A stretch of DNA of 64,000 bases from Promethearchaeota archaeon (GTDB taxonomy: Archaea > Asgardarchaeota > Lokiarchaeia > Sigyniarchaeales > SOKP01). The position numbers were made by a program, and so were the translations under genes. The notes beneath the pieces are model-generated. The model did no database searches, was not told the DNA's origin, and was given only the letters and a program-made list of their open reading frames with translations. Where the stretch lies: NCBI GenBank assembly GCA_019058245.1, contig JAHPZJ010000013.1, positions 73,166 through 137,165 on the forward strand, written 5' to 3'. Positions within the stretch are counted from its first letter, which is position 1. Each line of letters begins with the position of its first letter. Of the stretch, positions 1 through 64,000 are shown in pieces.

Positions 1-552
1 ATATTAAAAATCATAGAAACCTTAATCTTAAATGGAGAACTCAAAGCTGAAATTAGAGGGGATATTCTTAAACTCAAAAGAGAACCAGAAATCATAACAT
101 CAGCTGAAGGATATATATCTGAAACCTCTACAATTCAAGAAATAGAAAAAAAAGAAGGAATGCAGATATTTGTAAGTTATGCCACCAGGGATGCTGATTT
201 ATATAAAATACCTGATCTTGCCAGAAAACTTGAAGAATTTAATGAAATTGGAGAGGTTCTTTATTGGCAGGAAGATATGCATGATAGTATAATAGAATAT
301 ATGAATGATAATCTTAAGAGAAGTGATGTGGTTCTTTTATTTTGCTCCCCAAATGCTTTAGATTCCGTACCTGTTAAGAAAGAATGGATGGCTGCGGAGG
401 CAATACAAAAACCGATAGTTCCTGTTTTTATTAAACCAGAACATATCCCCACACTATTAAGTGACAGATTAGGTATTGAATTTGACAGTTTTGATCTTCA
501 AAAAAATGTGCAAGAAATCTATGAACTTATTCTTAAAAAAAAACAAAATTAA
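1..552 (+). CDS. TIR-domain protein, 5'-truncated by the window edge; upstream part resembles a PCI/winged-helix end
   Basis: Frame is open from base 1, so the ORF is longer than the track's 160 start. TIR motifs IFVSYA, VVLLFCSPN, SVPVKKEW (catalytic-type Glu), IVPVF. Confidence 0.8.
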   Translation: MLKIIETLILNGELKAEIRGDILKLKREPEIITSAEGYISETSTIQEIEKKEGMQIFVSYATRDADLYKIPDLARKLEEFNEIGEVLYWQEDMHDSIIEYMNDNLKRSDVVLLFCSPNALDSVPVKKEWMAAEAIQKPIVPVFIKPEHIPTLLSDRLGIEFDSFDLQKNVQEIYELILKKKQN

Positions 553-710
553 TTGTAAAGACTTGCTATCATATCTGAAGAAATTAAGCCAGAAAAGTAG
601 GAGTATTATCTAAACGATAAAAACCACTGTATATTTTTAAATTTTCTATATCCTTTTAATTCTAAAATAATTCATATGATATAACCAATCAATTGAAAAT
701 TTAATTATAA

Positions 711-1667
711 ATGTTATTTCGAGGAATAGAAGAAGCTTATTATAGAATTAGCAACGTCGCAAATAAGACTCCTATTATGACTTCAAGAACTTTAGATCGC
801 CTCTTGAAATTAAAAATTTTTTTTAAATGTGAGAATTTCCAAAGAGGCGGAGCCTTTAAATTCCGAGGAGCTTATAACACATTATCTTTACTTTCAGAAA
901 AACAAAAGAAAAAAGGGGTTATAACTCATTCAAGTGGTAATCATTCTCAAGCTATCGCTCTATCTGCCTCATTATTGGGAATTAAGGCAACAATAGTAAT
1001 GCCAAAAGGAGCACCTATAAATAAGATCAATGCCACAAAAAGTTATAACGCAAAAGTTGTATTTTGTGACAACACCCTTGAGGCGAGAATTAACACTACA
1101 GAAGGTATAATTAAAGAAGAAAATTTGATCTTAATTCATCCTTATGATAATGATAATATAATTAATGGAGCAGGAACAGCGGCTTATGAATTAATTAAAG
1201 AAATTGGGCTATTAGATATCGTTATTGCTTCTATAGGTGGGGGTGGTCTAATAAGTGGAACTGCTCTTGCTACTAAAGGTTTATGTCCTTATGCTCGTAT
1301 TATTGGTGTTGAACCATCTTTAGCAGATGATGCATTTAGATCACTTAAAGCGGGTCATATCATACCTAGTACTTATCCAAAGACAATAGCAGATGGTTTA
1401 CGGACTTCTCTATGTGAAAGAACATTTAATATTATTCGCACATATGTTGATGAAATAATAACTGTTTCAGAAATTGAAATAGTCAATGCTATGAAATTTC
1501 TCTGGGAACGGATGAAAATAATAGTAGAACCTTCAGGAGCGGTTCCTTTAGCAGCTATTCTATCGAAAAAAATTGTTTTAGAGAACAAGAAGGTTGGTGT
1601 TATTTTAAGTGGGGGAAATATTGATGTAGAACCCTTTTTTCAATTATTAGAAAAAAAATTGGAATAG
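711..1667 (+). CDS. PLP-dependent serine/threonine dehydratase (serine racemase / hydroxyaspartate lyase-like)
   Basis: FKCENFQRGGAFKFRGA PLP-Lys motif, SSGNH, GGGGL, EPSGA, SGGN; no regulatory ACT domain. Confidence 0.9.
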   Translation: MLFRGIEEAYYRISNVANKTPIMTSRTLDRLLKLKIFFKCENFQRGGAFKFRGAYNTLSLLSEKQKKKGVITHSSGNHSQAIALSASLLGIKATIVMPKGAPINKINATKSYNAKVVFCDNTLEARINTTEGIIKEENLILIHPYDNDNIINGAGTAAYELIKEIGLLDIVIASIGGGGLISGTALATKGLCPYARIIGVEPSLADDAFRSLKAGHIIPSTYPKTIADGLRTSLCERTFNIIRTYVDEIITVSEIEIVNAMKFLWERMKIIVEPSGAVPLAAILSKKIVLENKKVGVILSGGNIDVEPFFQLLEKKLE

Positions 1668-1670
1668 ATT

Positions 1671-2945
1671 ATGTTAGAATCGCTAAAAGATTTATTTAAA
1701 AATATAAAGCTTTCATGGATTGATTCCATAGCTGATATTGATGTATCCAGTGAGTTTTATACATTAATATCAATATTCCCGAATTTAAAGAAAATCTTTC
1801 AAGAAGCTAGAGAGGAAAATAAAGACGAAATTCAAAGAACAATTAGACATATATTCAGATCTTTTAAGATATTCTTTTTGATAGAAAGCGGAAAATTTTA
1901 TCATGAAACACTTTCAGAAGAATCAGTATTTATGATCAGAGAAAAAGTTTTAGAGCAGCACAATCAGAATAAATTAATCATACCAATACTCTTAATGTAT
2001 CATGATATTGGTAGATATATTGATAATAAAAATCATCCATATCATAGTTATCACCTAATTTCGACAATGAAACTGCTTGAAACTTTTGAACTTGCAAAAA
2101 ACGAAAAACTTCTCGTGAGAAAATTAATTCACTATCATTTATTAATTGCTACAATATTTACTGGTGAATCTACCTTCTATGGAATTTATTCATTATTGAA
2201 TGATCCAGAATTTACCACACTTATTTCTGAAAAAAAGGAAATTGATAGATTCCTTGGTTTGTTAGAAGTTTTTACTTATATTGATATTCTTGGTTATTTT
2301 TACACTAAAATTTATGACCATTATATTAAATATTACGAGGAGATAAGTTCAAAATTAAAAATTATTTTAAATATATGGCCAAATAGGGAATTAGCATTAG
2401 AAAAAGCAATAGCTTATTCACAAGAATGGTTGGAGTGGAGACTTGCTAGCGCTCTTAGAATATTCCAATTTGTTGAAACACAACCACATTTAACAAAGGA
2501 ATTTTATTACAGTAAACTAAAGGAAAGTATAAAAGAAATTAATTTTCAATTACTTAAAGATCTTAATTGGGATTCATTAAAAGATCACTACTTAATAAAT
2601 AATTATAAAATACAGTTGAGATATTCTTTAGCATTTTTAATGATTTTAGCATTTGGGGGTCTTCAACGTATGGGATTAAAAATAAATACTGGTATCTCAT
2701 ACAAATTAATGTTTTTTTGGATTTTACTTTCTAAAGAAATTGAAATAAGGTCTAAAAATAATTCAAAACCTTTATGGAATGTCTATTTAGAAGGGATGCC
2801 TCATTGGTCGAAATTTGATAAAAATTTAATTGAAAAGATAAATACAGATAAAATAGAATTTATTATTCATAACGCAAACCATAAGTTTGATGGTACTAAA
2901 GAAGAATTTACTCTTTACTTGGATTTTAATCTTCTTTTTGATTAA
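1671..2945 (+). CDS. hypothetical protein, HD-domain-like
   Basis: 424-aa ORF 3 nt after the previous stop; LMYHDIGR..H..HS and HYH motifs. Confidence 0.5.
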   Translation: MLESLKDLFKNIKLSWIDSIADIDVSSEFYTLISIFPNLKKIFQEAREENKDEIQRTIRHIFRSFKIFFLIESGKFYHETLSEESVFMIREKVLEQHNQNKLIIPILLMYHDIGRYIDNKNHPYHSYHLISTMKLLETFELAKNEKLLVRKLIHYHLLIATIFTGESTFYGIYSLLNDPEFTTLISEKKEIDRFLGLLEVFTYIDILGYFYTKIYDHYIKYYEEISSKLKIILNIWPNRELALEKAIAYSQEWLEWRLASALRIFQFVETQPHLTKEFYYSKLKESIKEINFQLLKDLNWDSLKDHYLINNYKIQLRYSLAFLMILAFGGLQRMGLKINTGISYKLMFFWILLSKEIEIRSKNNSKPLWNVYLEGMPHWSKFDKNLIEKINTDKIEFIIHNANHKFDGTKEEFTLYLDFNLLFD

Positions 2946-3156
2946 ATAATTCAATTCATTACTTTGGATAAAAAATTACTCTCATTATCCGAAATTGTCA
3001 AAATTTTGCTGTGATATATTATTAAAAAGAAGAAGAGAATTAGAAAAAAATGAGAAGAGAAGCTGATCTATAAGTTCCTAATAAATACATAAGACTAATA
3101 TCTTAATTGAGTCATAGAAAGGTTAAATTGTCAATTTTCTAATTTTACGATAAAAA

Positions 3157-5055
3157 TTATTGAATATCAATTTTACGAAAATAAAGTGTTGATATAACTA
3201 AACAAGCTAAAGAAATAAATGATGATATTAAAACAATACTTACAGGTGTTAATTTTATTGAAGTAATAGTGAAACCGAGTGACTCACTTAAAGGACCTGC
3301 AATTGAACTTAATCCTCCAACTGTATTAGATATCCAAGTCCTTCCTAATTGTTCATAATAATAAGAACTTGTTAAGAGGAGGGGCCATTCATGCCGAACT
3401 AGGATTGGTAAAAAGCTAACTAATGTAGGAACCATCAAAAACAATAATATTGGTATGAAAATAGATAACCCCATTTTTTTGAACAATGTTGAACATAAAA
3501 TACCTATAGCAAGTAATGGAATTAGTGTAATTATACCTATAAGAAAAACAAATCCTCCAATAGAAAATAAATCATTATAATATATTTTATCCACATATAC
3601 CATTCCACTTAGTGTAATTGAAATTGATATAGTCACCATTATTATAATAACAATGAAAATATAAGCTAAAATTTTTCCCCAAAGAAACTCCCAACGTCTT
3701 ACAGGTTTACTAAAGAACCAAGATAAAGATCCACTACTTCTTTCTCCTATAATACTACTCGAGCCAAAAGCAATAGAAAATGCTACTCCAAAATATATAA
3801 GATAAAAACCAAGGAAGATATTTGTTATACTTCGAATCTGATCAATACCAATACTACCTAACATTCGATTTATCATTCTAAATATTAAATTTAGTATGAT
3901 TCCAGGAACAATTCCAATACCCACAAAAACGATAATCTTGATTTTACTCTTAACTAATTCATTTTTAAAAATAATTCCTAACGAACTAAAATACCCACGA
4001 TTTTGTCGATAATGTAATAATATACCAAAAAGGAGTACGAAAATTATTAGTATACCAACCCCTAATCCAAAAAAATTCCATTTAAAAGAAGGGTATTCAG
4101 ATATTTTTATTGTAATTGTGGATGTAAAATTATTTCTTAAACTATCAATACTTAATACAGAAATATTGTGAATACCAGATGAACTAAAATTAATGGGTAA
4201 ACTACCAACAAAATATTTATAAAATCCTGAACCATTTAGTTCATAATAAAATTGTCCATCTATCAAAATTTGGAAAGAAATATTAAGGAATCCATCTATT
4301 ATTGGGCTATCCCATCCTATCCAAGTTAGATTTATAGATCTTAATGCTGTTTGATACATAATACCTTCTCCTGATAAGCCAAACCTAGCTGGGGTTGGAC
4401 CTGTAATGTAATTAAGTGGTTTTGCTAAATCATTAAGGAATGATATATTTGAACTATTAATATATACTTCCGAAGAAGATAATCCATTTACACTAACAAA
4501 ATTTATCGAAGAATCTAAAATCAGAATTTGTCCTTCTATTCCAAATTCATTTAGTTGAAAAAATGAACTATTTGTGATTGTGATGTTCGCAGAATCAAAT
4601 TTCCATATAGTTGTAGAGATAGTTTGACTTGAAACCATATCTAAAGAAGAAGAATCACGACATTCAATGTTTCTATTAATTGTTGAATTATAAATATTCA
4701 CTACTGAAAAATCTGAAAGAATAATATTATCAGATATGCTTGACCCCTGTTGAATATTTAAAATACCTGTATTAAATAAATATATGCTATCTTTAACAGT
4801 AGTATTGATAAGCGTAATTTCTGCATTTTCCATTATAAAAATGGTTTCATTGATAAATGAATCTTCAAAAAGTATAACATCATTATCGTCATAAACTAAA
4901 CTCATATTTGGAGAATTTTTTAGATATTTTGAATAAGATTTATTTTGATCTCGGAATGTTGAGATATTTTGAATTATTGAGAAGAATATTGAAAATGTAA
5001 TTAATAAAATAACTAGAATAGCATATTTTTTAAATCTAAAATATTCAATCTTCAA
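3157..5055 (-). CDS. ABC-2 type permease with a large N-terminal extracellular domain
   Basis: C-terminal multi-TM region with IIGERSSGSL..FSKPVRRWEFLWGK ABC-2 motif; overlaps the ATPase gene. Confidence 0.85.
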   Translation of the reverse strand: MKIEYFRFKKYAILVILLITFSIFFSIIQNISTFRDQNKSYSKYLKNSPNMSLVYDDNDVILFEDSFINETIFIMENAEITLINTTVKDSIYLFNTGILNIQQGSSISDNIILSDFSVVNIYNSTINRNIECRDSSSLDMVSSQTISTTIWKFDSANITITNSSFFQLNEFGIEGQILILDSSINFVSVNGLSSSEVYINSSNISFLNDLAKPLNYITGPTPARFGLSGEGIMYQTALRSINLTWIGWDSPIIDGFLNISFQILIDGQFYYELNGSGFYKYFVGSLPINFSSSGIHNISVLSIDSLRNNFTSTITIKISEYPSFKWNFFGLGVGILIIFVLLFGILLHYRQNRGYFSSLGIIFKNELVKSKIKIIVFVGIGIVPGIILNLIFRMINRMLGSIGIDQIRSITNIFLGFYLIYFGVAFSIAFGSSSIIGERSSGSLSWFFSKPVRRWEFLWGKILAYIFIVIIIMVTISISITLSGMVYVDKIYYNDLFSIGGFVFLIGIITLIPLLAIGILCSTLFKKMGLSIFIPILLFLMVPTLVSFLPILVRHEWPLLLTSSYYYEQLGRTWISNTVGGLSSIAGPLSESLGFTITSIKLTPVSIVLISSFISLACLVISTLYFRKIDIQ

Positions 5056-6001
5056 TATTTTTCAGCTCCACATTTTTGTTATCTTTTTCGAGTGCTTTCA
5101 TAAAAATATTTTCAATTTCTAATCCAGTTAAACGAAATTCTTTAATAACCACATTATTTTTTAATGAAATTTGAGCGACAGTTGTCCAAACTTGCTTTAA
5201 ATCATTGGCTTCAATAATTAAAGAATCAGCGTCTTCTTCAATTTTTGAAACAATTGGTTTAAGAGAATTACGAAATAGATCATTATTAGGGGTTATTCTT
5301 ATCACTTTTGTACCCAATCTTTCATTTAATTCTTGAATTGATCCTTCCATAATAAGATTACCTTGGTTAATAATCCCAATTGAATCTGCACTCATCTTTT
5401 GAACTTCTGGAAGTATATGTGTTGAAATTAACATTGTTTTTCCCTGTTGCCGTAATTCTTTAAGTAAATCAATCATTTGATTTCGACCAAGTGGATCAAG
5501 ATTAGCCGTTATTTCATCAAGTATTAATAATTCGGGGTCATTCATTAAAGCTTGAGCAATCCCAATTCTTTGCTTCATTCCCGCTGAGAATTTAGCAATT
5601 TTCCGAGATTTCACATTTGATAATTCAACTAGTTTTAATAAATTTGATATACGACTTTTTATTTCTTGTTTTGGCATATGAAAAATAGAACCGATATGTT
5701 TAAGTAATTTTTCCGCTGTCATTTCCATAAAATAAATAGGATTTTCTGGTACATAACCTATAAGTTTATGGATATTAATTTTTTCATTGGAATTAATATT
5801 TTTTCCGAATATTTCTATTTCCCCCGAAGATGGCTTAAGTGATCCAATAAGCATCTTTATTGTAGTAGTCTTTCCAGCTCCATTTGGTCCTAAAAATCCA
5901 TAAATTCCTTCATGGACTATTATATTTAATTTGTTAACAGCAATAGTTTTACTATTAAATATCTTAGTTAACTCGAAAGTTTGAATTATAGGATTCTTCA
6001 T
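5045..6001 (-). CDS. ABC exporter ATP-binding protein
   Basis: GPNGAGKTT, FSAGMKQR, LILDE, ISTH. Confidence 0.95.
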   Translation of the reverse strand: MKNPIIQTFELTKIFNSKTIAVNKLNIIVHEGIYGFLGPNGAGKTTTIKMLIGSLKPSSGEIEIFGKNINSNEKINIHKLIGYVPENPIYFMEMTAEKLLKHIGSIFHMPKQEIKSRISNLLKLVELSNVKSRKIAKFSAGMKQRIGIAQALMNDPELLILDEITANLDPLGRNQMIDLLKELRQQGKTMLISTHILPEVQKMSADSIGIINQGNLIMEGSIQELNERLGTKVIRITPNNDLFRNSLKPIVSKIEEDADSLIIEANDLKQVWTTVAQISLKNNVVIKEFRLTGLEIENIFMKALEKDNKNVELKNIED

Positions 6002-6320
6002 TGTAAAAAAAAATTCTTCTTTCTTTAAATAATATACTATTCAGAAATCTTAATCATTATAAGAATACTATGATTGTATGGTATATTTCGTTATAAACTT
6101 CAGTGTTTATGCCCAATTGACCAAGACTCACTCAAATTCGAACATAACACAAAAAAAGGATATGATGTAAAAAATGGTAAATATTGAAAAAATGTTAAAG
6201 GTCGCCCTTTTTGACGGGATTTTTTACCTCTAAATTTTAAAAAAGAATACATTTTTAGAATAAGAAGGATTTTTTTCTCATGAATAAAAAACTATAATCA
6301 TCCTTTGAAATATTCTTGAA

Positions 6321-7370
6321 TTGGTTGCTGTGTCTGATATTTTTGATAAAACAGTCAAAAAAAAACCCAAGGAAGATTTATGTGTTGTATATGTCATGTT
6401 TTTCGATGAAAAGCGTGGTCAGGTACCATTATTAATGTATCCCGATGATCGACTTAGAAGTGATAAAAGATATATGCGTCCAATAAATTTTCATCCAGTT
6501 TGGTTTTTAGAAACTGAAGATCTTGACCATATTGATTTAGAATATAAAGGATATACATTTTTTGGTAAAAAATTTCTGGCAAAATCAAAAAGGCAAAAAA
6601 GGAGAGCAGGATTAGAGGAAGAAACTCCAGAAACGATAGTAATAATAGTCTCAATTCCAGTTGAAATTGATATTTTTGGAGATGAATTAATAAAAAGATT
6701 AACAGAAGAACTGCGAGAAAATTTCGATGATCAATTATCTGAGGTTATAGAAAGTGAAATTGCATCTGAAGCTGTAATAAAAACACCAAAGATTCATGAA
6801 TGTATTTCCAAAGGAACAAAAATTAAGGTTTTTATGAGGGAACTAATTGATAAAACCATTAAAGATTACTTTTCAAAAGCTATTGAAAATAGAGCAGAAT
6901 CTACCTCTCTCAAGACACAAAAAGCAATAGCGTATTTTTCTCTTAAAGGTTTTGAGTTTTCTCCTCTTAGTAGTTTAAAAGGAGATGGTAGTTTTGCAAA
7001 TTTAGAACTCTTTGAAACATCGAAAAAACCAATAGAACTTATTGGACCAAAATCTATTCTATCAATTACACACCTTAATTTTATTGAAAACAGCCAAGAG
7101 CTTGAGATTACTATCCAAAACAATACAGATAAGGATCTAACAAATATGTCTGTTACAATTACTCATGTTAAAGAATTTTTTGAAAAGGTCATAATGACTC
7201 AAAAAGTTGAATTTTGGTTTTCTCTAGAAGAACTCTTATTTGTTTCTCCAATTGTTCCTCATATTAATGAATATTTAGTTTCTATTAAACAAGAAGATGA
7301 TCATGGTAATAGTAATAAAATTCTCACTCATAAAATTGATTTAAAATTAATAAATAAAATATCTAGTTAA
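6321..7370 (+). CDS. hypothetical protein, possible N-terminal longin/uDENN-like domain
   Basis: 349-aa ORF with TTG start; VVYVMFFDEKRGQVPLLMYP resembles the uDENN/longin beta1-beta2 pattern. Confidence 0.5.
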   Translation: MVAVSDIFDKTVKKKPKEDLCVVYVMFFDEKRGQVPLLMYPDDRLRSDKRYMRPINFHPVWFLETEDLDHIDLEYKGYTFFGKKFLAKSKRQKRRAGLEEETPETIVIIVSIPVEIDIFGDELIKRLTEELRENFDDQLSEVIESEIASEAVIKTPKIHECISKGTKIKVFMRELIDKTIKDYFSKAIENRAESTSLKTQKAIAYFSLKGFEFSPLSSLKGDGSFANLELFETSKKPIELIGPKSILSITHLNFIENSQELEITIQNNTDKDLTNMSVTITHVKEFFEKVIMTQKVEFWFSLEELLFVSPIVPHINEYLVSIKQEDDHGNSNKILTHKIDLKLINKISS

Positions 7371-7384
7371 AAAAGGTTATAAGA

Positions 7385-7861
7385 ATGTCAATTGAGCAAA
7401 TTCAAGAAGAAGATATCATTATAAGAAATTATAGAACTTCAGATTATGAAGCAACTCTTGAAATTCTAAAAGATCTAAATGAATTATTTGATATCGGTTT
7501 TAATGAAAAACAATGGAGAGAATCTTCAGGTTTAAGACAATTTAAACCTAATCTTAAAAGAATTACATTAATCGCAGAATTGAAATCAACAGGGCAAGTA
7601 GTAAGTATGGGAATGATAGAGGGTGTAAAAAATACTCTCGGACAATATATTGGTTATCTAGATAATTGGGCAACTAAAAAAGAATTTATTGGAAAGGGAG
7701 TAGGTAAACTCTTAGCAGATAGGGCAATTCAAATTTTAGAATCTTGGGGCACTGATTCCATACGTATTAACCTTGCCTACACTACTGACGAAAAATTAAT
7801 TAATATTTTTAGTAAATTAGGTTTTCAGCCAATTATTACTGTACTTGAAAAAAGATTTTAG
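7385..7861 (+). CDS. GNAT-family acetyltransferase
   Basis: EFIGKGVGKLL acetyl-CoA-binding motif A and FSKLGF. Confidence 0.8.
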   Translation: MSIEQIQEEDIIIRNYRTSDYEATLEILKDLNELFDIGFNEKQWRESSGLRQFKPNLKRITLIAELKSTGQVVSMGMIEGVKNTLGQYIGYLDNWATKKEFIGKGVGKLLADRAIQILESWGTDSIRINLAYTTDEKLINIFSKLGFQPIITVLEKRF

Positions 7862-8076
7862 TCTTTTAGAGAAATATTAGACTAAATCAAAAAATATAAA
7901 CTTATAATAAATTTGTAAATTCTACATATAATTATACATTTTTGAAAAAAGAGTTTTCTAATTTATTTTTTAATTTAAATTAGAAGAAATATATTTAATT
8001 AGAAGTATACAAATTTATGCATATCATAAATTTATTTTTAAAATATAAAATTCACAAAAGAGAAAAAAATATAAAA

Positions 8077-9516
8077 ATGATTGGAATTAAATCATATGGA
8101 GTATATTTACCAAAATATCTGTTACCAAGGGAATTGATAGGTAAAGCGTGGGATTTTCCGATTGTTCCTGGTACAAGATCCGTAGCTATGGCTGATGAAG
8201 ATAGTCTTACAATGTCTGTGGAAGCGGGATTAGATTGTTTAATAGGATTTGATCCAAAAAGTATTGATGGGCTATTCTTTGCATCAACAACGCAAGTGTA
8301 TACTGAAAAAGATTCTGCTTCTTTAATTGCAACTGTTCTTGATATGAGAGAAGATATTATCACAGCAGATTTTACGGATTCATTGAAAGCGGGAACAACG
8401 GCAGTATCACGCGCAGTAGATACAATTAAAGCCAATAAAGATATAAAAAGTATTCTAGTAGTTGCAGCGGATACTAGAATCCCAGAACCCTCAACAATTT
8501 GGGAATATGGTTTTGCAGATGGTGCAGCTGCATTATTAATAGCAGAAGAAGATACTCTTCCATTATCAATTGATGATTATTATTCCATTTCTGCTAATGT
8601 TACGGGACCATGGAAAAGGACAGATAAAGATAAATATATAAGAACTTTTGAAGTAAAGATGGATACAAAATTCTATTTTGAGAGTATCACTAAAGTAATG
8701 TCTGAAATCTTGAAAAGAAACAATTTAAAACCAGAAGATATCAGTGCTGCAGCATATTATTATAATAATCCTAGAATGCATGGTACAGTTGCAAAAATGA
8801 TGAAATTTACTAGTGGTGTAGCTCAAAATAGCGTGTTTTTCCAGCTTGGTGATTTAGGAACTCCAATGCCATTTATCTTATTAATCGGGGCGTTAAGAAG
8901 GCCTAAACCAGAGGCGAAAATAATTATGACTGGCTTCGGGGATGGAGCAGATGCAATATTAATGCAAATTCAGAATAGAGATGCTCTAAGAAGCCTTGGA
9001 AAAACTCGGATGGGCTTTACTGGACATCAGAAGTCAATGGCATCTCTAAAAAATTACAATAAGTATCTTGACTTTAAGGAAATTTTTGAAAAAGATAGAT
9101 ATATAAGAAAAAGTTCCGCAGTTACAATTTGGCGTGATACGGCATCGGTATATAAATGGTATGGAGTAAAATGTAAAAATTGTGGATCGATTCAATATCC
9201 TGATATGTATCGTTCTTGTTATGTGTGTAGAGTAGATGATCAACTTGAGAGAGTAAAACTCGCATTAAAAGGTACTATCTTTACTTATACTTTAGATCAT
9301 TTAGTTGGTGGAACATACTCAAATATACCTATACCTCGATGTGTAATTGATCTAGATGGTGGGGGAAGAGTACTTCTTAATATGACAGAAATAGAGAAAC
9401 CCGAAGAAAACGTTCAAATAGGTATGCGAGTCGAAATAACATTTAGAAAAGAACATGAAGGAGCTGAATTTATAAATTATTATTGGAAATGCAGGCCTGA
9501 AAGGGGGAGACTATAA
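8077..9516 (+). CDS. HMG-CoA-synthase-like domain fused to a DUF35 Zn-ribbon/OB-fold
   Basis: MIGIKSYGVYLP, DEDSLTM, DGAAA, GFGDGADA; C-terminal CKNC..CYVC and OB-fold ending YYWKCRP. ATG at 8077 preferred over 8017. Confidence 0.85.
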   Translation: MIGIKSYGVYLPKYLLPRELIGKAWDFPIVPGTRSVAMADEDSLTMSVEAGLDCLIGFDPKSIDGLFFASTTQVYTEKDSASLIATVLDMREDIITADFTDSLKAGTTAVSRAVDTIKANKDIKSILVVAADTRIPEPSTIWEYGFADGAAALLIAEEDTLPLSIDDYYSISANVTGPWKRTDKDKYIRTFEVKMDTKFYFESITKVMSEILKRNNLKPEDISAAAYYYNNPRMHGTVAKMMKFTSGVAQNSVFFQLGDLGTPMPFILLIGALRRPKPEAKIIMTGFGDGADAILMQIQNRDALRSLGKTRMGFTGHQKSMASLKNYNKYLDFKEIFEKDRYIRKSSAVTIWRDTASVYKWYGVKCKNCGSIQYPDMYRSCYVCRVDDQLERVKLALKGTIFTYTLDHLVGGTYSNIPIPRCVIDLDGGGRVLLNMTEIEKPEENVQIGMRVEITFRKEHEGAEFINYYWKCRPERGRL

Positions 9517-9530
9517 AGAGGTGAAAAAAA

Positions 9531-10715
9531 GTGCGTAAAGGAATAAAAGATAAAGTTGCTATAATTGGATGTGATATGACCAAGTATGGTGAATTATGGG
9601 ATAAAAATCAATATGATTTGCTTTTTGAAGCAGTACAAAATGCTACAAAAGATGCAGGAATTACTAAAGACGATATTGATAGTACTTGGATTGGAATTTT
9701 TTACTATTTCACTGGACTTTCAGGTGCTATGGTAGAAGATATTTTAAGATTAGATGGTAAACCAGCAACTAGAGTTGAAAATTATTGCGCTAGCGGGATG
9801 GATGCCTTTAGAAATGCATCATTTGCGGTCGCTTCAGGTGCTTATGATATCGTACTTGCATGCGGAGTAGAAAAATTAATGGATGAAGGAGGCAGTGGAC
9901 TTCCAGGTTTTACACAGTTTGGACACCCTTTATATCCAATGCCATCTGCACCAGCTATGTTTTCTATGGCAGCAACAAGATCTTTTCATGAATATGGATG
10001 GACAAAAGAAGATCTGGCTAGGGTTGCTGTTAAAAACCATGAAAATGGAGCAGAGCATCCTAAAGCTCATTTTAGAAGCAGAATAACAATTGATCAAGCA
10101 ATAAAAGCACCTATGATTGCAGATCCTCTAGGTCGTTTTGATTGTTGTGCTATGAGTGATGGGGCAGCTGCTCTTATTTTAACGACACCAGAATTAGCTG
10201 AAAGTTATGCTCATTCAGATGATTATATCCTGGTTAAAGCAAATGCAATCTCATGCAGAACTAACTTTCCATGGTATATTCCTCCCAATGGTCCAGGAGC
10301 AGATTTTACCAGTTTTCCAGCAACCGTTAAGGCCGCTGAATATGCCTATAAAGAAGCGGGTGTTATAGATCCTCGAAAAGAAATTGATTGTGCAGAAGTT
10401 CATGACTGCTTTACTATTACAGAATTAATAAACTGTCAAGATTTAAAATTCTGCGATCGTGGTCAAGCTGCTGAAGAATTAAAAAATGGAACATTCAATT
10501 GGGATGGAGAAACAGCAGTTAATCCATCAGGTGGGCTAAAATCATTTGGACATCCAATAGGTTCCACAGGCTGTCGAATGCTAACCGAAATTACTAAACA
10601 ACTTCAAGGGCGAGCAGAAGGAAGACAAGTTCCAGATGCTAAATTAGGCTTATGTCATAACCTTGGAGGTGCATTTAGCGTTTGTTCCACTACTATTTTA
10701 AGTCAGAGAGACTAA
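9531..10715 (+). CDS. thiolase (acetyl-CoA acetyltransferase, SCP2-thiolase-like)
   Basis: NYCASG, SDGAAA, EVHDCFT, GHPIGSTG, HNLGG; GTG start 6 nt after GGTGA. Confidence 0.92.
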   Translation: MRKGIKDKVAIIGCDMTKYGELWDKNQYDLLFEAVQNATKDAGITKDDIDSTWIGIFYYFTGLSGAMVEDILRLDGKPATRVENYCASGMDAFRNASFAVASGAYDIVLACGVEKLMDEGGSGLPGFTQFGHPLYPMPSAPAMFSMAATRSFHEYGWTKEDLARVAVKNHENGAEHPKAHFRSRITIDQAIKAPMIADPLGRFDCCAMSDGAAALILTTPELAESYAHSDDYILVKANAISCRTNFPWYIPPNGPGADFTSFPATVKAAEYAYKEAGVIDPRKEIDCAEVHDCFTITELINCQDLKFCDRGQAAEELKNGTFNWDGETAVNPSGGLKSFGHPIGSTGCRMLTEITKQLQGRAEGRQVPDAKLGLCHNLGGAFSVCSTTILSQRD

Positions 10716-10740
10716 AATTTATTCAAATAAATTAAATAAT

Positions 10741-10766
10741 TTCCTTTTTTTTTTTAATTTTTTTTT
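10741..10766 (+). terminator. poly-T archaeal-type terminator region between convergent thiolase and mscL
   Basis: Two long T runs just downstream of the thiolase stop. Confidence 0.5.
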
Positions 10767-10839
10767 AGATATTTCTAAATTATAGGAAAACAAAAAAAAA
10801 GAATTTTAATTAAGAATTTAAAAAATTCTTATTTATTTA

Positions 10840-11214
10840 TTAATCTAATCCTATTTTAGAAGCATATTTGATTATTAGGAAAAGTATAAACGCAATAATA
10901 AAGAAATTGATGACAGCAGCAATAAATTTTCCTACACCAAACGGTCCTGCTTTAATATCCTGAATGTCTTCAAAATTTGGAATAAAAATACCTATGATTG
11001 GTGTTATTATATCTTCTGCTAATGACATAATCAATGCATTTACGGCAAGACCTAGAATAAATGCTGAGGCTAATCCAAGGATTTTATATTTCTTAATAAA
11101 TTGTAAAAATTCTTCTCCTAGATTTTTGGGTTTTTTTGGCTCTGGTTCTGGTTTAGGAGTTAAAATCTCACGAATCTTTTTTAATTCTTCTAGCATCTCA
11201 CTTTCTTTTGACAT
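10840..11214 (-). CDS. mscL: large-conductance mechanosensitive channel MscL
   Basis: EFLQFIKKY.ILGLASAFILG, SLAEDIITPII, GKFIAAVINFFIIAF. Confidence 0.9.
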   Translation of the reverse strand: MSKESEMLEELKKIREILTPKPEPEPKKPKNLGEEFLQFIKKYKILGLASAFILGLAVNALIMSLAEDIITPIIGIFIPNFEDIQDIKAGPFGVGKFIAAVINFFIIAFILFLIIKYASKIGLD

Positions 11215-11403
11215 CTTTATTTTCCCTTTTTTTTTTTAACAGAGATTTATTTTAAAATAATTAGAAAGATAATAAAATTTGATGATGACTATTAAAAAAC
11301 AATTTCTATTATAAATTATATAAATTAGATAATATTAACAAATTTCTTAATAGGACCAATTGGAATATAGTATTTTCAATAAATACTAGTTGTAAAATAA
11401 TAT

Positions 11404-12039
11404 CTAAAAAAAGAAATCCATAATATCGTATATTTCTATGAGTTTTTCTACTATGAGGTTAGCTTCTGCTTTCAAATCATCTACAGTCTTACTTAAAATA
11501 TCTTTTTGTTCTTTCCAGAATAATGTATAGATTAATCCAAGATATTTTCCATATACTAATAACCCACCTTCAAAAATCGTATCTTTTTCAATTGTGATTG
11601 TACCAAAAGTAGTATCCTCTTCATAGGCAGTTAAAAAATCTACGATCAATTTATATACTCTAGAACTCATAAAAGGTCTATCTGACACACTAGCAACCTT
11701 ATGCTCAAATCCTCTCCCTCCTTTCCGAGGTACCTTTAGATGGTAAAATCTAATATCATTTGATATTTCATTTATCCTATCTCGAGCACTTTCAAGGAAC
11801 TGACTATTAATGGAAAGCTCTTCTTCAGCACCAACGTCATCTATCTTTTGAGAACCTCGATGCTTTCCATTATTGTCTATAAAAGCAATAAAAGGTGGGC
11901 ATTCGCTATTATCAGAATGATTTTTTATTAAAATTGTAAAGAGTCCAGTTTTTTTTTGATAATCTACTTGTCTTTGAAAGCTTTGTTTGCAATAAGGACA
12001 AATCATATTTATTAATGTCGAATCGTCGTTATTATTCAT
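11404..12039 (-). CDS. hypothetical protein with N-terminal CxxC/H/C metal-binding motif
   Basis: CPYC...H....C; SD GAGGAG upstream. Confidence 0.6.
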   Translation of the reverse strand: MNNNDDSTLINMICPYCKQSFQRQVDYQKKTGLFTILIKNHSDNSECPPFIAFIDNNGKHRGSQKIDDVGAEEELSINSQFLESARDRINEISNDIRFYHLKVPRKGGRGFEHKVASVSDRPFMSSRVYKLIVDFLTAYEEDTTFGTITIEKDTIFEGGLLVYGKYLGLIYTLFWKEQKDILSKTVDDLKAEANLIVEKLIEIYDIMDFFF

Positions 12040-12218
12040 GTCTCCTCAAAACTATAATCAAATGAGAGTTTTTAAATTTTAGCATATAAATAATGAATCA
12101 TAGTTTTCAGTTATTCCTAGCAGTATAAAATCACTCGATTCAACAATTTATTTTTTCGATTGAAATAGGTAAGAAATATATGATAAAATATTTAATTTTA
12201 AAATAATTTCAGTTAATT

Positions 12219-13073
12219 ATGAGTAATATGGGTTTTAATAAATTTCAAGGAGACGTTAAAACTAAAAATATTAAATATCTTGCAGACCCACAACTTAAAA
12301 ATATAGTTAATGTGTCAATAGCGCTTCAAAGACCATTGTTAGTTAAAGGAGAACCAGGAACGGGAAAGACAATGCTGGCATATGCTATTGCAGAAAGTTT
12401 GGGAAAAAAATTAATAATTTGGAATATTAAAAGTACAACTGAAGCAATTGATGGGTGTTATATGTATGATACAGTTCAAAGATTAAATGATAGTCGATTT
12501 GGTTGTGAAGATCGAGATGTAAATAATATTCATGATTATATAACTTTAGGTCCATTAGGGGAGGCTTTTGTATCCGAAGAACAAGTTGTTATTTTATTAG
12601 ATGAGATTGATAAAGCAGATATTGAATTTCCTAATGATTTATTACAAGAACTAGATGTAATGGAATTTTACATTAAAGAAACCAAAGAATTTGTGAAAGC
12701 CAAAACCAGACCTATCGTAATTATCACTTCTAATAATGAAAAAGAACTCCCTGATGCTTTCTTAAGAAGATGTGTATTTCACTGGATAGAGTTTCCCTCA
12801 AAAGAATTTATGGCTGATATTTGTAAATTACATTATCCCAATTTGAGAGAAAATCTATTAGATCAGTGTTTAAAACATTTTTATGCATTGCGAGCTATCA
12901 CAAAATTAAGAAAAATGCCATCAACTTCGGAGCTCCTTGATTGGATCGGTGTATTACTAAAAAGTGGTATTACTATGGATGAATTAAGCAAAAATATACC
13001 ATTTTTAGGCGTGCTTATAAAGAAAGAGAAAGATTTCGAGGTAGCTTCAGATAAGCTCAAGTTTCCAACCTGA
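12219..13073 (+). CDS. MoxR-family AAA+ ATPase (CoxD-like)
   Basis: GEPGTGKT, YDTVQRLNDS, LLDEIDKADIEFPNDLL, TSNNEKELPDAFLRRC. Confidence 0.92.
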   Translation: MSNMGFNKFQGDVKTKNIKYLADPQLKNIVNVSIALQRPLLVKGEPGTGKTMLAYAIAESLGKKLIIWNIKSTTEAIDGCYMYDTVQRLNDSRFGCEDRDVNNIHDYITLGPLGEAFVSEEQVVILLDEIDKADIEFPNDLLQELDVMEFYIKETKEFVKAKTRPIVIITSNNEKELPDAFLRRCVFHWIEFPSKEFMADICKLHYPNLRENLLDQCLKHFYALRAITKLRKMPSTSELLDWIGVLLKSGITMDELSKNIPFLGVLIKKEKDFEVASDKLKFPT

Positions 13074-13229
13074 ATAATTAATTTTTCTAATTATTATAAA
13101 CTTTTCTCTGAATTTTTCTCCCAAATCTCTAATAATTCTATCGATTATTCTCTATATATCAAATTATTTTATTGTTCTTATTAACCACCTCAATTATTGA
13201 ATTGCAATATTGTTATAAATCAATATTAA

Positions 13230-13517
13230 TTATGGAATTAATTTAATTACTTCGAGGTAAGATTTAAAACGTGAAATAAGTAAGCACAGTGTATCATATT
13301 TAATATCTGAGTCAATAATTTCCTCAGCTCTTTTTATTACATCTTTTTCAGAATATTTTTTTGAACCATTTTCAAAAATTAATTCAAGTTCTGCTAGAGC
13401 CCAACATAACGCATCAAAAGGAAAATTACTCTCTAACAAATGTTGATAATATTTTTCTATCTTTAATTTGAATTTATCAGATATTTCAATAATTTCCAAT
13501 GGTTTTATTTCTAACAT
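13230..13517 (-). CDS. small hypothetical protein with two DUF2934-like repeats
   Basis: ATG at 13517 follows a GGAGGTGG SD; repeats ..FDALCWALAELEL and ..YDTLCLLISRF. Confidence 0.6.
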   Translation of the reverse strand: MLEIKPLEIIEISDKFKLKIEKYYQHLLESNFPFDALCWALAELELIFENGSKKYSEKDVIKRAEEIIDSDIKYDTLCLLISRFKSYLEVIKLIP

Positions 13518-13634
13518 TTTTTTTTCCACCTCCTTTTTTTTTATTTGAATAAATTTCAATATTATTTTTTTTATTAAATTGTTTTTTTTCTTTTCTTAAC
13601 ATATAATATATGTAAAACAAACTATTTAAATGCT

Positions 13635-13680
13635 CTGAATGATGTTCGGACTATTACGAGCTCTGCCGAATATAGTTCGG
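13635..13680. promoter_or_regulatory. tandem inverted-repeat operator CYGAA-N5-TTCGG
   Basis: CTGAA-tgatg-TTCGG (13635-13649) and CCGAA-tatag-TTCGG (13666-13680), 31 bp apart, next to TATTTAAAT at 13623 in a divergent intergenic region. Confidence 0.5.
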
Positions 13681-13792
13681 GGGAATGATTGATTTTTAAT
13701 AAATCATAAGTTTTAAATAATAAGCATTCATTACGAGTAATTATTGATAATGATACTTAATTATATCTAATTATAGATACATATTATTTAAA

Positions 13793-14752
13793 ATGACATT
13801 AGATTGGGAAATTGGAAAGGAAGCCCGAGAATTAGATGAAAAGCCAATATTAGAACGCGCAAAGATTGAAAAAAGTTCTCTTAAAAAAATTATTATCGCT
13901 TTAATCTATTATTCTATAACAATGTTATTATTTTACTTTTTATTATGAGTGCTAAAACCCATGGAATTGATATTAATTATCATTTTAATTGCATTTATCT
14001 TTGAATCTATGGATAGTATGGCGGGAATGGGATTTGGCACAGCTCTATCACCACTACTATTCTTATTTGGTTATTCTCCTCTCCAAGTTGTTCCTACTAT
14101 CTTAATTTCAGAGGCAGTATCAGGAGCAATCGATACAATTTTTGATCATGAATTTAAAAATATTCGATATTCATTTCGACCATTAAATGATGCTACTAAA
14201 ATTTCCTTAATCATGGCTTTTTTTGGTTGTATTGCTATTTTCTCATCAATTCTCCTTACTTACTATGCAATTAAATTTCCTGCTATAATAATAAAGACAT
14301 ATGTGGCAATTTTAGTTATTTTCATGGGCATATCCGGCTTTCTAGGATCAAAATTAAGAAAACTAGAATATTTAAAACCACACCCAAAAATGTTAATCGG
14401 TTTTTCTGCATTAGCAGGATTCAATAAGGGGATAGGAGGAGGAGGGTATGGACCAGTTATTACAATGGGGCAAATAATTTCTGGAGTTTATGAAAAGAGT
14501 GCAACTGCAATGGTATCCTTTGCAGAATCTATTGTCTCAATATTAGGTATTTTCACATTTTTTCTAATAAGCTTTGCTGGTGTTGGTATCGATCTTGTTC
14601 TTCTTCCATCATTATTTACAGGAGGGTTCTTTGCTGCTCTTACGGCACCCTATTTAGTCAGAGTTATTCCTAATAAAATTTGGAGATATTTTATACCAAT
14701 ATATGCAATTGGAATTGGAATATTTTCTATTATAGTAATTTTTGCATTTTAA
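13793..14752 (+). CDS. TauE/SafE sulfite-exporter family membrane protein, with an in-frame TGA at 13946-13948
   Basis: DSMAGMGFGT, GFNKGIGGGGYGP. A 51-codon frame from ATG 13793 continues in frame across a single TGA into the 13949 ORF. Confidence 0.75.
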
Positions 14753-15216
14753 TATAAAATCTCTATTAAAGTATCTCTATTATATTAAAGAGAAGTAGGG
14801 CTTTATTATAGTTTAAGATGGATTAGTGTGAGTTAAGTTTATCAGTTTTGAATTATTTGAAGATATTAAGTAGAGATCCTTAAAATTAAATAATTAAAGT
14901 TAAGACTATATGCTTTTTTATTCATATAAATATTATAATGAATTTTTTTATTAATTAAGAATAATATTCAACATTAGATAAATTTTACCGAACAAAAATA
15001 TCATTGTCTTAAATTAGTTAAATAAGAATTTATCAAATAATTTTTAAGTTTATTAATCATGCTTTTATCGTCTAAAAAATACCAAAAAAAAATGCATAAT
15101 TGAACTATTGATGAAATAATTATAAATATTAAAATGAATATTATTCAGTATAAGGAATTAAGATTATGAAAAATTATTTATAAGTAAGAGAAATAATTTT
15201 TCTCCGGTGAATAAAT

Positions 15217-16092
15217 ATAGCAGAAAAAAAGATAGATATCCTCTTAATTGAAGATAATAAAGCTGATGTACGTCTTATTGAAGAATTTTTGAAAAAATCT
15301 GAAGAATTCAAATTTAATTTAGAATCAAAACCTAGACTTTATGAAGGTATGAATTATCTTAAGTCTAGAGACTTTGATATTATTTTATTAGATTTAACCT
15401 TACCGGATAGTGATAAAGAGAATACTCTAGAAATTGTTTTAAACAATACTACCTCTATTCCTATAATTATTTTAACTGGATTAGATGATAAGGATATAGC
15501 ATTAAAATCTCTTCAAAAAGGTGCTCAAGACTATATACTAAAGGATGAATTAAATCAAGGAAATTTAACAAGAGCTATAATATATGCTATTGAAAGACAT
15601 AAAAGTAAAACTGAAAAGATAATAGAGAGAGCTTTAAAAACGCAATTTGATGAAAAAGATAAAGAAATTCTTAATTATCTACAAGACAATTATAAAATCT
15701 CATATAAAGATTTAAGTAAAAAAGTGAATTTAGCTGCCAGCACTATTCATAATCGAGTACAAAATATGATAAAAGAGGGAATAATAAAGAAATTTGATAC
15801 GTTTGTAGATCCTTTTAAAGTTGGATATACATCTATAGCCATTCTTGGTCTTTCTGTAGATCCGTTGAAATCTGAGAATATTGCTAGAAAACTCTCAAAA
15901 TATGATGAAATACAATTAGTTGCCTCCTCTACGGGAGATCATAATTTATTATTGAAAATTATTGCGAAAAACGAAAAATATCTTTGGAGATTTATAAATG
16001 AAGAAATTAAAACTCTAGATGGTATCCAATCACCAATACATGTTTCAAGCTTTTTAGATATCTTTAAAATGTCTCATAAAATTACCTTTTAA
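15217..16092 (+). CDS. response regulator: REC domain fused to an Lrp/AsnC HTH regulator; probable ATA start
   Basis: IDILLIEDN (upstream of the track start), LLDLTLPD, IILTG, GAQDYILK; then FDEKDKEILNYLQ..STIHNRV..GII and an AsnC C-domain. GGTGA+6 nt precedes ATA. Confidence 0.88.
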   Translation: MAEKKIDILLIEDNKADVRLIEEFLKKSEEFKFNLESKPRLYEGMNYLKSRDFDIILLDLTLPDSDKENTLEIVLNNTTSIPIIILTGLDDKDIALKSLQKGAQDYILKDELNQGNLTRAIIYAIERHKSKTEKIIERALKTQFDEKDKEILNYLQDNYKISYKDLSKKVNLAASTIHNRVQNMIKEGIIKKFDTFVDPFKVGYTSIAILGLSVDPLKSENIARKLSKYDEIQLVASSTGDHNLLLKIIAKNEKYLWRFINEEIKTLDGIQSPIHVSSFLDIFKMSHKITF

Positions 16093-16207
16093 TATAGAAA
16101 TAAATTGAACAAATTATCAGCTATATATGATTCTTCTAACAATTAAAGATCCTGGATTTTTCCGATGAATTTTTTTATGTTCATTTAACTTTAATTTTAC
16201 TCAAATT

Positions 16208-17263
16208 TTATTCAAAAGCTTGAGGAATTAACATAATGAAATTACTTCCTTTTGAATAATCTCCAGCTACTTTATCCTCAACCCAAATTTTCCCGCTATA
16301 TTTTTTAAGTATTCTTTTAACGATTGATAATCCAATTCCCATACCTTTAGAATACTTATCTTTATGATTTCTTCTCTTAAAAATAATTTCTTTACGTTCA
16401 TCGGGAATTCCAATTCCGTTATCTTTAATTTCGATTTTTAAATAATTTATATCATTTATTTTTTCATTTGAGAGATTTATTTTAATTTCTACTAAAGAGC
16501 TATCATTATATTTCACAGCATTAATAAATAAATTAAAAAATACTTCATATAATAATTCATTTGCATTAATCCAAATGGTTTTATTTGGGATCTCTATATT
16601 GAAAGTTATTTCTTTATTCTGGTAATAATTTTTAATGTTTACAATTGACTCCTCAAGTATTTCTTTTATACTAATTTTTTTTAAATAAAATTGAGAATCT
16701 TCTAGTTTTGTTAGATTTTGTACATTTAAAGTTAATCTTACACCCCTAAGACATTGATCTCTTATTATTTCAATTAATTCATCTTGTTTATAGACCTTAT
16801 TGCCATTTTTTCTTAAAATTGTATAGAGTTCTGTAGAAGATAAAATATTTTGAAAGATATTATTCATATCATGGCTAATTAAATCTCTATAAAAAAGAAT
16901 GTTACGATATGCTTTAGTTAGTTCTTTAGTTTTTGAAATATTTTCACTTAAAGCAGTAACAATAATACCAACAATTATAATCATTATAGCCCTAAGAATT
17001 TGTTCTAAGTTCTGTAAATAATCAATAATTATACCAAAAAAGAAAGGAAATAAAATTAGTGAGAGTGCCAAATATATAGGGATAAATAAACCATACTTTT
17101 TCCACCAAAAACAAGCTAAAATTGTTGGAATATAGAAGAGATGTGAAAAAAAGATGTTAATTTTTAAAATTATTTGAAATAAATAATTCAAAACGGATGA
17201 AATAATTAAAAGTATGATTATAATGGCATACTTTATTTTTTTAGTGTAATTTTTAATCTTCAT
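16208..17263 (-). CDS. membrane-bound sensor histidine kinase
   Basis: N-terminal TM helices; H-box SHDMNN, N-box NAVKY, G1 DNGIGI, G2 GMGIGL. Confidence 0.92.
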   Translation of the reverse strand: MKIKNYTKKIKYAIIIILLIISSVLNYLFQIILKINIFFSHLFYIPTILACFWWKKYGLFIPIYLALSLILFPFFFGIIIDYLQNLEQILRAIMIIIVGIIVTALSENISKTKELTKAYRNILFYRDLISHDMNNIFQNILSSTELYTILRKNGNKVYKQDELIEIIRDQCLRGVRLTLNVQNLTKLEDSQFYLKKISIKEILEESIVNIKNYYQNKEITFNIEIPNKTIWINANELLYEVFFNLFINAVKYNDSSLVEIKINLSNEKINDINYLKIEIKDNGIGIPDERKEIIFKRRNHKDKYSKGMGIGLSIVKRILKKYSGKIWVEDKVAGDYSKGSNFIMLIPQAFE

Positions 17264-17342
17264 CTCATTCCCCCTTAAAAGAGAGATTATTTTCCTTAGT
17301 TTTTCATAAAATTGAATTTATCTGAATTCAAACATTATAAGC

Positions 17343-18644
17343 TTAATGCGTGGCACATGAAATACAAGGATCAAATGCTCTAATTATCATCTGTACTTCT
17401 TTTTCTACTAATTTAATATCACCAGTTTTATCAAATAGTTCTTGAGCATATTTAGTTATCATTTGATTAAGAAGTGGAATATTAAACTCCGTAGCAATGA
17501 ATAGTTTTATTTCATCAATAATGTTGTTTTTATTTATGTGATAATTATGTATTAAAGTTCCTCTTGGTGCTTCAATAACACCAATACCCTCATTCTTTTT
17601 AATAGATTTAAAAGAAGGAAGATACTTTCTAACATTTAATGAAGGTTCTCCCAATATCTGTATACATTTATATGATTCAATATATATTTCCAGTAATCGT
17701 AAAAAATTAATGAATAGTAAATTATTTGTCCATGATTTATTAAAATATTCAAGATATGTATTAATTTTATCAAAATCATACTTTTCAATAATTTTATAAC
17801 GTGAAAAAGGTCCAACTATTACATTTTTTTTATTTTCAAAAAAGAAATCAATACCTCTTAAATTTATCTCTTTATTAAAATATCTTGTATAGTTTTGAGC
17901 TTCAAATTCTATTAGATTTTTGTCTTCTTTAAGGCTTAAAGAACCAGAATATCGATCATAAATACCATGATTATTTTTCGCTAAACAAATAGTATTTGGT
18001 AAATTAAAATCTTCTGGAGGGATTTGATTACCAAATAATTTAATGAAATCTTCTATAATCCATTCTACAATCGTTAAGGCTTTTTGAAGATATTTTTGAG
18101 ATAATAAAATTAATTTTCCAGAAGGAGAATAAATAACACCTCCGGGAACAATTGAAATCAAGTGAACAGACCTACCACCAAAAATCTCATTGATTTCATT
18201 TCCAAATTTAATTAGATCGTATAAATTTGATGTTAATTGAGGATTAAATTTGATTAATTCATAGGGAGATAAAGTATTTTTACTAATATTAAAAATTTTT
18301 AAAAGATCTGGCAAAGTTTGAAAGAAAAAGTTCATTGAATGGGATTTTATTAATTCTGCTGTCATTAATAGGCGTCTTAAATAAATACTTTGTTCTGAAA
18401 TTTCTATATTGTAAATATCTTCTAAAGTTTTACAACTTGCAATTGCTTGAGAAGCATAACATAAACCACATATTCGAGATACAAATTTAGGAATATCAAG
18501 TAGCCTTTTACCTATTAGGAATTTTTCAAATCCCCTATATACGTTAAATTCAAAATTTGCTAATGAAACTTCATCATTTTGAAGCATAATTTTAACTTCT
18601 CCATGTCCTTCAACACGTGTACATACATTAACAATTTTTTGCAA
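17343..18644 (-). CDS. mvhA: [NiFe]-hydrogenase large subunit, group 3 (MvhA-like), atypical
   Basis: TRVEGHG, RGFE, RICGLC (L1), APRG, RAFDPCISCATH-stop (L2). Confidence 0.88.
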   Translation of the reverse strand: MQKIVNVCTRVEGHGEVKIMLQNDEVSLANFEFNVYRGFEKFLIGKRLLDIPKFVSRICGLCYASQAIASCKTLEDIYNIEISEQSIYLRRLLMTAELIKSHSMNFFFQTLPDLLKIFNISKNTLSPYELIKFNPQLTSNLYDLIKFGNEINEIFGGRSVHLISIVPGGVIYSPSGKLILLSQKYLQKALTIVEWIIEDFIKLFGNQIPPEDFNLPNTICLAKNNHGIYDRYSGSLSLKEDKNLIEFEAQNYTRYFNKEINLRGIDFFFENKKNVIVGPFSRYKIIEKYDFDKINTYLEYFNKSWTNNLLFINFLRLLEIYIESYKCIQILGEPSLNVRKYLPSFKSIKKNEGIGVIEAPRGTLIHNYHINKNNIIDEIKLFIATEFNIPLLNQMITKYAQELFDKTGDIKLVEKEVQMIIRAFDPCISCATH

Positions 18645-18649
18645 TAATA

Positions 18650-19408
18650 TTACCTATTAATCTTTGGTTTTGAAAATCGATTATAAATTCCAGTATATTT
18701 TTGCAATTCTTGAGAAAGTTCTATTAAACTCAAAAAATTTACAACATTAGATGTAAAATCTTTTGATACAGGCCCCATGCATCCTTCGCATGGAAGTCCC
18801 ATTTTTATACATTTATGCTCACAACCATCACGAGTTATTGGTCCCAAACATAAAATACCATTATTTAAAAAACATTCAGAGTTTTCTTCACCTAATCTAA
18901 TTTCTTCGGGATTAGGATTAATTTTAGTTATTTTTATATGGGAATTAATTTCTATACTTCCTCTTAATGGACAATTTGCACACATATTTTTTTCGGATAA
19001 AATTATATCTTTATTTCCAACCAAATTGATTAAACAATTTCCAAAAAATTTAGATGGAGGAGGACAACCAGGAATCATACCATCAATTTCAATATGATTA
19101 GATAAAGGCTCTGCTTTCTTTGAATTAGAAAGGCTTAAAATTCCACCAAAGCAAGCACATGTTCCTAATGCAAAAACTCTTTTAGCACGTTTTCTTATTT
19201 TTCTAATAAGATTTATTTGTGTTTCTTCAGAAATACATCCTTCTACTAATGCAATTTCGCATTCTTCTATATCATCTGAATCTAAAATAAATAGAAAATA
19301 GTTTATTTTTATTCTTTCAAGAAATTGGGGGAAAATATCTAAAGATATAAGAGTCGATATACATCCAGTACATGATGTAAGAGAAATTATATTGAATCTA
19401 GGCTTCAT
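18650..19408 (-). CDS. mvhG: [NiFe]-hydrogenase small subunit (MvhG-like)
   Basis: SCTGC, VEG, GTCACFGG, PGCPP, C..C, CFL..G.LCLGP.T..GC...C....PC.GC.GP. ATG at 19408 follows a GGAGGAG SD. Confidence 0.88.
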   Translation of the reverse strand: MKPRFNIISLTSCTGCISTLISLDIFPQFLERIKINYFLFILDSDDIEECEIALVEGCISEETQINLIRKIRKRAKRVFALGTCACFGGILSLSNSKKAEPLSNHIEIDGMIPGCPPPSKFFGNCLINLVGNKDIILSEKNMCANCPLRGSIEINSHIKITKINPNPEEIRLGEENSECFLNNGILCLGPITRDGCEHKCIKMGLPCEGCMGPVSKDFTSNVVNFLSLIELSQELQKYTGIYNRFSKPKINR

Positions 19409-21947
19409 ACTTAATCTCCTCCAATAGGTTATTATACAATTTATTAGCAGTATCAGCAAATTTATTTCCTTCAACAGCATTCAAATGTTTAAGGATTATT
19501 CGATCTTTATATTTTGGATCTATTACATTTTTTAATAGTCTGATTTTGTTTTCTATCTTTTTTACTCCATCTATATATCGACAAGCATCTTGTCTACATC
19601 CAACTATCATAACTCCATCGAAACCAAGTTCAAATGATTTAATAATAAAGTTTGTATCAATACGTCCTGTACAAGGAACTCTTACAATGAAAACATTAGG
19701 AGTATATGAAATCTTTTTTAGTCCAGCATTATCAGCTGCAGCATATCCACATGATGCACAACAGAAGGCAATGATTTTTGGATTTGATCTGAATTTTGAG
19801 AAAATCTTAATTGTCCTTAAAATTTTCTTAGAAGTATCTATATTTAGGTCTATAGCATTAGTAGGACAAATACTAGCACAAGTGCCACCCCCTTTACATT
19901 TGAATTTATCTATACTAATTTTATCCCTCTCTATTGTAATTGCATTATATGGACAAATTTTTAAACATAAACCACATAAACCACATTTATTTTCATCTAT
20001 TTCAATTCCAGTAAATTCTGCTATTAAATAATCCTTAGAAAGTAATGAAATGACTTTTAAAGCAACATTATTAGCTGTTGAAATAGTAGAATTATAATTT
20101 AAAGGACCGAAAATAGTTCCAACACCATAAATTCCGGATGCTAATGTGTCTACACTCATAAATCCGTTATTATCTAATGTAAAATCCATATATTGTCTAA
20201 GATTTTTTAAATCCTCATTTGGGATATATTTTATATTTAATACTATCAAATCGCTTTGAAATTCTATATTATCCGCAATAACATAATTTATATCTTTAGA
20301 AGATTTAATGCTAATTTTATTTGCATAAATAAATTTAGGGTTTGTAGATCTTAACAAAATCTCATCCTTATCCTTTAACCTACTTAAATCATAAAAAACA
20401 TTTACTTCACAATGAGGATTTCTTATTTTAACATCCTCAATATATTTTTCTGCTAAAATTTCAGAAAAATCTGATAGATATTTTGAAGGACCAACTTCTT
20501 GAATTATTGAAATGGAAATTATGGGCTTTTTATCTGATATCTTTACAAGTTTCCCATCAGTTAGGCCATCAGACGATAAAAGACGCTCAAATTCAGGTGA
20601 TGTTATTATATTTTTTTTTGGATTATAATTATATTCTTCTAAATCTTTATAAAAATCAGATCCAATAGCAATAACTTTAGTACCAACTTTTATTTCAATT
20701 CTTTCTTCTTTTTGATCCAAATCTATTGCTTTATTTATGCAAGCACGTTCACAAATCCTACAATTAAGACAATTCTTTAAATCTTCCTCATCTATCAAAG
20801 GAGCATAAGGATAAGAATGTATGAATGGAATATAAATTAATTTTCGATTACTTAAACCAAATTCATATTGATTTGGTTTTTCTATACTACAAACAGAAAT
20901 ACATTGTTTACATCCTGTACATTTTTTTACATCAACATATCTAGGTTTTTTAATCATATTAATTGTGAAATTTCCAACTTCTCCTGTTACGTTTTCGATT
21001 TCTGTATTTGTGAATATTTTTATATTTTTTTCATTAACTAACTCTGCTATTAATTCAGAAATAAAACATATTGAACAATCACCCATATTATGAATTCTGT
21101 GCCATCTAGCTACCTTACCTCCTAAGGTTGGTGATTTTTCAATAAGATATACTTTTATTCCTGCTCGTGCTAAATTTAAAGATAAAGTTATACCAGCAAT
21201 TCCTCCACCTAAAACAGCACAACTTTTCTCAATTTCAACTCTCTTTACTTTTATTTTTTTTTGAAAACTTACACGTTCAACAGCTGCCTCAATTAATAAC
21301 TTCCCTTTTTCTAGAGGAAGTGATAGATTGTTTTGTTCATCATTTGGTTGATGTACCCAACAACATTGTTCTCTAATATTAGCAATTTCAATATTAGTAT
21401 GATCAATAATATCTTCAAAAATTCTTTCAAAAAGATTTTGGTGAGTTTTAGGAGAACAAGCAGCTATAACTATTTTATTTATAAAATTATCTTTTACCCA
21501 ATTACGAATTTTCTCAAAGTTTTTTTGCTGACAAAGGTTTTCAAATACTTTTACCGAAACTACTTTTTTTAATTTATTTACGTAATTTTCAAGTGCTTTT
21601 ATATTAATTACATTTGAAATTTCTGTATTACAATTACAAATAATTACTCCAACACGACTTATTTCGCTTCTCTTTGAATCAAAATACTCGTCAATAAATT
21701 CTCCTGCTAAAATTCTCTTATTAAGATTAATAATTTTTAAAACACGTTTACCATCTTCTGTGAGAAAATATGCTTTATTGTCCTTACCTATTAATGAACC
21801 AATCTTTTTAAGGTGAAAATTTAATTGTCCAGTCGTATCTAAATTGAGTTTTTCCATTAATTCGGTATATGGAATATATCCTTCTTTTTCTAAAAGAAAT
21901 AAAATCTTTCGTCTAAACGGATGAGATAATATTGAATATATATCCAT
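19398..21947 (-). CDS. winged-HTH / degenerate HdrA / MvhD triple fusion protein
   Basis: N-terminal ArsR-like wHTH (SHPFRRKILFLL..LNFHLKKI..YFLTEDG); HdrA motifs (ICNC, ACSP, NIREQCCWVH, GGGIAG, ferredoxin repeats, EFERL); C-terminal MvhD (FCC..C, RVPCTGRID, GC...CRY). Confidence 0.88.
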   Translation of the reverse strand: MDIYSILSHPFRRKILFLLEKEGYIPYTELMEKLNLDTTGQLNFHLKKIGSLIGKDNKAYFLTEDGKRVLKIINLNKRILAGEFIDEYFDSKRSEISRVGVIICNCNTEISNVINIKALENYVNKLKKVVSVKVFENLCQQKNFEKIRNWVKDNFINKIVIAACSPKTHQNLFERIFEDIIDHTNIEIANIREQCCWVHQPNDEQNNLSLPLEKGKLLIEAAVERVSFQKKIKVKRVEIEKSCAVLGGGIAGITLSLNLARAGIKVYLIEKSPTLGGKVARWHRIHNMGDCSICFISELIAELVNEKNIKIFTNTEIENVTGEVGNFTINMIKKPRYVDVKKCTGCKQCISVCSIEKPNQYEFGLSNRKLIYIPFIHSYPYAPLIDEEDLKNCLNCRICERACINKAIDLDQKEERIEIKVGTKVIAIGSDFYKDLEEYNYNPKKNIITSPEFERLLSSDGLTDGKLVKISDKKPIISISIIQEVGPSKYLSDFSEILAEKYIEDVKIRNPHCEVNVFYDLSRLKDKDEILLRSTNPKFIYANKISIKSSKDINYVIADNIEFQSDLIVLNIKYIPNEDLKNLRQYMDFTLDNNGFMSVDTLASGIYGVGTIFGPLNYNSTISTANNVALKVISLLSKDYLIAEFTGIEIDENKCGLCGLCLKICPYNAITIERDKISIDKFKCKGGGTCASICPTNAIDLNIDTSKKILRTIKIFSKFRSNPKIIAFCCASCGYAAADNAGLKKISYTPNVFIVRVPCTGRIDTNFIIKSFELGFDGVMIVGCRQDACRYIDGVKKIENKIRLLKNVIDPKYKDRIILKHLNAVEGNKFADTANKLYNNLLEEIKYEA

Positions 21948-22033
21948 TTTATTAATTCACCTTTTTTTCTGATATAAGAGACCTATTTTAATATTTCCTT
22001 TTATGATAATTTTAATAATTTTTTTTTTCCCTA

Positions 22034-22064
22034 TGATTAATATTATTGTCAGATTATTTAAATA
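22034..22064. promoter_or_regulatory. TATA-like TATTTAAATA next to a TGA(T/C)(T/A)A-N6-TTGTCA site, upstream of the HTH-hdrA operon
   Basis: The 16-mer TATTATTGTCAGATTA is identical at 22041-22056 and 29542-29557. Confidence 0.5.
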
Positions 22065-22453
22065 TGATCTATTTGGTCTATCTGATTATCAATATTGATA
22101 GAGTAATATGTACCAATACTCTATATTATATTATGTGAATGCTAAATATGGTTTCGGAAAAGGATCAAATAGAGATCAGATCAATAAAAATAGTAAATAA
22201 ATAATAAACAAATTTGTCAAAATAATTATAACTTTTTAATTAAAATTCCTTGAATTGTTATTCTCTGGTTGGATAATAGGAACATATTCTTAGAAAAAAT
22301 TATAATTACTTTTATGTAAATCTTCTTAATAAATTAGTATTCAAAATTTCAATAACAAAATGTGGTGATTTCTTTAAAATATTAAGAATAATTTCCTTGA
22401 ATTATAGATATGATACCCATAATAAATTTTGATTAAGATTTCTTAATCTAAAT

Positions 22454-23569
22454 TTAATTCTTAGTTTTTAAGGAAATTAATTTTTTAAACCACTCTAATT
22501 TTTGGTTCTTCCACTGAATAGTCTTGTCAAATGGAACAATAAATTGTTCGATTATATCTTTTGAAAACATGCTATTTATTACTTTTTCACCACGTTCACT
22601 CCGAATTAATATCATAGAATATCCTTCTGGAGCACCAGATGCCCCAACGCTGATATCTGTAAATCGCCCTGTGAATTCATCACACTCAAGGCAATTACTT
22701 CTGACAGCGGGATTTAGAGTTTTTATGTCAATTTCATATTGTTTTTTGTCTTTGGTTTGGAGAAAAAAATTCTTTTTTATCCATGTTTTTTTGATATTGG
22801 TTGGATCAACATTAGTTTCTCTTTCTATAATATCATATAATTGAGAATGATTAAAATTTTCAAAGCAGAAAAGACCAATATTATATTTAATTATGTGAGC
22901 AGGTTTAACATCTAGGAATTTCATTTTACTTATAGCCCTACATTGGCAGGGAGTACCGATAAATGCTATTCTAAGCTGGTCAGTATTAAATATCTCCTTT
23001 TTCTTAAGAATTTCCTGTGGTAATTTATTTATATTTTTTAATGGAAATATTTGAGGAGAAATGGAATATCGTGTACCTGCTGATTTAAATAAATCTTCTT
23101 TATTAAATATAATTTTTGGAATAGGTTCAAAATTATCATTGAACTCTGAAACAATAGCGGCATCAATTTTATGCTTCTCAAAAAGATAAATAAGAATTGC
23201 TGATACTATTCCTCCGTTTTGTCCAATTTCTTTTAATGTTGAATTTGTTGTTTTAGCAGCCAGGATTTTTCTAATATGTCCTATTTTATCGTGAACATAA
23301 TAATTATTATTTAATTCCTTCATTAATGTTTTAGTTTGAGGACATATATAATAACAAATACCACATTTATTGCAATTATCAATACTCTTTTTAGATTTAA
23401 ACCTAGGCGTATTATCAATCATCTCGATAACATCAAAACCTTGACTTTCGCAATAAGCTATACATGCTCCGCATGCACAACATTTTTCATTTTGAATTAT
23501 TTCATTTTCAAGATCCTCAAAAGTGGGTATATTACTTCTTATTACTTTTTGAAATTCTGATTCAGTCAT
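22454..23569 (-). CDS. FrhB/FdhB-family F420-binding flavoprotein with N-terminal 2x[4Fe-4S] ferredoxin
   Basis: Two CxxCxxCxxxC motifs, GQNGGIVSAIL, AGTRY, GTPCQ, IGLFC, C..C..F....DISVG..G. Confidence 0.9.
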   Translation of the reverse strand: MTESEFQKVIRSNIPTFEDLENEIIQNEKCCACGACIAYCESQGFDVIEMIDNTPRFKSKKSIDNCNKCGICYYICPQTKTLMKELNNNYYVHDKIGHIRKILAAKTTNSTLKEIGQNGGIVSAILIYLFEKHKIDAAIVSEFNDNFEPIPKIIFNKEDLFKSAGTRYSISPQIFPLKNINKLPQEILKKKEIFNTDQLRIAFIGTPCQCRAISKMKFLDVKPAHIIKYNIGLFCFENFNHSQLYDIIERETNVDPTNIKKTWIKKNFFLQTKDKKQYEIDIKTLNPAVRSNCLECDEFTGRFTDISVGASGAPEGYSMILIRSERGEKVINSMFSKDIIEQFIVPFDKTIQWKNQKLEWFKKLISLKTKN

Positions 23570-23584
23570 TTTTTTTTCCTCTTT

Positions 23585-24064
23585 TTAATTTTTTTTGATA
23601 TTATAATCTAATTCAATTATTCCAGATTTTTTTGGAATTTTCAATTCTCCTAAATCAATAATTTTATTTGTAAAATCTGTAATTAGCTCAGAAAATTGTT
23701 TTCCTTCACTTGCTGAAATAGAGTATAGTTCAAATCGTTCTTCCTCAATTCCAATATATTTAATTAACTTTTTTAAATGCTCCATTCTATTTTGTGTATA
23801 CTTGAATCCTTTTATATAATGACAGTCACCCATATGACAGCCAATAACTAACACTCCATCTATTCCATTATTAAATGCCCTTAAAACAAACGTGGGCTCA
23901 ACTCTACTAGAACACATAACTCTAATAATCCTAATATTTGGCGGATATTGGAATCTCGAAACCCCCGCTAAGTCAGCTCCCGCATAACTACACCAATTAC
24001 AACAAAATACTAGAATATTAGGTTCATATTCATATTGACTTGCTTTTTTAGTTTTCAACAACAT
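23585..24064 (-). CDS. mvhD: MvhD [2Fe-2S] adaptor subunit
   Basis: FCCNWCSYAGAD, RVMCSSRV, GCHMGDCHY, SASEG; ATG at 24064 after GGAGGA. Confidence 0.93.
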   Translation of the reverse strand: MLLKTKKASQYEYEPNILVFCCNWCSYAGADLAGVSRFQYPPNIRIIRVMCSSRVEPTFVLRAFNNGIDGVLVIGCHMGDCHYIKGFKYTQNRMEHLKKLIKYIGIEEERFELYSISASEGKQFSELITDFTNKIIDLGELKIPKKSGIIELDYNIKKN

Positions 24065-27000
24065 AATTCCTCCTAAATTTAATAGATTCATATTCTAATA
24101 GATCTATATTGGACATTAAATCAATCATTTTATTAATTTGGAACTTACTAAAATGATTCTGATCAATAGCTCCAACGGAACATTCTGTAACACATGATCC
24201 ACATCCTTTACAAAGTGCTTTAATTATATGCGCTTTTCTTAACTTCATGCTATATAGACCCATTTGTTTATTACTCTCAATTATTTCTATTGCATTGTAT
24301 GGGCAAACTTCAATACATTTACCACATCCAATGCATTTTTCTTCATTTATATGAGAAGTAATGCATTCTGTTTCTATTTCACCTTTCACCATTATTATTG
24401 CGGCTCTCCCTGCTGCGCCATATGCTTGGATGATACTCTCTTGAATCCATTTGGGCCAATGAGCACCACCACAAAGAAAGATTCCTTCTGTAGCAAAATC
24501 TATTGGCCTGAGTTTCGCATCAGCTTCTAAGAAAAATCCATCTTTATTTGTTGTTACTTTTAACATTTTTGATAATCTTTTAGTATCTTTAGTAGGAACG
24601 TTAGGAGTTGCTAATATTAATAAATCGGTATCGTACTCAATATCCGTTTGAGCACTTATATTTTTATACTTAATATGAAAGTGATTATTTATACTATTAA
24701 TTTTGATATCATCAATCGATTGATATCTTTCATAAGTAGCTTTATTTCGAAGCCCTCGACATAGATTTTCTGCATTTAAATCTGAAAATTGAAGTTCTCT
24801 ATATAAAATATGAATTTGCGCATCAGGATTAATTTTCAATAATTTTTCTATATTTTTTAAGGCTACTCCACAACATATATTTGAGCAATATGTTTTTGTA
24901 TAACTTGCGTTATTATATTTATCTTTTCTTTGATCTACGCATAATATTATAGTGGCATCTTTAAACTTAGGAACTTCCTCATCTTTCATTCCAGTCAGTT
25001 CTGTTTGAGTAAATACACGATTGGGATGCTTTTCTGCTAAATCTTTCCATTTGATTGTTTTAATCTGCTTAGTTCCTGTAGCAATTATTATAGTGCCAAC
25101 CTTTATTATTTGTTCTTCAGAATTGTCTTTTGTATTTTTAACTTTTACATGATAATTTCCCACATAACCTTGAACATCAATAATTTCTGTGTTAAATAAA
25201 ATTTTGACATTTGAATTATTTTTTAAATCATCAATTTGCTGCAAAATTTCATTTTTAGTAATAGCTATATAATATAGATCAACAAATTCTAGTGCACTAC
25301 CACCAAGAGTAGCTTTATTGTCGATAAGATACACTTTGAATCCTTGATTTGCTAAATTATGAGCAGCAGTTATACCTGATAGTCCAGCACCGATTACCAT
25401 TGTTGATTTTTCAACTTTGACTTTAATAGTTTCTAATGGTTTTAAATTAATTACTTTGGCTAAATACATTCTAATTAAATCACAAGCCTTTCTAGTAGCC
25501 TTTTCAGGTTCCTTCATATGTACCCAAGAAGCTTGATTTCTTATATTAACTAATTCAAATAAATATGGGTTCAATCCAACCTCTCTGAGAGTATTTTTAA
25601 AAAGTTGTTCATGTGTTCGAGGAGTACAAGATGCAACAATGAATCTATTGAGTTTATGTTTCAAAATTAATTTTTTAATTAGTTCTTGGGAATCAGAACT
25701 ACATGAATACATATTTTCTTCAACATGGACTACATATGGTAATTTAGAGACATACTCTACTACTTTAGGAACATCGACAATACCTCCGATATTTATCCCA
25801 CATTGGCAGACTAATACACCTACGCGAGGCTCATCTTCTAAACTTACTGGTATTTCAGGAGGATACTTAACTTTCTGTATATTTTTAAATCTTAGAGAAT
25901 AAAATTTTTCACTTATTTTAGCGGCGCAAGCAGAACCTTCTGCAACAGCCATTTGAATATCATTAGGTTTACGTGAATTACCAGTTACAAATACATTCTT
26001 TTTCTCAAGTAACTTTATATCTTCTTCACGAATATATCCTAAATGATTCTTATCTAAATTGAGTTGTTTTAAAAATTCATAATAAGATGGAGCTGGAGAC
26101 AAGGCACTAGCTAATACAGCCATGTCAACTTCAAAATTGTCAACTGTACCTCTATTAATATCTTCATAATATAATCTTAATTTTCCATTATCTAAATTTT
26201 CTTTAATATATGAAACGTGACCATTTATATATTTAACATCATATTCATCTTTACTCTTTTCAATAAATTCATTAAAATTTTTACCTTTTGCTCTTATTTC
26301 TGTATTAAAAATATAACATTCTATATTTGGATCATGTTCCTTACATACAATTGCTTCTTTAGCTGAATTCATACAACATATCGCTGAACAATATTTTTTA
26401 CATTCAGGATGATGAAAATCTCGAGATCCTACACATTGAATAAATGCGATTGAATCAGGGTGCTTTTTATCATCTAATCTTAATATTTGCCCTACAGTAG
26501 GTCCATTTGCGGATAATAGACGTTCAAATTGCATATTAGACAAAACATTGGGAGATTCCCCTGCAAAATTTTTGTATACTTCTGGCATTTGCTGACTTGT
26601 TCCTGTAGCAATAACAATGGCTCCTACATTTAGAGTTATTTCTTCTGGTTTTTGAAAAAAATCTATAGCATCCGCGCTACAAACTTTGGCACAAAGTCCA
26701 CATATTTGATGATTTAGATATAAACATCTTGATTCATCAATAAGATATACTGGAGGTACTGATGATGGAAAAGGAATATATACAGCAGCTCGGGTTTTTA
26801 AATTGGTATCAAAATCACTAGGGATTCCTCTAACTGGACAAATATTTTCACAATCACCACATCCCTTACAAATATTTTCGTTTATATATCTTGGTTTTTT
26901 AATAACCGTAATTTTATAATCTCCAGCAGTTCCATCGATTTTTTTAACGTATGAATAAGTTAACAATTCGATATTCGGATCTCTATACACATCAACCATT

Positions 27001-27191
27001 TTTGGTGCTAGGATACATAAACTACAATCAAGCGTAGGGTATATTTTATCTAATTGTGCCATCGTTCCGCCAATAGTTGGTTTAATTTCAACTAAATATA
27101 CCTTAAATCCTAATTTTGTTAAATCTAGGGATGCTTGTATACCAGAAATTCCTCCTCCTATAACCAAAACATCACTCTGGAAATTTGACAT
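24048..27191 (-). CDS. hdrA: heterodisulfide reductase subunit A, long form with two FAD modules
   Basis: GGGISG, DKIYPTLDCSLCIL, QCVGSRD..CSAICC, VCQCGINIG, SCTPRTHE, second GAGLSG, CSNICC, GFFLEADAKLRP, C-terminal 2x CxxCxxC. Confidence 0.93.
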   Translation of the reverse strand: MSNFQSDVLVIGGGISGIQASLDLTKLGFKVYLVEIKPTIGGTMAQLDKIYPTLDCSLCILAPKMVDVYRDPNIELLTYSYVKKIDGTAGDYKITVIKKPRYINENICKGCGDCENICPVRGIPSDFDTNLKTRAAVYIPFPSSVPPVYLIDESRCLYLNHQICGLCAKVCSADAIDFFQKPEEITLNVGAIVIATGTSQQMPEVYKNFAGESPNVLSNMQFERLLSANGPTVGQILRLDDKKHPDSIAFIQCVGSRDFHHPECKKYCSAICCMNSAKEAIVCKEHDPNIECYIFNTEIRAKGKNFNEFIEKSKDEYDVKYINGHVSYIKENLDNGKLRLYYEDINRGTVDNFEVDMAVLASALSPAPSYYEFLKQLNLDKNHLGYIREEDIKLLEKKNVFVTGNSRKPNDIQMAVAEGSACAAKISEKFYSLRFKNIQKVKYPPEIPVSLEDEPRVGVLVCQCGINIGGIVDVPKVVEYVSKLPYVVHVEENMYSCSSDSQELIKKLILKHKLNRFIVASCTPRTHEQLFKNTLREVGLNPYLFELVNIRNQASWVHMKEPEKATRKACDLIRMYLAKVINLKPLETIKVKVEKSTMVIGAGLSGITAAHNLANQGFKVYLIDNKATLGGSALEFVDLYYIAITKNEILQQIDDLKNNSNVKILFNTEIIDVQGYVGNYHVKVKNTKDNSEEQIIKVGTIIIATGTKQIKTIKWKDLAEKHPNRVFTQTELTGMKDEEVPKFKDATIILCVDQRKDKYNNASYTKTYCSNICCGVALKNIEKLLKINPDAQIHILYRELQFSDLNAENLCRGLRNKATYERYQSIDDIKINSINNHFHIKYKNISAQTDIEYDTDLLILATPNVPTKDTKRLSKMLKVTTNKDGFFLEADAKLRPIDFATEGIFLCGGAHWPKWIQESIIQAYGAAGRAAIIMVKGEIETECITSHINEEKCIGCGKCIEVCPYNAIEIIESNKQMGLYSMKLRKAHIIKALCKGCGSCVTECSVGAIDQNHFSKFQINKMIDLMSNIDLLEYESIKFRRNYVVEN

Positions 27192-27233
27192 ATAAAATAG
27201 TTTTTAAAAATTTTTTTTTAATTTTATTTTAAC

Positions 27234-28439
27234 CTATATAATCATTAACAATTTGCCTATAAAACTGGCTAAATCAATTACTTTTATATTACTAGAAAAT
27301 TCATTATGCTCTTTATTGAGAGACAATTCATTTAAATAACAATTAAAATGTGTTAGACATTTAGGACAAGGAACAATTAAATATTCAGCTCCAGTTTCAA
27401 TCGCTTCATTAATACGATTTTGTCTTATATAACGTGTGTATTCACTACAATTTGTAAATGCTGAAACGCCACAACAATTAGCATCATCTTTAATATTTTC
27501 CATTTCAATTAATTTTACACCTGGAATTTTTTTTATTAATTCTCTAGGAGTATCATACAATTTTCCTCCTAGGCGTCCTAATCGGCAAGAATCGTGATAT
27601 GTTACATTAATCTTAGAATTATGCGTATATTTTATATTTTCAAGAATATTTTCTCTAAGAAAGAATTCGGAAAAATGTAAAACTTCAAAATCAAAGTCTT
27701 TAATAATTTTCGGATAATCATATTTCCATGTTCTATATCCTTCAGCGCATCCAACAATAATAGTCTTTACTCCTGCATTTTTATAAAGTTGAGTATTATA
27801 TTCAGCAAGCTTTCTAAATGTTTCATTATCGCCTCTACCCCATAAAATATCATGTCCACAACATTTTTCATCTAGAACTACTGGATTTATACCATTTTCA
27901 TTAAGTAAATTTATAATTGTTACAGGAATATCCGTATAATTGATATCAAAATTATAGAAAAGATCATCCATTATAGATAAGCATCCAACAAAATATGCAA
28001 TTTCGCCTGAAGTTGTAGTTTTTAATTCATTTTTCTCTAGAAAATCTAACTTATTTGGACTTGAAGGATTATGTGCCATAATTTTAGAAATCAAAGTGAA
28101 AATATCATTATGAGTTTCGCATTTAACAATCTTTTTTATTTCTGAATTGTTTTTATTTGAAATTTTTCTTAATTCTAAAATCAATTCTGGTATTCTCACA
28201 CCCTGATTTTCACGTGTCATAGGACAGTAAATTGAACATTGTCCACAAGTTAGACAATTCCAAATATTATTTTTTGCTATAACTTCTTCCATTGTAAAAA
28301 AGTTTAAATCTGAAACTAAATCTTTAGGATAAAAGACGTCTAAGTGGGAAAGTGGACATACATTAACACAACGATTACAACTATAGCAATAATTAGTAAA
28401 AGAACTTATATTTTTAATTATTTCTTGAGAATCTAACAC
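27234..28439 (-). CDS. HdrD-like Fe-S oxidoreductase (4Fe-4S dicluster plus two CCG domains)
   Basis: CYSCNRCVNVCP, CLTCGQCSIYCP, YFVGC, KCCG, YHDSCRLGR, NCCG, PCPKC. Confidence 0.9.
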   Translation of the reverse strand: MLDSQEIIKNISSFTNYCYSCNRCVNVCPLSHLDVFYPKDLVSDLNFFTMEEVIAKNNIWNCLTCGQCSIYCPMTRENQGVRIPELILELRKISNKNNSEIKKIVKCETHNDIFTLISKIMAHNPSSPNKLDFLEKNELKTTTSGEIAYFVGCLSIMDDLFYNFDINYTDIPVTIINLLNENGINPVVLDEKCCGHDILWGRGDNETFRKLAEYNTQLYKNAGVKTIIVGCAEGYRTWKYDYPKIIKDFDFEVLHFSEFFLRENILENIKYTHNSKINVTYHDSCRLGRLGGKLYDTPRELIKKIPGVKLIEMENIKDDANCCGVSAFTNCSEYTRYIRQNRINEAIETGAEYLIVPCPKCLTHFNCYLNELSLNKEHNEFSSNIKVIDLASFIGKLLMII

Positions 28440-28471
28440 ATTTATAGCCCCGTATTCAAATTATTGAAGAA

Positions 28472-28645
28472 TTATATTCCAGTACCGAAATAGAAATAAC
28501 CACAATTAAAACATTGATATCCGCTTGGTGCCTTATGTCTATAGATGTAACAATCGTCTTCAATTTTAGCCCCACAAATGGGACAAATATCTTCTTTTAC
28601 TTTCTGCTTTATTAAAACTTTTATCTCATCTGCTTTTATCATCAT
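28472..28645 (-). CDS. small Zn-ribbon protein (57 aa, not in the ORF track)
   Basis: Hand translation MMIKADEIKVLIKQKVKEDICPICGAKIEDDCYIYRHKAPSGYQCFNCGYFYFGTGI; same strand as, and 32 bp before, the hdrD-like gene. Confidence 0.7.
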   Translation of the reverse strand: MMIKADEIKVLIKQKVKEDICPICGAKIEDDCYIYRHKAPSGYQCFNCGYFYFGTGI

Positions 28646-29534
28646 AATATTTCAATTTTTAGAAAATTTCTTTTTTTTTTAATCTTAAAATTTCAATTTC
28701 AAAATTTTATTATAAATTAAATTAATTCTCTTAATTTGGGTTGGTTTTTGTAAAATATTAACAATTCTGAGCGACCTTATCATAAATAAATTTCTTTAAA
28801 AATTTATTTATCATCATGATTAGAATGGTAATCAAACTATAAAAATATTAACTTTTAGTTAATGAAGAAGAAACTTTTATTTAACAAAAATAAAATTGAA
28901 TGTAAAAAATAGATCAATTTGACCATTCTCAATATTTAAAACCATGTTAGATTCACTAGATAAACTTACTTTTTTATTAACAATACCGACAATTCTGGCA
29001 ATTATAACTATCCAATATAATAATTTATTTTCATTTTCCTAATATTAAAATAGAATCTTGTAGAAATCCATCTATAATTATGACTATTATGATAAATAGA
29101 ATATAAAAACATTAATTATTAGTTCTTAAAATGGCAGTTTATATTATCTAAAAGCAAATCTAAGAATAAGAATTAGACCAATTTAATGATTTTCAATAAA
29201 AAGATTATAAAAAACCATAATATATAATACCCTTTCCAAAAGTCTTACTGATATTTCCGAATCTATAACTACTAGAATCTATAAATCTATGCAATTTTTC
29301 TAATAGTGTTTTAAAATTTTATACTATTTTAAAAGTAGTTTTTTATATTATATTCGATAATATCAATTTTGTTTAGAAATTTATTTCAATTTTTTGCATA
29401 TAAAAAAAAAAAAGAATTGAAATTATATGATTATATTTTTTTTCAAATAAAATTTTAAAATATATACAGTTGTCTATAAAATTGAATAAAATCCATTTTT
29501 TCTTATGAATACAAAAATGACAAAAAAAAAATAT

Positions 29535-29557
29535 TGACAACTATTATTGTCAGATTA
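29535..29557. promoter_or_regulatory. inverted repeat TGACAA-N6-TTGTCA, putative operator
   Basis: Perfect arms at 29535-29552 in the 1-kb divergent intergenic region; shares a 16-mer with 22041-22056. Confidence 0.5.
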
Positions 29558-29711
29558 ATTAAAATAACTCTTATCAAATTATTTAAATCTTTTTTAATTT
29601 ATATTTTAATTAGAATTAAGACAACCTTTTATTTAGGTTAATAGGAAAATATAGTAAAAAATTTAATAAATTTATTGAAATAGATTTAACAAAAATTAAA
29701 CCCGAAGGTGG

Positions 29712-30338
29712 ATGATTAAAATGGAAATATTAGAATTAAAGCCAATAAAGAATAAAAAAATTGTTGTGTATATGTCTTCTAAAGAAAGTGCTAAATATTT
29801 CCAAAATGAAGAACATTCAAAACTAATTGAATTCTTAAAAAAGAATAATATTGACTTTGTTACTGTAGACTTTCAAGTGGATATGAAAGAATTTGGTAAA
29901 ACTCAATTCGCAAAAATATTGAATGAATTAAAAATTCCATATTTTCAAGTAGATATTCCTGATTATGCTATGGGATATTTATATCAAGAAATACTTGAGA
30001 AACAAGAGTTCCAAAATGAATTATTTGAAGAATATGAAAGTATGGAGGATAAGGATTCATATAAGGGTTTGAGTTTAAAAAATTGGATTGATTTATTAAC
30101 AGAAGAAATTCAAGAAAGAGAAATATTTCTTAGTTTAAAGTTAAGACCTCAATGGATTGTTAAGAAAATGCTAGATTTAGCATCATCTTTTGAAAAAGAT
30201 TTAGTTTTTTTTGTTCATTTTGTTCAAGAAGATATATGTGAAGACATTTGTCCACAAATAGTTGAAAATTTAAGAGAATTAGGAATAAAAGTAATATCCT
30301 ATAATAAAAAACATACTATACAAAAAGTTATATTTTAA
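29712..30338 (+). CDS. hypothetical protein (paralog of the next gene; possibly TraB/EreA/Tiki-like fold)
   Basis: 208-aa ORF; N-terminal LELKPIKNKK; R.QW...KML.LA pattern. Confidence 0.6.
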   Translation: MIKMEILELKPIKNKKIVVYMSSKESAKYFQNEEHSKLIEFLKKNNIDFVTVDFQVDMKEFGKTQFAKILNELKIPYFQVDIPDYAMGYLYQEILEKQEFQNELFEEYESMEDKDSYKGLSLKNWIDLLTEEIQEREIFLSLKLRPQWIVKKMLDLASSFEKDLVFFVHFVQEDICEDICPQIVENLRELGIKVISYNKKHTIQKVIF

Positions 30339-30363
30339 TTAAAAAAAGGAGGGGGTTAAAAAA

Positions 30364-31092
30364 ATGCCAGAAGTATTAGAATTAAAACCTTTAAAAAATA
30401 AAAAGCTAAAATTGGTATTGATAGAAAGCGAATTTCCTATCGATTGGTGGTTTGACGTTCCTAAGACTTTAAAGGAAGATCTTTTTTGGAATCTTCGATT
30501 AATTTCTAAGGAATATATTCAATTAATTGATTCGTTAATTGAAAAATATAAGCCCAAAATTGCGTTGGAAGAAAGACCAAATTTTTGGAATACTACAAAT
30601 AATTCAGAGGATCCTTTAAAAAAGTTATTTCAAATGCGAAATATACCATTTGACTACGCTGATATTTCAGAAAATGCTGAATTATATCTATCATCCGCTT
30701 TAGAAGAGCATAGAACAATGATCCAGCATCTTGAGAGAAGGATTAAGGAAGTTATGAAGAGTAGTGGAGGTATTCCTAATAATGACGATACTTTTAATCG
30801 AATTGTATTATGGAAGGATTATTTACAACAAGATTATAAATTTCAAGAAGATGAAGTAAGATACAAAGTTCGAGAAGCATGGATGATGATGAAAATTTTA
30901 AATCTTGCCAAAAAAATAGAAGCAACTAATTTCAAAGCTATGTTTATTTGTGATATTAGCCACTTCAATGGTCTTGAAAAACTTTCAGAAGAATTAGGTA
31001 TTGAAGTCGAACAAGTAAGAATAAAAAGGACAATTAAAACTGAAGATGTTAAGGAAATATTTGAAAAAGATTTAGAAGTTGAAATTTCTTAA
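30364..31092 (+). CDS. hypothetical protein (possibly TraB/EreA/Tiki-like fold)
   Basis: N-terminal LELKPLKNKK; IALEE, REAWM..KIL, FICDISHFNGL. Confidence 0.6.
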   Translation: MPEVLELKPLKNKKLKLVLIESEFPIDWWFDVPKTLKEDLFWNLRLISKEYIQLIDSLIEKYKPKIALEERPNFWNTTNNSEDPLKKLFQMRNIPFDYADISENAELYLSSALEEHRTMIQHLERRIKEVMKSSGGIPNNDDTFNRIVLWKDYLQQDYKFQEDEVRYKVREAWMMMKILNLAKKIEATNFKAMFICDISHFNGLEKLSEELGIEVEQVRIKRTIKTEDVKEIFEKDLEVEIS

Positions 31093-31127
31093 ATTATTAA
31101 TTTTATTTTTAGATATAAAAAAAAGGG

Positions 31128-32123
31128 TTGATAAAAATGGTTGAAAGAGAGGTTGAAAGTATTTTAGGAAGAAAATCAATAATAGAATTAACACCTATTA
31201 TCATTAAAAAGAAAGATACAATGGATAAAATTTGTTATTTCTTTGATACTGATGATAATGCGTCTCCTTTTGATATTAATATGGCATATGATGCAGGATT
31301 TGATATTGTTATACCTATCAGTAAAATGAAAGCCGAATACGTACCAAAATTAATACAAGATGCTATCTTTTCTCGTAAACCTAATGCACCCACAACTTTT
31401 TTTATTGGAGGTTCTGATGTTAAGGAAGGTGAGAAGATAGCAAAAGCAGCAAAAAAATCCTTAGTCCCTCCTTTTGAATGTCCTATTATAATTGATCCCC
31501 GAGGATCTCATACTACAGCTTCCGCTGTAGTTGCAATGTCTTTGGATATAGCTAATAGAAAACATGGAATTAAGAATTTAAAGGGTAAAAAAGTAGTTAT
31601 ATTTGGAGCGGGGCCAGTTGGTAGAATAGCAGCGATTTTAGCTTCAAAAATTGGATGTAATACGTTTTTAGTGGAAACATGGGATAAATCTAATGAGGAT
31701 TTTATAAAAAAATTAGCAAAAGACCTCACTCAAGAAGCAGGAGAAGGAGCAACAGAAATTTCTGGTCTTTTTGCTCCTTTAATTAAACAAAGATTTGATA
31801 TTGTAAAGGATGCTGATGTTATATGGTCTTTAGCAGCTGCAGGTGTTGAAATTCTAACTCAAGAATGGATGGAAAAGTTGCCAGGTAAAAAAATAGTTGT
31901 AGATATTAATTTGGTGCCACCATATGGTATTGAAGGTCTTAAGCCAAAACATAAGAATGATGAGATCTATCCTGGGATTTTTGGAATTGGGGCATTAGCT
32001 TTAGGACGTCTAAAAGCTAATTCAGAAGGTCAAATATTAAAAGAGGCTTCAAATACAAAGGGACTAAAAATTTTTGATTATAATTATGCTTTTACGGTTG
32101 CTAAGGAACTTCTAAAAAAATAG
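31128..32123 (+). CDS. NAD(P)-dependent methylene-H4MPT dehydrogenase, MtdA/MtdB family
   Basis: DTDDNASPFDINMAYDAGFD, AIFSR.P, FIGG.D, DP.GS.TTA.A, G.GPVG, D.NLVPP.GIEG, GIGALA.G. Confidence 0.85.
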   Translation: MIKMVEREVESILGRKSIIELTPIIIKKKDTMDKICYFFDTDDNASPFDINMAYDAGFDIVIPISKMKAEYVPKLIQDAIFSRKPNAPTTFFIGGSDVKEGEKIAKAAKKSLVPPFECPIIIDPRGSHTTASAVVAMSLDIANRKHGIKNLKGKKVVIFGAGPVGRIAAILASKIGCNTFLVETWDKSNEDFIKKLAKDLTQEAGEGATEISGLFAPLIKQRFDIVKDADVIWSLAAAGVEILTQEWMEKLPGKKIVVDINLVPPYGIEGLKPKHKNDEIYPGIFGIGALALGRLKANSEGQILKEASNTKGLKIFDYNYAFTVAKELLKK

Positions 32124-32200
32124 AGAAAGAGAAAATAAATTTAAATTATTTTTTTCAAATTTTTTATTATTTTAAATAGATAAGAAGGGAGGGATAATAT

Positions 32201-34471
32201 TTGATTAGGGAGAGTAAAGATTCAGAATTAAAGTTAAGAATTAAAGATGCATTTAAGGAGGATGCTGGGAGGGGAATAGTACGAGTAGATCCTGAAATAA
32301 TTAATATCCTTAAATTAAAAGTGAGCGATATCATTAGAATTACTCATCCTGTTATAGATAAAATAACAGTTGCTAAATTATTATCAGGAAGAGATGAGGA
32401 TATTGGAAAGCGAGTTATTAGAATTGATCCTTCTCTAAGAAGAAATTTAAGTGCCTCGATTGATGATTTAGTGGAAATTAAAAAAATTGATGCAAATCCC
32501 GCCGAAAGTATAACATTTGCAGGTCTTACTCATTATCTAATCCCACGTGATCCTCAAGCTTTAGCAAGGAAATTAGAAAAAAGAGTTATATCAATAAATG
32601 ATAGTTTAAGTTTCTATGCAATGGGTCATAGAATTGATTTAGTTGTTGTAGAGTATGCTCCAAAATCAGAAGCGGTTATAATCAATTTGAATACGAAAAT
32701 AATTTTCACAGAACAAGCTGAAGAAATTAATGAAGTTAAAGAAAGAAAGGTGAAATATGAAGAAATAAGTGATATAGGAAAAAAATTACAAAAAATTCGT
32801 GAAAAAGTAACATACGAGGATATCGGAGGTTTAGAAGATACAATTCAAAAGATTAGAGAAATAATTGAGCTTCCAATAAGACATCCAGAATTATTTAAAA
32901 AAATAGGAATAGAACCACCTAAAGGAGTACTTTTATACGGACCTCCTGGTACTGGAAAAACATTACTAGCAAAAGCAGTTGCCTCTGAAACCGATGCTCA
33001 CTTTATTAGTATTAGTGGTCCTGAAATCATGAGTAAATTTTTTGGTCAGAGTGAGGAAAACTTAAGGAATATTTTTGAAGAAGCTAAATCAAATGCACCT
33101 TCTATAATTTTTTTAGATGAATTAGATTCTATTGCTCCAAAAAGGGATGAAGGAAAGAATCAAGTTGAATCAAGAATAGTAGCTCAATTACTTTCTCTTA
33201 TGGATGGTTTAAAAGGAAGAGGGGAGGTAATTGTTATAGGTGCCACAAATAAAGTAAATAATATTGATATTGCCTTAAGGAGACCGGGCAGATTTGATAG
33301 AGAAATTGAAATTGGTGTTCCTGATAGCAATGGTCGATATGAGATTTTATTAATTCATACTAGAGGAATGCCATTAGATAATGATGTGAGTCTAAGAATA
33401 ATCGCTAACAAGACTCATGGATTTGTTGGAGCAGATATTAAATCGCTTTGTAAAGAATCTGCGATACTTGCAATTCGTGAAATTATTCCTAAAATTGACT
33501 TAGATAAACCTATCCCAGAAGAAATTCTAAATCATCTTAATATTAAAATGAGACACTTTATAGAAGCCTTAAACAGTATAGAACCTTCTGCTTTAAGAGA
33601 AGTATTGTTTACTTACCCAAATGAGGGATGGGATAATATCGGTGGACTAGAGGAAGTTAAGCAACAATTGAAAGAGGTGATTGAATGGCCATTGAAATAT
33701 CCCGGTTTTTATAAACACATGAAATCTAAACCCCCTAGTGGTATTTTAATGTATGGGGTACCAGGCACAGGAAAAACTTTACTAGCTAAAGCTCTTGCCC
33801 ATGAAACAGAGGTAAATTTTATATCTGTTAAAGGCTCTGAATTTTTGTCAAAATGGGTGGGAGAAAGTGCCAAAGCTGTACGCGAAACATTTCGAAAAGC
33901 ACGCTTATCAACTCCATGTATTATTTTTTTTGACGAAATTGACGCTATTGCTGCAAGGCGTTCAGAATCCTCAAGCTCAAAAGTAACAGAACAAGTCGTT
34001 GCCCAATTATTAACGGAAATTGATGGTTTAGAAGAATTGAATGATGTTATCTTAATTGCAGCTACAAATAGACCTGATTTGCTAGATCCTGCATTATTAA
34101 GATCAGGACGCTTTGGTAGGCACATTGAAATTCCATTACCAGATAAAAAATCACGTATGCAAATATTTAAAATTCATCTAAATAACCGTCCTATTGATGA
34201 CGATGTTGATATTGATTTATTAGTTGAAGAATTAGATGGATATACAGGTGCGGATATAAAAGCTTTATGCGAGGAAGCAACAATTCTGGCAATTAGAAGA
34301 GGAGTCTTTCAAACTGATATTGATTTATCTAATCCTAAAGCTTATTCTAACTTAAAAATTTCTCAAATAGATTTTGAAAAAGCTATAAATAAAATAAAAA
34401 CAGTAGCAAGTAATGCAAATAAATCGTATAGAACATCTATTAAAGAATTACCTGAAGAAATTTATAGATAA
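32201..34471 (+). CDS. cdc48: CDC48/VAT family AAA+ ATPase
   Basis: N-domain DAGRGIVR; D1 [24 protein letters not shown]; D2 [20 protein letters not shown]. Confidence 0.95.
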
Positions 34472-34515
34472 TTAATTTCTAGTAAGATTTTTTTCATTAT
34501 TCTAATTTTAATATT

Positions 34516-35061
34516 TTAAAATTGATTTAAGCTGATGATCTGATTACTTAATCTTTGAATGTTTTTCAATGCTTCTTCATCCTTTAAAACATCCCCTTCA
34601 TGGAAACCGAAACCTAATACGCCTGCAATCTTATTTACTTTAAGTCTTGATAAATATCCTTCCATTTCATTTATTCCAGAACCAATATCACGGCAACCAA
34701 CAATAACATAGCTACCAGTTTTGCCTTTTAATTGTCCTTTCCTTAAATGCCAAGTTCTTTCCATGAGAATTCTCATGTATGAATTAACTCCGCCCATGAA
34801 GATAGGACTAGATAAAATTATCACTTGAGCTTCTTTAAGTTTAGAATATATTACCTGCATATCATCATTAACAGAACATTCATCGTTTTCTATACAGTAA
34901 TAACACTCCTTACATGGATTTATATCATAATCTTTTAAATAGATTTTCTCAATTTCAAAATTATTATTTAATAAATCCAAGAGTTTATTAGTCAAAATTG
35001 CCGTGTTCCCATTTTTTCTTGGTGAACTTATAATCCCAATAGCTTTTTTCTTTAACTTCAA
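34516..35061 (-). CDS. iron-sulfur flavoprotein (Isf)/flavodoxin-like protein
   Basis: SSPRKNGNT, PCKECYYC....CSVNDDM, SPIF. Confidence 0.88.
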   Translation of the reverse strand: MKLKKKAIGIISSPRKNGNTAILTNKLLDLLNNNFEIEKIYLKDYDINPCKECYYCIENDECSVNDDMQVIYSKLKEAQVIILSSPIFMGGVNSYMRILMERTWHLRKGQLKGKTGSYVIVGCRDIGSGINEMEGYLSRLKVNKIAGVLGFGFHEGDVLKDEEALKNIQRLSNQIISLNQF

Positions 35062-35134
35062 TTTCTATATAATTTTTTTATTATTGGATTATGCATTAAA
35101 ATTTGAAATAGTGATAAAAAATTGATCTTTTTGA

Positions 35135-35623
35135 TTAGATTTTTCCAAAACTGGTTGGATAGTTAACCTCTATTCTATTTTTTTTATAATGTCTATTGTT
35201 ATATTCAATTATTTTTTTCTTTATGAGACTAGATGAATTTAATTTAAATTTATCATAAAATTTGTTTAGTCTTTCTACATCAACGTTCTCAAGATTCATA
35301 TCTTTTAATTTTTTCTTTAAATTATTTATATTAAAATTTTGATTTGGACCTAATAAAATGATATCAGGTTTAATTTCCAATACTTTTAATAATGTATTTT
35401 TATCTTGTCTTCCCAATATAGCTTCTTTTACATTTTTTAGATTCTTTATAACTTCTAACCTTTGTTTTTCAGGGATAATTGGCATATTTCCTGAAAATCT
35501 TTTTCTATTTTTATCTGTAGCTACTATTACATAAACTTCACCTAGTTTTGCAGCTTGGTTAATTAAAAATATGTGCCCTGGATGTAAAATATCGAATGTA
35601 CCAGCTATAAGTACTTTTTTAAC
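35135..35623 (-). CDS. ribL: archaeal FAD synthase (cytidylyltransferase family); probable GTT start
   Basis: In-frame extension upstream of the track ORF reads (V)KKVLIAGTFDILHPGHIFLINQAAKLGEVYVIVATD; later KPDIILLG and SSSLIK. Confidence 0.85.
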   Translation of the reverse strand, partial: VKKVLIAGTFDILHPGHIFLINQAAKLGEVYVIVATDKNRKRFSGNMPIIPEKQRLEVIKNLKNVKEAILGRQDKNTLLKVLEIKPDIILLGPNQNFNINNLKKKLKDMNLENVDVERLNKFYDKFKLNSSSLIKKKIIEYNNRHYKKNRIEVNYPTSFGKI

Positions 35624-35674
35624 GTTTAATCACCATATCTAAGAATCAAATTTACCTAATTTTAAAATTTAAGT

Positions 35675-36004
35675 TTATATCTTTTCAATTATTTCTTTCA
35701 AAATCTTTTCCCCGAAACTCCCAATCATGACCCCTTTATTCACAAATATTTCGCCGTTAATCTCAATGTTTTTATTTAAAAGTTTACCATTCTTAAAGAA
35801 TAATAATGCTGGTACTGCATTTATATTAAATTCACGAACCAAATTGATATTTTCATCAATATCAATTTCTATAAACTTAATAAATCCTTTATCCTTAAGT
35901 TTTTTTAAAACAGGGGCGAATAACTTACAAGAACTGCACCATTTAGAACAGATTACAATTATAAATATACCTTCATAAGAGCCATGGATTCCAAACTCTT
36001 TCAT
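35675..36004 (-). CDS. thioredoxin family protein
   Basis: WCSSCK, IDIDEN, NAVPALLFFKNG. Confidence 0.85.
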   Translation of the reverse strand: MKEFGIHGSYEGIFIIVICSKWCSSCKLFAPVLKKLKDKGFIKFIEIDIDENINLVREFNINAVPALLFFKNGKLLNKNIEINGEIFVNKGVMIGSFGEKILKEIIEKI

Positions 36005-36147
36005 ATAATCAAAATTGATATAAATCCCTCTTTATAAACTTCTCTAATATATATTTTCTTAAATTAAAGCGTGAATAATGACCAATACTTTCAATGATTT
36101 CCATAGTTCAATTCGAAGATTTTTTTTGATTAGTTTGCTCTTGAAGG

Positions 36148-36339
36148 TTAATCTTTCAATTTCGCAAAGCAATCTTTACAAAAAAAAATTCTCCGTATCT
36201 TAGAAGCATCCCAAACCATATGGCCTGATTTATGCTTTGTTTCGCAACCCCAACACATTTTATATAAATCAGTGTCAACAAAATATTCATCATCAGTATG
36301 AAAAATATCGTCTTTAATTAATTCTTTATAAGTTCTCAC
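36148..36339 (-). CDS. small hypothetical Zn-finger-like protein
   Basis: CWGC...FCKDC; GTG start with a GGAGATG SD; directly downstream of a palindrome copy. Confidence 0.6.
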   Translation of the reverse strand: MRTYKELIKDDIFHTDDEYFVDTDLYKMCWGCETKHKSGHMVWDASKIRRIFFCKDCFAKLKD

Positions 36340-36370
36340 TTCTTTTTACATCTCCACTAAGTTATAGTTT

Positions 36371-36524
36371 TGAATAATTATTCAATATCAACAGATTGTT
36401 TAATAAAAACCAACATAGAATTTAAGTATTGTGAATAATCATTCAAAACAGTCTATATCATAAAAGTCCCTTTCTTCCTGTACGAAATAAATAATTACAT
36501 TTAAGTTTTAGGAATAATTATTCA
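36371..36524. promoter_or_regulatory. three copies of palindrome TGAATAATTATTCA
   Basis: 36371-36384 perfect; 36432-36445 and 36511-36524 one mismatch each. Confidence 0.85.
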
Positions 36525-36575
36525 CAATCTAGATTTTATTTTTTAAAAATCAAATGAACAATATAAACAAGAAGT

Positions 36576-36962
36576 GTGAGAATTATGAATAAAATTATTG
36601 GTATACCCTCTAATGGTGCTGAACTGTCAGATAATATATCACCACATTTTGGTCACTGTAATTATTTTCTCGGAATTGAAATTTCTAATTATGAAAAATA
36701 TAAAAAAGTCTTTTCTTTAGAGAATAATGGTCATTCAGGCTGTATGGAGCCTGTTATAAATATGAAACAACGAAATGTCTCAGAAATGATTCTAACTGGT
36801 ATCGGAATGCGTCCGTTTATGGGATTTCAACAAGTTAATATAAATTTATTTCAGGGTGTGAATACAACTATAGAAGAAAACATAAGATTATTTATTCAGG
36901 GAAAATTAAGACCAATGCGGAATTCTAGTTGTGCAACTGACTCTAGTCATACTCACACTTAA
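36576..36962 (+). CDS. NifB/NifX (MTH1175-like) metal-cluster-binding protein
   Basis: ISPHFGHC.YF, GIG.RP, G.L. Confidence 0.85.
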   Translation: MRIMNKIIGIPSNGAELSDNISPHFGHCNYFLGIEISNYEKYKKVFSLENNGHSGCMEPVINMKQRNVSEMILTGIGMRPFMGFQQVNINLFQGVNTTIEENIRLFIQGKLRPMRNSSCATDSSHTHT

Positions 36963-37023
36963 TTAAATAAAAATAAAATAAAATAGAATAAAAAAAAACT
37001 AAATATAAATTAGATGAGATATT

Positions 37024-37524
37024 ATGCCAAGCTTTAAAGAAACGTATGAAGCAATCAAGAATGATTGGAATGCTGGAGAGAAAAATTTCAATGTTAAGTG
37101 TGAAATGCTTAGTGAGGGAATGCAGTGTCAAGTAACAATGGGAGCAAAACCACATGTAATGATGATTGATGCTCCTGGTGGATTAGATGGAACTGATGAA
37201 GGACCCTCTCCTCTATTAGCAATATTGGGCTCTATTGGGGCTTGTATAATAGCAGTAACCAAATTCTGGGCAAAAATAATGGATATTAAACTTGAAGAAC
37301 TTGAAGTTTTTTCTCGAGGACATATTAATCTAGGTGCTATTTTTGGGATTGATGATTCAAAATTACCAGGCTACGATAAGCTTGAACCTGTTATTAGGAT
37401 TAAAGCAGATGCTCCAGAAGAAAAAATCAATGAATTAATGGATAAAGTATTAACTCATTGCCCAGTTATCACTAATTTTGGTGGAGCTTCTCCAATTAAT
37501 CCAAAAGTTCAAATTCGAAAATAA
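37024..37524 (+). CDS. OsmC/Ohr family protein
   Basis: D.P..LDGTDEGPSP...LGSIGAC, HCPV. Confidence 0.85.
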   Translation: MPSFKETYEAIKNDWNAGEKNFNVKCEMLSEGMQCQVTMGAKPHVMMIDAPGGLDGTDEGPSPLLAILGSIGACIIAVTKFWAKIMDIKLEELEVFSRGHINLGAIFGIDDSKLPGYDKLEPVIRIKADAPEEKINELMDKVLTHCPVITNFGGASPINPKVQIRK

Positions 37525-37596
37525 GAATAATTTTATCCTTACTTTTTTTTTCTTTTATTATTTTATATAATATGTAATTTTTACAAATTATACTAT

Positions 37597-38034
37597 TTGA
37601 TTAAAAAAACAATGGAAAATGAAAAACTATTTCCGATAAGTATAAATCCAAATTTATGCGTCCTATGTCAAAGATGCTCCTATAGTTGCTCAAGTAAGGC
37701 AATATTCTTTAAGGAATCTAGGCGATATGTGGATTATGATAAATGTCAAGGATGCTTAAAATGTGTAGAGGTATGTGAACATGGTGCTATTGAGGTTATT
37801 TCGATTAAGGAAGGAAAATTAATAGGTTTTAATATTGATCAAGAAAGATGTAAGTTATGCGAAATCTGTCTTGAGAAGAATTTTTGCTTTCAAAATTTAT
37901 TTTTATTAAAAAAAACTAAAAAATCTGGGCATAAATGGATTGAATTTCAAGAAGGAAATTTCCAAAACTGCTTTAAATGTTTAAAGTGTTTTAAATCCTG
38001 CCCATTTAATGCTATTGTACCAAAAATTATTTGA
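37597..38034 (+). CDS. polyferredoxin (four CxxCxxC motifs)
   Basis: CVLCQRC, CQGCLKC, CKLCEIC, CFKCLKC..CP. Confidence 0.85.
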   Translation: MIKKTMENEKLFPISINPNLCVLCQRCSYSCSSKAIFFKESRRYVDYDKCQGCLKCVEVCEHGAIEVISIKEGKLIGFNIDQERCKLCEICLEKNFCFQNLFLLKKTKKSGHKWIEFQEGNFQNCFKCLKCFKSCPFNAIVPKII

Positions 38035-38075
38035 TTATAATTATATAATAAAAAAATCTAACAGAGGTAAATATA

Positions 38076-38264
38076 TTGAGTCGAAGAGGTGGAAGCAGGA
38101 GAGGACAGAGTGGCGGAAGAGGCCGAATGGGTGGTTCTAAAGCCGCTGGACCTAGTGGGAAATGCATTTGTCCAAATTGTAAAAAAACTGTTCCCCATCA
38201 AGTAGGTCTTCCCTGCTATAATCAAACTTGCCCAAAATGTGGGGCTAAAATGACTAGAGGCTGA
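38076..38264 (+). CDS. small Gly/Arg-rich, Cys-rich protein of Orp-type clusters
   Basis: GGRGRMGG..AGPSGKCICPNC...PH..G.PC...CPKCG..M.R; GAGGTA SD. Confidence 0.75.
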   Translation: MSRRGGSRRGQSGGRGRMGGSKAAGPSGKCICPNCKKTVPHQVGLPCYNQTCPKCGAKMTRG

Positions 38265-38279
38265 TATTAAAACATTGCT

Positions 38280-39020
38280 TTAGTTTTTATTTAATAAATT
38301 ATTAATTCTTTTCAATACAATAGAGGCTTTACCCTTTAAAAAAATATCAGCGATGGTATTTGTATAATTTGATTCACTGATGTTTATTTCAATAAATTTT
38401 GCTCTGTTTTTTGCTATGAAAGGAATAGCAGACGCAGGCATTATTTCTCCAGTTGTTCCAATTAATATATACAGATCCGCCAAAGATGTCTCTTCAACTG
38501 ATTTTTCATAAATATCTAGGGGGATTGGTTCTCCAAAAAAAACAAAATCTGGTTTTAATAAACCATGGCATTCTGGACAATGAGGAGGGGATTGTTTGAT
38601 AAACTCACTACTATTATAGTTATGATGACAATTTATGCAAGTTAATGTTCTAGAAGTACCATGAAATTCAATTACATTTCTATTTCCTGCTTTTTGATGT
38701 AAATTATCAATATTTTGAGTTATTATTGACTTGATATATCCCTTCTTCTCCATTTCTGCTAGAATATAATGGGCATCATTAGGAATTGCTTGTCCAAAAA
38801 AATCATAAAAAATTTCTTTAATTAATTCCCAAGATTTTTTTGGGTTTGTCAAAAAATAACTCGTTTCTAAAAAAATAGGATTGTATTTACTCCATAATCC
38901 ATTTTCACCTCGAAATGGTGGAATACCGCTTTCCACTGAAATCCCCGCTCCAGTAAAGACCACTGAATGCTTTGCTTCTGAAATCCACTTACTTGCTAAA
39001 AGATATAATTCTTTATCCAT
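38280..39020 (-). CDS. cobB: NAD-dependent deacylase (sirtuin)
   Basis: TGAGISVESGIP.FRG, ITQNID.LH, HG, two CxxC, KPDFVFFGE. Confidence 0.93.
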   Translation of the reverse strand: MDKELYLLASKWISEAKHSVVFTGAGISVESGIPPFRGENGLWSKYNPIFLETSYFLTNPKKSWELIKEIFYDFFGQAIPNDAHYILAEMEKKGYIKSIITQNIDNLHQKAGNRNVIEFHGTSRTLTCINCHHNYNSSEFIKQSPPHCPECHGLLKPDFVFFGEPIPLDIYEKSVEETSLADLYILIGTTGEIMPASAIPFIAKNRAKFIEINISESNYTNTIADIFLKGKASIVLKRINNLLNKN

Positions 39021-39224
39021 TTATTACTCTCATTCGATAAAAAAATTAATTTTGATAAAAATGAAACTCTACTTATGTATAAAGTATTATTACTAAAAAG
39101 CAGTTAACTTTAATAGTCAGAATAGAGGGAAAAATATATTAGGGAAAGTATTTAATGAAATTATTATTGTTTATATTATACTTATAATTTGATTTAGCTG
39201 AGGAGCACAGGAATATAACTAAAA

Positions 39225-39434
39225 TTGAAGAACGAAAATAGAACATGTAAATGGTATCCTGTTTGCCCAATTAAGTATTTTGTCGATCATGGAAAACTTG
39301 ATAGAAAATGGGTTGAAAATTATTGTTCAATTGGGAATAAAGAGTGTATAAGATATAAGCTAGAAGAAAGTGGAAAATTTCATCCTGATAATATGCTACC
39401 AAATGGTGAAATAAAGAAAGAACTTCATTATTGA
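39225..39434 (+). CDS. small Cys-rich hypothetical protein
   Basis: CKWYPVCP..W...YC...C.RY...PDNMLP.G. Confidence 0.65.
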   Translation: MKNENRTCKWYPVCPIKYFVDHGKLDRKWVENYCSIGNKECIRYKLEESGKFHPDNMLPNGEIKKELHY

Positions 39435-39520
39435 TAGAAACTCTAACTTAAAGATAATTTTTAAAACAAAAAGGAATTAAATACTAATTTATCTTTTCAA
39501 GTATCTAAGTTACCTTATTT

Positions 39521-39934
39521 TTATCCATGAAAATGATGGTGCTCGTGCTCATGATCGTCATCAGCTTCAGTATGGATTTTATCAACTCCATATCCCTTTC
39601 CACCTCCGGGAGCACATAAACTTTCTCCTCCCTTTAGAGTTCCGTCCAGTATTTGTTGAATGACATCATCAATTCTCCCTGTAACTCCTACAATAACATC
39701 AATTCCATATTCATTAAAAAATGCTTCGGCCCTTCGTCCCATACCTCCCGCAATCAAGCAATTTGCTCCTTGTTGATTTACAAATTGTGGTATACTTCCT
39801 ACTGTATGACCTGGATTTGGAAGTATTTTTTTCTCTACTACTTTACTATCTTCAATAGTAATAAAAGTAAATTCTGGTGCTCGACCAAAATGGGCACAAA
39901 CATTTCCTGAATCTGTACTAATAGCGATTTTCAT
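39521..39934 (-). CDS. NifB/NifX family protein with His-rich C-terminus
   Basis: MKIAI, HFGRAPEF, NPGH, AGGMG.RA; tail DDDHEHEHHHFHG. Confidence 0.88.
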   Translation of the reverse strand: MKIAISTDSGNVCAHFGRAPEFTFITIEDSKVVEKKILPNPGHTVGSIPQFVNQQGANCLIAGGMGRRAEAFFNEYGIDVIVGVTGRIDDVIQQILDGTLKGGESLCAPGGGKGYGVDKIHTEADDDHEHEHHHFHG

Positions 39935-39975
39935 TTTTTTTCATTTTAATTTTAAAATTTTATAATTATTAATAA

Positions 39976-39989
39976 TGAATAATTATTCA
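39976..39989. promoter_or_regulatory. palindrome TGAATAATTATTCA
   Basis: Perfect copy between the divergent nifX-like and DUF134 genes; a weaker copy at 40068-40081. Confidence 0.85.
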
Positions 39990-40158
39990 TAATATAAAAA
40001 TTCTTTCTCTTTAAATAATAAGATATGAGGAGTTATAATGTCTTTTAGAAGAATGTTTTAATAATTTTGAATAATTAATAATAAAAACTTGAATTAATAA
40101 TTTTATATAGGGAATAAAATAGTAACAATAGTTCAAATTATCTTTTTGGTGATTTGGT

Positions 40159-40578
40159 ATAGGAAGAAGAAGACATCGAAGATGGGTTAATCAGCCACCT
40201 GAGAATTTTTATTTTATCAAGGATTCAACATTAACGGAAGAATCAATAACTCTAACTGTTGCTGAATTTGAAGCAATGAGATTAAAGCATTATTTAGATA
40301 TGAATCAAAAAGCAGCAGCTGAAAGAATGGGTATCAGTCAACCTACATTCTCAAGAATTCTTGAGAGTGCTCATAAAAAAAATACTCTCGCAATAATCGA
40401 GGGGAAAGATATTAAAGTTTATGGAGGGAATTTTGATTATAAATTAAGTTTTAAAGGTTATGGGTGTTTAAATTGTAATCATGAATGGGAAGATTCTAAT
40501 GCCTCCAAGGAGCGAAAAGTTAATTGTGTAAAATGTGATTCTAATAATGTATATTACTTTGAAAGAGCATTGATTTAG
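40159..40578 (+). CDS. DUF134 (UPF0251) DNA-binding protein with C-terminal Zn ribbon; probable ATA start
   Basis: (I)GRRRHRRWVNQPP...LTVAEFEAMRL..Q..AA..MGISQPTFSRIL.SA; CLNC...CVKC. GGTGA+6 nt precedes ATA. Confidence 0.85.
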   Translation: MGRRRHRRWVNQPPENFYFIKDSTLTEESITLTVAEFEAMRLKHYLDMNQKAAAERMGISQPTFSRILESAHKKNTLAIIEGKDIKVYGGNFDYKLSFKGYGCLNCNHEWEDSNASKERKVNCVKCDSNNVYYFERALI

Positions 40579-40630
40579 AATCTAATTTTGTTAAACCTTT
40601 CTCAAAACTAATATTAATTTTTAAGGAAGA

Positions 40631-41551
40631 TTATTCCCATAGTATTTTTTTTAGATTTTCAAAAATCTTTTTAATAACTATGCTTGCTTTAGAATCAGGA
40701 GCAAATTCGACCACAGATTCAGCATAAGACATCGCTTGTGGTATTGATAAATCAAAGGGAATTTCTCCTAATTTTATATATCCTGTATCAGAGATAAATT
40801 TTTGAAATTCTTCTGTGAAAGGACTCTTTAAATCAGATTTGTTTATAATCAAACCAAATGGAATTCCAAAATGTTGAATAACTTCTATTACACGTATTAA
40901 GTCGTGTAAACCTGAAGGTGTAGGTTCAGAAATCGTTATAACATAGTCTAAATTTGAAATAGTTGCAATTACAGGACAACCTATTCCTGGGGGCCCATCA
41001 ATTAAAATTAAATTACTATTATCAATATCTTTTGAATTGTTTACATATTCTTTAACATCTGATACTAATTTTCCGGAAGATGTACTTCCTAATCGAGTTT
41101 TACCATAAATTAGAGGAAATCCAATTTTACTTTTGTATGAAATAATTTCTCCACTTTTTACAGTATTGATTTCAAAAGCATGTTCTGGACATAAAACTCT
41201 ACATGCTCCACATCCTTCACATTTTAAAAAATCAATTATTGGAATTGAATTTTGGTTATCCCAATTTAAAGCATTAAATTCACAGAAGTGATCGTCAATG
41301 CATTTTTTACAATTCACGCATTGATCTTCGATAAATTTAGCTTTTCTTGTAGCAAAAGTGTCTTCCTTTTTTATTTTTGCTTCATCTAGAGCAGGAAGGA
41401 TAATAGCTAAATTTGGAGCATCAACATCACAATCCATAACAATAACTTGGGTTTTTATATCCTTTTGTGCCAAACTCGCTAATGAAGCCGTTAGTGAAGT
41501 TTTACCTACTCCTCCTTTCCCTGATACTATACCTACTATCTTTCGTTCCAT
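40631..41551 (-). CDS. MinD-superfamily P-loop ATPase with inserted ferredoxin domain
   Basis: SGKGGVGKT, DCDVDAPN, two Cys clusters, DGPPGIGCP, EPTPSGLHDL. Confidence 0.9.
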   Translation of the reverse strand: MERKIVGIVSGKGGVGKTSLTASLASLAQKDIKTQVIVMDCDVDAPNLAIILPALDEAKIKKEDTFATRKAKFIEDQCVNCKKCIDDHFCEFNALNWDNQNSIPIIDFLKCEGCGACRVLCPEHAFEINTVKSGEIISYKSKIGFPLIYGKTRLGSTSSGKLVSDVKEYVNNSKDIDNSNLILIDGPPGIGCPVIATISNLDYVITISEPTPSGLHDLIRVIEVIQHFGIPFGLIINKSDLKSPFTEEFQKFISDTGYIKLGEIPFDLSIPQAMSYAESVVEFAPDSKASIVIKKIFENLKKILWE

Positions 41552-41572
41552 TTATCATTCACTTCTTCTAAA

Positions 41573-42535
41573 TTATTGTTTTATTGTTTTTAACCATTTT
41601 TTCAAATTTTCATAAATTTGAGTAAAACCAATATAACCCGCGCCTTCTCTATTAAATCCGCTGTTTTTTTCCATAATTGGAGTTCCTTGACAATATGATT
41701 CTACGATATCGGAATCTAAAGGAATATCACCCAAAATCTCAATGTTTTCATGCTCTAATTCATTTAAGAATTGTTCTCTAAATCCTAATAATGAAGATCT
41801 ATTTACAATTACACGAGTTTCTTTACCTAATAATTTAATCAATTCCATTATTCTGATTAGATCTAATTTACCAAATTTTGTTGGTTCTGTTATAGGAATT
41901 ACAATATCAGCATCAGCAATTAAAAGTTCAACATCACAATGAGCCCCTGGAGCAGTATCTAAAATAATAATATCAAATTTGCTAGGCTCTTTCTCAATAA
42001 TAGTTTTAAGTTTTTCAAGAAGAGCCTCAACTATCGCAGCTGAACGAGCTTCTGAGGGTTTTAACTCACCTAATAAAAGGGAGAGTCCATTAACAGTAGT
42101 AGAATAAATCCATCCCATCGTTTTTGAATCTGCTTCAATTGCATTTTCAGGACAAATTTTATAACATAATTGACATCCTGAACATAGTGTTAACATTGGA
42201 ATTGGAAATGTATCCTTAACATGTAAAAGAGCATTTGATAAACAATTTTGAGAACATAGTCCACATTTAGAACATTTTTTTTCAATAATTTTAGGTTTGA
42301 AAAATGGAACTTCTTTTTTGTTTTCAAGTTTTCCATTTAATAATAAATACGTATTAGGGTTCTCTACATCACCATCTATAAGTAGAACTTTATTTCCTTC
42401 ATTTTTGAACATAACAGCAAGATTTACAGCACATAATGTTTTTCCTGTTCCTCCTTTACCCCCAGTAATACAAATTACGTTAGGTTTTATATGGTTCATT
42501 AGACCTGTTTTTCTCTCAATTAACTGATATCTCAC
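41573..42535 (-). CDS. MinD-superfamily P-loop ATPase with inserted ferredoxin domain
   Basis: GGKGGTGKT, DGDVENPN, CSKCGLC, CSGCQLC..CP, DTAPG..C, EPTKFG..DL. Confidence 0.9.
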   Translation of the reverse strand: MRYQLIERKTGLMNHIKPNVICITGGKGGTGKTLCAVNLAVMFKNEGNKVLLIDGDVENPNTYLLLNGKLENKKEVPFFKPKIIEKKCSKCGLCSQNCLSNALLHVKDTFPIPMLTLCSGCQLCYKICPENAIEADSKTMGWIYSTTVNGLSLLLGELKPSEARSAAIVEALLEKLKTIIEKEPSKFDIIILDTAPGAHCDVELLIADADIVIPITEPTKFGKLDLIRIMELIKLLGKETRVIVNRSSLLGFREQFLNELEHENIEILGDIPLDSDIVESYCQGTPIMEKNSGFNREGAGYIGFTQIYENLKKWLKTIKQ

Positions 42536-42547
42536 TTTTGGTTGATT

Positions 42548-42991
42548 CTATCTTCCCATTCCACGACCACCACCCATACCTCGACCGCCCCCCATTCCTC
42601 GGCCACCTCCCATTCCATAATGGGATGCAACATTTGAATTGGTGATTTTCTGTAATTTTCCTTCTAAATAGAGATTTATAACATCTTTTATTGTCATAGT
42701 TTCATTTGGAGCTTGAACGAGCTCTAAATTTAAAGCATTCAGTCCATTAGCAGCATTTGGTCCTAAAAATCCAACTATTACAATATTAGCACCATTATTT
42801 CCTATAATTTGAGCTGCTTGTACTCCCGCACCCCCCATCGCATTCGCAGCAGGATTAGGAACTGTTTTTACAGCTTTGATATCATTATTTTCAACTTCGA
42901 CAAATGTGAAACTTGCACATCTTCCAAAACGAGGACTTATCTGATCATTTAAACCTCCATTACCCATTGAAGGTACTGCAATAATACTCAT
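42548..42991 (-). CDS. NifB/NifX (Orange-protein-like) protein with GGGRGM tail
   Basis: SPRFGRC..F, GGAGVQAAQ, GPNA; C-terminal (GGGRGM)x3. Confidence 0.88.
   Translation of the reverse strand: MSIIAVPSMGNGGLNDQISPRFGRCASFTFVEVENNDIKAVKTVPNPAANAMGGAGVQAAQIIGNNGANIVIVGFLGPNAANGLNALNLELVQAPNETMTIKDVINLYLEGKLQKITNSNVASHYGMGGGRGMGGGRGMGGGRGMGR
42551..42618 (-). repeat. 18-bp degenerate tandem repeat encoding MGGGRG
   Basis: Three codon-varied copies at the 3' end of the nifX-like gene. Confidence 0.7.
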
Positions 42992-43040
42992 TTTTTTCTT
43001 TACCTTTTTAAATATAATTTTTAATAATAAGTTTTTAATT

Positions 43041-43060
43041 TAATGAATAATTATTCATTA
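43041..43060. promoter_or_regulatory. 20-bp perfect palindrome TAATGAATAATTATTCATTA
   Basis: Lies between the divergent nifX/minD and mrp/nifU operons. Confidence 0.88.
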
Positions 43061-43105
43061 TTAGTTAATACAAAATTTGAAAATATATAAATTTAACCAT
43101 TAAAT

Positions 43106-44005
43106 TTGATTACAATTAAGAGGTGTAAGATTATTCAAGATAAAGAAATCCCAGATATCGATTTGAAGAAGACAGTTGAACAAGGAAAGAAAGAAAAAAT
43201 GGATCAATTAACAGAAAATATAAAGGAAAATATGAGCAAAATTAAACATAAAATTGTAGTTATATCTGGTAAAGGTGGTGTGGGAAAAACTACTGTAGCA
43301 GTAAATCTTGCTATGAGTTTAGTTAGTTTTGGATTGAGAGTTGGAATTTTAGATGTGGATATTACAGGACCAAATATATTGAAAATGTTGGGTATTGACC
43401 CAAATCTTAAACCAAGGATTGATCCTGAGAAGAAAAGATTTTATCCCGTTAATGGACCTTTAAATCTTAAAACAATGAGTATGGCATTTCTCATTGAAAG
43501 TTCTGACTCACCTGTTATCTGGAGGGGTCCAATGAAAATGAGTGCCGTGAGACAATTTCTGGGGGAAGCAATTTGGGGAGAATTAGATTATTTAATTTGT
43601 GATTTGCCACCAGGAACTTCTGATGAAACACTGGATATTTTACAACTTATTCCAGATGAGAATGTTGTTGTAGTTTCTACTCCTCAAGAAGTAGCATTAA
43701 TGGATGCTAGAAAAACTATAAGAATGGCTCAGATTATGGAACGTAAAGTTTTAGGTATAATTGAGAACATGTCTGGTTTTAATTGTCCTCATTGTGGGGA
43801 ATATATTGATTTATATCCTCCAGGAGGAGTAACAAAAGCAGCTGAAGATTTTAATGTTAAATTATTAGGCAAAATTCCTTTCGAAATTGAAGTAAGTCAG
43901 CAAGGAGATCTAGGAATGCCTTTCACATTAAAATATCCAGATAGTGCATCCACAAAAGCTTTTAAAGAAACAGTTAAGACCATTCGAGAAATATTAGAAA
44001 AATAA
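43106..44005 (+). CDS. mrp: Mrp/NBP35 Fe-S cluster carrier ATPase (start may be ATT at 43133)
   Basis: SGKGGVGKT, DVDITGP, PVIWRGP, DLPPGT, ENMS..CPHC. Confidence 0.93.
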   Translation: MITIKRCKIIQDKEIPDIDLKKTVEQGKKEKMDQLTENIKENMSKIKHKIVVISGKGGVGKTTVAVNLAMSLVSFGLRVGILDVDITGPNILKMLGIDPNLKPRIDPEKKRFYPVNGPLNLKTMSMAFLIESSDSPVIWRGPMKMSAVRQFLGEAIWGELDYLICDLPPGTSDETLDILQLIPDENVVVVSTPQEVALMDARKTIRMAQIMERKVLGIIENMSGFNCPHCGEYIDLYPPGGVTKAAEDFNVKLLGKIPFEIEVSQQGDLGMPFTLKYPDSASTKAFKETVKTIREILEK

Positions 44006-44091
44006 AGAAATAATTTTTTTAAATTTTATAAATTATAAAATTTAAAATAATTTGTTGTATAATAAAAGCAACTTGAATTTGGAATTATAAA

Positions 44092-44532
44092 ATGCCATCA
44101 GATAATTTAGATAAATGGGTAGAAGAGATTCAGAAAGAGATTTTCGAAGAAGAAGTTAAGAGATATAATAAATATATTGTTGAATTGTTTCAAGATCCAA
44201 AAAATTGGGGTAAACCTCCTGAAGATCAAATAAGTGCATGGCATGCTTATGAAGGAAGTTGCGGTGATACTATGCAATTCTTTTTGAAGATAAAAGAAAA
44301 CATTATTGAAAAAGCCAATTTTATTACAGATGGCTGTGGTGCTACTATAGCAGCAGGAAGCCAAATTACTATGATGGTTGAGGGAAAATCCTTAGAATTT
44401 GCAGAAAAATTAAAACCTATTGATATAGATAACGCTTTACAAGGTTTACCCGATGATCATAAACATTGTGCGGAATTAGCAGTAACTACTTTAAAACGTG
44501 CAATTGAGAAATACAAGATCCAAAATCCTTGA
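44092..44532 (+). CDS. NifU/IscU-like Fe-S scaffold
   Basis: PKNWG, GSCGD, DGCG..IA.GS, LP....HCA.LA. Confidence 0.9.
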   Translation: MPSDNLDKWVEEIQKEIFEEEVKRYNKYIVELFQDPKNWGKPPEDQISAWHAYEGSCGDTMQFFLKIKENIIEKANFITDGCGATIAAGSQITMMVEGKSLEFAEKLKPIDIDNALQGLPDDHKHCAELAVTTLKRAIEKYKIQNP

Positions 44533-44550
44533 TTTGTTTTTTTTAATAAT

Positions 44551-45486
44551 ATGAAATATATATATGGTCCCGTTCCTAGTAGGAGATTAGGAAATTCCTT
44601 GGGAATTGATCCACTTCCTTCGAAGACATGCAATTATCAATGTATATATTGTCAATTAGGGAAAACAACTAATTTTACTAATATTAGAAAAAATTTTTTT
44701 CCTAAAGAAGAAATAATATTAGAAATGGAAAAGGCTATAGAATTACATGATAATTCAATAGATTATATTACATTTGTAGGGAGTGGTGAACCCACCTTAT
44801 ATAAGGACTTAAAAGACTTATTAATAAAAGCAAAAGAGTTCTCTAAAAAACCAATTGCAGTCATTACAAATGGAAGTCTACTTAATAATAAAGAAGTTCA
44901 AGATGCTTTAATGCATTCAGATCTGGTTTTACCAAGCCTAGATGCGGGAAATGAACAAATATTTATTAGGATCAATCGTCCTCATCCTTCAATCAACTTT
45001 GAAGATATGATTGATGGTTTTATAAATTTTAGGAATATTTTTTATGGTAAATTCTGGATTGAAGTTATGTTAATAAGAGGAGTAAATGATTCAAAAAAAG
45101 AACTTCTAAAAATTAAAGAAAAGATAGACTTAATAAACCCTAATAGAATTGATATTAATGTTCCAATAAGGCCACCTGTAGAAAAATGGGTAAAAATTCC
45201 TGATAAAGAGACACTTTCATTTTTGAATAAGATCTTCGTTGATTATAAAAATATTAATTTTCCTGAGGAAGGAAAATTTAGTATTTATTCATCAGACTTG
45301 GAAACGGAACTATTATCAATACTTGAAAGACATCCAATGAGGCAAGATCAAATTATTAAAACATTTAGTTCTGCTAAATTTACTGAAGATGAAATAATTA
45401 CACAATTAGAACAACTTAAATCTCTAAAAAAGATAAAAGATATTCTATATAACAATCAAATATTTTGGATATTAGAAATAAATTAA
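44551..45486 (+). CDS. radical SAM protein
   Basis: YGPVPSRRLG.SLG, CNYQCIYCQLG, GSGEPTL. Confidence 0.9.
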   Translation: MKYIYGPVPSRRLGNSLGIDPLPSKTCNYQCIYCQLGKTTNFTNIRKNFFPKEEIILEMEKAIELHDNSIDYITFVGSGEPTLYKDLKDLLIKAKEFSKKPIAVITNGSLLNNKEVQDALMHSDLVLPSLDAGNEQIFIRINRPHPSINFEDMIDGFINFRNIFYGKFWIEVMLIRGVNDSKKELLKIKEKIDLINPNRIDINVPIRPPVEKWVKIPDKETLSFLNKIFVDYKNINFPEEGKFSIYSSDLETELLSILERHPMRQDQIIKTFSSAKFTEDEIITQLEQLKSLKKIKDILYNNQIFWILEIN

Positions 45487-45525
45487 ATCTATAATTCTGT
45501 TTAATAAATAAAAGTATTTGAACAC

Positions 45526-45906
45526 TTAATATTCAAGAAGTAGATCTTCTAAAGCATTAGTTACTTCAGGATTAAGATGATGCTCAATTTCACAAGATAA
45601 TTTTTCTACAATTGAATTATTTTTTAATTTAAGAACATTTCTAAAAAACCTAGATAAGCAATTATAGTTTTTGAGAGTGTTCTGAGCAATTTCCCTTCCT
45701 TTTTTAGTTAATCTTAGAGCTTTTCTAGGCTTCCAATTTATAAAACCATTCTTTTGTAGATTATATAACATGTTAGTAACTGAAGATGGTTTAACTTTTA
45801 AAAATTTAGAAATTTCGGAATTACAAGTCCAACCGCCTTTATTATTCTTAGCAATTAGATAAATTGCTTTTAGATAATCCTCATAACTTTCATAGATTTC
45901 TGACAT
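45526..45906 (-). CDS. DtxR/MntR metal-dependent transcriptional regulator
   Basis: EDYLKAIY, V.PSSVT.ML, LT.KG, CEIEHH. Confidence 0.9.
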   Translation of the reverse strand: MSEIYESYEDYLKAIYLIAKNNKGGWTCNSEISKFLKVKPSSVTNMLYNLQKNGFINWKPRKALRLTKKGREIAQNTLKNYNCLSRFFRNVLKLKNNSIVEKLSCEIEHHLNPEVTNALEDLLLEY

Positions 45907-45953
45907 TTTGAAACCTTTATTGAAATAACTTAAAAATTTAAAAAAAAAATAAT

Positions 45954-46322
45954 TTATTCTTTATTTTCTAATTCTGAAATTCTTTTAGAGATATTGTCGA
46001 GAGCATTTTTAATTCCGTTCATTTCATTTTCTAGATAATCCTTTTCTTGTTTGAGCATGGTTAACTGATTTTCTGGTGTTGAAACTGGTAATGATGCTGC
46101 AGGATAAGGAGGATACACCGGATCTCTATAACCATAACCCAAGCCCCAGCCATAACCTCCGCCTCTACCATATCCAAAACCTCTGCCTCTTCCCCAGCCT
46201 CTACCATATCCCATACCAGGACCTCTTGTATATCCTGGTGATTCAAAACCAGCACAATATCCTAAAGCTCTACCTGTCATTGGACCTAATCCTCTAGGTC
46301 CTGTTCTATCTCCACCGGGCAT
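45954..46322 (-). CDS. DUF5320 family protein
   Basis: MPGGDRTGP.G.GPMTGR..GYCAG, GRG-rich middle, C-terminal coiled coil. Confidence 0.88.
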   Translation of the reverse strand: MPGGDRTGPRGLGPMTGRALGYCAGFESPGYTRGPGMGYGRGWGRGRGFGYGRGGGYGWGLGYGYRDPVYPPYPAASLPVSTPENQLTMLKQEKDYLENEMNGIKNALDNISKRISELENKE

Positions 46323-46350
46323 ATTTTTTTTTAACCTCTATTAATTTTTA

Positions 46351-46425
46351 TGAATAATTATTCACTATATAATCTCATTATATATTATGTTGGCAAGTTA
46401 TTTAAACATTATGAATAATTATTCG
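46351..46425. promoter_or_regulatory. two copies of palindrome TGAATAATTATTCA flanking a TATA-like box
   Basis: 46351-46364 perfect; 46412-46425 one mismatch; TATTTAAA between them. Confidence 0.85.
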
Positions 46426-46619
46426 AAAAAAAAAATTTTATATTTAATATTTTATAATTAATTTCAGCAGATTATTGATATTTATATCAATAGGCATAAC
46501 TTTTTCTTTTAAAATATAGAAGGGAGATTTAATACATTGAAAATCTCTGTTTTCGTAGCTTATATTTAAAAAAAAATAGTATTAATATTATAAAAATAAA
46601 AAATCAAAGGTGATAATTT

Positions 46620-46985
46620 ATTAATCAAGAAAAAAAACATATTTTATATGTTCAAACTAGTCATGACCCCGAACGACAATATTCACCATTAGTATTAGCT
46701 CAAACTGCTAAAGCAATGGATATTGAAGCTACTGTTTATTATTTAGGCACGGCATTAAGAATACTAAAACCTGGAGAAGCTGAAAAAATAAAACTTGGTG
46801 CTTTTCCAAGTGTAAAGGAAATGATTGATAAAACTTTGGAGCAAGGAATAAAGATATTAGTTTGTGAGGCATCAAAAAGAATGTTAGGATGGGAAAAAGT
46901 AGATTTAATTCCAGGTGTGAAAATTGTTGGAGCTGCGACATTAAATGATTTAGTATTAGAAGTAGATGCAACTCAATGGTTTTAA
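46620..46985 (+). CDS. DsrE/DsrF-like sulfur-relay protein; probable ATT start
   Basis: In-frame extension (I)NQEKKHILYVQTSHDPERQYSPLVLAQTAKAM; G.KILVCE.S, IVGAAT. GGTGA+6 nt precedes ATT. Confidence 0.8.
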   Translation: MNQEKKHILYVQTSHDPERQYSPLVLAQTAKAMDIEATVYYLGTALRILKPGEAEKIKLGAFPSVKEMIDKTLEQGIKILVCEASKRMLGWEKVDLIPGVKIVGAATLNDLVLEVDATQWF

Positions 46986-47246
46986 ACTGAAAAATTTATA
47001 TCAACTTTTAAATTTTTAAAGCATATAAAAATCGTTAGAAATGTTTAAAAGTCGTTATGTATTATATTGATTTAGTAAAATATCTTCATAAATATTAAAT
47101 TTATATATTTATGTGTGGTATATTAATTTAAAGATAAAATAATTTTTAATTTTTTTATATTATTTATTAATAATTTGATACGCCTAAATTTTAATTCAAT
47201 GAATAATTCAATTATTATAGAAGAACAATGATCTTGGTGAAAGTAA

Positions 47247-47546
47247 ATTAATAATTTTTTATCAAAAGAAAAAGATAAGGAGACCGTTTTTTCTGCTCCG
47301 CTGATTAAATGTTTAACAGAATGTAAAAAAGAAGAAGAAGTTACTATAGTAAGTGTAAGAGCAGGTTATAACGCAAAAAGACGTCTTGCAAATTTAGGAA
47401 TTGTTCCAGGAGTAAAAATTAAAAAAAAACAATCTGCTCCTATGAGAGGACCTTTACAAATTATTGTTAAAGGAACATCCTTAGTAATCGGAAGGGGTTT
47501 AGCAGCAAAAATCTTTGTAAAATGCGATCCGAGTTGTGTACTATAG
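47247..47546 (+). CDS. feoA: ferrous iron transport protein FeoA (missed by the ORF track); probable ATT start
   Basis: Hand translation ...CLTECKKEEEVTIVSVRAGYNAKRRLANLGIVPGVKIKKKQSAPMRGPLQIIVKGTSLVIGRGLAAKIFV...; directly upstream of feoB. Confidence 0.88.
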   Translation: MNNFLSKEKDKETVFSAPLIKCLTECKKEEEVTIVSVRAGYNAKRRLANLGIVPGVKIKKKQSAPMRGPLQIIVKGTSLVIGRGLAAKIFVKCDPSCVL

Positions 47547-47618
47547 AGAACTAAAATAATTTTTATTAATATTTCATAAGAGGATTCTAAGTCAAGATAT
47601 AAACTAATAATAGAAATT

Positions 47619-49772
47619 ATGAGTTGTAATTTACCAAAAAGAAAAAAACGATTTAATCAAGAAATACATAATTATTCAATTAATATTGCATTAGCTGGTA
47701 ATCCAAATGTAGGGAAATCAGTTATATTTAACCAGTTAACAGGTCTTTCACAGACGATAGGAAATTGGCCTGGAAAAACTGTAGAGAAAATGGAAGGTTA
47801 TTTAGATTTTCTTGGTTATCATTTCAATATTGTAGATCTTCCTGGTATCTATTCATTATCAACATATAGTATTGAAGAGATTGTAAGTAGAGAATATATT
47901 ATCTCGGAAGAAGTTGATTTAATCATAAATGTAATTGATGCTACCAATTTGGAACGTAATTTATTTTTCACATTTCAACTTTTAGAGTTAAATGTCCCAA
48001 TTATTATTGCAATTAATCAAATGGATATTTTGCATAAGAGAAATATGGATATTGATTTTGAAAAACTAGAAAGTATATTTAAATTGCCAGTTCTCCCAGT
48101 AGTTGCAATTCATGGAATTGGAGTTCATCAACTACTTGAAGAAGCAATTGAAATGGTTGTATATAAACATCCACACTCACATCATAATAGCGACAGGTCC
48201 AAGAAATTTAATCATCATTCTCATGGTTATCATCGAACAGAACATATTCATAAAAGAGTAACATCGTGGTCATCATTAAAAAAAGAATTTAAATTTCCTA
48301 ATTTGTCCAATATTCTTTCCTTTGGAAAAGAAATTGAGTTAAAAGTTAAAGAAATTATAACCTCACTAGAGGATTATGAAAAACTTGATACTAATATAAA
48401 TTATCCTCTAAGGTTTTTGGCAATAAAACTTTTAGAAAATGATGATGAAATCAAAAAATTATTGGTAGATAATGAACCTTCCCCTCAAATAATACAAGTT
48501 GTTGAGAAATCTAGAAAAGAACTTGAAGATATTCATGGGGAGGATATTAATACTGTGATTTCATCAGAAATCTATAATAACATCCATAAAATTATTGATC
48601 AAGTTTTATTTGTGAAATCTGGTAAACAAGCTAAGAGAATTTCCATTGCTGACAGAATTGATCATCTTACTACCCATTCTATATGGGGATATATCATTTT
48701 GATATCTGTACTTTTCGGGACTTTTATGTTCACATTCATAATAGGCAATTTTTTTGGAGGTATATTAGATAATTTATATAGTGGATGGAGTGAAAGAATT
48801 TACTCCTTGTTTGGTGAAAATTCTCTGATTATAAAAATATTTTGGGATGGTGCGATGGGAGGTTTAATTGGCGCAATTGGTGGTGTTTTAGTATTTGTAA
48901 TTCCATTTTTTTTAATTATTGAAATCTTACAAGATTCTGGTTATTTACCGAGAGCTGCCTTTTTAATGGATAGGATCATGCACTCTCTCGGTGTTCATGG
49001 AAAAACAATTATTCCTATGATATTAGGCTTTGGATGTAATGTACCTGCTTGTGCAGGGTGTAGAATTATGGAAACTGAACGAGAAAAAAAAATATCTATT
49101 GTTTTAACATCTCTAGTTCCATGCGGAGCAACTATGACCGTAGTTATGGGTTTAGTAGGACGATACTTAGGTTTTGAATGGCTATTTTTGCTATTTGCGA
49201 TTAACTTTATAGTAATTTTGATTGTAGGCAGAATTCTAAATAAGATAATGCCCGGGACTTGTACAGAATTGATTATGGAAATGCATGAATATCGTGTTCC
49301 AAATTACAGTGTTATTGCTAAACAGACATGGCTAAGGACGAAAGAATTTGTAAATAAGGCTCTACCAATAATAGTTATTTTAGGAATTATTTTAGAAATA
49401 CTTTTGATTTTCAATGCTTTAGAACCAGTAAATTTTGTTTTATCACCTATTTCTGTACTTTGGCTGGGTTTACCTGTTACTGTTGGTGTATTTTTGATTT
49501 ATGGAATCTTACGTAAAGAGTTGACATTAGTACTTCTTGCTGTTTTTGCTCAAAATGTGGGATTAACAGTGTTAGAACTTTTGACTCCTATTCAGATGAT
49601 AGTATTTAGTTTAGTTACTATGCTTTATATCCCTTGTTTTGCTACAATTATCGTTATTGCTAAACAAACAAATTGGAAATACGCATTAAAAATATCTGCA
49701 ATGGAGATTGCTATAGCTTTGTTAATCGGAGGAATTATTAATTGGGGTTTCATTTTTATCTTTTCAATCTAA
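47619..49772 (+). CDS. feoB: ferrous iron transporter FeoB
   Basis: GNPNVGKS, GNWPGKTVE, DLPG.YSL, NQMD, DSGYLPR, GFGCNVP, YIPC. Confidence 0.96.
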   Translation: MSCNLPKRKKRFNQEIHNYSINIALAGNPNVGKSVIFNQLTGLSQTIGNWPGKTVEKMEGYLDFLGYHFNIVDLPGIYSLSTYSIEEIVSREYIISEEVDLIINVIDATNLERNLFFTFQLLELNVPIIIAINQMDILHKRNMDIDFEKLESIFKLPVLPVVAIHGIGVHQLLEEAIEMVVYKHPHSHHNSDRSKKFNHHSHGYHRTEHIHKRVTSWSSLKKEFKFPNLSNILSFGKEIELKVKEIITSLEDYEKLDTNINYPLRFLAIKLLENDDEIKKLLVDNEPSPQIIQVVEKSRKELEDIHGEDINTVISSEIYNNIHKIIDQVLFVKSGKQAKRISIADRIDHLTTHSIWGYIILISVLFGTFMFTFIIGNFFGGILDNLYSGWSERIYSLFGENSLIIKIFWDGAMGGLIGAIGGVLVFVIPFFLIIEILQDSGYLPRAAFLMDRIMHSLGVHGKTIIPMILGFGCNVPACAGCRIMETEREKKISIVLTSLVPCGATMTVVMGLVGRYLGFEWLFLLFAINFIVILIVGRILNKIMPGTCTELIMEMHEYRVPNYSVIAKQTWLRTKEFVNKALPIIVILGIILEILLIFNALEPVNFVLSPISVLWLGLPVTVGVFLIYGILRKELTLVLLAVFAQNVGLTVLELLTPIQMIVFSLVTMLYIPCFATIIVIAKQTNWKYALKISAMEIAIALLIGGIINWGFIFIFSI

Positions 49773-49811
49773 TTTAAAATTTTATTTAAAAAATTTTTGA
49801 AATACTCCTCC

Positions 49812-50030
49812 TTACCATGCTGAATGATTCAATATAGCATTAGTAGGGCAAATATCTAAACAGGCCATGCAATCAGTACACTCTCCAATATTTTTGGCAA
49901 CAACTTTTCCATCTATTAGTTCATATACCTCTACAGGGCATACATTAACACATTCTTCTGCTCCTACGCAAAGATCAAGATCTATTTCAACCCAATGTTC
50001 ATCTTCTTCCCATTTCTTTACATTTACCAT
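49812..50030 (-). CDS. ferredoxin
   Basis: CVGAEECVNVCP and CTDCMACLDICP. Confidence 0.88.
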   Translation of the reverse strand: MVNVKKWEEDEHWVEIDLDLCVGAEECVNVCPVEVYELIDGKVVAKNIGECTDCMACLDICPTNAILNHSAW

Positions 50031-50390
50031 TTAATTTCTCCCATGTTTTTACAGGATATTAAAAGTTTAATTTTAATCAATAAAAAAATTTCTTAATAAG
50101 ATTAGAATTCTTGTTTTTTCTTAATAGACTTAAATAAATCCAAATTTTTTTCTAGATGATTTGTTAGAAGAAAATCTTTTTTAACTTTTTTATGCCCAAT
50201 AATTGTGAATAATTATATAAAATCGATTCAGAAGTTTTCTTAAATTTTAACACATCAGTCGTTTTTTAAATTTATTTATTTATTCAACTTTAGATTCATA
50301 AACATAATATTTATAAATATAAGTATCTCACTTTTTCTTTGATTTTTTCTTATAAGGGAAGAAATTTACAATTTAATTAAAAGTAAAAAG

Positions 50391-51860
50391 ATGAAAAAAA
50401 TGAAAAAAATAACAAATCATAAAATTTTCTTACTCTTGTTTTCATTTCTAATGATCCTTGGCTCCTCGTTCTTTATATTTCCTATTACAGCAGCTCCAGA
50501 ACCTAAAACATCTCAAATAAGTTTAAATATTGTTGTAACCAGTGAACAATATGCTTCTATAAATGATATAAAAGATGATTTTCTTGCCTCAGAGTATGGA
50601 AATGGAATAGACAGTGTAACTGTAACTTCTTCAGGTGATACAGCCAATGATCAATTAACCTATATACAAACTCGTATGGCAACACAAGACACATCATTGG
50701 ATGTTGTAGGAATGGATGTTGTCTGGACAGCTCTTTTTGCTGAAAATGGCTGGGTTATAAATTTGGATTCTTATTTAGAACCAAATGAAATGGATAATTA
50801 TATTGGTGGAATGGTAGATTCAGGGACATATAATGGAAGCCTGTGGGCATTTCCTTATTTCTTTAATTTAGGTGTTCTCTATTATCGCAAAGATTTATTG
50901 ACAAAATATGGCTATGATGAAACAGATTTTGATACTTGGGCTGAATTAAATGCAACAGCAAATGATATTTTAGAACAAGAAAATGATCCTAATTTAGTTG
51001 GATATGTAGCACAATTTGATAATTATGAAGGTGGAACAGTTAACTTTCAAGAATGGATTGGAAGCAATGGTGCAACAGCAATTTTTGATGCACAGGGTAA
51101 TCCTGATGTGACTTCAACAAAAATAATTGAAGCCTTAACCTTCTTAAAAGCATTAATTGCTACTTCTGCTACAACTGATTTAAGGACTACTGATTATATT
51201 ATTAATCGTGATGCATTAACTTATAATGAAGGAACATCAGAAGGAAAATGGTCAGATGGGGAAGCTATATTTTGTCGACAATGGCCATATGTGTATGGTA
51301 TTACTATCGATAATCCTGATTTGAATGCAACTGATGGAATGGGAACTTACACTCAATTTGGAGTAGCACCAATTCCTACATTTAGTGGTGCTGCAGATGA
51401 GAAATCTTCTTGTGTTGGTGGAGCAATTTTAGGAATTTCAGCATATAGTGAACATAAAGATGCAGCATATAATCTTACAAAATGGCTTTGTTCAAATTAT
51501 TCTCAATATTATGCATTAGATGAATATGCTCATCCTCCTGCGTTGAAAGAAACTTATACAACTATCCCTCCTGGTCAGGAATGGGTCGAGGATTTCTATC
51601 TTGCGTCAGGAGTAACTCTTGCTAGACCAAAGAACGAAAATTATCCAGATATTAGTAGCGCAATTTCAACTCGTTTTTCACAAATTATTAGTTGTCAAAG
51701 TACTCCAACTGCAGGAATGAATAATTTACAAAAAGACATTGAAGATATTTTAAACCCACCACCCGAAGTTGTCCCCGGTTATGAATTGTCGATATTATTA
51801 ATAGCAATTGCTTCTATGATGGCAATTATTATCGTTTTCAAGAAGAAGAAGATTTTTTAA
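50391..51860 (+). CDS. sugar ABC transporter substrate-binding protein with C-terminal PGY-TM-basic sorting signal
   Basis: Signal peptide; DVVWTA.FA, LYYRKDLL, YEG, RQWPY; tail VVPGY-TM-KKKK. Confidence 0.88.
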   Translation: MKKMKKITNHKIFLLLFSFLMILGSSFFIFPITAAPEPKTSQISLNIVVTSEQYASINDIKDDFLASEYGNGIDSVTVTSSGDTANDQLTYIQTRMATQDTSLDVVGMDVVWTALFAENGWVINLDSYLEPNEMDNYIGGMVDSGTYNGSLWAFPYFFNLGVLYYRKDLLTKYGYDETDFDTWAELNATANDILEQENDPNLVGYVAQFDNYEGGTVNFQEWIGSNGATAIFDAQGNPDVTSTKIIEALTFLKALIATSATTDLRTTDYIINRDALTYNEGTSEGKWSDGEAIFCRQWPYVYGITIDNPDLNATDGMGTYTQFGVAPIPTFSGAADEKSSCVGGAILGISAYSEHKDAAYNLTKWLCSNYSQYYALDEYAHPPALKETYTTIPPGQEWVEDFYLASGVTLARPKNENYPDISSAISTRFSQIISCQSTPTAGMNNLQKDIEDILNPPPEVVPGYELSILLIAIASMMAIIIVFKKKKIF

Positions 51861-51953
51861 TAAAGAAATAAAGAATTAATAATTAAATACTATTTTTTTT
51901 TTCATTTGATATTTTATATTTGATAGAATGATAATTGTTTTAATGAAATAAAA

Positions 51954-53999
51954 ATGACAAATAGTTTCACTTATAAAGCAGACGTTATGGAAATTCCTTA
52001 TGAAAAAACCTTTAAAACTCGTGAAAAACCTGTCTCAGATACTAAATTTGTCATTTCATTAACGAGTCCAGCAATTATTCTTTTTTTAATTGCCGTCCTT
52101 ATACCAATTGCCCTTGGTATTTTTATAAGTTTTACTAATAGTAGCGCTCAAACGGGTTATTTTGGAAATAGGTTAATTCTTACAAATTTTTATGAATTAT
52201 TATTTTATGGGAAAAGAAATTCAGATCTTTTTTGGCAATATACATATCAAACTATTTTTTTCTCTGTAGCCTCTTTGAGTATTGAATTCATATTAGGTTT
52301 ATTATTTGCTCTTATATTAAATAAAGAATTTAAAGGTCGTGGATTAGCAAGGGCAACATTACTTATTCCATGGGCAATTCCAACAGTTGCCTCAGCAACT
52401 ATATTTAGATATGAAATCTTTGCGCCTGCTGATAGTTATGGGCTCGTAAATAATATAATTACACTTCTAAATTTTCAACCAGTAAATTTTTATGGTCCAG
52501 ATGCACAAATTCTTTTTCAATTACCTGTTTTAATTCCTTATGAACCATATATTACCGAAATTCCAATTAAAATGACTATGGTTGTTGTAATAATAATTGA
52601 CGTATGGAAAACAACGCCTTTTATTACTTTATTAATATTAGCTGCTTTACAGATTGTCCCTAAGGATTTATATAAAGCCGGAGATATTGCGGGGACCAGC
52701 AGTTGGCAGAAATTTAGATATATCTCCTGGCCATTAATAAAACCAGGTGTTGGAATAGCCTTGGTATTTCGTATGATGCAAGCACTTAGAGTTTATGATT
52801 CCGTAGTAGTTTTTAATGACAATAGTGTTAATTCTATGACATCCCAATCAGTTATTTTATGGATTAGTGGAGATTTTGGGCTTGCATCTACAGTAGCAGT
52901 TTTATTATTTCTTTTAATTATAATTTTTGCGAGTCTTATTTTAATTTCAACAAGAAGAAAAGAAAAACCCGAATCAGGAAAAAGAGCAGAAGGTGATATA
53001 ACCTATCAAGAAAAAAAAACAATTTATAGGGTTGATCAATTTCTTGAAGCTACAGGTATAGGCTTTAAAACGAAAATTAAACCACCTTCACAGCGAAAAA
53101 TTAAGAAGTATAAAAGGCAGAGATATTTAAGAAGAATATTCTTTTATTTTTCTGCTATAGTTATGTGTATTTTTTGCGCTTTACCTTTTATTTGGATTTT
53201 TCTAAGATCATTTAGATATCCATATCCAGATATAAGCCAAACTTCATTTGAATTAATACCAAAAGTTTTTTCAATAGATTCATATAAAATCCTTTTTCAA
53301 ACCTCACGATTTACAGGAGTATCATTTGATAAAGCTCTTATTAATAGTACTATACTTTCTGGATTAACAGTGTTAGTTGTTATAATTATCGGTTCTTTAA
53401 TTGCATATGCTATTGCAAAATTTAAATTTCGAGGAAAAAATATTTTAAATTCTTTCGTTTTTTCTATGAATAGTCTTCCCCCTTTAGTTATTATTATTCC
53501 ATTTTTTATTCAGATTATAGCGGTAAATAGTTTAATGCCATTCGTACAACTTAAAGATAATATTTTTACACTAGTTTTACCTTATGCTGCGTTTAATCTG
53601 CCATTAGCAGTTTTTGTTTTAATAGCATTTTTCAAGGAGATACCTAAAGAATTATGGAGTGCTGCTAAAGTTGATGGAGCAACTAATTTCCAAGTATTTA
53701 GGAAAATAATTCTTCCATTAACAATTCCTGGAATTTTTACATGCGCTATTTTAGTGTTTATATCAGCATGGAATGAACTCCTTTTCGCACAAATATTTTT
53801 AACTACTGATGCTCACCATACTGTTCCACGAGCCATATTAAGATTTGTTTTCAATGAATTAAGTCTACAGGCTCCTTGGGATACAGGTATAGTTTTAATG
53901 GCTGCAACATCGTTGGCAACAGTACCTTTAGTAATTGTGGTTCTAATATTTCAAAAAAAAATAATTAGTGGGTTAACTCAAGGTGCTGTGAAAGGATAA
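51954..53999 (+). CDS. fused double carbohydrate ABC permease (MalF+MalG-like)
   Basis: Two EAA-like loops (LYKAGDIAG, LWSAAKVDGA), WKTTPF, AWNE, C-terminal GAVKG. Confidence 0.9.
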   Translation: MTNSFTYKADVMEIPYEKTFKTREKPVSDTKFVISLTSPAIILFLIAVLIPIALGIFISFTNSSAQTGYFGNRLILTNFYELLFYGKRNSDLFWQYTYQTIFFSVASLSIEFILGLLFALILNKEFKGRGLARATLLIPWAIPTVASATIFRYEIFAPADSYGLVNNIITLLNFQPVNFYGPDAQILFQLPVLIPYEPYITEIPIKMTMVVVIIIDVWKTTPFITLLILAALQIVPKDLYKAGDIAGTSSWQKFRYISWPLIKPGVGIALVFRMMQALRVYDSVVVFNDNSVNSMTSQSVILWISGDFGLASTVAVLLFLLIIIFASLILISTRRKEKPESGKRAEGDITYQEKKTIYRVDQFLEATGIGFKTKIKPPSQRKIKKYKRQRYLRRIFFYFSAIVMCIFCALPFIWIFLRSFRYPYPDISQTSFELIPKVFSIDSYKILFQTSRFTGVSFDKALINSTILSGLTVLVVIIIGSLIAYAIAKFKFRGKNILNSFVFSMNSLPPLVIIIPFFIQIIAVNSLMPFVQLKDNIFTLVLPYAAFNLPLAVFVLIAFFKEIPKELWSAAKVDGATNFQVFRKIILPLTIPGIFTCAILVFISAWNELLFAQIFLTTDAHHTVPRAILRFVFNELSLQAPWDTGIVLMAATSLATVPLVIVVLIFQKKIISGLTQGAVKG

Positions 54000-54027
54000 T
54001 TATAATTTAATATGTGAAGGTGTAAAT

Positions 54028-55119
54028 ATGGTAATAATAAGATTAGAAAATGTAAATAAAGTTTTTCAACCAGATGTGCATGTATTGAATGATATCAACC
54101 TTGAAATTAAGGATAAAGAATTCATGGTTCTTGTAGGTCCATCTGGATGCGGGAAATCTACCTGTTTAAATATAATTGCTGGATTAGAATATGTAACAAA
54201 TGGTAAAGTGTTTTTTGATGATGCAGATGTAACATATTTGCCCCCAAAAGAAAGAAAAATAGCAATGGTTTTTCAAAGTTATGCTTTATATCCTCATATG
54301 AATGTAAGAGATAATATGGGATTCGCTTTGAAATTAGCTAAAGTTAATAAAAACGAAATAAATAAAAGAGTAAATGCCGCAGCAAAACTCTTAGAAATCT
54401 CTAATTTATTGGATAGAAAGCCAGGAGAATTAAGTGGAGGACAGCGCCAAAGGGTAGCATTAGGGAGATCAATTGTAAGAAACCCGACGGTTTTTCTCTT
54501 TGATGAACCTTTAAGCAATTTAGATGCTAAATTACGTATTCAAATGAGAGGTGAAATTATCAAATTACAACGAACACTTCAAATTACTCAAGTATATGTA
54601 ACTCATGATCAAGTAGAAGCAATGTCAATGGCAGATCGTATAGCTATTCTATTTAACGGTAAATTTCAGCAAATTGGAACACCTAGTGATGTGTATAATA
54701 AACCAGCAAATATGTTTGTAGCAGGATTTATTGGATCTCCTACGATGAATTTTTTTAACTCGAAATTAGATTCTAATAAATTAATTTTTGGTAGACAAGA
54801 GTACGCTTTGCCCTTAAATATTATAGAAATTCTTAGAAATAAAAAAGTAAATGAATTTATTTTGGGTATTCGTCCCGAACATATAAATATTTCTCCCGTT
54901 CCTAATGATCAATCCTATGAAGTTGAACTAACAGTTGTAGAATTTCTTGGAGCGGAAACAATTATTACTTATGAGTTTGCAGATGGAATTAGTGGCATGG
55001 TTTCTGCTTCTGGTTTTTATGATGCTAAAATGGGTGATAAGGCATATATCTCATTCCCCTCTGAGAAAATCCATATATTTGATAAAGAAACAGAGATAAA
55101 TATTATTCATAAATCTTAA
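54028..55119 (+). CDS. sugar ABC transporter ATPase (MalK/UgpC-like)
   Basis: GPSGCGKS, VFQSYALYPHM, LSGGQRQR, DEPLSNLDA, GIRPE. Confidence 0.95.
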   Translation: MVIIRLENVNKVFQPDVHVLNDINLEIKDKEFMVLVGPSGCGKSTCLNIIAGLEYVTNGKVFFDDADVTYLPPKERKIAMVFQSYALYPHMNVRDNMGFALKLAKVNKNEINKRVNAAAKLLEISNLLDRKPGELSGGQRQRVALGRSIVRNPTVFLFDEPLSNLDAKLRIQMRGEIIKLQRTLQITQVYVTHDQVEAMSMADRIAILFNGKFQQIGTPSDVYNKPANMFVAGFIGSPTMNFFNSKLDSNKLIFGRQEYALPLNIIEILRNKKVNEFILGIRPEHINISPVPNDQSYEVELTVVEFLGAETIITYEFADGISGMVSASGFYDAKMGDKAYISFPSEKIHIFDKETEINIIHKS

Positions 55120-55146
55120 TTGTAATAAATAATAGAAATAAAAAAT

Positions 55147-55632
55147 GTGACCAATATTTCATTTGCAACTTTATATCAAAAAGCAAGAGAAAAGAATGTT
55201 CTTGCTGGAATAGTGATAGTTGATTTGATTGCGTTTATTTCATATGTGATTTTTTCTGCTGGGATTTTTTATTATGGTGATCTCCAGATGTGTATTGGGT
55301 GTATCATAGGTACTATATTTGCTCTTAAGAATATTAAATCAAATCAATCGTATTTAAAACATGGTATAATAGTTGGCTTAGGTGGAACTATTTTAACTGC
55401 GATATCATGCAGTATTTTTGATTGGATAATTTTATCTTCAATAAATGGATTAAATTTATCTTATTTTCTAATAATTTTAGGATTTTTTTTTATTGAAGCA
55501 ATTATAATTGGCATTATAATTGGTTTAACAATAGGCGGGATTATGTGGATTTTTTATCACTCTAAGGATAAAAGCCTTAGAGAAAAATCAATAAAGGAAG
55601 ATGAATTTTATGAAGGTCTAATAGAAAAATAA
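55147..55632 (+). CDS. hypothetical membrane protein
   Basis: About four hydrophobic segments. Confidence 0.6.
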   Translation: MTNISFATLYQKAREKNVLAGIVIVDLIAFISYVIFSAGIFYYGDLQMCIGCIIGTIFALKNIKSNQSYLKHGIIVGLGGTILTAISCSIFDWIILSSINGLNLSYFLIILGFFFIEAIIIGIIIGLTIGGIMWIFYHSKDKSLREKSIKEDEFYEGLIEK

Positions 55633-55673
55633 ATTAAATATCAATTTAATTAATAGTTAAGAGTAAATAAAGA

Positions 55674-55940
55674 TTGATTAAAATGGAATTTAGAAAATTT
55701 TTAAGTAAGTTTATCGAGTATAATAAAAATATTCTAAAAAAGTTAATAATAATTTGTATTCTTGTATTATATTTCTCATTTTTGGTTTTCTATAATATTT
55801 TTAGAAGATCTTTAAATTATTCTATAGGATCAAGCTTTCTCTTTGGCGTAATATTTGGTTTAATATTTACTTTTTTAATTATTTTTCTAATAGATATCCT
55901 ACGTTTTTTTTATTTAATTAAATCAGGAAGAGAAGTATGA
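55674..55940 (+). CDS. small hypothetical membrane protein
   Basis: Two hydrophobic segments. Confidence 0.45.
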   Translation: MIKMEFRKFLSKFIEYNKNILKKLIIICILVLYFSFLVFYNIFRRSLNYSIGSSFLFGVIFGLIFTFLIIFLIDILRFFYLIKSGREV

Positions 55941-56063
55941 AACATTTTGTCACTTTCATTTCCCGCCCTAAATATAAATTATTTAAAAAAAATATCCAAT
56001 AAAACTATATTTAAGAATTAATTTTAGATTATCAATAGAGAAAATATTGAAATATTTAGTTGG

Positions 56064-57488
56064 ATGTTTGTCGAATATTTTTATTATCTTAAAGAAAGAT
56101 TGCCCGTAAGCATTACGGAATATATGACATTAATACAGGCTCTCAATCAAGGTCTTATTCATAATATGGTTGAGTTTTATTACATTTCACGTTCAATTTT
56201 ATGTAAAAATGAGCATCATTTTGATATATATGACATTGCATTTGCTAATTTTTTCAAAGAAGCTATGCTTAAATTCCCAGATGATATTAAACAAGAAATA
56301 TGGGATTGGCTCAATAAAGATATTACACTTCCAGAACTTGTAGAAGGCTTAAAATTAATTTTAAAAGAATATCAAGAATATATAAATATCGAAGATTTAG
56401 AACAATTTCTTGAAGAACTGCTAGAAAAATTTGGATCAGTGGATGGAAGTAAAATACTCATTAATGCACCGGAGCAAATAAAAGATGAAATCTGGAAATG
56501 GTTAGAAAAGAATTTTGATCTATCAAATATAGAAGGAAATCTTCAAGAAATGATGAGTCAATTTCTTGAGCTTGAAGAAATGCAAAAGCGATTTGAAGAG
56601 CTAATGCAGATGCAAAATGAAGAACATAATAAGGGTTCCCGTTGGATTGGCACGCAAGGAACATCACCCTTTGGTCATGGAGGTCAGAATCCAATGGGTA
56701 TGAGGGTTGGAGGCTCTGCAGGTATGCGAATGGCTATGCAAATTGCGCAAAAAAGGATCTTTAAAGATTATAGAAAAGATATTGTGTTAGATACAAGGCA
56801 AATTAAAGTAGCTCTAAAACGACTTAAAAAATTAGAAGAAATCGGGAAAAAAGATGAATTAGATTTAGATAAAACGATTGATAAAACTGCTAAAAACTAT
56901 GGAGACATCGAATTAGTTTTTGATAAAAAGAGAAAAAATAATGTAAGAATGATTCTTTTAATGGATGTTGGAGGTAGTATGACTCCTTATGCTCATTTGG
57001 TTAATCTTCTTTTCTCCGCAGCAAATAATATGTCTCATTGGCGAGAATTCAAATATTATTACTTCCATAATTGTATTTATGAAACTCTCTATCTCAATGC
57101 TCGAAGGAATCCAGAAGAAGCAATAGATTTTAATGAATTTTTAAGAAAATATGATAGTAGATATAAGGTGGTTGTCGTTGGGGATGCTGCAATGGCAAGT
57201 TGGGAACTTACGGAAAAATATGGCTCTATATACTATTATCATAGAAATGAATTACCTGGTATTTATTATATTAGAGAGCTGGCAAATCATTTCAAAAATA
57301 ATGTAGTTTGGTTAAATCCTGAGCTTATAAGGCCTCAATGGGCCGCTTGGACACGAAAAATTATTTCAAGCATTATTCCAATGTTCGATTTAACTGTAGA
57401 AGGAATTGAAGTAGCCATGGATTTTCTTAGAAAAAGTGGTAAAAATATGTTTACTACTGTTCAGATGTTAAAAGGGTTAAACTATTAA
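56064..57488 (+). CDS. vWA-domain protein (MoxR partner, CoxE-like)
   Basis: WIGT.GTSPFGHGG, MIDAS-like DVGGSM, YFHNCIY, VGDAAM, WLNP. Confidence 0.88.
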   Translation: MFVEYFYYLKERLPVSITEYMTLIQALNQGLIHNMVEFYYISRSILCKNEHHFDIYDIAFANFFKEAMLKFPDDIKQEIWDWLNKDITLPELVEGLKLILKEYQEYINIEDLEQFLEELLEKFGSVDGSKILINAPEQIKDEIWKWLEKNFDLSNIEGNLQEMMSQFLELEEMQKRFEELMQMQNEEHNKGSRWIGTQGTSPFGHGGQNPMGMRVGGSAGMRMAMQIAQKRIFKDYRKDIVLDTRQIKVALKRLKKLEEIGKKDELDLDKTIDKTAKNYGDIELVFDKKRKNNVRMILLMDVGGSMTPYAHLVNLLFSAANNMSHWREFKYYYFHNCIYETLYLNARRNPEEAIDFNEFLRKYDSRYKVVVVGDAAMASWELTEKYGSIYYYHRNELPGIYYIRELANHFKNNVVWLNPELIRPQWAAWTRKIISSIIPMFDLTVEGIEVAMDFLRKSGKNMFTTVQMLKGLNY

Positions 57489-57517
57489 TCCTAATAGATT
57501 CATATTTTTATATATTT

Positions 57518-58048
57518 TTAATTTTTATCAAAAGGATCTGGGATTTTTATATCAAGCATAAATTGAAGCATCCCAAAAGCTAACACTATTAATAAAAATG
57601 CAATTACCAAAATCCAATCTGCAAATTTTTTATTGTAAACATATTTTGATGCATGATATATAAATATAAATCCGGTTGAGAACAGAAGCATTAGAACTGA
57701 TGCAACTATACTTTCAATAATAAAAGCTTCATAAATCTCGTCATACCATATCAAAATTGGTATATTATTGTTATCTGAAACCATCGAAGGAGGTTTTTTC
57801 ACAATCAAATATATTACTCCAGTTTGAAGAATGAATAAAATTGTAAAAATACCAATAATAATAAATGATTTAGGCGGTAAGGGTAATCTTAATCTAGGGC
57901 GTTTGAATTTAGGAAAGATAATTTTTGGTTTCCTAATTTTTTGACCAAAGATCCATGGAGTTTTCTTTTTAATTTTTTCAAAAATTGTTTCCGAACCGAG
58001 AATTTCTTTCTTTTTATTCTGATCTTTAATTTTTACTTGTTTTCTCAA
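57518..58048 (-). CDS. oligosaccharyltransferase accessory subunit, OSTC/DC2 (OST3/OST6 family)-like
   Basis: Pro/Lys-rich N-terminus, FILQTGVIYLIVKKPPS, FIIESIVAS.....GF, three TM helices. Confidence 0.7.
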   Translation of the reverse strand: MRKQVKIKDQNKKKEILGSETIFEKIKKKTPWIFGQKIRKPKIIFPKFKRPRLRLPLPPKSFIIIGIFTILFILQTGVIYLIVKKPPSMVSDNNNIPILIWYDEIYEAFIIESIVASVLMLLFSTGFIFIYHASKYVYNKKFADWILVIAFLLIVLAFGMLQFMLDIKIPDPFDKN

Positions 58049-58412
58049 ATTGATTTTAACCTTAAAATACGAATTCTAATATACAGTTTAAAATATCTAT
58101 AATCTTCCTCAAGATCATAGTTAATATAAAACAATCAATACAAAAAGTGAAGTTATTATATACAATATACGAAAAAATATTATAGATTTAAAGATTTAAA
58201 ATAAAAAATCCCAATTTGTATAATAGAACAAATATTCACTTTTCATATTGATGGATTTATATATTGAAAATTATAATTCATCAATAATAAAAAAAAAATT
58301 GTGATAATCTCTTTTCAATTTGTTTTTAACAAAACTAGTAGATTAATTACTAATAACTAATCTATAATTTTAGAATCCAATTTGATTAATTATAATATTT
58401 ATATTAAAGAAG

Positions 58413-59453
58413 ATGAAAAAAAACCTAAAAATTAAACTTAAAATTCTTTTTTTAATGAATTTATTCATCTTACCTTTAGTATTCTATATATATTCTAATC
58501 ATATAAAAAATGTAGAAAAAGTTAATGAAGATTATAATGTAAAAGATTTTGATTTAGATGATTTCCATTTTTCAGGCACAATCAATGAAGAAATCTCTGT
58601 TATTTCATTTGAAAATCCTCAAATTAGAGAATTTAATAATTTCATTGAACTAATATTAAGAAATCAAGAAAATTCTTATTTTATTTTTAGTTTTAATGCA
58701 ATCTTCTTACCATTTCTGCTTCTGGTACTTTTTATAAATATTTCAATAAATAAAAACTTTAAAGAGGTACACTCATTAGAAATTGAAGGCATATTAATAA
58801 CGAAAAAGGAAATGAAGATATTTGACTTAATTCAAGAATATTTAAATCATAATAGGATTTTTACCAAAGATAGCGTGGTTTCATATATCAAATCAAGATC
58901 TAAAACGAACGGCAACCTAAATTATAATGGTATTATAACTGTTATTGATTCACTCTTAACAAAGAATTTAATCCTTGAAGGGTCAAAATTTACTAGAAAA
59001 ACAGTTCTTTTAAATTCAAATAGGAAAACCGTTTATGATATGATAAATGAATATCCTGGAATCTATATGAATAAATTATCGAAAAAATTAAAATTAAGCC
59101 CATTTGTTATAAAGTGGCATTTATCAATATTGTCGAAATTTAATTTAATAAGAAAATTAAAGTTGAATAACAAAATATCCTATTTCAATTCTTCTTTGAA
59201 TACAGAAAATGATGAGCTTTTCAATATAATCTCAAGAGAAAAATGCATGAAAATAATTAGTTTTTTACATAAAAACAATAAAGGATATACTAAAAATCAA
59301 ATTGCTAAGTTATTAAATATGCATTACAATACAACAACTAAATACCTAAATGAAATTGATAAATTTAATTTATTAATTAAAAAACAAGCAAACAAGACTG
59401 AATATATTTATCTAAATGAAAATTATTATAAAAGTATAATAAAAGAATCTTGA
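58413..59453 (+). CDS. membrane-anchored protein with C-terminal tandem winged-HTH domains
   Basis: Two TM segments; N.NR..VY..I...PG.....L.....WHL..L and a second HTH (IAKLLNMHYNTT.KYL). Confidence 0.75.
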   Translation: MKKNLKIKLKILFLMNLFILPLVFYIYSNHIKNVEKVNEDYNVKDFDLDDFHFSGTINEEISVISFENPQIREFNNFIELILRNQENSYFIFSFNAIFLPFLLLVLFINISINKNFKEVHSLEIEGILITKKEMKIFDLIQEYLNHNRIFTKDSVVSYIKSRSKTNGNLNYNGIITVIDSLLTKNLILEGSKFTRKTVLLNSNRKTVYDMINEYPGIYMNKLSKKLKLSPFVIKWHLSILSKFNLIRKLKLNNKISYFNSSLNTENDELFNIISREKCMKIISFLHKNNKGYTKNQIAKLLNMHYNTTTKYLNEIDKFNLLIKKQANKTEYIYLNENYYKSIIKES

Positions 59454-59674
59454 ATTTTAAATTAAATCATTTTTTACTATTTGTACTACTTATTGAAACA
59501 TAAATAGTTTCTATAAGAATAAATTATATTCATAAATTTCTTTCATAATATTACTAGTTGAGATCATATACTAAAAATCAAATTTTTAGATTTTGATTAT
59601 TATTTACCGAAAAACTCATGATTTCATTTCTTAAATAAATTTTTTAGATGATACACACAAAAAGAGTATAAGTT

Positions 59675-61183
59675 ATGGATTCATTGAATAATAAGTTAAA
59701 GAAATCTGAGATAAATTATTTTAATCTTATTAATAACATTTTAGATGTAGTAGTAGAATTAAGATTAGATTTTATTATTGATTATATTAATCCTCAAATT
59801 TTAGATTTAGCTGGATATCAGCCTGATGAAATAATAGGAAGAAATTCACTAGAATTTATTCATCCTGATGATAGACAAGAAGTAATTAAAGCAATTGACA
59901 AAGGAATAAAGACAGGAGAAACAATCTCAATAGTATTTAGAATTCAACATAAAGAAGGTTTTTATGTACCCACTTTTGCCAGGGGGCGTAAGATAGAGTA
60001 TGATAATCAAACTAGAATCATAAGTACACTTAGAGATATATCAAAAGAATTAAAAAAGGAACAGAAGTTAAAGGAATCCGATGTAAGATACAGAGAAATT
60101 ATTGAGAATATTAAAGATGGTTACTTTGAAATAGATCTAAATGGAAATTATACTTACGTTAACAATTATATTTGTAAATACTTAAACGTCTCTAAAGATG
60201 AAATAATAGGGAAAAATTATACTTTATTCTTAGAAAAAAGTTCACAAGAGGAAGTATTTAAAGCATTTAATGAAGTTTACACAAAAAATCTTCAAAAAGG
60301 TTCTTTTCAGAGTAAAATAATAAGAGGAGACGGAGAAAAACGTATCTTCGAAGGATATTTTTACTTAAGATATAACAATGATGGAAAAATAAATGGTTTT
60401 TACGGCTTTACTCGAGATATTACTGAGAGAAAAGAAGCAGAACAGAAATTAAAGGAATCTGAAAAAAGATTTCGAGAAGCTTATAATCGAGCTGAATTAT
60501 ATAAAGATCTCTTTTACCATGATATAAATAATCTTCTTTCTAATATAAGTATCTCCGTTGACCTTAGTGAAAAACATCTGAAGGATTCATCTGAAGAAGA
60601 AAATATTAAGGTTTTTTATAATGTCATTAGAGATCAATTTGCGAGAGGAAAAAGATTAATATCTAATGTTAAAAATCTATCTGAATTAGCAGATTCCAAG
60701 ATTTCTTTAAAATCAATAAATGCATTCGAAGTATTACAGGATGCTATACAATATATTCATAATAGTGTCCATACTAAAAAAGTTAATATTTTCGTTGATT
60801 CTTTCGATAAAGAAATATATATTCGTGCAAATGAACTATTATCAGATGTTTTTGAGAATATATTAGTGAATGCTGTTAAATACAATGAAAATCAAACAAT
60901 AGAAATTTTTGTAAAGATCTCCAGAGATAATAAATTAAACAAGAACTTTTTAAAGTTTGAGTTTATGGATAATGGAATTGGTATAACAGATCAAAAAAAA
61001 GAAATAATATTTATACAGGGATATAATAAAGATAAGGGTTCTAAGGGTATGGGAATTGGATTGACACTGGTTAAAAAGATACTAGATAATTATAGTGGCG
61101 AAATCTGGGTTGAAGATAAGGTAAAAGGAGATTATGCGAAGGGAAGCAATTTTATTATTCTAATTCCAGAAATCATAAATTAA
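59675..61183 (+). CDS. PAS-PAS sensor histidine kinase (cytoplasmic)
   Basis: IHPDD, RDIS/RDITERK, H-box YHDINN, NAVKY, DNGIGI, GMGIGL. Confidence 0.93.
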   Translation: MDSLNNKLKKSEINYFNLINNILDVVVELRLDFIIDYINPQILDLAGYQPDEIIGRNSLEFIHPDDRQEVIKAIDKGIKTGETISIVFRIQHKEGFYVPTFARGRKIEYDNQTRIISTLRDISKELKKEQKLKESDVRYREIIENIKDGYFEIDLNGNYTYVNNYICKYLNVSKDEIIGKNYTLFLEKSSQEEVFKAFNEVYTKNLQKGSFQSKIIRGDGEKRIFEGYFYLRYNNDGKINGFYGFTRDITERKEAEQKLKESEKRFREAYNRAELYKDLFYHDINNLLSNISISVDLSEKHLKDSSEEENIKVFYNVIRDQFARGKRLISNVKNLSELADSKISLKSINAFEVLQDAIQYIHNSVHTKKVNIFVDSFDKEIYIRANELLSDVFENILVNAVKYNENQTIEIFVKISRDNKLNKNFLKFEFMDNGIGITDQKKEIIFIQGYNKDKGSKGMGIGLTLVKKILDNYSGEIWVEDKVKGDYAKGSNFIILIPEIIN

Positions 61184-61375
61184 ATTATCTAATTTTTCAT
61201 TCTCTAATTTCATTAAGTAGAATTAAAACATAAAGATATTATTATCTAATATAAACATTTAAAAGTCTAGGTTTATATTTAATGCTATTGAAAATTCAAT
61301 ATTAAAACACTTTAGATTTATATAAATCAAATATTTTCCCAAACGTATTCAAATAAAAAGAGGAGTTGTATTAGA

Positions 61376-63055
61376 ATTATTAGAAAGAGAACAATCTTAA
61401 TTATAATATTTTCAATAACATCTATTATTGTCCAATTATTCGGAGTGCAATATCTAGGCATTAAATTTACATCTCATGATCTTGAATTTGAATATGTTTA
61501 TAATTGGGACTTAACGGGAACTGGGGGATGGTATGAAGGGTATGAAGAAGCTTTTAGAGCAAAAGGTCATTATAGTATTGTTTTTAACGAAAATTATGCA
61601 AATGTAACAGCTCGAGTTTCATGGAAATTTTCTGAAAACTATTATGGGACCTCACAACGTGGATTAGATACATATATATTTTCATATTCATTAATCGATG
61701 GAGCTTATATATGGGGGACTGATCAAGATGTCCTTAATACTACAAATATGAATGTCTGGTTTCATATTCCTGGAGGGATTAAGGCATCTAAATATGATAT
61801 TCTCGATACATCATATAATGTAAAAAGTGGAGAACATCTTATTTGGGTTGGATCACTAATGCCTTTTAATGGAAAGAAACTTCATAGTGAGGGAAATTAT
61901 TTTCGAGATGATATATATGGTGAATTTGATGTTATTTATGAGGTGGGTAATTTCTTTTCAAAGGAGGGTTATTTAATTGGCGAATTATATAAAGAACAAG
62001 ATTCGGGGTATGATAGGGATACAGGACGTTGGTCAACATTTAGATTAGATTCCTATATTTTTATTACATCTTCGAGTTATCTAAGGCCTTTTAATTTTGG
62101 AATCTACTTTTTAGTGTATTGGGCTCCAATATTATTATGCATGATTCTATTTTATGTTCTATATGAAAACCTTCGTTGGAGACCAAGAATAATTCCGAAA
62201 GGATATGAAGAAATAACCGTTGAGAGAAATTTACCTCAATTTGAGAGTTTTGGGATACAATCGGCTTATTCAGAAATGATACCTTCATATTTAGTTAGAG
62301 CAAGATCTCATGAAAAAAAAATTGTGAGTGCTCATAAAAATGGCGTAATAGAAGGAATAGGATTTATTGATTCAAATGGAAAAGTTGGGACATTTTATGG
62401 AAGTCATGTAGGAGATATGGTAAAATATACTAAAGTAAAATATTTATTTACAGAAATAGGAAGAGGATTAAGAGGTTTTAACACAATCGAGAAATATGAT
62501 ATCTTTGAAATTGATAATATTCAAGAATTAGATTTAAGTTTTGATACTGTAAATATAAAGCCTCTTGAGGAAATTCATTTAGAAGCTATTATGAAAATGA
62601 TAGCAAATGAAGATAGTGGTAAAAAAAGGAAGAAATTTGCTAAGTGGGTTATTAAATCCTATGAGGATGATATCGCGGTTAGTTCTACAGTACCAAGGAC
62701 AGAGCCTTGGGTTCAATCAATAATATCGGATTTATTTCGAGGTGATTATCCCAAACCAGAAATTATAGATGATGAAATAATATTGGGTGTAGGCTTCGCA
62801 ACTCCTGGAGAAGAAACAGGATGGTTATACGGTCTTTATGTACATCCTGCTTTTAGAAATCATGGGATAGGGAGAATGCTTGTATCAGCTCGATTATCAT
62901 CTCTTAAGGAAATTGGTTGTAGACGAGTGATTACGGAAATAGCTGAATGGAATAGCCCTGCAAAAAACATATATGATGATTATAATGCACGAATAATAGG
63001 AAAAATTAATCTTTTAGGTAAAAAAATGCCTAAAGTTAAGGTGAGACGCTACTGA
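61376..63055 (+). CDS. membrane-spanning protein: extracellular domain, TM helix, C-terminal GNAT domain; probable ATT start upstream of the track's GTG
   Basis: In-frame signal-like extension IIRKRTILIIIFSITSIIVQLFG after a GAGGAG SD; GNAT motif YVHPAFRNHGIG..L, N.PA..IY. Confidence 0.75.
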   Translation: MIRKRTILIIIFSITSIIVQLFGVQYLGIKFTSHDLEFEYVYNWDLTGTGGWYEGYEEAFRAKGHYSIVFNENYANVTARVSWKFSENYYGTSQRGLDTYIFSYSLIDGAYIWGTDQDVLNTTNMNVWFHIPGGIKASKYDILDTSYNVKSGEHLIWVGSLMPFNGKKLHSEGNYFRDDIYGEFDVIYEVGNFFSKEGYLIGELYKEQDSGYDRDTGRWSTFRLDSYIFITSSSYLRPFNFGIYFLVYWAPILLCMILFYVLYENLRWRPRIIPKGYEEITVERNLPQFESFGIQSAYSEMIPSYLVRARSHEKKIVSAHKNGVIEGIGFIDSNGKVGTFYGSHVGDMVKYTKVKYLFTEIGRGLRGFNTIEKYDIFEIDNIQELDLSFDTVNIKPLEEIHLEAIMKMIANEDSGKKRKKFAKWVIKSYEDDIAVSSTVPRTEPWVQSIISDLFRGDYPKPEIIDDEIILGVGFATPGEETGWLYGLYVHPAFRNHGIGRMLVSARLSSLKEIGCRRVITEIAEWNSPAKNIYDDYNARIIGKINLLGKKMPKVKVRRY

Positions 63056-64000
63056 TTGAAAATATAACTTATAATTCGCTTTATCATCAGAGTTTATTAA
63101 ATTCTATTAACTTTAATTTATTTAAGGTTGAACCAGAGGAGATTGATATAAATGAGCAATTTAAATTACCTAAAGAATGGTATAGTACCTATTTGGGAAC
63201 TGCTACAGCGGAATTTCATGGTTTGAATCATAAATCAATACCCGCTATTAGAGATGAAAATAGAAATGCAATAATTCCAGAAAAATTCATTGAAATTGAA
63301 GGAAAAATCTTTTATTTATCAGTAAAAGGATGTGGAGCATATGAAGATATGTTTTTTGGGGGAAAACTTAACCCTAGTAAAATAAAGAACGCATGTCGAG
63401 ACTTAAAATATCTAGACAAAATTGAAAAATTATCCACTGGATTAGGATTTATAATGGGGGAGTCTTGGATGGGTGAAAGTCCATATGGAGCTCAAGGCTT
63501 TATTAATGGATTTGATGAATTGAACTTTTCTAGAATTGCTAAATTGGATTCTATTAATGGTGCTTATATCTGTCCCTCTATAGCTGTTATTAAACTCCCT
63601 AAATATATAGAAGACACCGCGAGAAATTTCTTTTGGTTTCGAACCTATAAAAATCATTTCTATCAAATACTACGTCTGCTTCCTTCAAATATACGATTAT
63701 ATTTTGAATCATCTAACGTAGTTGCTAATCCTGGTTCTATTTTTAAATTATTTGAGATTAATACTGTAGATAAAGCACAAATTTTTGAATTAAATTTTAT
63801 CAAAAGTGGAATTGCTCTTTTAACACTTTATACTCGTTCTGCAATAATTGAAGGAAATCAAGTTAAAGGTATTTATTTTCAAGATGTATGGTTAGATAAA
63901 GATTGTGTAGTAGCTCCAAATGGAACAATTCATTTCGCTGATATTGAAGGATTTATTTGGAAAAAAGTATCTATTGATAAATATAATGAAATTCAGAAAA
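63052..64000 (+). CDS. hypothetical protein, possibly kinase-like fold; 3'-truncated
   Basis: Frame open from after TAA 63037 to the window end; CTG at 63052 overlaps the previous TGA; LSVKGCG and VVAPNGTIHFADIEG motifs. Confidence 0.65.
   Translation, partial: MIENITYNSLYHQSLLNSINFNLFKVEPEEIDINEQFKLPKEWYSTYLGTATAEFHGLNHKSIPAIRDENRNAIIPEKFIEIEGKIFYLSVKGCGAYEDMFFGGKLNPSKIKNACRDLKYLDKIEKLSTGLGFIMGESWMGESPYGAQGFINGFDELNFSRIAKLDSINGAYICPSIAVIKLPKYIEDTARNFFWFRTYKNHFYQILRLLPSNIRLYFESSNVVANPGSIFKLFEINTVDKAQIFELNFIKSGIALLTLYTRSAIIEGNQVKGIYFQDVWLDKDCVVAPNGTIHFADIEGFIWKKVSIDKYNEIQK

Follow-up and report, generated by a model that had tools for sequence, protein, structure and literature searches.

The window analysed here, a 64,000-nucleotide stretch from an uncultured Loki-type Asgard archaeon (Lokiarchaeia; assembly 76% complete, 29% GC), contains five genes in which the Shine-Dalgarno (SD) core GGTGA is followed six nucleotides later by ATA, ATT or GTT, as well as three further candidate genes of this kind and a thiolase gene with a canonical start. 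The evidence was obtained by sequence comparison (Pfam domains, orthologs, Logan contigs and a genome-wide scan of SD-led ORFs). The features are given below with coordinates, strand and basis.

9531..10715, +: thiolase, canonical GTG start 6 nt behind GGTGA, used as comparator (sequence)
15206..15210, +: SD core GGTGA of the REC-Lrp gene, its TGA being an in-frame stop
15217..16092, +: receiver-domain and Lrp/AsnC regulator (REC-Lrp), 291 codons, ATA start (Pfam, orthologs)
35135..35623, -: cytidylyltransferase-family (RibL-like) gene, 162 codons, probable GTT start (Pfam, orthologs)
35634-35630, -: SD GGTGA of ribL (sequence)
40148..40152, +: SD core GGTGA of the DUF134 gene (kept in 29 orthologs)
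40159..40578, +: DUF134 gene, 139 codons, ATA start (orthologs, Logan contigs)
43133..44005, +: Mrp/NBP35 Fe-S carrier ATPase, ATT start (orthologs)
46609..46613, +: SD core GGTGA of the DsrE gene, followed by a second in-frame stop, TAA
46620..46985, +: DsrE-family gene, 121 codons, ATT start (orthologs)
47236..47240, +: SD core GGTGA of feoA, with an in-frame TAA directly before the start
47247..47546, +: FeoA gene, 99 codons, ATT start, upstream of feoB (Pfam, orthologs)
61379..63055, +: membrane GNAT-domain gene, ATT start most likely at 61379, weak SD (orthologs)
63052..64000, +: gene of no Pfam family, CTG start, running off the window (orthologs)

Start codons of the window genes

The first-pass annotation had listed the five GGTGA-N6 sites with their codons and in-frame TGA, had placed conserved N-termini upstream of any in-frame ATG, GTG or TTG (hereafter NTG), and had noted the same spacing at the thiolase GTG; all of this was found as described. 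The Pfam domains begin at residue 8 (REC), 6 (CTP_transf_like, ribL), 2 (DUF134), 6 (DsrE) and 23 (FeoA), and the first in-frame NTG lies 24, 46, 39, 32 and 65 codons, respectively, after the proposed start. The SD is strong, complementary to the 3' end of 16S rRNA and at canonical spacing.

The orthologs exchange ATG with ATA, ATT, ATC or TTG at the same position. The REC-Lrp column holds ATA (four), ATG (two, behind an identical spacer), TTG and ATC; the DUF134 column, 28 ATA and one ATC in close orthologs and 24 ATG in distant ones; DsrE, ATT (four), ATA and ATG; feoA, ATC, ATA or GTA. The starts are one mismatch from AUG in the column of the orthologs' AUG, with the exception of the GTT of ribL (two mismatches), whose closest orthologs have ATT there with an in-frame TGA ahead. 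An out-of-frame ATG is located just upstream of ribL.

The three weaker cases proposed earlier were retained with corrections. The ATT of mrp, located behind GAGGTGT (GGTGT at 43122-43126), is kept in 18/18 close orthologs (ATA, GTA or ATG in more distant ones), but it is not obligate, since an in-frame TTG upstream at 43106 serves as the start in the public call. The GNAT gene opens at ATT, most likely one codon later than proposed (61379, not 61376), where the first residue of its homologs (approximately 557 aa) and the ATG (two) or ATA (two) of its orthologs align. The CTG at 63052 overlaps the GNAT stop as claimed and lies 7 nt behind GGTGA (63040-63044); its orthologs have CTG (two) or TTG (three) in the same context.

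Near-cognate codons behind GGTG in the genome and in relatives

A scan of the codon at GGTGA+6, as the first-pass annotation had proposed, revealed NTG or a near-cognate codon in 46/50 of the long ORFs opening behind GGTGA in the genome. The +6 slots without NTG held a proposed start codon in 27 of 31 cases (26 one-mismatch codons and one GTT), against an expectation of about 15% (p~1e-18). In total, 92 near-cognate starts were called, compared with about 13 expected by chance. Their distance from the SD was 5 nt in 30 calls, 6 nt in 46 and 7 nt in 16, and the view that spacing is fixed at 6 nt had to be given up: this distance is conspicuous only because it brings the TGA of the SD into frame (an ascertainment effect). 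The permitted range narrows from ATG (4-10 nt) through GTG/TTG to the near-cognate codons.

The commonest class was ATA (43/92), and Ile codons made up 82 of the 92 calls; the order of use was AUA > AUU > AUC, CUG, ACG. GTT did not prove to be a regular class (3/128 sites, no enrichment): GTN is not enriched, and GTT or GTA occurs singly, in ribL here and in orthologs of feoA and mrp. No use of AAG or AGG as starts was seen in the genome-wide scan, nor any avoidance of internal GGTGA plus near-cognate codons in coding regions. The N-terminal extensions are coding-like (90% positive, compared with 89% of true N-termini and 48% of the negative control).

The calls depend on SD strength, with 57/70 at the strongest SDs and weak SDs at background level. 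Behind GGTGA the ratio of near-cognate to canonical starts was 59:87, versus 12:100 where only GGAGG or AGGAG was present (p=6e-8), which suggests that the start-proximal GGTG core licenses near-cognate starts and that GGAGG alone does not. The leaders of these starts are AU-rich and weakly folded. The proposed relaxation of start selection is therefore seen as tolerance, but conditional on the GGTG core, a spacing of 5-7 nt and an unstructured, AU-rich leader. A lineage-wide reliance on SD position was not borne out: no more than 25% of ATG starts follow a strong SD, and for 44% there is hardly any SD at all. Translational coupling was considered as a cause and rejected, as the upstream same-strand stop is over 100 nt away in 65% of calls, a larger share than for canonical genes.

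The called genes include those for uL16, uL15, eL21, uS10, IleRS and aIF5A; for all of these except uL15 the protein profile begins upstream of the first NTG. The uL15 gene has ATT here and ATG or TTG in relatives, and uL16 has ATC or ATA in 6/11 genus genomes. In a survey of the spc operon, one or two obligate non-NTG starts were found in some genomes of family f1, several other rows without NTG having been discarded as alignment-offset artefacts. Candidate near-cognate sites were also seen in two closed genomes. Further candidates include TrmO in genome G050 (L249:15847, ATT; domain at 17-131, first NTG not before codon 111) and, in genome G055, LMW-PTP (L246:1176) and PP2C (L244:6169). No significant excess was detected in families f2, f4, f10, f12 and f19, in samples of 120-400 kb that are too small to show absence.

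In view of these data, the near-cognate starts of the window and of the genome are in all likelihood genuine translation starts, set by GGUG(A) 5-7 nt ahead. Very probably about 3-5% of the genes, including four ribosomal protein genes, start in this way at ATA, ATT, ATC, CTG or ACG.

Proposed mechanism and alternative explanations

Because aIF1, aIF1A, aIF2beta, aIF2gamma, tRNAi and 16S rRNA were not found in the 76%-complete assembly, the initiation machinery was taken from relatives. The anti-SD is canonical (GAUCACCUCC) in 30 family genomes, and tRNAi is canonical, with the anticodon CAU and three G-C pairs. aIF1, found in 48/53 genus genomes, showed no lesion to account for the tolerance, with RKWG of loop 1 and QGDH both preserved. 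Its own gene in family f1 starts at ATT, ATC or ATA without an in-frame NTG (ATT in 30 and ATC in 2 of 32 close copies), i.e. the fidelity factor's gene has a poor, conserved start, as autoregulation would require; in family f2 the start is TTG or ATG.

We propose that base pairing between GGUGA and the canonical anti-SD (UCACC), adjacent to the P site, fixes the register, and that the normal Met-tRNAi (CAU) is accommodated on a two-of-three match, so that the protein would begin with Met. AUG would need little help (spacing 4-10 nt, often no SD), while weaker codons would require the proximal duplex and exact spacing. More tentatively, near-cognate codons may initiate less efficiently than AUG, selection may maintain them in some genes, and aIF1, through its own AUU, AUC or AUA start, might set the tolerance in a negative feedback loop like that of IF3 and infC. 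The furthest-reaching form of this proposal, which we regard as doubtful, gives the Lokiarchaeia of family f1 an initiation regime of their own. The start-proximal half of the SD would replace the third codon-anticodon pair, and about 100 genes with near-cognate starts (ribosomal proteins, IleRS, aIF5A, TFB paralogs, small GTPases) would make up a regulon whose output is governed by aIF1, which limits itself; this would be an early archaeal version of the non-AUG translation that eIF1 controls.

Alternatively, the starts might be real but neutral, with AT-biased mutation (29% GC) producing ATA wherever a strong SD tolerates it, without tuning or feedback. Such a reading is in line with the core claim; only its last step is disputed. 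It is favoured by the predominance of ATA, one G-to-A transition from ATG, by the free change among codons in REC-Lrp, DsrE and ribL, and by the lack of a significant excess in the sampled genomes of about 50% GC; a genome of 31% GC (G085), however, also showed no significant excess, albeit in a small sample. Neutrality is further opposed by the conservation of the start codons of DUF134 (ATA, 29/30), mrp (ATT, 18/18) and aIF1 (ATT, 30/32), which exceeds the median of 4-fold sites (0.68-0.72) in raw frequencies that ignore kinship, and by the apparent use of ATA or CTG by aIF1 in several other Asgard families. We consider neutrality a serious possibility, though not the better one.

A lineage-specific change of the machinery (a modified tRNAi wobble base as in mitochondria, an Ile-charged initiator, or weakened aIF1/aIF2) could account for the preponderance of Ile codons, and the SUI1 score of the family aIF1 is 46-70 bits (elsewhere up to 86), with AKKKCASGG where M. 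jannaschii has LKDICACGG. Nevertheless, we judge it unlikely: tRNAi, the anti-SD and the key loops of aIF1 are canonical, family f2, with its weak excess, shares the aIF1 change, and CTG, ACG and TTG are also used, which fits one-mismatch pairing with CAU. Mitochondria initiate at AUA and AUU and have reassigned AUA to Met via a modified tRNA, using no SD. As in mitochondria, ATA is the commonest non-ATG start of an AT-rich genome; unlike there, internal ATA aligns as Ile, the tRNAi anticodon is CAU and tolerance depends strictly on the GGTG context.

A hidden canonical start upstream, reached by UGA read-through (selenocysteine), a programmed frameshift or a short mRNA intron, or created by RNA editing to AUG, is very improbable. 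The use of selenocysteine by Lokiarchaea and the out-of-frame ATG near ribL count in its favour, but none of the five window genes gains an upstream NTG through its UGA, 25 of the 33 GGTGA+6 calls reach none even if TGA is read, and DsrE and feoA have an additional in-frame TAA. The spacers vary freely among orthologs while keeping their length, and the leaders are weakly folded. Editing would have to be of five kinds for five codons, and ATG and ATA alternate behind an identical spacer (REC-Lrp). Assembly or sequencing errors (indels, G-to-A miscalls) may practically be dismissed, even though the genome is a MAG: contigs of other sequencing runs were identical over 90/90 bases at ribL (4 contigs), DUF134 (6), DsrE (6) and feoA (6), which refutes errors at these four sites, REC-Lrp is matched by its orthologs, the codons are common to dozens of separately assembled species, and errors would not cluster 5-7 nt behind GGTG; together with the enrichment in the scan, this upholds the earlier view of systematic, SD-positioned near-cognate initiation. 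For family f1, the DNA is present in the sediment runs SRR14802572 and SRR26074164-226.

Known systems and consequences of the finding

Near-cognate initiation of the kind proposed here has a close counterpart in S. aureus, where AUA and AUU starts behind extended SDs reach about 10% of AUG output (PMC13009471). The codons, the strong start-proximal SD pairing and the conservation in relatives are the same, but that work concerns four genes (infC, cvfC1, ccpN, citZ) in a bacterium with IF3, shown by profiling, whereas ours points, from sequence, to approximately 80-120 genes, including those of ribosomal proteins, in an archaeon with aIF1/aIF2. In E. coli, infC and pcnB start at AUU with autoregulation by IF3 (10.1101/063800; PMC13009471); the fidelity factor's own gene is near-cognate, as for aIF1, but two genes are confirmed there, compared with a few percent of the genome and a putative feedback here. 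The second-tier codons of E. coli (AUA, AUC, AUU and CUG; 1-2% of AUG) match those observed here, to which ACG is added (10.1101/063800; PMC13009471).

In Deinococcus, peptides prove non-canonical starts of dnaA (ATC), rpsL (CTG) and infC (ATA) (PMC2830850). These are likewise conserved starts of essential genes missed by annotation, but the available part of that report covers a handful of genes and describes no SD-register rule such as the one seen here. Pyrococcus abyssi shares the anti-SD, tRNAi and factors; GGUGA precedes the AUG of its model mRNA by 5 nt, and a stable 30S:mRNA:aIF1 complex requires the SD's GUGAU half (PMC6237735, PMC7531240 for the system; PMC6237735 for the complex). 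In their available parts, these papers deal with AUG, GUG and UUG only, and the archaeal review among them describes SD motifs as not prevalent in the annotated Loki genome, with no mention there of AUA or other non-AUG starts (PMC6237735, PMC7531240). We found no report of near-cognate starts in Asgard archaea in a literature search that left most subscription journals outside its reach.

Proteins with near-cognate starts behind GGTG(A) would be shortened or missed by ordinary gene finders. The earlier statement to this effect applies to Prodigal-type callers (public forms are truncated, and feoA is uncalled, no gene being called in L368-L369), but not to all annotation, as NCBI already begins the DsrE ortholog UCC21364.1 at ATA. 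Thousands of Asgard protein records are probably wrong at the N-terminus, with the loss of catalytic motifs, P-loops and first membrane helices, and small genes such as feoA are missed. Moreover, with a 5-nt spacing the GTG of the SD itself falls in frame and can be mistaken for the start; this may contribute to the impression that Loki genomes have few SD motifs.

To conclude, near-cognate starts have been confirmed for between two and four genes in each of the bacteria studied, whereas here they appear to comprise a few percent of genes, in the prokaryotes closest to eukaryotes, which possess a eukaryote-like aIF1/aIF2 core. Governed by a clear rule (a GGUG core at 5-7 nt), these starts would make it possible to test directly how SD positioning is balanced against proofreading by aIF1.

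Start codons of the five window genes and of their orthologs

In five genes of the window the reading frame opens with a codon other than ATG, GTG or TTG (NTG), 6 nt behind a GGTGA Shine-Dalgarno (SD) core whose TGA is an in-frame stop:

15217, ATA of the REC-Lrp gene
35623, minus strand, GTT of ribL
40159, ATA of the DUF134 gene
46620, ATT of the DsrE gene
47247, ATT of feoA

We confirmed these sites and codons, and also the claim of the first-pass annotation that the conserved N-termini lie upstream of any canonical start: in 5/5 genes the Pfam domain extends upstream of the first in-frame NTG, and initiation at that codon would remove two-thirds of feoA. The contig belongs to a genome assembly of 3.09 Mb (29% GC, 76% complete). 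An indel explanation fails at ribL, DUF134, DsrE and feoA, because contigs assembled from other sequencing runs carry 90 identical bases there; errors are thus excluded at four of the five sites.

Orthologs with ATG at the same position were found for DUF134, REC-Lrp, DsrE and GNAT. Behind GGTGA, close relatives of the DUF134 gene have ATA (28) or ATC (1), and 24 distant ones have ATG in that column. REC-Lrp orthologs show ATA (four), ATG with an identical spacer (two), and TTG and ATC in others; those of DsrE show ATT (four), ATA (one) and ATG (one). ATT is present in 18/18 close copies of mrp, and orthologs of the gene at 63052 start with CTG (two) or TTG (three). The GNAT start proposed at 61376 most likely lies one codon later, at 61379 (ATG in two orthologs, ATA in two). 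For ribL a non-NTG start is required; its closest relatives have ATT in the column of the window's GTT, which is the least secure codon call.

Several further observations concern these genes. Five contigs labelled Odin-, Hod-, Hermod- or Thorarchaeota at NCBI (loci L061, L064, L066, L071 and L085), 72-91% identical at DUF134, are probably mislabelled Lokiarchaeia. The REC-Lrp gene (15217-16092) joins a receiver domain to an Lrp/AsnC regulator; it has matches at E<=1e-40 in 50/100 family genomes, about 38 of them near full length, and a second Lrp gene often lies about 2.5 kb from the match. Genomes G020, G031, G035 and G036 contain two RibL-like paralogs each, and the window type (non-NTG start in loci L001-L003) may be the secondary copy. 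An out-of-frame ATG mini-ORF of 5 codons (35637-35620, minus strand) overlaps the SD and start of ribL, with similar ones in L002 and L003; it might draw initiation away from the weak start or control its use. Three open frames are only 64-71 codons long, which is below usual calling limits; two of them contain cysteines:

39219-39434, plus strand, small open frame
36148-36345, minus strand, small open frame
13754-13948, plus strand, small open frame

Genome-wide extent and the sequence rule

In 50 ORFs, each 100 codons or longer and opening right after the TGA of GGTGA, the +6 codon was ATA (16), ATG (10), TTG (6), ATT (5), GTG (3), CTG (2), ATC (2), ACG (1) or GTT (1); the other four had no start-type codon there, and three of these have NTG at +9. 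Calling in all frames (GGTG-led ORFs, a near-cognate codon, one mismatch from ATG, at 5-7 nt, no canonical start nearby) gave 92 near-cognate starts against about 13 expected, which bears out the proposal of systematic non-canonical initiation. The corresponding N-terminal extensions score like real N-termini. A general SD-strength scan of 2,637 ORFs gave an excess of about 100-120, or 3-5%. The genes concerned include the essential uL16, eL21, uS10, aIF5A, IleRS and uL15; uL16 has ATC or ATA in 6/11 genus genomes under a strict pattern. By motif recognition, the list also holds two TFB-like genes, several small GTPases, a roadblock-like protein, a proteasome beta subunit, IscU, and three coiled-coil paralogs all starting ISIDW at ATT.

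A near-cognate excess was also observed in two genomes of the same family (G006, G099) and one of the same class (G060). Family f2 shows scattered cases, and small samples of other families gave no excess. Genomes G050 (4,324,194 bp) and G055 (6,035,313 bp) both have domain-supported ATT candidates.

The spacing is not fixed at 6 nt, as had been supposed, but ranges over 5 (n=30), 6 (n=46) and 7 nt (n=16). It seemed fixed because the TGA of the SD is in frame only at 6 nt, and cases at 5 nt were hidden by the GTG within the SD, which at that distance shares the reading frame. At L007, L015, L018, L065 and L090 the spacing is 5 nt with GTG (or TTG) inside the SD in frame; a gene caller would there lengthen the protein by 3 residues and find no SD to report. 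Canonical GTG/TTG starts peak at 5-7 nt, and ATG is spread over 4-10 nt.

GGTGA leads 59 near-cognate versus 87 canonical starts, whereas GGAGG or AGGAG lacking the GTG core leads 12 versus 100 (p=6e-8). What counts is the start-proximal half of the SD rather than its total strength. Compared with the many internal GGTGA sites, whose avoidance was not seen, the used sites are richer in AU and less folded. As the SD of most ATG genes is weak or absent, only the weak starts depend on it, and the suggested reliance on SD position holds for these but not for the lineage as a whole.

The prediction that standard callers truncate or miss such genes was supported for Prodigal-type callers. The public protein collection contains truncated DUF134, DsrE, RibL, REC-Lrp and GNAT (homologs of 435-547 aa alongside 557 aa), and no gene is called for feoA. 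One DsrE ortholog is, however, started at ATA by NCBI, so homology-aware pipelines rescue some of these genes.

Initiation machinery and the start of aIF1

16S rRNA, tRNAi, aIF1, aIF1A and aIF2beta/gamma were not found in the 76%-complete assembly, and their features were taken from relatives. The anti-SD is canonical in 30 genomes; tRNAi has anticodon CAU, A1-U72 and three G-C pairs. aIF1 is present in 48 of the 53 other genus genomes, and aIF1A and the aIF2 subunits in the family. aIF1 retains loop 1 and QGDH, with AKKKCASGG replacing LKDICACGG, as also in f2. With regard to other tRNA genes of the window's genome, most are 100-138 nt long with introns at varied positions (e.g. C29:20062-20199, C9:1484-1586, C30:177461-177561), elongator tRNA-Met looks to have two introns, and only 6 were detected when ARAGORN was run without its intron mode.

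In the window's family, f1, aIF1 itself starts with ATT, ATC or ATA, has no in-frame NTG, and follows a broken SD, usually at a long spacing of 9 nt. Its start is TTG/ATG in f2, apparently ATA in f7, f14, f19, f20 and f21 and apparently CTG in f9 and one f12 (not all traced to an upstream stop), and ATG/GTG in f8, f10, f18, f24, f26, f27, f30 and f32. This distribution points to an autoregulatory start that is ancient or arose more than once. aIF1 of f21, f22, f25 and f28 is without the N-terminal zinc knuckle, and that of f22, f25 and f28 has a longer loop before ILLQGD, the site of loop 2 in eukaryotic eIF1. The aIF1 loci are:

Other Asgard families: L203, L037, L038, L040, L032, L202, L235, L198, L052, L055
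Zinc knuckle and loop: L031, L033, L046, L049, L054, L035, L044, L057, L042, L202

Proposed mechanism and its implications

Position, codon set, SD dependence and conservation of the near-cognate starts are shown by the sequences. Very probably, the GGUGA:UCACC duplex would hold the near-cognate codon in the P site and allow Met-tRNAi to initiate on a 2-of-3 match. In P. abyssi, a stable 30S:mRNA:aIF1 complex depends on the GUGAU half of the SD, and efficiency drops at long spacing (PMC6237735). The proposed mechanism resembles that of S. aureus ccpN/cvfC1/infC and E. coli infC/pcnB; all features of those systems that can be checked in DNA were found. We found no precedent in the searchable literature for such starts on this scale, in an archaeal setting or under a GGTG-core rule.

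Read-through, a frameshift, an intron or editing are less likely explanations. Many of the near-cognate genes may owe their start codons to drift under AT bias. We lean slightly towards a reading in which near-cognate starts would give lower output, selection would retain them in some genes, as start codons are more conserved than 4-fold sites (a comparison that ignores the tree), and aIF1 would act back on its own weak start, as in infC.

Follow-up and report, generated by a model that had tools for sequence, protein, structure and literature searches.

In the window (the whole 64-kb stretch of DNA analyzed here), three adjacent genes encode a winged-helix::HdrA::MvhD fusion and the small and large subunits of a group-3 [NiFe] hydrogenase. 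We propose that this trio is probably a one-component H2/redox-responsive repressor, whose DNA binding and signal we infer from sequence. A redox-controlled transcription factor is the best reading of the locus because the wiring from hydrogenase to winged helix is conserved and single-copy, and because a palindrome travels with the trio. We lean slightly toward a broader claim: that the trio would be both the first H2 sensor from archaea and the first hydrogenase-transcription factor of one-component type, in which the rotating arm of a bifurcating HdrA has been reused as a winged-helix switch that tunes C1 and electron-disposal genes to H2 pressure, possibly that of a syntrophic partner, across Asgard archaea. 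We know of no earlier archaeal H2 sensor or one-component hydrogenase-transcription factor.

A Conserved Trio with Variable Neighbors

The genes at the locus, all present as the original prediction listed them, are the following:
19398-21947, minus strand, wHTH::HdrA::MvhD fusion, 849 aa
21714-21947, minus strand, ArsR-like winged helix (DUF7347) of the fusion, residues 1-78, from Pfam and predicted fold
18650-19408, minus strand, group-3 hydrogenase small subunit (MvhG/HydD-like), 252 aa, Fe-S motifs intact
17343-18644, minus strand, group-3 [NiFe] large subunit, 433 aa
16208-17263, minus strand, membrane histidine kinase, 79 bp downstream of the large subunit gene
15217-16092, plus strand, REC-Lrp/AsnC regulator with an ATA start, convergent, 115 bp from the kinase stop

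The small subunit gene overlaps the stop of the fusion gene by 11 bp. The trio is single-copy in 94 of the 151 genomes of the Lokiarchaeia class and is also present in other Asgard classes and in Bathyarchaeia. Strict three-gene synteny is seen in about 45 loci, the flanking genes vary, and every complete locus with a full-length fusion has both hydrogenase genes coupled to it. The synteny expected for wHTH-HdrA-MvhD, mvhG, and mvhA is thus conserved, whereas that of the kinase and REC genes is variable. An objection raised beforehand, that the HTH fusion might be missing from homologs or be an assembly chimera, is removed by 140 aligned homologs that carry the complete fusion. The HdrA cores of the fusions form a single clade (SH-aLRT 100). 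One Logan contig covers 18108-24448 with zero differences and may be the source sample.

No Lokiarchaeia locus has hdrB or hdrC within the trio operon, which bears out the absence of HdrBC noted at the outset. The genome has several hdrBC sets away from the trio operon, and in one Bathyarchaeia locus hdrC and hdrB are divergent from the trio.

The kinase and the REC-Lrp regulator are variable neighbors that stand outside the conserved system. Of 42 loci, 3 have the kinase next to the large subunit, downstream of it, and the two genes occur together near the trio in five genomes only, all of one genus. The receiver domain of REC-Lrp is complete only if translation starts at the ATA at 15217; four orthologs have the same ATA, which rules out a lesion. 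The second two-component output that the original prediction considered is not supported, as the rarely adjacent kinase is membrane-bound and has no Pfam match to a PAS domain, and the small subunit, whose chain stops soon after the last cluster motif without a long C-terminal tail, shows no sign of a HoxB-type kinase-binding tail.

These data bear on two further models, to which we jointly assign almost no probability: a membrane energy-transfer complex (Seitz et al. 2019), or a two-component sensor of the HoxBC-HoxJ-HoxA type with the adjacent kinase and REC-Lrp. The former draws on membrane-motif predictions for the Helarchaeota orthologs in the searched parts of that publication, and yet no trio protein contains a 19-residue window that attains a hydropathy of 1.8, as against 26 such windows in the kinase, and the fusion, by its fold, appears to be a soluble HdrA-type protein. 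The latter has in its favor the kinase lying immediately downstream in this genome, an adjacency that the other loci rarely share.

The Fusion Protein and the Loss of HA4

The fusion comprises a DUF7347/ArsR-like winged helix (residues 2-73), HdrA (98-712), and MvhD/FlpD (725-841). Its HdrA part matches HdrA 8rvu_a with 368 bits, and the fold superimposes on 8rvu_A with a TM score of 0.84 by target length, as an HdrA fold. The protein keeps the FAD motifs, Glu454/Lys501, the Cys291/Cys294 pair, the HA3 ligands, the inserted and C-terminal ferredoxin domains, which are invariant among the homologs, and the [2Fe-2S] ligands of MvhD. At GxGxxG, E454, and K501, 139-140 of the 140 homologs agree; the positions of the latter two were taken from an alignment of the fusion to known HdrA, and they correspond to the Glu/Lys pair reported to tune the flavin in the 5odc work.

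One cluster is missing. The HA4 segment, CxGSR...CSxxCC in canonical HdrA, contains no cysteine in the fusion, so that all four HA4 cysteines are gone; 136 of 140 homologs have at most two cysteines there, and only deep-branching members keep all four. A read error does not explain the Cys-to-Gly change at residue 687, which the nearest relative shares. HA4 is the route to HdrB (PMC13580544), and it has been lost throughout Lokiarchaeia and Jordarchaeia, where the winged helix and the operator described below are retained. The "catalytically eroded HdrA" of the original prediction is therefore apt for this one cluster but not as a general decay, given that the flavin site and most clusters are kept in Lokiarchaeia.

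The Winged Helix and Its Putative Operator

The AlphaFold secondary structure of residues 3-80 has a winged-helix fold. Pfam assigned DUF7347 in 23/23 and HTH_20 in 18/23 cases, and ArsR/SmtB-family profiles match weakly (E 9e-6). Five residues of the recognition-helix segment (G40, L42, N43, F44, and H45) are invariant in 140/140 homologs, and among the aligned homologs the mean column identity of the winged helix is 0.85, compared with 0.73-0.87 in the redox domains. A flexible linker (residues 87-94) joins the winged helix to the HdrA N-terminal domain.

A palindrome, TGAYAA-N6-TTRTCA, accompanies the trio across Asgard classes and Bathyarchaeia. It was recovered de novo, with a width-16 log-likelihood of 207 versus 33 in shuffles, and a matrix built without the 64-kb window gives its two highest genome-wide ranks (3.09 Mb scanned) to sites in the window. 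The candidate sites and operons in the window are the following:
22034-22051, no strand, putative operator at the promoter of the trio itself, ranked second genome-wide
22055-22062, minus strand, TATA-like box TTTAAATA (relatives: TTTATATA), lying 3 bp ahead of the operator
22202-22219, no strand, weak second putative operator, where relatives have their second site
22454-28439, minus strand, hdrD-hdrA-mvhD-frhB-like operon, possible secondary target
28816-28835, no strand, weak putative site before hdrD, about 320-400 bp ahead of it
29535-29552, no strand, perfect putative operator palindrome before the unknown-protein/mtdB operon, the genome's best site
29712-30338 and 30364-31092, plus strand, two paralogous proteins of a family without a name, head of the mtdB operon
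31128-32123, plus strand, NAD(P)-dependent methylene-H4MPT dehydrogenase (MtdA/MtdB-like), conserved putative target

The TATA-like box 3 bp before the operator suggests repression. In nine loci from two distant Asgard families with another gene order, one matrix site precedes the trio and another the mtd operon; two deep-branching loci, one of them named Bathyarchaeia, have sites as well. The matrix found no site in the intergenic DNA of 20 canonical hydrogenase loci, and in loci L046-L048, L085, L087, L140, and L142 the operator is weak or not found. Simpler scans were less informative: AT-rich words overwhelmed a plain count of exact dyads, the bare pattern counted across whole genomes was too noisy to tell genomes with the system from those without it, and a sigma-70 promoter scan was uninformative.

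It is conceivable, but we consider it very improbable, that the winged helix is a purely structural add-on and that the palindrome is the site of some other regulator of H2-related genes, unlinked to the trio. DUF7347 is a family without an assigned function and the genome has other winged-helix proteins, both of which leave room for such a reading; the invariance of the recognition-helix residues argues the other way, as does a motif that tracks the trio through changing neighborhoods and across phyla and is absent from canonical hydrogenase promoters.

The unknown-protein/mtdB operon (29712-32123), with its operator about 160-180 bp ahead, is the strongest and most conserved putative target, ahead of the hdr operon. 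The first paralogous protein co-occurs with the fusion, and a member of its family is fused to Mtd in many relatives; the protein at 29712 has no Pfam match and returned only unnamed Atlas clusters and generic helical-hairpin folds. The genome encodes both F420-dependent and NAD(P)-dependent Mtd, and expression of mtd/hmd changes with H2 in archaea (PMC3600222). The adjacent hdr operon had been named as a natural target; the site before hdrD is strong in four relatives, in partial agreement, but weak in the window.

The Hydrogenase Subunits

The large subunit keeps all four Ni/Fe cysteines, RxEG, and EAPRG, and the catalytic residues are invariant among its homologs. Its L1 motif reads CGLCYASQ, with Gln in place of the His after L1, and the chain terminates at the L2 His (CISCATH) without a C-terminal extension. 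These two group 2b-type traits are confined to Lokiarchaeia members and are weak as "sensor hallmarks": the His-to-Gln change is reported not to be required for sensing (PMC5665086), and an absent C-terminal extension is also seen in unrelated group-3 enzymes. The trio clade is split from 3b and from 3c/3d (SH-aLRT 99) in trees that are quick searches with long branches. Groups 3e-3l have been named besides these (10.1101/2024.07.04.601786) and may include it. The label "3c-like" thus proved too narrow, as the large subunit stands apart from 3b as well as 3c. No trio locus has genes for the beta/gamma (HydB/HydG) subunits of the 3b sulfhydrogenase, and the genome's sole beta/gamma-like pair is in an hdr cluster on another contig. 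A predicted complex of the two hydrogenase subunits and the C-terminal ferredoxin/MvhD part scored 0.85 (control 0.74), a result that we do not count as evidence.

A Model for H2-Responsive Repression

We envision that the three genes form one soluble complex of hydrogenase and transcription factor, probably a two-fold symmetric dimer like Mvh-HdrA. By analogy to Mvh-Hdr structures, electrons would pass from H2 through the small subunit and the [2Fe-2S] cluster of MvhD to FAD and, since the HA4 exit to HdrBC is gone in Lokiarchaeia, the flavin and remaining clusters would equilibrate with H2 without flux. The winged helix would hang on the HdrA N-terminal domain, which belongs to the mobile arm that, in methanogen complexes, rotates from one state to another, so that, speculatively, the ability of the pair of winged helices to dock on the 18-bp palindrome could depend on where the arm stands. 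Its own operon and the unknown-protein/NAD(P)-Mtd operon are most likely repressed by the complex, which in some lineages may also repress neighboring hdr operons; H2 or redox state may then determine whether the H4MPT pathway runs through the F420-dependent or the NAD(P)-dependent Mtd. The "H2-reduced transcription factor" originally suggested is supported as a redox-controlled one by its wiring and by the palindrome found with it, both conserved across Asgard classes and Bathyarchaeia; the suggested two-component part is not.

The same parts could also serve a bifunctional "trigger enzyme", a working metabolic hydrogenase that autoregulates via its own winged helix and passes electrons to ferredoxin, to F420 via an FrhB-like protein, or to HdrBC where HA4 survives; PutA is the comparison for a trigger enzyme with autoregulation. 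The catalytic residues and all clusters besides HA4 are invariant, deep members still have an intact HA4, the Bathyarchaeia copy has hdrCB alongside it, and frhB-like genes are linked to the trio in the genus, many genomes of which have one upstream of the fusion on the same strand, hinting at electron flux. We nonetheless regard this as unlikely, given that Lokiarchaeia and Jordarchaeia dispensed with HA4 yet not with the winged helix and operator, that the same genome has a separate canonical Vhu-type hydrogenase adjoining hdrCB, along with HypD and a maturation protease, and that the motif marks further operons besides the trio's own. Some members may still be catalytic, as suggested by the four HA4 cysteines of deeper members and the divergent hdrC/hdrB in one Bathyarchaeia locus.

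A further reading, which we judge improbable, has the transcription factor read the internal ferredoxin/F420 pool via its ferredoxin-type clusters, with the hydrogenase merely resetting it by venting H2. The invariant inserted and C-terminal ferredoxin domains, the low-potential exit of canonical HdrA, are compatible with this, as are putative targets that are redox-balancing genes; the coupling of hydrogenase genes to the full-length fusion in every complete locus fits H2 as the input. The two inputs would in practice meet on one wire.

Relation to Known Systems

The trio resembles MvhADG-HdrABC (PDB 5odc, 8rvu; PMC13580544) in its HdrA fold, MvhD domain, and group-3 hydrogenase dimer, and in its FAD motifs, Cys202/Cys205-equivalent pair, and HA3 ligands. 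It differs in having an N-terminal winged helix, an operon without hdrBC, a large subunit that lies outside the 3c clade and lacks a cleavable tail, a shorter small subunit and, in Lokiarchaeia, no HA4 ligands. With HoxBC-HoxJ-HoxA of Cupriavidus necator (group 2b; PMC8229454, PMC5665086), it shares probable H2-controlled transcription and, in Lokiarchaeia members, a large subunit without a C-terminal extension and with Gln for His after L1; unlike that system, it is of group 3 rather than group 2 ancestry, has no conserved kinase or response regulator, and carries its output domain fused to the flavin/Fe-S subunit as a one-component device. In HydDB, the [NiFe] systems that sense H2 are associated with either histidine kinases or diguanylate cyclases (PMC5037454). 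The lack of beta/gamma genes in its operon sets the trio apart from the group 3b sulfhydrogenase. Winged-helix topology, a palindrome beside the promoter, and apparent autoregulation recall ArsR/SmtB-family repressors (PDB 1y0u, 2zkz), whereas the sensing part would be a 770-residue flavin/Fe-S protein plus hydrogenase instead of a metal/thiol site.

Syntrophy models of the origin of eukaryotes rest on Asgard H2 metabolism, where the trio genes are counted as energy-metabolism hydrogenases (PMC6478937, PMC9723726), with a divergent "group 3b" hydrogenase reported in PMC9723726. If our reading is true, part of the metabolic "group 3b" of Loki- and Helarchaeota would be regulatory and Asgard metabolic reconstructions would change; a bifurcating flavoprotein would have become a signaling device, with intermediates that kept or lost HA4 in living lineages. 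Because the proposal specifies the protein, the 18-bp operator, and the operon that it would control, it can be tested in vitro by means of an oligonucleotide and a domain of 85 residues.

In the literature searched, coverage of which is incomplete, we found no description of an HdrA-HTH fusion hydrogenase or an archaeal H2 sensor. The initial statement that no such system has been described holds, within that literature, for a DNA-binding hydrogenase but not for the three-gene cluster itself, which was published with another interpretation: as far as the searched text and supplements go, the Helarchaeota complex of Seitz et al. 2019 (PMC6478937) consists of the same three genes (loci L044 and L045), and was called a "possible energy-transferring complex" with proposed membrane electron transfer, while a winged helix, an operator, the absence of HA4, and a target operon go unmentioned there. 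The L044 large subunit carries ambiguous bases, as in the Helarchaeota contig of that study.

Architecture and distribution of the trio

On re-reading the window sequence, we recovered the layout of reading frames originally predicted, in which a winged-helix::HdrA::MvhD fusion is followed by the small and large subunits of a [NiFe] hydrogenase:

19398-21947, minus strand: 849-aa fusion with matches to DUF7347 (residues 2-73), HdrA and the FlpD/MvhD domain
16208-17263, minus strand: histidine kinase
15217-16092, plus strand: REC-Lrp/AsnC fusion regulator

The small subunit gene starts at 19408, within the 3' end of the fusion gene, the large subunit gene starts 5 bp past the small subunit stop, and the kinase gene lies 79 bp further downstream, convergent to the REC-Lrp gene. 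Fusion residues 94-712 can be aligned to M. marburgensis HdrA, and in an AlphaFold model (pLDDT 85) the winged helix is connected by a low-confidence linker (87-94) to an HdrA fold that matches 8rvu_A and 5odc_A. Elsewhere in the genome, another DUF7347 winged helix is joined to an NrdD-like (anaerobic ribonucleotide reductase) domain (L189:541-2562; G000:C30:1040-3061, minus strand), and such enzyme fusions may therefore be a recurrent habit of the family.

The synteny search confirmed the three genes as a unit, with the order kept and the surroundings varying across about 45 fetched loci. A single copy of the fusion's N-terminal 240 residues occurs in each of 94 of the 151 class genomes. No copy was found in 13 genomes of family f2, and three single-contig f2 genomes that were searched separately likewise lack the fusion. 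Close homologues are named Promethearchaeota or Lokiarchaeota (including Loki_b32), and further members come from Jordarchaeia/Freyarchaeia, Sigynarchaeota, Helarchaeota, three other Asgard families and Bathyarchaeia. The trio is real and widespread, and the sequence evidence supports well the reading that it encodes a predicted DNA-binding regulator whose regulon is small and conserved. One metagenome copy (L142:6610-11287) sits amid A/V-type ATP synthase genes, with no operator found upstream.

The claim that no such system had been described holds in part. The three genes were reported in two Helarchaeota bins (contigs of 35,804 and 7,209 bp) by Seitz et al. 2019 (PMC6478937), who suggested that they encode a membrane complex for energy transfer, its large subunit being of group 3b, an account repeated in PMC9723726; the searched passages and supplements of both mention neither winged helix nor operator. 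The literature searched yielded no account of a hydrogenase subunit that carries a DNA-binding domain. The system has perhaps been overlooked because cultured Prometheoarchaeum, according to PMC9723726, has only a 3c enzyme.

Conserved cofactor sites and loss of HA4

Across 140 fusion homologues, the recognition segment of the winged helix (G40, L42, N43, F44, H45), the N-terminal cluster cysteines, GxGxxG, Cys291/Cys294, both ferredoxin domains, Glu454, Lys501 and the MvhD cysteines vary little or not at all. Cys291/Cys294 correspond, by alignment to M. marburgensis HdrA, to Cys202/Cys205 of PMC13580544. One exception is C687G in the last ferredoxin motif of the window fusion (19887-19889) and its nearest relative (2 of 140), where a three-iron cluster or cluster loss is possible. 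The HdrA had been called eroded, which is true solely of the HA4 segment: it has no cysteine in 88 homologues, one or two in 48 and four in 4, the deep-branching members retaining a compact four-Cys HA4. According to PMC13580544, HA4 is the path taken by electrons from FAD to HdrB, and HdrA's N- and C-terminal domains make up with MvhAGD a mobile arm, which rotates from one state to another; the winged helix is joined to the part corresponding to this arm.

The large subunit keeps its four metal cysteines, RxEG and EAPRG. In the window genome's family of Lokiarchaeia, Gln replaces His after L1 and the C-terminal extension is absent, as in regulatory HoxC, though neither feature is diagnostic. 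Some deep members (L085-L088, L140, L143) lack the terminal His at L2 (CSSV, CAAL, CLGA), which is unusual among group 3 large subunits.

The HdrA cores of all fusions form one clade (SH-aLRT 100), and the trio large subunits separate from both 3b and 3c/3d enzymes (SH-aLRT 99). The hydrogenase itself stands, but because of this separation the predicted "3c-like" label and the published "3b" label are both loose. The system differs from bifurcating Mvh-Hdr in HA4 and in clade, from group 3b in having no beta/gamma subunits, and from group 2b in having no kinase of its own. A metabolic enzyme with added autoregulation is an improbable reading, likelier for the members that retain HA4.

A predicted operator and its putative targets

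A palindromic motif search of 33 promoters returned TGAYAA-N6-TTRTCA (width-16 log-likelihood 207, versus 33 for shuffles), mostly 95-130 bp upstream of the operon start. With a matrix built from 17 related Lokiarchaeia promoters, leaving out the window and promoters shared with mtd genes, a scan of the 3.09 Mb genome ranked window position 29534 first (23.5 bits) and 22033, at the trio promoter, second (17.5 bits). In Lokiarchaeia promoters the operator starts directly after a conserved TTTATATA box, which is where a repressor would be predicted to sit. That an unrelated regulator binds the motif seems quite unlikely: two perfect copies occur at a deep-branching locus and one near-perfect copy at a named Bathyarchaeia locus, and none was found in intergenic DNA of 20 canonical hydrogenase loci. 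The parts, their conservation, and the operator with its placement are established at the sequence level.

29712-32123: operon of two unknown-family proteins and NAD(P)-dependent methylene-H4MPT dehydrogenase (Mtd), downstream of site 29534
22454-28439, minus strand: hdrD-hdrA-mvhD-frhB operon

The Mtd operon has a site in almost every one of 30 orthologous promoters, next to the trio or not. In nine loci from two distant Asgard families, with fusions 35-38% identical, trio and mtd genes stand in tandem, each preceded by one site, although in one the upstream site would lie beyond the contig. The family of the two unknown proteins (29712-31092), which in the Atlas is confined to these archaea and is often fused to NAD(P)-Mtd, has no Pfam match and no clear fold match. 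A close orthologue of the first of the two occurs in 91 of 94 fusion-bearing genomes and in only two without the fusion, a tally over linked genes in related genomes rather than an independent statistic. A distant paralogue (G000:C13:342175-342780) terminates an hdrCBA-mvhD operon. In L202:4501-6477 (G324:C113), a 658-aa frame has the same winged helix linked straight to unknown protein and Mtd, with no HdrA or hydrogenase between, and probably arose from the tandem layout by deletion.

The proposal that the hdr operon is a target fares unevenly, since four relatives have a strong site about 320-400 bp upstream of hdrD and the window a weak one. The usual layout in the genus runs from the mtd operon and sites to hdrD-hdrA-mvhD-frhB, then to a selenocysteine-type hdrA divergent from frhB and the trio, with two sites between; the window's locus lacks the middle hdrA/frhB pair.

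The kinase, the REC-Lrp regulator and the proposed mechanism

A second, two-component output had also been suggested. The kinase is membrane-bound, with no match to a PAS domain, and immediately follows the large subunit in just 3 of 42 loci; kinase and REC-Lrp occur together near the trio in five genomes of a single genus. They are not part of the system, and with no transmembrane-like segment in any trio protein, a membrane or two-component complex is highly improbable. The ATA at 15217, preceded by a GGTGA site and common to four orthologues, is a real non-canonical start of REC-Lrp.

We consider an H2/redox-controlled DNA-binding repressor complex the probable mechanism as a whole. The trio proteins would assemble in the manner of Mvh-HdrA, H2 would reduce the electron wire and flavin, and with HA4 lost there would be no high-potential exit for electrons; redox state would set the arm position and, through it, DNA binding. 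The complex would probably repress the trio and the NAD(P)-Mtd operon, allowing one Mtd isoenzyme to be exchanged for the other, on the model of the H2-dependent mtd/hmd control known from methanogens. H2 is the likely signal, and sensing of internal redox state is an unlikely reading. The system may function as a group 2b sensor does, though with one complex and no kinase.

An F420-dependent Mtd is encoded elsewhere in the genome, which separately encodes a Vhu-type hydrogenase adjoining hdrCB, many HdrA paralogues, HypD and a maturation protease. At L191 (G000:C13:322430-326789), adjoining hdrC and hdrB, a canonical large subunit ends before L2, like split VhuA/VhuU.

Follow-up and report, generated by a model that had tools for sequence, protein, structure and literature searches.

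A glutamine-type, tail-less group-3 [NiFe] hydrogenase of Asgard archaea linked to a DNA-binding HdrA-MvhD flavoprotein: a candidate H2-reporting module

An [NiFe] hydrogenase large subunit encoded in a 64-kb stretch of Asgard archaeal DNA (64,000 nucleotides in full, hereafter the window) carries glutamine in place of the conserved histidine of its L1 motif and ends at its L2 motif without a C-terminal extension, and the two features mark a whole Asgard clade and are not peculiar to the window gene. The only conserved partners of the large subunit are an MvhG-like small subunit and a fusion of a winged-helix (wHTH) domain with HdrA and MvhD, and the best reading of these sequences, with a probability that we would place at the middle of the scale, is a low-turnover module reporting H2 to its DNA-binding partner. 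In the published view, group 3c enzymes of Asgard archaea are bifurcating MvhADG-HdrABC complexes; a literature search found no description of Asgard [NiFe] hydrogenases as Gln-type or sensory, and to our knowledge no archaeal H2 sensor is known. H2 partial pressure decides the feasibility of the syntrophic fermentations proposed for Asgard archaea and is central to hydrogen-based hypotheses of eukaryote origin, and a true H2 sensor of this kind would enable syntrophic Asgard archaea to adjust which genes they express to the hydrogen around them.

The large-subunit gene (17343..18644, minus strand; TTG start; 433 aa) matches PF00374 (E 8.9e-27), and its product aligns over its full length with large subunits of solved structure in HMMER alignments, namely 7t2r_D (E 5.6e-53) and the MvhA chains 5odc_F (E 1.4e-48) and 9sw2_F (E 2.4e-44). 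The AlphaFold model (pLDDT 87.7, pTM 0.90) has MvhA (5odc_F) as its top fold match at a TM-score of 0.89, and both hallmarks of PF00374 are present (RICGLC at residues 57-62; DPCISCATH at residues 425-433); the product is a complete large subunit of group-3, MvhA-like fold. The L1 motif RICGLCYASQ (residues 57-66; 18447..18476, minus strand) contains the Ni ligands Cys59 and Cys62, the gate residue Leu61, and Gln66, which aligns with the histidine of RICGICxxxH in MvhA (5odc_F, 9sw2_F) and 7t2r_D in the same type of alignment, confirming the glutamine that a first-pass annotation of this DNA had read in L1. A second gas-channel gate position is occupied by Gln109 of the motif NFFFQ (18318..18332, minus strand), equivalent to Leu122 of the Desulfovibrio enzyme and Phe110 of the bacterial sensor (PMC11023054).

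At the C-terminus, QMIIRAFDPCISCATH and the stop codon (17343..17393, minus strand) comprise Gln418, seven residues before DPC, the L2 ligands Cys427 and Cys430, and the terminal His433, directly followed by TAA; MvhA and 7t2r_D run ~25 residues beyond the L2 histidine in the HMMER alignments, whereas the window protein stops there. The same annotation had described the protein as ending at DPCISCATH without an extension and the window as devoid of a maturation protease gene, and both descriptions hold: no PF01750 match occurs in the 64-kb window, and the sole match in the 3.09-Mb genome (76% complete), a HycI-type protease, lies on another contig (C20).

The glutamine is conserved far beyond the window gene. 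It occupies the L1 position in 119 of the 120 top-ranking homologues from the database (54-100% identity), the remaining one being off-pattern, and all 120 end at L2. A joint alignment of 121 clade members with 124 other group-3 relatives places Gln at this position in 121/121 of the former, against His in 119/124 and Tyr in 5/124 of the latter; given these frequencies, Gln66 is not attributable to chance or error. The metal-binding and catalytic positions are meanwhile retained across the clade: Cys59, Cys62, Asp425, Cys427 and Cys430 are invariant, His433 is present in 120/121, and Glu12 (L0 motif RxEGH, proton transfer) and Arg361 (PRG motif) are each found in 121/121. The 120 best homologues belong to Asgard metagenome-assembled genomes wherever their source is named.

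Four further positions separate the clade from other group-3 relatives in the joint alignment. Position 61 is Leu in 120/121 clade members and Ile or Val in 105/124 of the others; position 109 is Gln in 114/121 versus Leu in 96/124; position 258 is Lys in 115/121 versus Glu in 111/124; and position 418 is Gln in 121/121 versus Glu in 96/124.

Tail length is a less regular character. Among the 150 best representatives in a library clustered at 50% identity, His is near-universal outside the clade and tails there span 0-34 residues, several His-type group-3 lineages having none, while MvhA-like relatives extend 20-34 residues beyond L2. Within the Gln lineages, short tails are kept in four (11 residues in L052/P0124, 7 in P0128, 5 in P0133 and 5 in P0135), and the P0128 lineage is likewise encoded behind a wHTH fusion; glutamine and tail loss are therefore not strictly coupled. 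The canonical Asgard large subunits examined, comprising the VhuA of the window genome and those of loci L061 and L062, all carry His, with tails of 24-25 residues or a split VhuU bearing a 21-residue tail: L061 lies behind an HdrA-MvhD fusion lacking the winged helix (24-residue tail) and L062 has a separate MvhD nearby (25-residue tail). Gln-type or tail-less variants were thus not found to be common among the Asgard MvhA proteins examined that lack the wHTH fusion.

On the minus strand of the window, the gene order is wHTH-HdrA-MvhD fusion, small subunit, large subunit and a membrane histidine kinase. The small subunit (18650..19408, minus strand; likely ATG start at 19408, the longest open reading frame reaching 19480) matches PF01058 and MvhG (5odc_E, E 1.8e-30), and alignment to this chain shows that it keeps every cysteine ligand for three [4Fe-4S] clusters. 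The fusion (19398..21947, minus strand; 849 aa) combines DUF7347/HTH_24, FAD/NAD, Fer4 and FlpD domains; its residues 94-712 correspond to HdrA (8rvu_a, E 9.8e-109), aligning full-length and retaining the GGGIAG FAD motif while missing the cysteine-rich CSxxCC segment of solved HdrA, and residues 722-841 correspond to MvhD (5odc_D, E 4e-24). The large subunit is predicted to be still able to bind metal and split H2, and to be wired by a complete Fe-S chain to a DNA-binding flavoprotein.

The loci examined comprised 17 from species-representative genomes, 24 from genomes of the phylum and 3 usable ones from a metagenome scan, the gene context of P0123, P0133 and P0135 lying outside this set. 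All 30 Gln-type large subunits with enough upstream DNA are preceded by wHTH-HdrA-MvhD and then the small subunit, and the three-gene unit extends over at least five GTDB families and one metagenome lineage; the loci examined show no conserved HdrB, HdrC or other acceptor subunit next to the three genes. A further seven wHTH-linked loci, from two other families, carry a His-type large subunit. The proposed co-occurrence of Gln and tail loss with the fusion accordingly stands in one direction, in that Gln implies the wHTH partner (30/30 loci), and fails in the other, with the wHTH partner present without Gln in 7 loci.

Phylogenetic reconstruction indicates how the features were assembled. A FastTree analysis of 123 sequences and an LG+G4 IQ-TREE analysis of 46 sequences rooted on Cupriavidus necator HoxC and HoxG agree in placing the wHTH-linked large subunits in one clade (99% support) inside group 3, split from HoxC and HoxG by a branch with 100% support; the position of the lineage relative to MvhA-like and other group-3 subgroups falls in a deep branching order that is weakly supported. 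Gln-bearing sequences form a subclade (100% SH-aLRT) with one His exception, P0123. Basal to it, family f21 (RICGLCSSAH, tails of 7-8 residues) and family f18 (KICGFCSAAH, an L2 lacking its final His, and 8-10 additional residues) are both encoded behind the same wHTH fusion, and the gate residues of basal relatives are Leu/Phe or Phe/Met. Because His-bearing members are basal, Gln was gained inside group 3, and because the basal wHTH-linked members combine His with short tails, the fusion is older than the glutamine; by these trees, Gln arose once inside the wHTH-linked lineage, independently of the bacterial sensors, and only the crown group has lost the tail completely.

The lineage is both old and widespread. 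Of 300 genomes sampled from the phylum, 61 have it, including 51/68 of family f1 and 0/7 of its sister family f2, and ~53 of these 61 genomes carry a second large-subunit match. Identities between the window genome and families f3, f18 and f21 amount to 55-56% for VhuA, 33-43% for the wHTH-linked large subunit, 44-54% for the small subunit and 51-63% for the fusion, the lowest values identifying the large subunit as the fastest-evolving part of the unit.

A close parallel is provided by the group 2b H2 sensors HoxBC/HupUV (with HoxJ-HoxA; Cupriavidus necator, Rhodobacter capsulatus), in which Gln for His is characteristic (PMC5665086) and the large subunit is tail-less, as it is also in groups 2d, 4c, 4e and 4g (PMC7294309). 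Seven group 2b sequences, consisting of HoxC (megaplasmid pHG1) and six plasmid-encoded large subunits 50-70% identical to it, were aligned with the window protein: L1 Gln occurs in 7/7 and a tail in 0/7, in keeping with these reports and with the first-pass account of group 2b, and Gln also occupies the position of residue 418, seven before DPC, in 7/7 (VQHIVRSFDPC versus VQMIIRAFDPC). Gln66, Gln418 and the tail-less end therefore match the proteobacterial sensors and, by the tree evidence, were gained independently. The convergence of sensor features on a group-3 scaffold that had been proposed at the outset stands, the trees placing the Gln clade far from HoxC and HoxG; sensor function itself is a candidate reading.

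Gas-channel residues are altered in both systems. The two gate residues, Val74 and Leu122 of the Desulfovibrio enzyme, correspond to Ile62 and Phe110 of the sensors, in which bulkier residues are typical and are partly responsible for insensitivity to O2. An obstructed channel slows the evolution of H2 to a greater extent than its oxidation, and reactivation is faster when the residue in place of Val74 is hydrophilic (PMC11023054). In all seven group 2b sequences, Leu61 and Gln109 align with Ile and Phe. Both gate positions of the Asgard clade are non-standard too, with Leu/Gln where the sensors have Ile/Phe. Like the 2b sensors, the Asgard module coexists with an energy-converting hydrogenase and is linked to a transcription factor (PMC5665086, PMC7294309, PMC11023054). 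The two systems differ in several respects: the window protein is group-3 by descent and 20% identical to HoxC; its L0 motif reads RVEGH, versus RVEGD in 7/7 group 2b sequences; its proposed output is a directly wired DNA-binding flavoprotein, whereas group 2b signals through a PAS histidine kinase and a sigma-54 activator; and, unlike the soluble PAS kinases HoxJ and HupT, the kinase near the window gene is membrane-bound and found only with the nearest relatives. Lys258, considered as a trait common to sensors, was rejected, the column being variable in group 2b.

By sequence and fold, the nearest system is MvhAGD-HdrABC/VhuAGDU-HdrABC (group 3c, methanogens; 5ODC, 9SW2, 8RVU), the top match for all three proteins, with which the unit shares three [4Fe-4S] clusters in the small subunit and MvhD as the adaptor to HdrA. 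It departs from group 3c in having L1 Gln instead of His, no 25-residue C-terminal extension, a Leu/Gln gate instead of Ile or Val plus Leu, and Lys258 and Gln418 in place of Glu; in addition, HdrA and MvhD are fused behind an N-terminal winged helix, the cysteine-rich segment of HdrA is missing, HdrBC is not conserved near window-type genes, and the trees set the lineage apart as a clade of its own. The [FeFe] hydrogenases of group C (HydS, PAS-fused), which are putative sensors, also join an altered second sphere to a signalling domain (PMC11216029). The likeness is one of concept; the metal centre and fold are unrelated, and the signalling domain is there fused to the catalytic subunit, here to the electron-transfer partner.

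In the H2-reporting reading, the module would bind and split H2 slowly, with gas access restricted and second-sphere chemistry altered, and would mature without an endopeptidase. Electrons would pass from the three [4Fe-4S] clusters to the MvhD [2Fe-2S] cluster and into the flavin/Fe-S body of the fusion, whose redox state would set DNA binding by the winged helix; the complex would report H2 or redox status to transcription and not carry bulk H2 flux, which would be left to a separate selenocysteine Vhu-Hdr enzyme, and the lineage may in this way switch genes according to hydrogen. Arguing for this reading are the sensor-like residues, their gain independently of group 2b, the constant wHTH partner, the absence of HdrBC from the conserved unit, the faster-evolving large subunit and the coexisting Vhu-Hdr enzyme. 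A more specific proposition, held tentatively as somewhat short of evenly balanced, is that the protein serves as the catalytic component of an H2 sensor, the first from archaea: a group-3 enzyme converged at several positions (Gln66, Gln418, the gate residues and the missing tail) on the active site of proteobacterial sensors and signalling without a kinase by directly reducing the DNA-binding HdrA-MvhD flavoprotein. In such a sensor the signal would take a new route, passing from the hydrogenase by way of the flavoprotein to DNA, and group-3 convergence on the sensor second sphere would reveal the residues that turn a catalyst into a sensor or a slow, gas-gated enzyme.

Several observations weigh against a sensor. 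In the bacterial sensor, the L1 glutamine reportedly plays no apparent part in sensing (PMC5665086), and the metabolic groups 4c and 4e are tail-less as well (PMC7294309). Since basal wHTH-linked members carry His, any regulatory role is independent of Gln. The L0 motif differs from the RVEGD of the sensors, the kinase next to the gene is confined to its nearest relatives, and a candidate operator palindrome occurs at chance frequency.

The main rival is a working metabolic hydrogenase that takes up or evolves H2 with the HdrA-MvhD flavoprotein as its electron conduit, in which the winged helix autoregulates the operon or is structural and Gln, gate and tail loss tune bias, potential or maturation. 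With the catalytic residues, the Fe-S relay and the HdrA FAD site all retained, such an enzyme fits equally well, and the MvhA fold, the full-length HdrA part and the broad, old distribution of the lineage favour it. It is less easily reconciled with the lack of a conserved HdrB, HdrC or other acceptor subunit and of the CSxxCC segment, with the replacement of two group-3-conserved glutamates (K258, Q418) and the changed gas gate, or with a large subunit whose evolution outpaces that of canonical VhuA in the same genomes, most of which also encode the canonical Vhu-Hdr enzyme; we consider this explanation possible, at a probability clearly below even. Were it correct, a large natural clade would be seen to do without both the C-terminal extension and the supposedly invariant histidine of L1, and the current Asgard 'MvhADG' annotation would still merge two functionally different hydrogenases.

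The other hydrogenase genes of these genomes bear on both readings. In the window genome, the contig of the window encodes a further large subunit (RICGICPIPH) that stops short of L2 and is followed by a VhuU-like open reading frame with an in-frame TGA at the L2 cysteine position and a 21-residue tail, then by HdrC and HdrB, identifying the second hydrogenase as a canonical selenocysteine Vhu-Hdr enzyme; HypA, B, C, D, E and F were all found in this genome by tblastn. Elsewhere, no HypD, HypE or HypF was detected in G049, G077, G234 and G249, all of which have the three-gene unit and intact HypA and two HypB copies, and no other PF00374, PF02906 or PF00346 match was detected in G049, G077, G234 and G297, so that HypA and HypB are kept in genomes where no other hydrogenase was detected, a further point for the working enzyme. 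A real loss of HypDEF was rejected, since in G049 the contig, collinear with the window genome, breaks off within hypF, which makes the gap an assembly break, and since HypA and HypB are intact in all four. Status as the sole hydrogenase carries little weight for a related reason: the vhu cluster of the window genome lies ~25 kb from hypEDF, and the same gap could hide it. Both absences are best explained by assembly gaps and count as evidence neither for a protein without its cofactor nor for a metabolic hydrogenase that is the only one of its genome.

An adaptation of a catalytic enzyme to oxygen, in which a gas gate made narrower or polar and modifications of the second sphere would protect the active site without any signalling, draws on the O2 insensitivity associated with sensor gate residues and the faster reactivation with hydrophilic residues at the Val74 position (PMC11023054), the clade gate being Leu61 plus Gln109; it is unlikely, leaving the strict linkage to a DNA-binding partner unexplained in genomes that keep a selenocysteine Vhu enzyme of O2-sensitive type. 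A cofactor-less scaffold sensing redox through Fe-S clusters and flavin only, suggested by the undetected HypD, HypE and HypF of four genomes keeping the three genes, is very improbable in view of the assembly break in G049, the intact HypA and HypB copies in 4/4 of them, and the invariance of the four metal-binding cysteines, Glu12 and Arg361 across the clade.

Two other elements of the window were considered as parts of the system. A TGACAA-N6-TTGTCA palindrome, with a perfect site at 29535-29552 and a two-mismatch site at 22034-22051 upstream of the fusion gene, was rejected as an operator, occurring 6 times in the window versus 5.0 expected by chance. The membrane histidine kinase (16208..17263, minus strand; HATPase_c), 79 nt downstream of the large subunit, and the convergent REC-Lrp/AsnC response regulator (15289..16092, plus strand; Response_reg, HTH_24, AsnC_trans_reg) are of uncertain membership and were rejected as the sensor output, the kinase being found downstream only in the window and in L005 and L006, its two nearest relatives, with an N-terminal membrane part in L063. 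A REC-Lrp regulator also lies near the locus in L005, L009, L010 and L014, and in other loci of the same family an unrelated conserved open reading frame of ~340 aa occupies the position downstream of the large subunit.

Outside the window, the same contig (C13) of the window's own genome (G000) carries a group 3c cluster of canonical type whose large subunit is split (G000:C13:322000-327000; loci L001 and L078): VhuA, at 435 aa, stops short of the L2 metal-binding motif. After VhuA comes a small ORF resembling VhuU, in which an in-frame TGA marks the selenocysteine position (D-C-U-L-S-C-A-A-H) and 21 residues form the tail; HdrC and then HdrB follow, with HypC adjoining the Vhu-Hdr cluster. 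Both hypCDEF and vhu are jointly missing from several otherwise good MAGs of the family to which this genome belongs, gaps that could introduce error into presence/absence surveys; in the 99%-complete MAG G049, comparison with G000:C13:353814-360173 places the end of contig C48 (locus L077) inside hypF.

Variation in the metal-binding motifs has also been observed in other large subunits. Those of family f18 encoded behind a wHTH-HdrA-MvhD fusion (L057-L060) have an L2 reading DPCISCSSV..., in which the terminal His is missing, and continue for 8-10 further residues, such that the usual endopeptidase cleavage site is absent. Tyr occupies the 'invariant' L1 His position (RICGICPVAYQ) in a separate group-3 lineage (library representatives P0176, P0179, P0224 and P0264), and Gln is therefore not the sole natural substitute for His. 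Across group 3, alignment columns 109, the second gas-channel gate residue, and 418, seven residues before DPC, covary (Leu pairs with Glu, either Met or Phe with Lys, and Gln with Gln), a pattern that hints at spatial adjacency of the two positions.

Within the fusion protein of the window (19398-21947, −), the HdrA-like part retains the GGGIAG motif for FAD as well as the Cys motifs of the N-terminal and ferredoxin-like regions, but at residues ~480-500 of the fusion it lacks the Cys-rich CSxxCC region present at the corresponding place in solved HdrA. The end of the fusion gene is overlapped by 83 nt (19398-19480) by the longest small-subunit ORF; as MvhG homology begins near an internal ATG at 19408, this codon is the more likely small-subunit start, rather than that of the longest ORF. 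The annotated TTG start of the convergent REC-Lrp response regulator (15289-16092, +) probably cuts off its N-terminus, where the Pfam profile of the REC domain is covered only from position 24.

In six loci of family f1 (within L064-L071), the large-subunit gene is followed directly on its 3′ side by a conserved ORF of ~340 aa that has no match in Pfam. The window encodes a homologue with 39-42% identity (6336-7352, +), 10 kb from the large subunit (17343-18644, −) and on the opposite strand, and a fragment of this ORF follows the histidine kinase in locus L005.

Follow-up and report, generated by a model that had tools for sequence, protein, structure and literature searches.

The fusion gene and its domains

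The window, by which we mean the whole 64,000-nucleotide stretch of Promethearchaeota archaeon DNA analysed here, carries on its minus strand an open reading frame of 849 aa (19398..21947), as the first-pass annotation described. It encodes a wHTH (winged helix-turn-helix) domain fused to HdrA and MvhD, the HdrA portion being type Ia-like without the cluster HA4. The wHTH domain (aa 1-80, 21708..21947, minus strand like all the domains that follow) has an almost invariant recognition helix at aa 39-48, and about 20 conserved residues link it to the HdrA N-terminal domain (21252..21659), which holds the ligands of the shuttle cluster HA3 (C104, C106, C139, C164 and C195). Next come the FAD-binding segment (20943..21236), with the conserved pair C291/C294 and a family-wide Trp282 that replaces the canonical Leu-Asp-Lys-Thr stretch, and an inserted ferredoxin domain (20703..20942) for two clusters, whose 8 Cys are all invariant. 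The region from E454 (equivalent to Glu356) to K501 (equivalent to Lys409; 20442..20588) retains both residues and includes the former HA4 motif (aa 481-502), which is Cys-free. The protein ends with a C-terminal ferredoxin domain (19833..20015), altered in its second motif by C687G (codon 19887-19889) in a small clade only, and with the fused [2Fe-2S] MvhD domain (19398..19784).

Residues 2-73 match the wHTH family DUF7347 in Pfam above the cut-off (E 7e-10), and the FAD-binding, ferredoxin and FlpD/MvhD domains are recognised by the same resource. In the AlphaFold model, aa 10-80 adopt a helix-strand-helix-helix-wing-helix arrangement at a pLDDT of about 80, indicating that the predicted wHTH fold of aa 1-80 is real. 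The earlier proposal of an ArsR-like wHTH therefore stands for the fold, ArsR being one of several candidate subtypes: the model aligns with MarR, HxlR and ArsR wHTH structures at Z 10-11, all within about 1 Z unit (2rdp, Z 11.4, rmsd 1.8 across 76 residues), and the ArsR-type structure 1y0u is a weak match to the N-terminus (E 0.003). Prediction of a two-copy wHTH complex (aa 1-92) gave a score of 0.31, which is under the mark and counts neither way. The full-length AlphaFold model, with a pLDDT of 61 near the FAD and ferredoxins, is too weak for mapping of the flavin pocket. The NCBIfam HdrA2 model covers residues 98-841 at half its cut-off (582 vs 1100), and the cut-off of no NCBIfam HdrA model was reached.

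Loss of HA4 in an otherwise conserved HdrA

We compared the fusion with 119 full-length Lokiarchaeia-type orthologs of 66-87% identity, labelled Promethearchaeota/Lokiarchaeia, giving 120 sequences including the reference. The ligands of HA3, of the inserted and C-terminal ferredoxins and of MvhD are invariant or almost so in this set and the GGGIAG motif is invariant, bearing out the first-pass annotation, which had listed the N-terminal ligands, GGGIAG, the inserted ferredoxin and the MvhD Cys as retained. Its report that the CVGSR..CSxxCC motif is replaced was likewise confirmed by alignment with the solved HdrA structures 8RVU and 5ODC. None of the four HA4 Cys ligands is present in the fusion, only the first Cys is found in 31/120 sequences, and all close orthologs show the same loss of the motif. 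The lost four-Cys site beside the flavin is, we take it from the 5ODC structure, that of the [4Fe-4S] cluster HA4. Through HA4 the high-potential electron exits to HdrB (PMC13580544). The C291/C294 pair corresponds to the Cys pair that lies between MvhD and FAD in Hdr (PMC13580544), and Glu356/Lys409 have been proposed to tell bifurcating from non-bifurcating HdrA (PMC12054007). C291 and C294 are invariant, and E454 and K501 are present in 120/120 sequences. The idea that catalytic motifs were lost and the electron wire kept is thus inverted: HA4 is one branch of the wire, its high-potential exit to HdrBC, and it is gone, while the equivalents of Glu356/Lys409 and Cys291/294 persist.

Two further losses read from the sequence needed qualification. 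The GFFxExxxKL segment, described as missing, is altered and shortened in the same structural alignment, and relatives that retain HA4 have the same short segment together with Trp282. The second C-terminal ferredoxin motif does read CKGGGTC, with a genuine GGT codon at position 687, and this is no family trait. Gly687 is limited to the fusion genome and two related ones (L011, GGC; L026, GGT), so that an assembly error is ruled out, as is a family hallmark by the Cys found in 119/120 clusters. It is a true change within a small clade and, by analogy with ferredoxins, could yield a [3Fe-4S] cluster.

The lost motif and the Cys-to-Gly change could in themselves mark a decaying HdrA paralog. This reading is refuted, and we give it practically no weight, by the 119 full-length orthologs and by a dN/dS of 0.106 over 14 independent pairs. 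The ratio is 0.05-0.16 per domain, reaching only 0.16 in the former HA4 region and falling to 0.05 in the wHTH, the best-conserved domain of the fusion. The shared losses therefore recur under purifying selection, and random decay or pseudogenisation is not what the orthologs display.

When the fusion was compared with electron-bifurcating HdrA (type I/Ia), the FAD-binding thioredoxin-reductase fold with Glu356/Lys409 was present and the four HA4 Cys were absent; because of this absence, the fusion lies outside the bifurcating HdrA family. Genes for hdrBC were found in the three-gene operon at none of the loci examined; the operon next to it does contain an HdrD-like gene. With HA4 gone, electrons would be unable to go on to HdrBC, and heterodisulfide-coupled bifurcation of the canonical kind is predicted to be excluded in the HA4-less lineage.

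A hydrogenase pair follows the fusion

The fusion stop codon overlaps the start of a gene for an MvhG-like hydrogenase small subunit (18650..19408, minus strand; 252 aa counted from the second Met) in which the cluster Cys are invariant. It is followed by a gene for an MvhA-like [NiFe] large subunit (17343..18644, minus strand) with four intact Ni ligands, Gln66, and no tail after the last motif His. This operon order is conserved: mvhG follows the fusion in 39/39 loci with room and is itself followed by mvhA in 36, and mvhG/mvhA-like genes also come after the fusion in Thorarchaeia-like, Helarchaeales and Bathyarchaeia relatives. The best matches of the large subunit are VhuA/MvhA/sulfhydrogenase types (group 3). 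A His-type housekeeping large subunit is encoded elsewhere in the genome (G000:C13:324132-325439), as are several HA4-complete HdrA paralogs.

Behind the first CxxC motif, where a His is usual, MvhA carries Gln in 36/36 orthologs, and the cleavable C-terminal tail is absent in 34/35 complete ones. In an alignment with the Cupriavidus necator proteins, Gln66 falls on HoxC Q67, and both MvhA and HoxC end at the last His, which HoxG does not; HoxC Ile62/Phe110 align with Leu/Gln in MvhA. Tail-less large subunits exist in non-sensory hydrogenases as well. Gln at the Q67 position and the missing tail are traits of regulatory hydrogenases (PMC5665086, PMC8229454), although the glutamine itself is seemingly uninvolved in sensing (PMC5665086). 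The operon shares these two features with group 2b regulatory hydrogenase systems and lies outside them because of its group 3 descent and the lack of a conserved kinase partner.

Directly behind mvhA in the window are genes for a histidine kinase (16208-17263) and a REC-AsnC regulator (15289-16092), an arrangement that would suit two-component H2 sensing as in HoxBC-HoxJ-HoxA. A kinase gene follows mvhA in only 4/36 loci and at none of the distant ones, which makes such a system very improbable. The kinase and the REC-AsnC regulator are not taken as parts of the system, since their synteny is not conserved.

A candidate operator shared by the fusion and neighbouring operons

A palindrome of the form TGAYAA-N6-TTRTCA occurs at three places in the window. 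Three nucleotides separate the TATA box of the fusion operon (22055..22062, minus strand) from putative operator 1 (22034..22051, one mismatch) on its downstream side, a spacing kept at 27/37 orthologous sites. Putative operator 2 (22202..22219) lies upstream at a distance of 168 nt, and what it serves in relatives, a divergent split-hdrA operon, is deleted here. Putative operator 3 (29535..29552), a perfect match, lies between two divergent operons that are its probable targets. One (22454..28439, minus strand) encodes HdrD-like, two-FAD HdrA, MvhD and FrhB-like proteins, and the other (29712..32123, plus strand), co-distributed with the fusion, encodes two paralogous uncharacterised proteins and an MtdB-like methylene-H4MPT dehydrogenase. 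The HdrA of the first operon (24048-27191) had been taken as an intact counterpart of the fusion. It does possess the motifs; it is no like-for-like copy, being a rearranged HdrA with two FAD domains (type II-like).

With at most one mismatch the palindrome is present in 37/40 fusion-operon promoters, 31 of them exact, whereas shuffled controls averaged 1 and other spacers gave 0 exact matches in the same promoters; among other genes at the fusion loci it occurs in 12.5%. It is also found upstream of orthologs of 36-56% identity, among them most of the distant ones; none was found upstream of the family f18 fusion and at two f9 loci. Across the family, the palindromes mark two divergent promoters and track both through rearrangements, the first between [frhB]-fusion-mvhG-mvhA and split hdrA, the second between hdrD-hdrA-mvhD-frhB and the unknown-unknown-mtdB-like operon. 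At about half of the loci frhB is co-transcribed with the fusion. The composite of TATA box and palindrome occurs once per genome in 18/301 genomes, all in the fusion family, with 0 control matches, and in 0/16 family genomes where the fusion and the gene for a 242-aa partner protein were both not found; the genomes compared are kin rather than independent samples, and some are incomplete. In 66/68 family genomes the fusion and the partner protein agreed, either both being found or neither. The partner's fold gave weak matches only (ChaN, Z 8.5; CbiL, Z 8.9).

The bare palindrome is at chance level genome-wide (5 vs 3.9). Because of this frequency a large regulon is ruled out, and the regulon is small.

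These data bear on who reads the site. Four other DUF7347 wHTH proteins are encoded in the genome and could bind the palindrome, an observation that counts against the fusion as its reader. If one of them did so, the fusion might be an enzyme only, either non-bifurcating or with a new exit for bifurcation, and its wHTH structural; the chance-level count of the bare palindrome and the f18 fusion, which has a wHTH without a site, would agree. Set against this, the invariant part of the domain is its recognition helix, palindrome and fusion co-occur across classes and stay together when loci are rearranged, and the sole family genome with an mtd gene and no fusion found (G228) has no palindrome at that gene. 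We regard the enzyme-only explanation as improbable and consider that the hydrogenase-flavoprotein complex very likely binds TGAYAA-N6-TTRTCA.

The fusion predates the loss of HA4

We found the fusion in 71/301 Asgard genomes. Clustered at 50% identity, its sequences fall into only about seven groups, of which one is in Bathyarchaeia. Distant orthologs (36-53% identity; Thorarchaeia-like and Bathyarchaeia) combine the wHTH and the hydrogenase genes with all four HA4 Cys, and their large subunit is His-type with a short tail. The presence of both wHTH and HA4 in these proteins indicates that the fusion is older than the loss of HA4. In a quick tree, which carries a long-branch warning at its root, the HA4-less fusions group in a single clade (support 95), surrounded by HA4-retaining fusions. 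Inside this clade, a Helarchaeota-labelled member has Gln and a tail, and the fusion's own family has Gln and no tail. Judged from these sequences, the order was thus wHTH fusion and operator, then HA4 loss, then His-to-Gln, then tail loss, and the loss of HA4 appears as a specialisation that came later rather than as what gave rise to the switch. This order affects the first-pass annotation, which had deduced a redox switch rather than a bifurcating enzyme from the lost motifs. The regulator role has strong independent support in the candidate operator; the losses are not its cause, as HA4-intact relatives already have wHTH and operator.

The basal members also frame the most serious rival. 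They look fully catalytic, and the fusion could be a trigger enzyme like PutA, namely a working H2:ferredoxin (or, via FrhB, F420-linked) oxidoreductase for which repression of its own regulon is a second job. The invariance of E454, K501, C291/C294, HA3 and both ferredoxin domains and the co-transcription of frhB speak for this, and a trigger enzyme is likely to have been the ancestral state. For the present-day HA4-less proteins we hold it to be a less probable description, since HA4 was lost and two sensor-type hydrogenase traits were then gained in sequence, and since a housekeeping hydrogenase is encoded separately, alongside several HdrA in which HA4 is complete. If catalysis is nonetheless the main role, the class joins the PutA-type trigger enzymes.

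Proposed mode of action

The reading that we prefer, and consider fairly probable, is that the fusion and the two hydrogenase genes specify a soluble hydrogenase-flavoprotein complex acting as a transcription factor in its own right, a one-component H2/redox-responsive repressor. Domain anatomy, selection, operon, operator, regulon layout and the order of losses are established at the level of sequence; from these we infer that a complex forms, that it binds DNA and switches with redox state, that H2 is its signal, and likewise the arm mechanism and the state in which binding occurs. That the complex responds to redox or H2 is likely, and in the HA4-less lineage the balance leans toward a mainly sensory role. 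Counting against a sensor are the flavin Glu/Lys, the Cys pair and the other clusters, retained as a working enzyme needs, and the basal orthologs with HA4 and a standard hydrogenase.

In the proposed scheme, the dedicated MvhA/MvhG pair would oxidise H2, and electrons would move from the Ni site to the MvhG clusters and on through the C-terminal ferredoxin and the MvhD cluster, past Cys291/294, to the FAD, with HA3 and the inserted ferredoxin as the remaining exit or reset route for flavin electrons. The wHTH would sit on the N-terminal domain, a part of the rotating (mobile) arm in methanogen Hdr, and the reduction state could plausibly act through wHTH geometry on affinity for TGAYAA-N6-TTRTCA. 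The arm state could fix the spacing of two wHTHs, the palindrome halves being 12 bp apart. In one redox state the complex would repress its own operon and the hdr/frhB/mtd operons. In line with what archaeal repressors do, the position of the palindrome just behind the TATA box suggests repression. Hdr-like flavoproteins, FrhB and an Mtd-like enzyme as targets would be fitting for a switch of H2/F420/C1 electron flow. The fullest version of this model is a dedicated, kinase-free H2 sensor of archaea: Fe-S clusters and a flavin would wire a hydrogenase directly to a DNA-binding domain, the Hdr arm cycle would drive operator binding, and the whole would have arisen stepwise from a catalytic trigger enzyme, acquiring by convergence the features typical of sensor hydrogenases in bacteria. 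We offer this version tentatively, at slightly below an even chance.

The H2 sensors characterised to date are, to our knowledge, bacterial, and they relay the signal by way of a kinase. Models of eukaryote origin give a central place to the H2 that Asgard archaea exchange with partners. As sensor, operator and target operons are all named, the module is testable. Some Asgard 'group 3c/HdrA' annotations may be regulators. A natural HdrA with Lys409/Glu356 and without HA4, beside HA4-retaining relatives, is also well suited to testing which features flavin bifurcation requires.

Comparison with known systems

A search of the openly accessible literature found no paper on an HdrA and HTH fusion in Asgard archaea. 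Nearest to it are MvhAGD-HdrABC of methanogens (5ODC, 8RVU) and the type Ia HdrA-MvhD fusions (HdrA2), the identity across the full HdrA being about 34%. Shared features are HA3, both ferredoxin domains, the FAD fold, Glu356/Lys409, the Cys pair, MvhD and the MvhAG partner; the fusion differs by its N-terminal wHTH, the absence of HA4 ligands, the remodelled FAD-proximal and GF segments and the lack of hdrBC in the operon. In Helarchaeota, Seitz et al. 2019 (Fig. 5) depicted a 'possible energy-transferring complex' of HdrA/FlpD, Oxidored_q6 and a hydrogenase-type large subunit (PMC6478937). It too consists of three genes, Hel_GB_A_03070-03090, and with a Helarchaeota-labelled ortholog of the fusion operon (L108) in existence it is probably the Helarchaeota version of that operon; it was read as a membrane-linked bifurcating complex, with wHTH, HA4 loss and operator unmentioned (PMC6478937).

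With HoxBC-HoxJ-HoxA of C. necator (group 2b) the system has in common Gln at Q67, the missing tail and coexistence with an energy-converting hydrogenase, but it is group 3-derived, lacks a conserved kinase and response regulator and bears its output domain on the flavoprotein. PutA, a trifunctional protein of E. coli (PMC5293562), is likewise a flavoenzyme with an N-terminal DNA-binding domain, and is an autogenous repressor with a functional switch; its RHH and proline dehydrogenase folds are unrelated, it switches to the membrane, and it has no hydrogenase or Fe-S wire, so that the likeness is one of analogy only. SurR of Thermococcales (PMC12162507) is an archaeal ArsR-related wHTH redox switch over electron-flow genes; it stands alone, carries CxxC in its wHTH and reads a GTT-based site, whereas the wHTH of the fusion is Cys-free and its palindrome is another. 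By analogy, the fusion system would work like a blend of a regulatory hydrogenase, on the input side, and PutA, with SurR as the nearest archaeal regulator by role.

Putative regulatory sites and neighboring genes of the fusion

Comparison of window positions 21948–22453, which include the promoter of the wHTH-HdrA-MvhD fusion gene, with positions 4212–7910 of the closest relative (L011) revealed two clean deletions in the window, one of a divergent split hdrA (~2.1 kb) and the other of a second frhB (~1.17 kb). Both putative operators lying between the positions of these two genes (22034–22051 and 22202–22219) are retained in the window despite the deletions. A fourth match to the palindrome, carrying one mismatch, was found at 63069–63086, just behind a gene ending at 63055, and is probably due to chance.

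The probable target operon at 29712–32123 encodes two paralogous proteins of unknown family followed by an MtdB-like dehydrogenase, to which the second paralogous protein is fused in many relatives. The co-distributed partner protein, whose fold gives a weak ChaN/EreA-like match, co-occurs with the fusion (both found or both missed) in 66 of the 68 family genomes. Adjoining mvhA, at 15289–17263, are a membrane histidine kinase and a convergent REC-AsnC regulator, a pair present in few relatives; when read from its first standard start, the REC ORF seems to be devoid of its N-terminus.

HdrA and hydrogenase genes elsewhere

HdrA-like genes are numerous in the source genome (G000): well over ten, with several different architectures, are distributed over contigs C2, C6, C13, C17, C24 and C28. 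TGA stops inside several HdrA paralog matches (L004, L007 and L008) possibly encode selenocysteine. The housekeeping hydrogenase large subunit of this genome (C13:324132–325439) is a VhuA-like split form lacking the C-terminal Cys motif, and no partner peptide was found in the 440 nt scanned.

In three Bathyarchaeia loci (L110, L112 and L113), a fusion operon that keeps the four-Cys HA4 site lies behind gcvH, NuoE/F/G-like genes and an Oxidored_q6-ferredoxin gene. A perfect candidate site, AGACAA-N6-TTGTCT, precedes gcvH, and a further candidate is located ahead of a downstream MFS gene. The Arg of the RxCGxC motif is replaced by Lys in large subunits of Bathyarchaeia and the distant ortholog family f18 (L093–L097, L110), and the N-terminal Glu is absent from some Thorarchaeia-like large subunits (L098, L100 and L101), which together suggests that hydrogenases are altered or dead in other branches too.

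Follow-up and report, generated by a model that had tools for sequence, protein, structure and literature searches.

A palindromic operator of an Fe-S cluster regulon in a Promethearchaeota archaeon and its most likely reader, a DUF134 protein

The palindrome TGAATAATTATTCA recurs before the main transcription units of an Fe-S/metal gene cluster in a Promethearchaeota archaeon, and its most likely reader is a small DUF134 protein whose gene lies in the same block. We put at about 0.78 the probability that the palindrome serves a DUF134 repressor as operator for an orange-protein (ORP)-type Fe-S cluster regulon. The window, i.e. the whole stretch of DNA that was analysed, has 64,000 nt, and the features of the block are collected in Table 1. 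Pfam matches and the published description of the ORP cluster (PMC6345978) show that its gene set is present, namely two MinD-type ATPases with ferredoxin inserts, NifX/Di-Nase-domain proteins and Mrp/NBP35; the Orp naming of the ATPases follows the same paper.

Table 1. Operator copies and genes of the block, in window coordinates
Feature	Position	Strand	Remarks
orf63 (small CxxC protein, no Pfam family), then thioredoxin	35675..36339	-	target unit
Operator copy 1, perfect	36371..36384	.	31 nt 5' of orf63 start (minus strand)
Operator copy TGAATAATCATTCA, 1 mismatch	36432..36445	.	61 bp from copy 1 at 36371
Operator copy GGAATAATTATTCA, 1 mismatch	36511..36524	.	60 nt 5' of NifX-like gene 1 ATG (36585)
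NifX-like 1 (Nitro_FeMo-Co), OsmC-like protein, poly-ferredoxin	36585..38034	+	target unit
NifX-like 2 (Nitro_FeMo-Co, His-rich tail)	39521..39934	-	target gene
Operator copy, perfect	39976..39989	.	41 nt 5' of NifX-like gene 2 (minus strand)
Half-degenerate operator TGAATAATTAATAA	40068..40081	.	77 nt 5' of DUF134 start
DUF134/UPF0251 regulator	40159..40578	+	candidate palindrome reader; Pfam PF02001
NifX-like 3, then two MinD-type ATPases with inserted ferredoxin domains (Orp3/Orp4-like)	40631..42991	-	target operon
Operator copy, perfect, divergent region	43044..43057	.	52 nt to NifX-like gene 3 start, 48 nt to Mrp start
Mrp/NBP35 (ParA PF10609), NifU_N/IscU-like, radical-SAM protein	43106..45486	+	target operon
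DtxR/MntR-like metalloregulator 'DtxR-A'	45526..45906	-	second gene of DUF5320 operon; PF01325, PF02742
DUF5320 (Gly-rich N-terminus, coiled-coil C-terminus)	45954..46322	-	first gene of strongest-site operon
Operator copy, perfect	46351..46364	.	28 nt 5' of DUF5320 (minus strand)
Operator copy TGAATAATTATTCG, 1 mismatch	46412..46425	.	61 bp from 46351
DsrE-like gene, FeoA (about 47300-47546), FeoB	46716..49772	+	only an odd-spaced element, at 47200

The palindrome has 14 bases, with the extended form (T)TA-TGAATAWWTATTCA-TAA. A preliminary description of this DNA had reported four perfect and three one-mismatch copies, all intergenic and before the main transcription units of the cluster, with no further perfect copy in the window. 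All seven copies and their intergenic placement were confirmed, relatives keep sites at the same units, and no perfect copy was found outside the 10-kb block in the whole assembly of 3,086,466 bp (3.09 Mb). None arose in 100 dinucleotide shuffles. In the genome-wide motif scan suggested in that description, the exact word is confined to the block, and of 13 copies in the whole assembly that deviate at one position or none, 7 lie inside it, but the loose pattern TGAAT-N4-ATTCA is no commoner than its swapped-half control in this 29%-GC genome (16 matches versus 15). The signal is the full 14-20-bp word together with its placement, not the loose pattern.

The word is kept well beyond this genome. 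Of 121 genomes in the order, 77 have it in perfect form, with a reversed-word control that was nearly always zero. Among related loci, 97% have a site in the 250 bp upstream of DUF5320; the share is 92% for orf63, 89% for NifX1, 86% for Mrp, 83% for NifX2 and 78% for NifX3, compared with 0-7% for operon-internal genes. The positions of sites before orthologous genes are kept across families that range from 29% to 60% GC. The spacing of ~3.07 kb between the 39976 and 43044 sites is conserved in the genus; the tandem spacing of ~61 bp is seen again in relatives, and tandem sites about 24 bp apart also occur. Genomes of the genus without DUF134, DtxR-A and DUF5320 have kept Mrp and have no site 5' of it. 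We take the palindrome to be a genuine genetic switch that has been widely conserved.

Three weaker copies had also been proposed, and they fared differently. The half-degenerate copy at 40068 is probably real since its block in the DUF134 promoter is conserved genus-wide, in 9-10 of 11 members; a second TGAAT lies 22 nt downstream of it, immediately 5' of a TTTTATATA box. The copy at 47200 has the wrong spacing (TGAAT-A-ATTCA), and that at 50206 has two mismatches to TGAATAATTATTCA. The proposal that DUF134 has a site in its own promoter region holds for the half-degenerate 40068 copy. The perfect copy at 39976 shares the same intergenic region but sits on the side of NifX-like gene 2, with a TATA-like TTTTTATATT directly 5' of it that is read toward that gene.

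The DUF134 gene is single-copy in the assembly and begins with an ATA start codon preceded by a GGTGAT Shine-Dalgarno sequence. In full frame the protein matches PF02001 with 75.8 bits over model positions 5-96, compared with 50.8 bits for the ATG-truncated ORF (gathering cut-off 27). In its 139 residues a basic N-terminus is followed by a sigma-70-region-4-type HTH; the C-terminal part is an invariant Cys4 ribbon, with residues 98-136 forming a beta zinc-ribbon-like unit. Searches of the PDB by hmmsearch related the HTH to the DNA-binding domain of Bacillus subtilis DeoR (7bhy, E 1e-7), and in Foldseek the model aligned with 7bhy_A over 41 columns at an rmsd of 0.7 Å and 41% identity.

The DeoR domain, from the SorC family, binds TTGAACAAAATTCAA (TTGAA-N5-TTCAA) as a dimer in the dra-nupC-pdp operator (PDB 7bhy, 8r7y; PMC11229326). 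Both proteins have a three-helix HTH of the sigma-70-region-4 type with similar cores (ISRPTVSRLL and ISQPTFSRIL), and the inverted repeat TTGAA/TTCAA has a half-site core in common with TGAAT/ATTCA. The spacing between TGAA and TTCA is N6 in the word assigned to DUF134 and N5 in that of DeoR. The likeness ends at the DNA-reading head: DeoR carries a large sugar-phosphate effector domain and forms a tetramer on a 39-bp composite operator, whereas DUF134 is short, adds a basic N-terminus and a Cys4 ribbon to the HTH, is archaeal here and has an Fe-S/metal-cluster regulon. Membership of DUF134 in the SorC family was ruled out, as the SorC/DeoR-type C-terminal effector domain of about 250 aa is absent from it.

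The preliminary description had named DUF134 as its first choice of regulator, with the DtxR homolog as alternative, and had suggested following the co-occurrence of the word with either gene across genomes. Among MAGs, presence and absence of the two genes cannot tell the binder because contig breaks mimic gene loss. An HMM search found no DUF134 in five MAGs (G085, 95%; G094, 100%; G048; G091; G066), where the gene may be lost to gaps; the first four keep sites at the usual places, and the short contig of G066 shows none. In G076, the apparent absence of DtxR-A turned out to be an assembly artefact.

It was outside the lineage that the comparison favoured DUF134. We collected 80 metagenome loci with short DUF134 proteins (72 distinct clusters, GC 26-68%), which are 41% identical to the DUF134 of the window. 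TGAAT-N4-ATTCA occurred 101 times in their 281,654 bp, in 64 of the 80 loci, against zero for two composition-matched palindromes and a mean of 0.78 (maximum 4) in shuffles. None of the 80 loci showed a match to a DtxR gene within 2.5 kb. NifX-like, DUF5320, MinD-Fer4 and Mrp genes lie nearby, and DUF5320 often adjoins DUF134. In about 24 loci a site lies 2-30 nt 5' of the DUF134 ATG, either directly after a TTTATATA/TTTAAATA box or within a TTGATT-N17-TATAAT spacer. The word is associated with the DUF134 gene across distant lineages and, together with the HTH homology to DeoR, this makes DUF134 the better-supported binder. Unlike these metagenome lineages, most genera of the family have no full palindrome within 200 bp of their stand-alone DUF134 genes; TGAATAAT-like elements are found 5' of stand-alone DUF134 genes in other genera.

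That the DtxR/MntR-like protein reads the palindrome instead, repressing in its Fe2+-bound form its own operon, the Fe-S module, DUF134 and, in relatives, feoAB, seems improbable to us. In its favour, the strongest tandem sites precede the DUF5320-DtxR-A operon in all 11 examined genera with an A-type gene, and in two genera (g13, g20) sites stand directly 5' of DtxR-A, a classical sign of an autoregulated factor. MAGs in which the search found no DUF134 still have sites, and apparent losses of DtxR-A are, at least in G076, artefactual. The protein belongs to the DtxR/MntR family, with an N-terminal winged helix (PF01325, 54 bits), a metal-binding/dimerisation domain (PF02742, 39.5 bits) and MntR as its closest solved relative (E 1e-12). 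Of the metal ligands, Asp9 and the DtxR-like Cys104-x2-Glu107-His108 motif are retained, while Glu11 of MntR is replaced by Lys and His77 by Tyr/Asn. The presence of feoAB under the same sites in relatives, where it is divergent from DUF5320 with sites in common (loci L059 and L074 among them), would also fit an iron-sensing DtxR.

Against a DtxR reader stand the 101 sites in DUF134 loci of other lineages with no DtxR gene within 2.5 kb. In G032, a single-contig genome of family f2, sites precede a NifX operon that ends in DUF134, a DUF5320 gene followed by a second DUF134, and feoAB, but the sole DtxR homolog is unlinked, 1.4 Mb away, with no site before it. Loci of the DtxR paralog B have no palindrome although its recognition helix is similar to that of DtxR-A, and the homology of DUF134 to DeoR, a reader of TGAA/TTCA, would have to be a coincidence. 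Furthermore, characterised DtxR-family boxes are other words: the TroR box is TTTAGGC-N3-CCTAAA (PMC10783522), and TTAGG-N4-CCTAA, of the DtxR/IdeR/TroR type, has no match in the window. The archaeal iron regulons of Haloferax TroR and Halobacterium Idr/SirR (PMC10783522, PMC3074139) resemble the present one in their tandem palindromes at iron-related promoters, in having a DtxR-family gene within the regulon and in repression by default; they differ in their box, which is not in the window, and in that the DtxR-like gene here seems to be controlled by another factor rather than to encode the reader.

A third factor, the two regulators at overlapping sites, or a symmetric BRE-TATA core driving bidirectional transcription could be invoked on the grounds that the word is A/T-rich, palindromic and located in divergent promoter regions, ~50 nt from both starts at 43044, and that strict co-presence with the sites could be shown for neither regulator gene. 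We regard this as very unlikely: no DNA-binding gene besides these two accompanies the sites, and a general promoter element would not stay in one functional module with zero other perfect copies in 3 Mb, form tandem pairs about 61 bp or 24 bp apart, or be found 3' of separate TATA-like boxes or within bacterial -35/-10 spacers. There is next to no chance that the copies have no regulatory role and were left behind by repeated or mobile sequence or arose by chance in AT-rich DNA, even at 29% GC and with the loose pattern no commoner than its control, as the exact word never appears in shuffles, the flanks of the copies are unrelated to one another and families of 29% to 60% GC keep the sites in front of orthologous genes.

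On our preferred reading, a DUF134 dimer would place its two HTH units on the TGAAT/ATTCA half-sites. At six promoters, most of them divergent, these half-sites coincide with or adjoin the TATA box and transcription start, so that binding would block assembly of the archaeal pre-initiation complex. The module so repressed would comprise three NifX-like proteins, two MinD-ferredoxin ATPases, Mrp/NBP35, the IscU-like, radical-SAM and OsmC proteins, ferredoxin, thioredoxin with orf63, and the DUF5320-DtxR operon. The half-degenerate site and the ATA start of DUF134 may keep its autoregulation weak and the repressor scarce. Repression could be released by an Fe-S, metal-cluster or redox signal sensed via the Cys4 ribbon or a NifX-like partner. 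We infer the direction of control and the signal from the position of the sites; along the putative chain of DUF134 binding, dimer binding, repression and release, the signal is the weakest step.

Archaeal repressors such as Archaeoglobus MDR1, a DtxR homolog, occupy DNA at the TATA box or shortly after it. The operator here has a similar place, with a TATA-like box on one side and the start codon or transcription start on the other, while protein family and DNA word differ. Archaea are not known to possess sigma-54. The orp operons of Desulfovibrio vulgaris Hildenborough (DVU2103-DVU2109) are under sigma-54/IHF/OrpR (PMC6345978, PMC8359166, PMC3897727). Shared with them are the Orp3/Orp4-like paired MinD ATPases with ferredoxin inserts, Orp5/Orp8-like NifX/Di-Nase proteins, Mrp/NBP35 and divergent operons under one dedicated regulator. 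There, an Fe-S-containing enhancer-binding protein activates sigma-54 promoters, whereas here a small HTH protein is proposed to act at palindromic sites of archaeal promoters; moreover, Mrp lacks a fused Di-Nase domain, and IscU-like, radical-SAM, DUF5320 and DtxR genes are added.

The regulon is probably not confined to the block. The claim of a local regulon stands as far as a dedicated operator of the Fe-S/metal cluster is concerned, but not as 'only local', in view of the feoAB sites in relatives and likely distal sites. Candidate distal sites were found 5' of a NiFe-hydrogenase operon and an HdrA/MvhD-like gene, both probable targets. Membership of the DsrE-like/FeoA/FeoB unit in this genome is uncertain because it has only the odd-spaced element at 47200.

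We would tentatively consider, with more doubt than confidence, that DUF134 senses Fe-S/metal-cluster status and acts as a repressor in both archaea and bacteria. A single HTH family would then use nearly the same 14-20-bp operator, TGAAT-N4-ATTCA, in Asgard archaea, other archaea and bacteria to switch ORP-type genes and, here, also the DtxR-like regulator, hydrogenase and Hdr-like genes, and the cue would be a cluster bound by the Cys4 ribbon or delivered by a NifX-like partner. If true, this would be an IscR/RirA-like circuit of anaerobes, so far undescribed.

With an operator and a target set defined, and the structure of a homolog of the DNA-reading head already solved, the proposed role of DUF134/UPF0251 can be tested directly. 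The poorly understood orange-protein/NifX-like/MinD-ferredoxin module of anaerobes would be tied to a simple repressor switch, one of few concrete cis-regulatory circuits for Asgard archaea, with a second, DtxR-like metalloregulator beneath the first. For annotation, it is a reminder that the nearest classical metalloregulator is not automatically the reader of an operator. A literature search found no paper on the function of DUF134/UPF0251, and a testable role would be gained for a large 'unknown function' family, whose profile matched 4,882 representative clusters (50% identity) at E 0.001 or better.

The palindrome TGAATAATTATTCA (a TGAAT-N4-ATTCA site) occurs in the Fe-S/metal cluster amid genes mapped by Pfam matches (table below), a gene content also described for sulfate reducers, in their 'orange protein' (ORP) clusters (PMC6345978). 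A word scan of the window bore out the preliminary description in that the four perfect and three one-mismatch copies are all intergenic. That no perfect copy is found elsewhere in the window also holds, and can be extended to the whole assembly (3,086,466 bp in 31 contigs, 76% complete, 29% GC; window at C13:73166-137165), which contains no perfect copy beyond these four. When one mismatch is allowed, 7 of 13 copies genome-wide fall within this 10 kb.

Genes and sites of the Fe-S/metal cluster, with the share of 190 related loci that carry TGAAT-N4-ATTCA within 250 bp upstream of the gene named
Feature	Position	Strand	Remark	Related loci with upstream site
Thioredoxin and orf63 (small CxxC protein)		-	then sites	92% (orf63)
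NifX-like 1, OsmC, poly-ferredoxin		+		89% (NifX1)
SIR2			between poly-ferredoxin and NifX-like 2	
NifX-like 2		-	then sites	83%
DUF134	40159-40578	+		39%
NifX-like 3, then two MinD-type ATPases with ferredoxin inserts		-	then site	78% (NifX3)
Mrp/NBP35, IscU-like protein, radical-SAM protein		+		86% (Mrp)
DUF5320, then 126-aa DtxR/MntR-like protein (DtxR-A)	DtxR-A 45526-45906	-	then sites	97% (DUF5320)
DsrE-like gene, FeoA, FeoB	expected start regions: DsrE-like 46596-46720; FeoA 47238-47300	+		
Operon-internal genes (MinD, rSAM, IscU, DtxR)				0-7%
Perfect copies of TGAATAATTATTCA	36371, 39976, 43044, 46351		intergenic	
One-mismatch copies of TGAATAATTATTCA	36432, 36511, 46412		intergenic	
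TGAATAATTCA within direct repeat AATTCAAT	47196-47220		upstream of feoA	
Palindrome TATTGATATTTATATCAATA, 9-bp arms	46473-46492		perfect; between DUF5320 sites and DsrE-like gene	
Distal TGAATAAATATTCA	C13:326946		outside window; 178 bp before NiFe-hydrogenase small-subunit gene	
Distal TGAATGATAATTCA	C24:65365		outside window; 216 bp before HdrA/MvhD-like Fe-S flavoprotein gene	

The word is widely conserved in relatives. Among 121 sampled genomes of the order, 77 carry a perfect copy, while the reversed-word control is almost always zero; site pairs spaced by about 3.07 kb, as in the window, are found again, and the ~61 bp spacing of tandem sites is kept. In 190 related loci, annotated by means of the proteins of the window, the sites stand before the transcription units of the module and seldom before operon-internal genes. 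Further perfect sites in relatives precede a NiFe-hydrogenase operon, feoAB, and genes for a ferredoxin and a prismane/CODH-like protein. Genus members that lack DUF134, DtxR-A and DUF5320 have kept Mrp, with no site before it. Taken together, the conserved placement and the site-less Mrp of genomes without these three genes show that the word is the operator of this Fe-S module, and neither a repeat nor a general promoter element, in support of the suggestion that the palindrome is the operator of a regulator. The two copies outside the window are likely distal operator copies, and that of the hydrogenase is perfect in a relative (L014/L043 of G018). The copy at 47200, previously listed as weaker, does have both the TGAAT and ATTCA halves, but they stand only 1 nt apart, which is not the 14-bp arrangement; feoAB of relatives runs divergently from DUF5320, and proper sites are common to both. 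The second palindrome, TATTGATATTTATATCAATA, is unique in the genome except for a related pair on C30, and was ruled out as a further conserved element, its conservation being absent in relatives.

Which protein reads the operator was approached by cross-tabulating DUF134, DtxR-A and sites over the 121 genomes of the order and then fetching the discriminating loci; with one mismatch allowed, the site counts proved too noisy for this table. Sites are kept in genomes without detectable DtxR-A, and likewise in genomes without detectable DUF134. MAG contigs strikingly often break inside the cluster (as in the relatives L030, L031, L033, L036 and L074), and such breaks therefore produce false calls of absence for DtxR-A. 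The class with DUF134 and without DtxR-A was accordingly rejected as a contig-end artefact: the clusters of G076, G009, G109 and G115 stop at breaks, and the G076 contig has DUF5320 and only 17 N-terminal residues of DtxR-A at its very end. The opposite class is indistinguishable from MAG gaps. The proposed comparison of co-occurrence of the motif with DUF134 versus DtxR is thus confounded by contig breaks, which look like the loss of a gene.

That DtxR-A itself reads the palindrome would fit its operon, DUF5320-(orf63)-DtxR-A, which always carries strong tandem sites across 12 genera, directly before DtxR-A in two of them; stand-alone DUF134 genes mostly have only a half-degenerate element. 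On the order-level data this reading was favoured at ~60%, and it was given up after the analysis of metagenome loci. A scan of a metagenome collection from five short DUF134 representatives (alignment A3), drawn from a family for which a profile search gave 4,882 representatives (E 0.001 or better), yielded 80 loci; a DUF134-alignment search of genome contigs, the basis of the 80-locus family statistics, matched only close Promethearchaeota. The metagenome DUF134 proteins are ~41% identical to that of the window, and the loci span 26-68% GC and form 72 clusters when grouped at 90% nucleotide identity. In their 281,654 bp there are 101 TGAAT-N4-ATTCA sites, with at least one in 64 of the 80 loci (56 of 72 clusters), compared with none for each of two composition-matched palindromic controls and a mean of 0.78 (maximum 4) in shuffles. 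The neighbouring genes are NifX-like, DUF5320, MinD-ferredoxin and Mrp genes, and none of the 80 loci contains a DtxR homolog. The sites and gene content of these loci show that the word travels with DUF134 and not with DtxR, which leaves DtxR-A an unlikely reader.

In about 24 of the metagenome loci its end lies 2-30 nt before the DUF134 ATG, and it directly follows a TTTATATA/TTTAAATA box or fills the spacer of TTGATT-N17-TATAAT. In most others it is ahead of a DUF5320-DUF134 pair, often in tandem, 24 bp apart. The extended consensus of these loci, TTA-TGAATAtaTATTCA-TAA, is also fitted by the window copies. DUF5320 is very often directly upstream of DUF134 in other lineages (L193-L272), where the tandem spacing is 24 bp versus ~61 bp.

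DtxR-A is closest to MntR (E 1e-12), yet its Cys-x2-Glu-His motif is of the DtxR type, and the residue aligned with MntR Glu11 is Lys. The boxes characterised for archaeal members of the DtxR family differ from the palindrome; TroR recognises TTTAGGC-N3-CCTAAA (PMC10783522). Neither TTAGG-N4-CCTAA, a DtxR-type box, nor TGTGC-N4-GCACA occurs in the window. A second paralog, B, 45-50% identical and present in most genomes of the family, has no TGAAT site nearby. G032, a complete genome of the sister family, carries sites ahead of feoAB, of a NifX operon whose last gene encodes DUF134, and of a DUF5320 gene with another DUF134 gene behind it; its sole DtxR homolog lies 1.4 Mb from these and lacks a site. 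Recognition helices do not tell the readers apart when DtxR-A is set against paralog B and the homologs of families f2 and f4. Because the box words differ and the homolog in G032 is unlinked and site-less, we read DtxR-A as a conserved target and putative second-tier regulator.

The DUF134 family profile hits B. subtilis DeoR in its DNA-binding domain (7bhy, 8r7y; E 1e-7). The AlphaFold model (pLDDT 81) runs from a disordered basic N-terminus through a three-helix HTH to a beta ribbon at the C-terminus, in which four cysteines (C103, C106, C123, C126) are invariant. The HTH superposes on that of DeoR at 0.7 Å over 41 residues, and also on sigma-70 region 4 domains; a Foldseek search with the whole model gave no match at E 0.001 or better, and the informative fits are those of the local HTH and zinc ribbon only. 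Complex prediction with two copies scored 0.41 against a mark of 0.42, which speaks neither for nor against a dimer. The DeoR domain binds as a dimer to the inverted repeat TTGAACAAAATTCAA (PMC11229326), which has the same TGAA/TTCA half-sites as TGAAT-N4-ATTCA with one base less between them. Since DeoR reads the same half-sites, recognition of TGAAT-N4-ATTCA by DUF134 is structurally plausible. The earlier choice of DUF134 as best candidate is thus supported by the site counts against controls, the DtxR-free loci and the DeoR-like HTH.

The DUF134 frame is open from 40153, and relatives begin M-G-R-R-R at a codon that is ATA here (40146-40161 region), 5-6 nt after a GGTGAT Shine-Dalgarno sequence. 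Ten of the 11 genus members keep the ATA start; among 80 family loci it is present in 33, with ATG in 45. A gene caller limited to ATG/GTG/TTG cuts DUF134 to 100 aa. Separately, the DsrE-like gene and FeoA have no canonical ATG/GTG/TTG at the expected N-terminus; their conserved frames run upstream of the first listed start, with possible ATT or CTG starts after RBS-like GGTGAT/AAGGAG.

We propose, with a probability of roughly 0.8, that a DUF134 dimer binds the palindrome and represses the ORP-type Fe-S/metal-cluster module. At six promoters the dimer would overlap or adjoin the TATA box and start region; repression of its own promoter, through the degenerate site at 40068, would be only weak. 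That the direction is repression is probable from the position of the sites. A candidate signal is Fe-S, metal-cluster or redox status, which may be sensed via the Cys4 ribbon or a NifX-like partner. Three observations count against DUF134 as reader: the DtxR-A operon has strong sites, stand-alone DUF134 genes in the window's family have weak ones, and DUF134 was not detected in five MAGs, four of which have kept sites. Reading by a third factor, binding by both regulators or a promoter role of the word is a still less likely account than DtxR-A. Chance or a repeat can practically be dismissed, with no copy of TGAATAATTATTCA in 100 dinucleotide-preserving shuffles. Full-text literature searches found no paper on the function of DUF134/UPF0251 or DUF5320; against the literature, DUF134 would be a repressor family not described before, whose operator is predicted here.

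Two arrangements in relatives are worth recording. In G085, a small Ras/Rab-like GTPase gene (L038:4866-5435) lies between two operator copies, a spot that elsewhere is only a divergent promoter. In a GC-rich sister family (L073, G029 C442:306-2248; 62% GC), DUF134, DtxR-like and radical-SAM genes run head to tail after a MinD-ferredoxin gene, and therefore DUF134 and DtxR-like regulators can share one operon.
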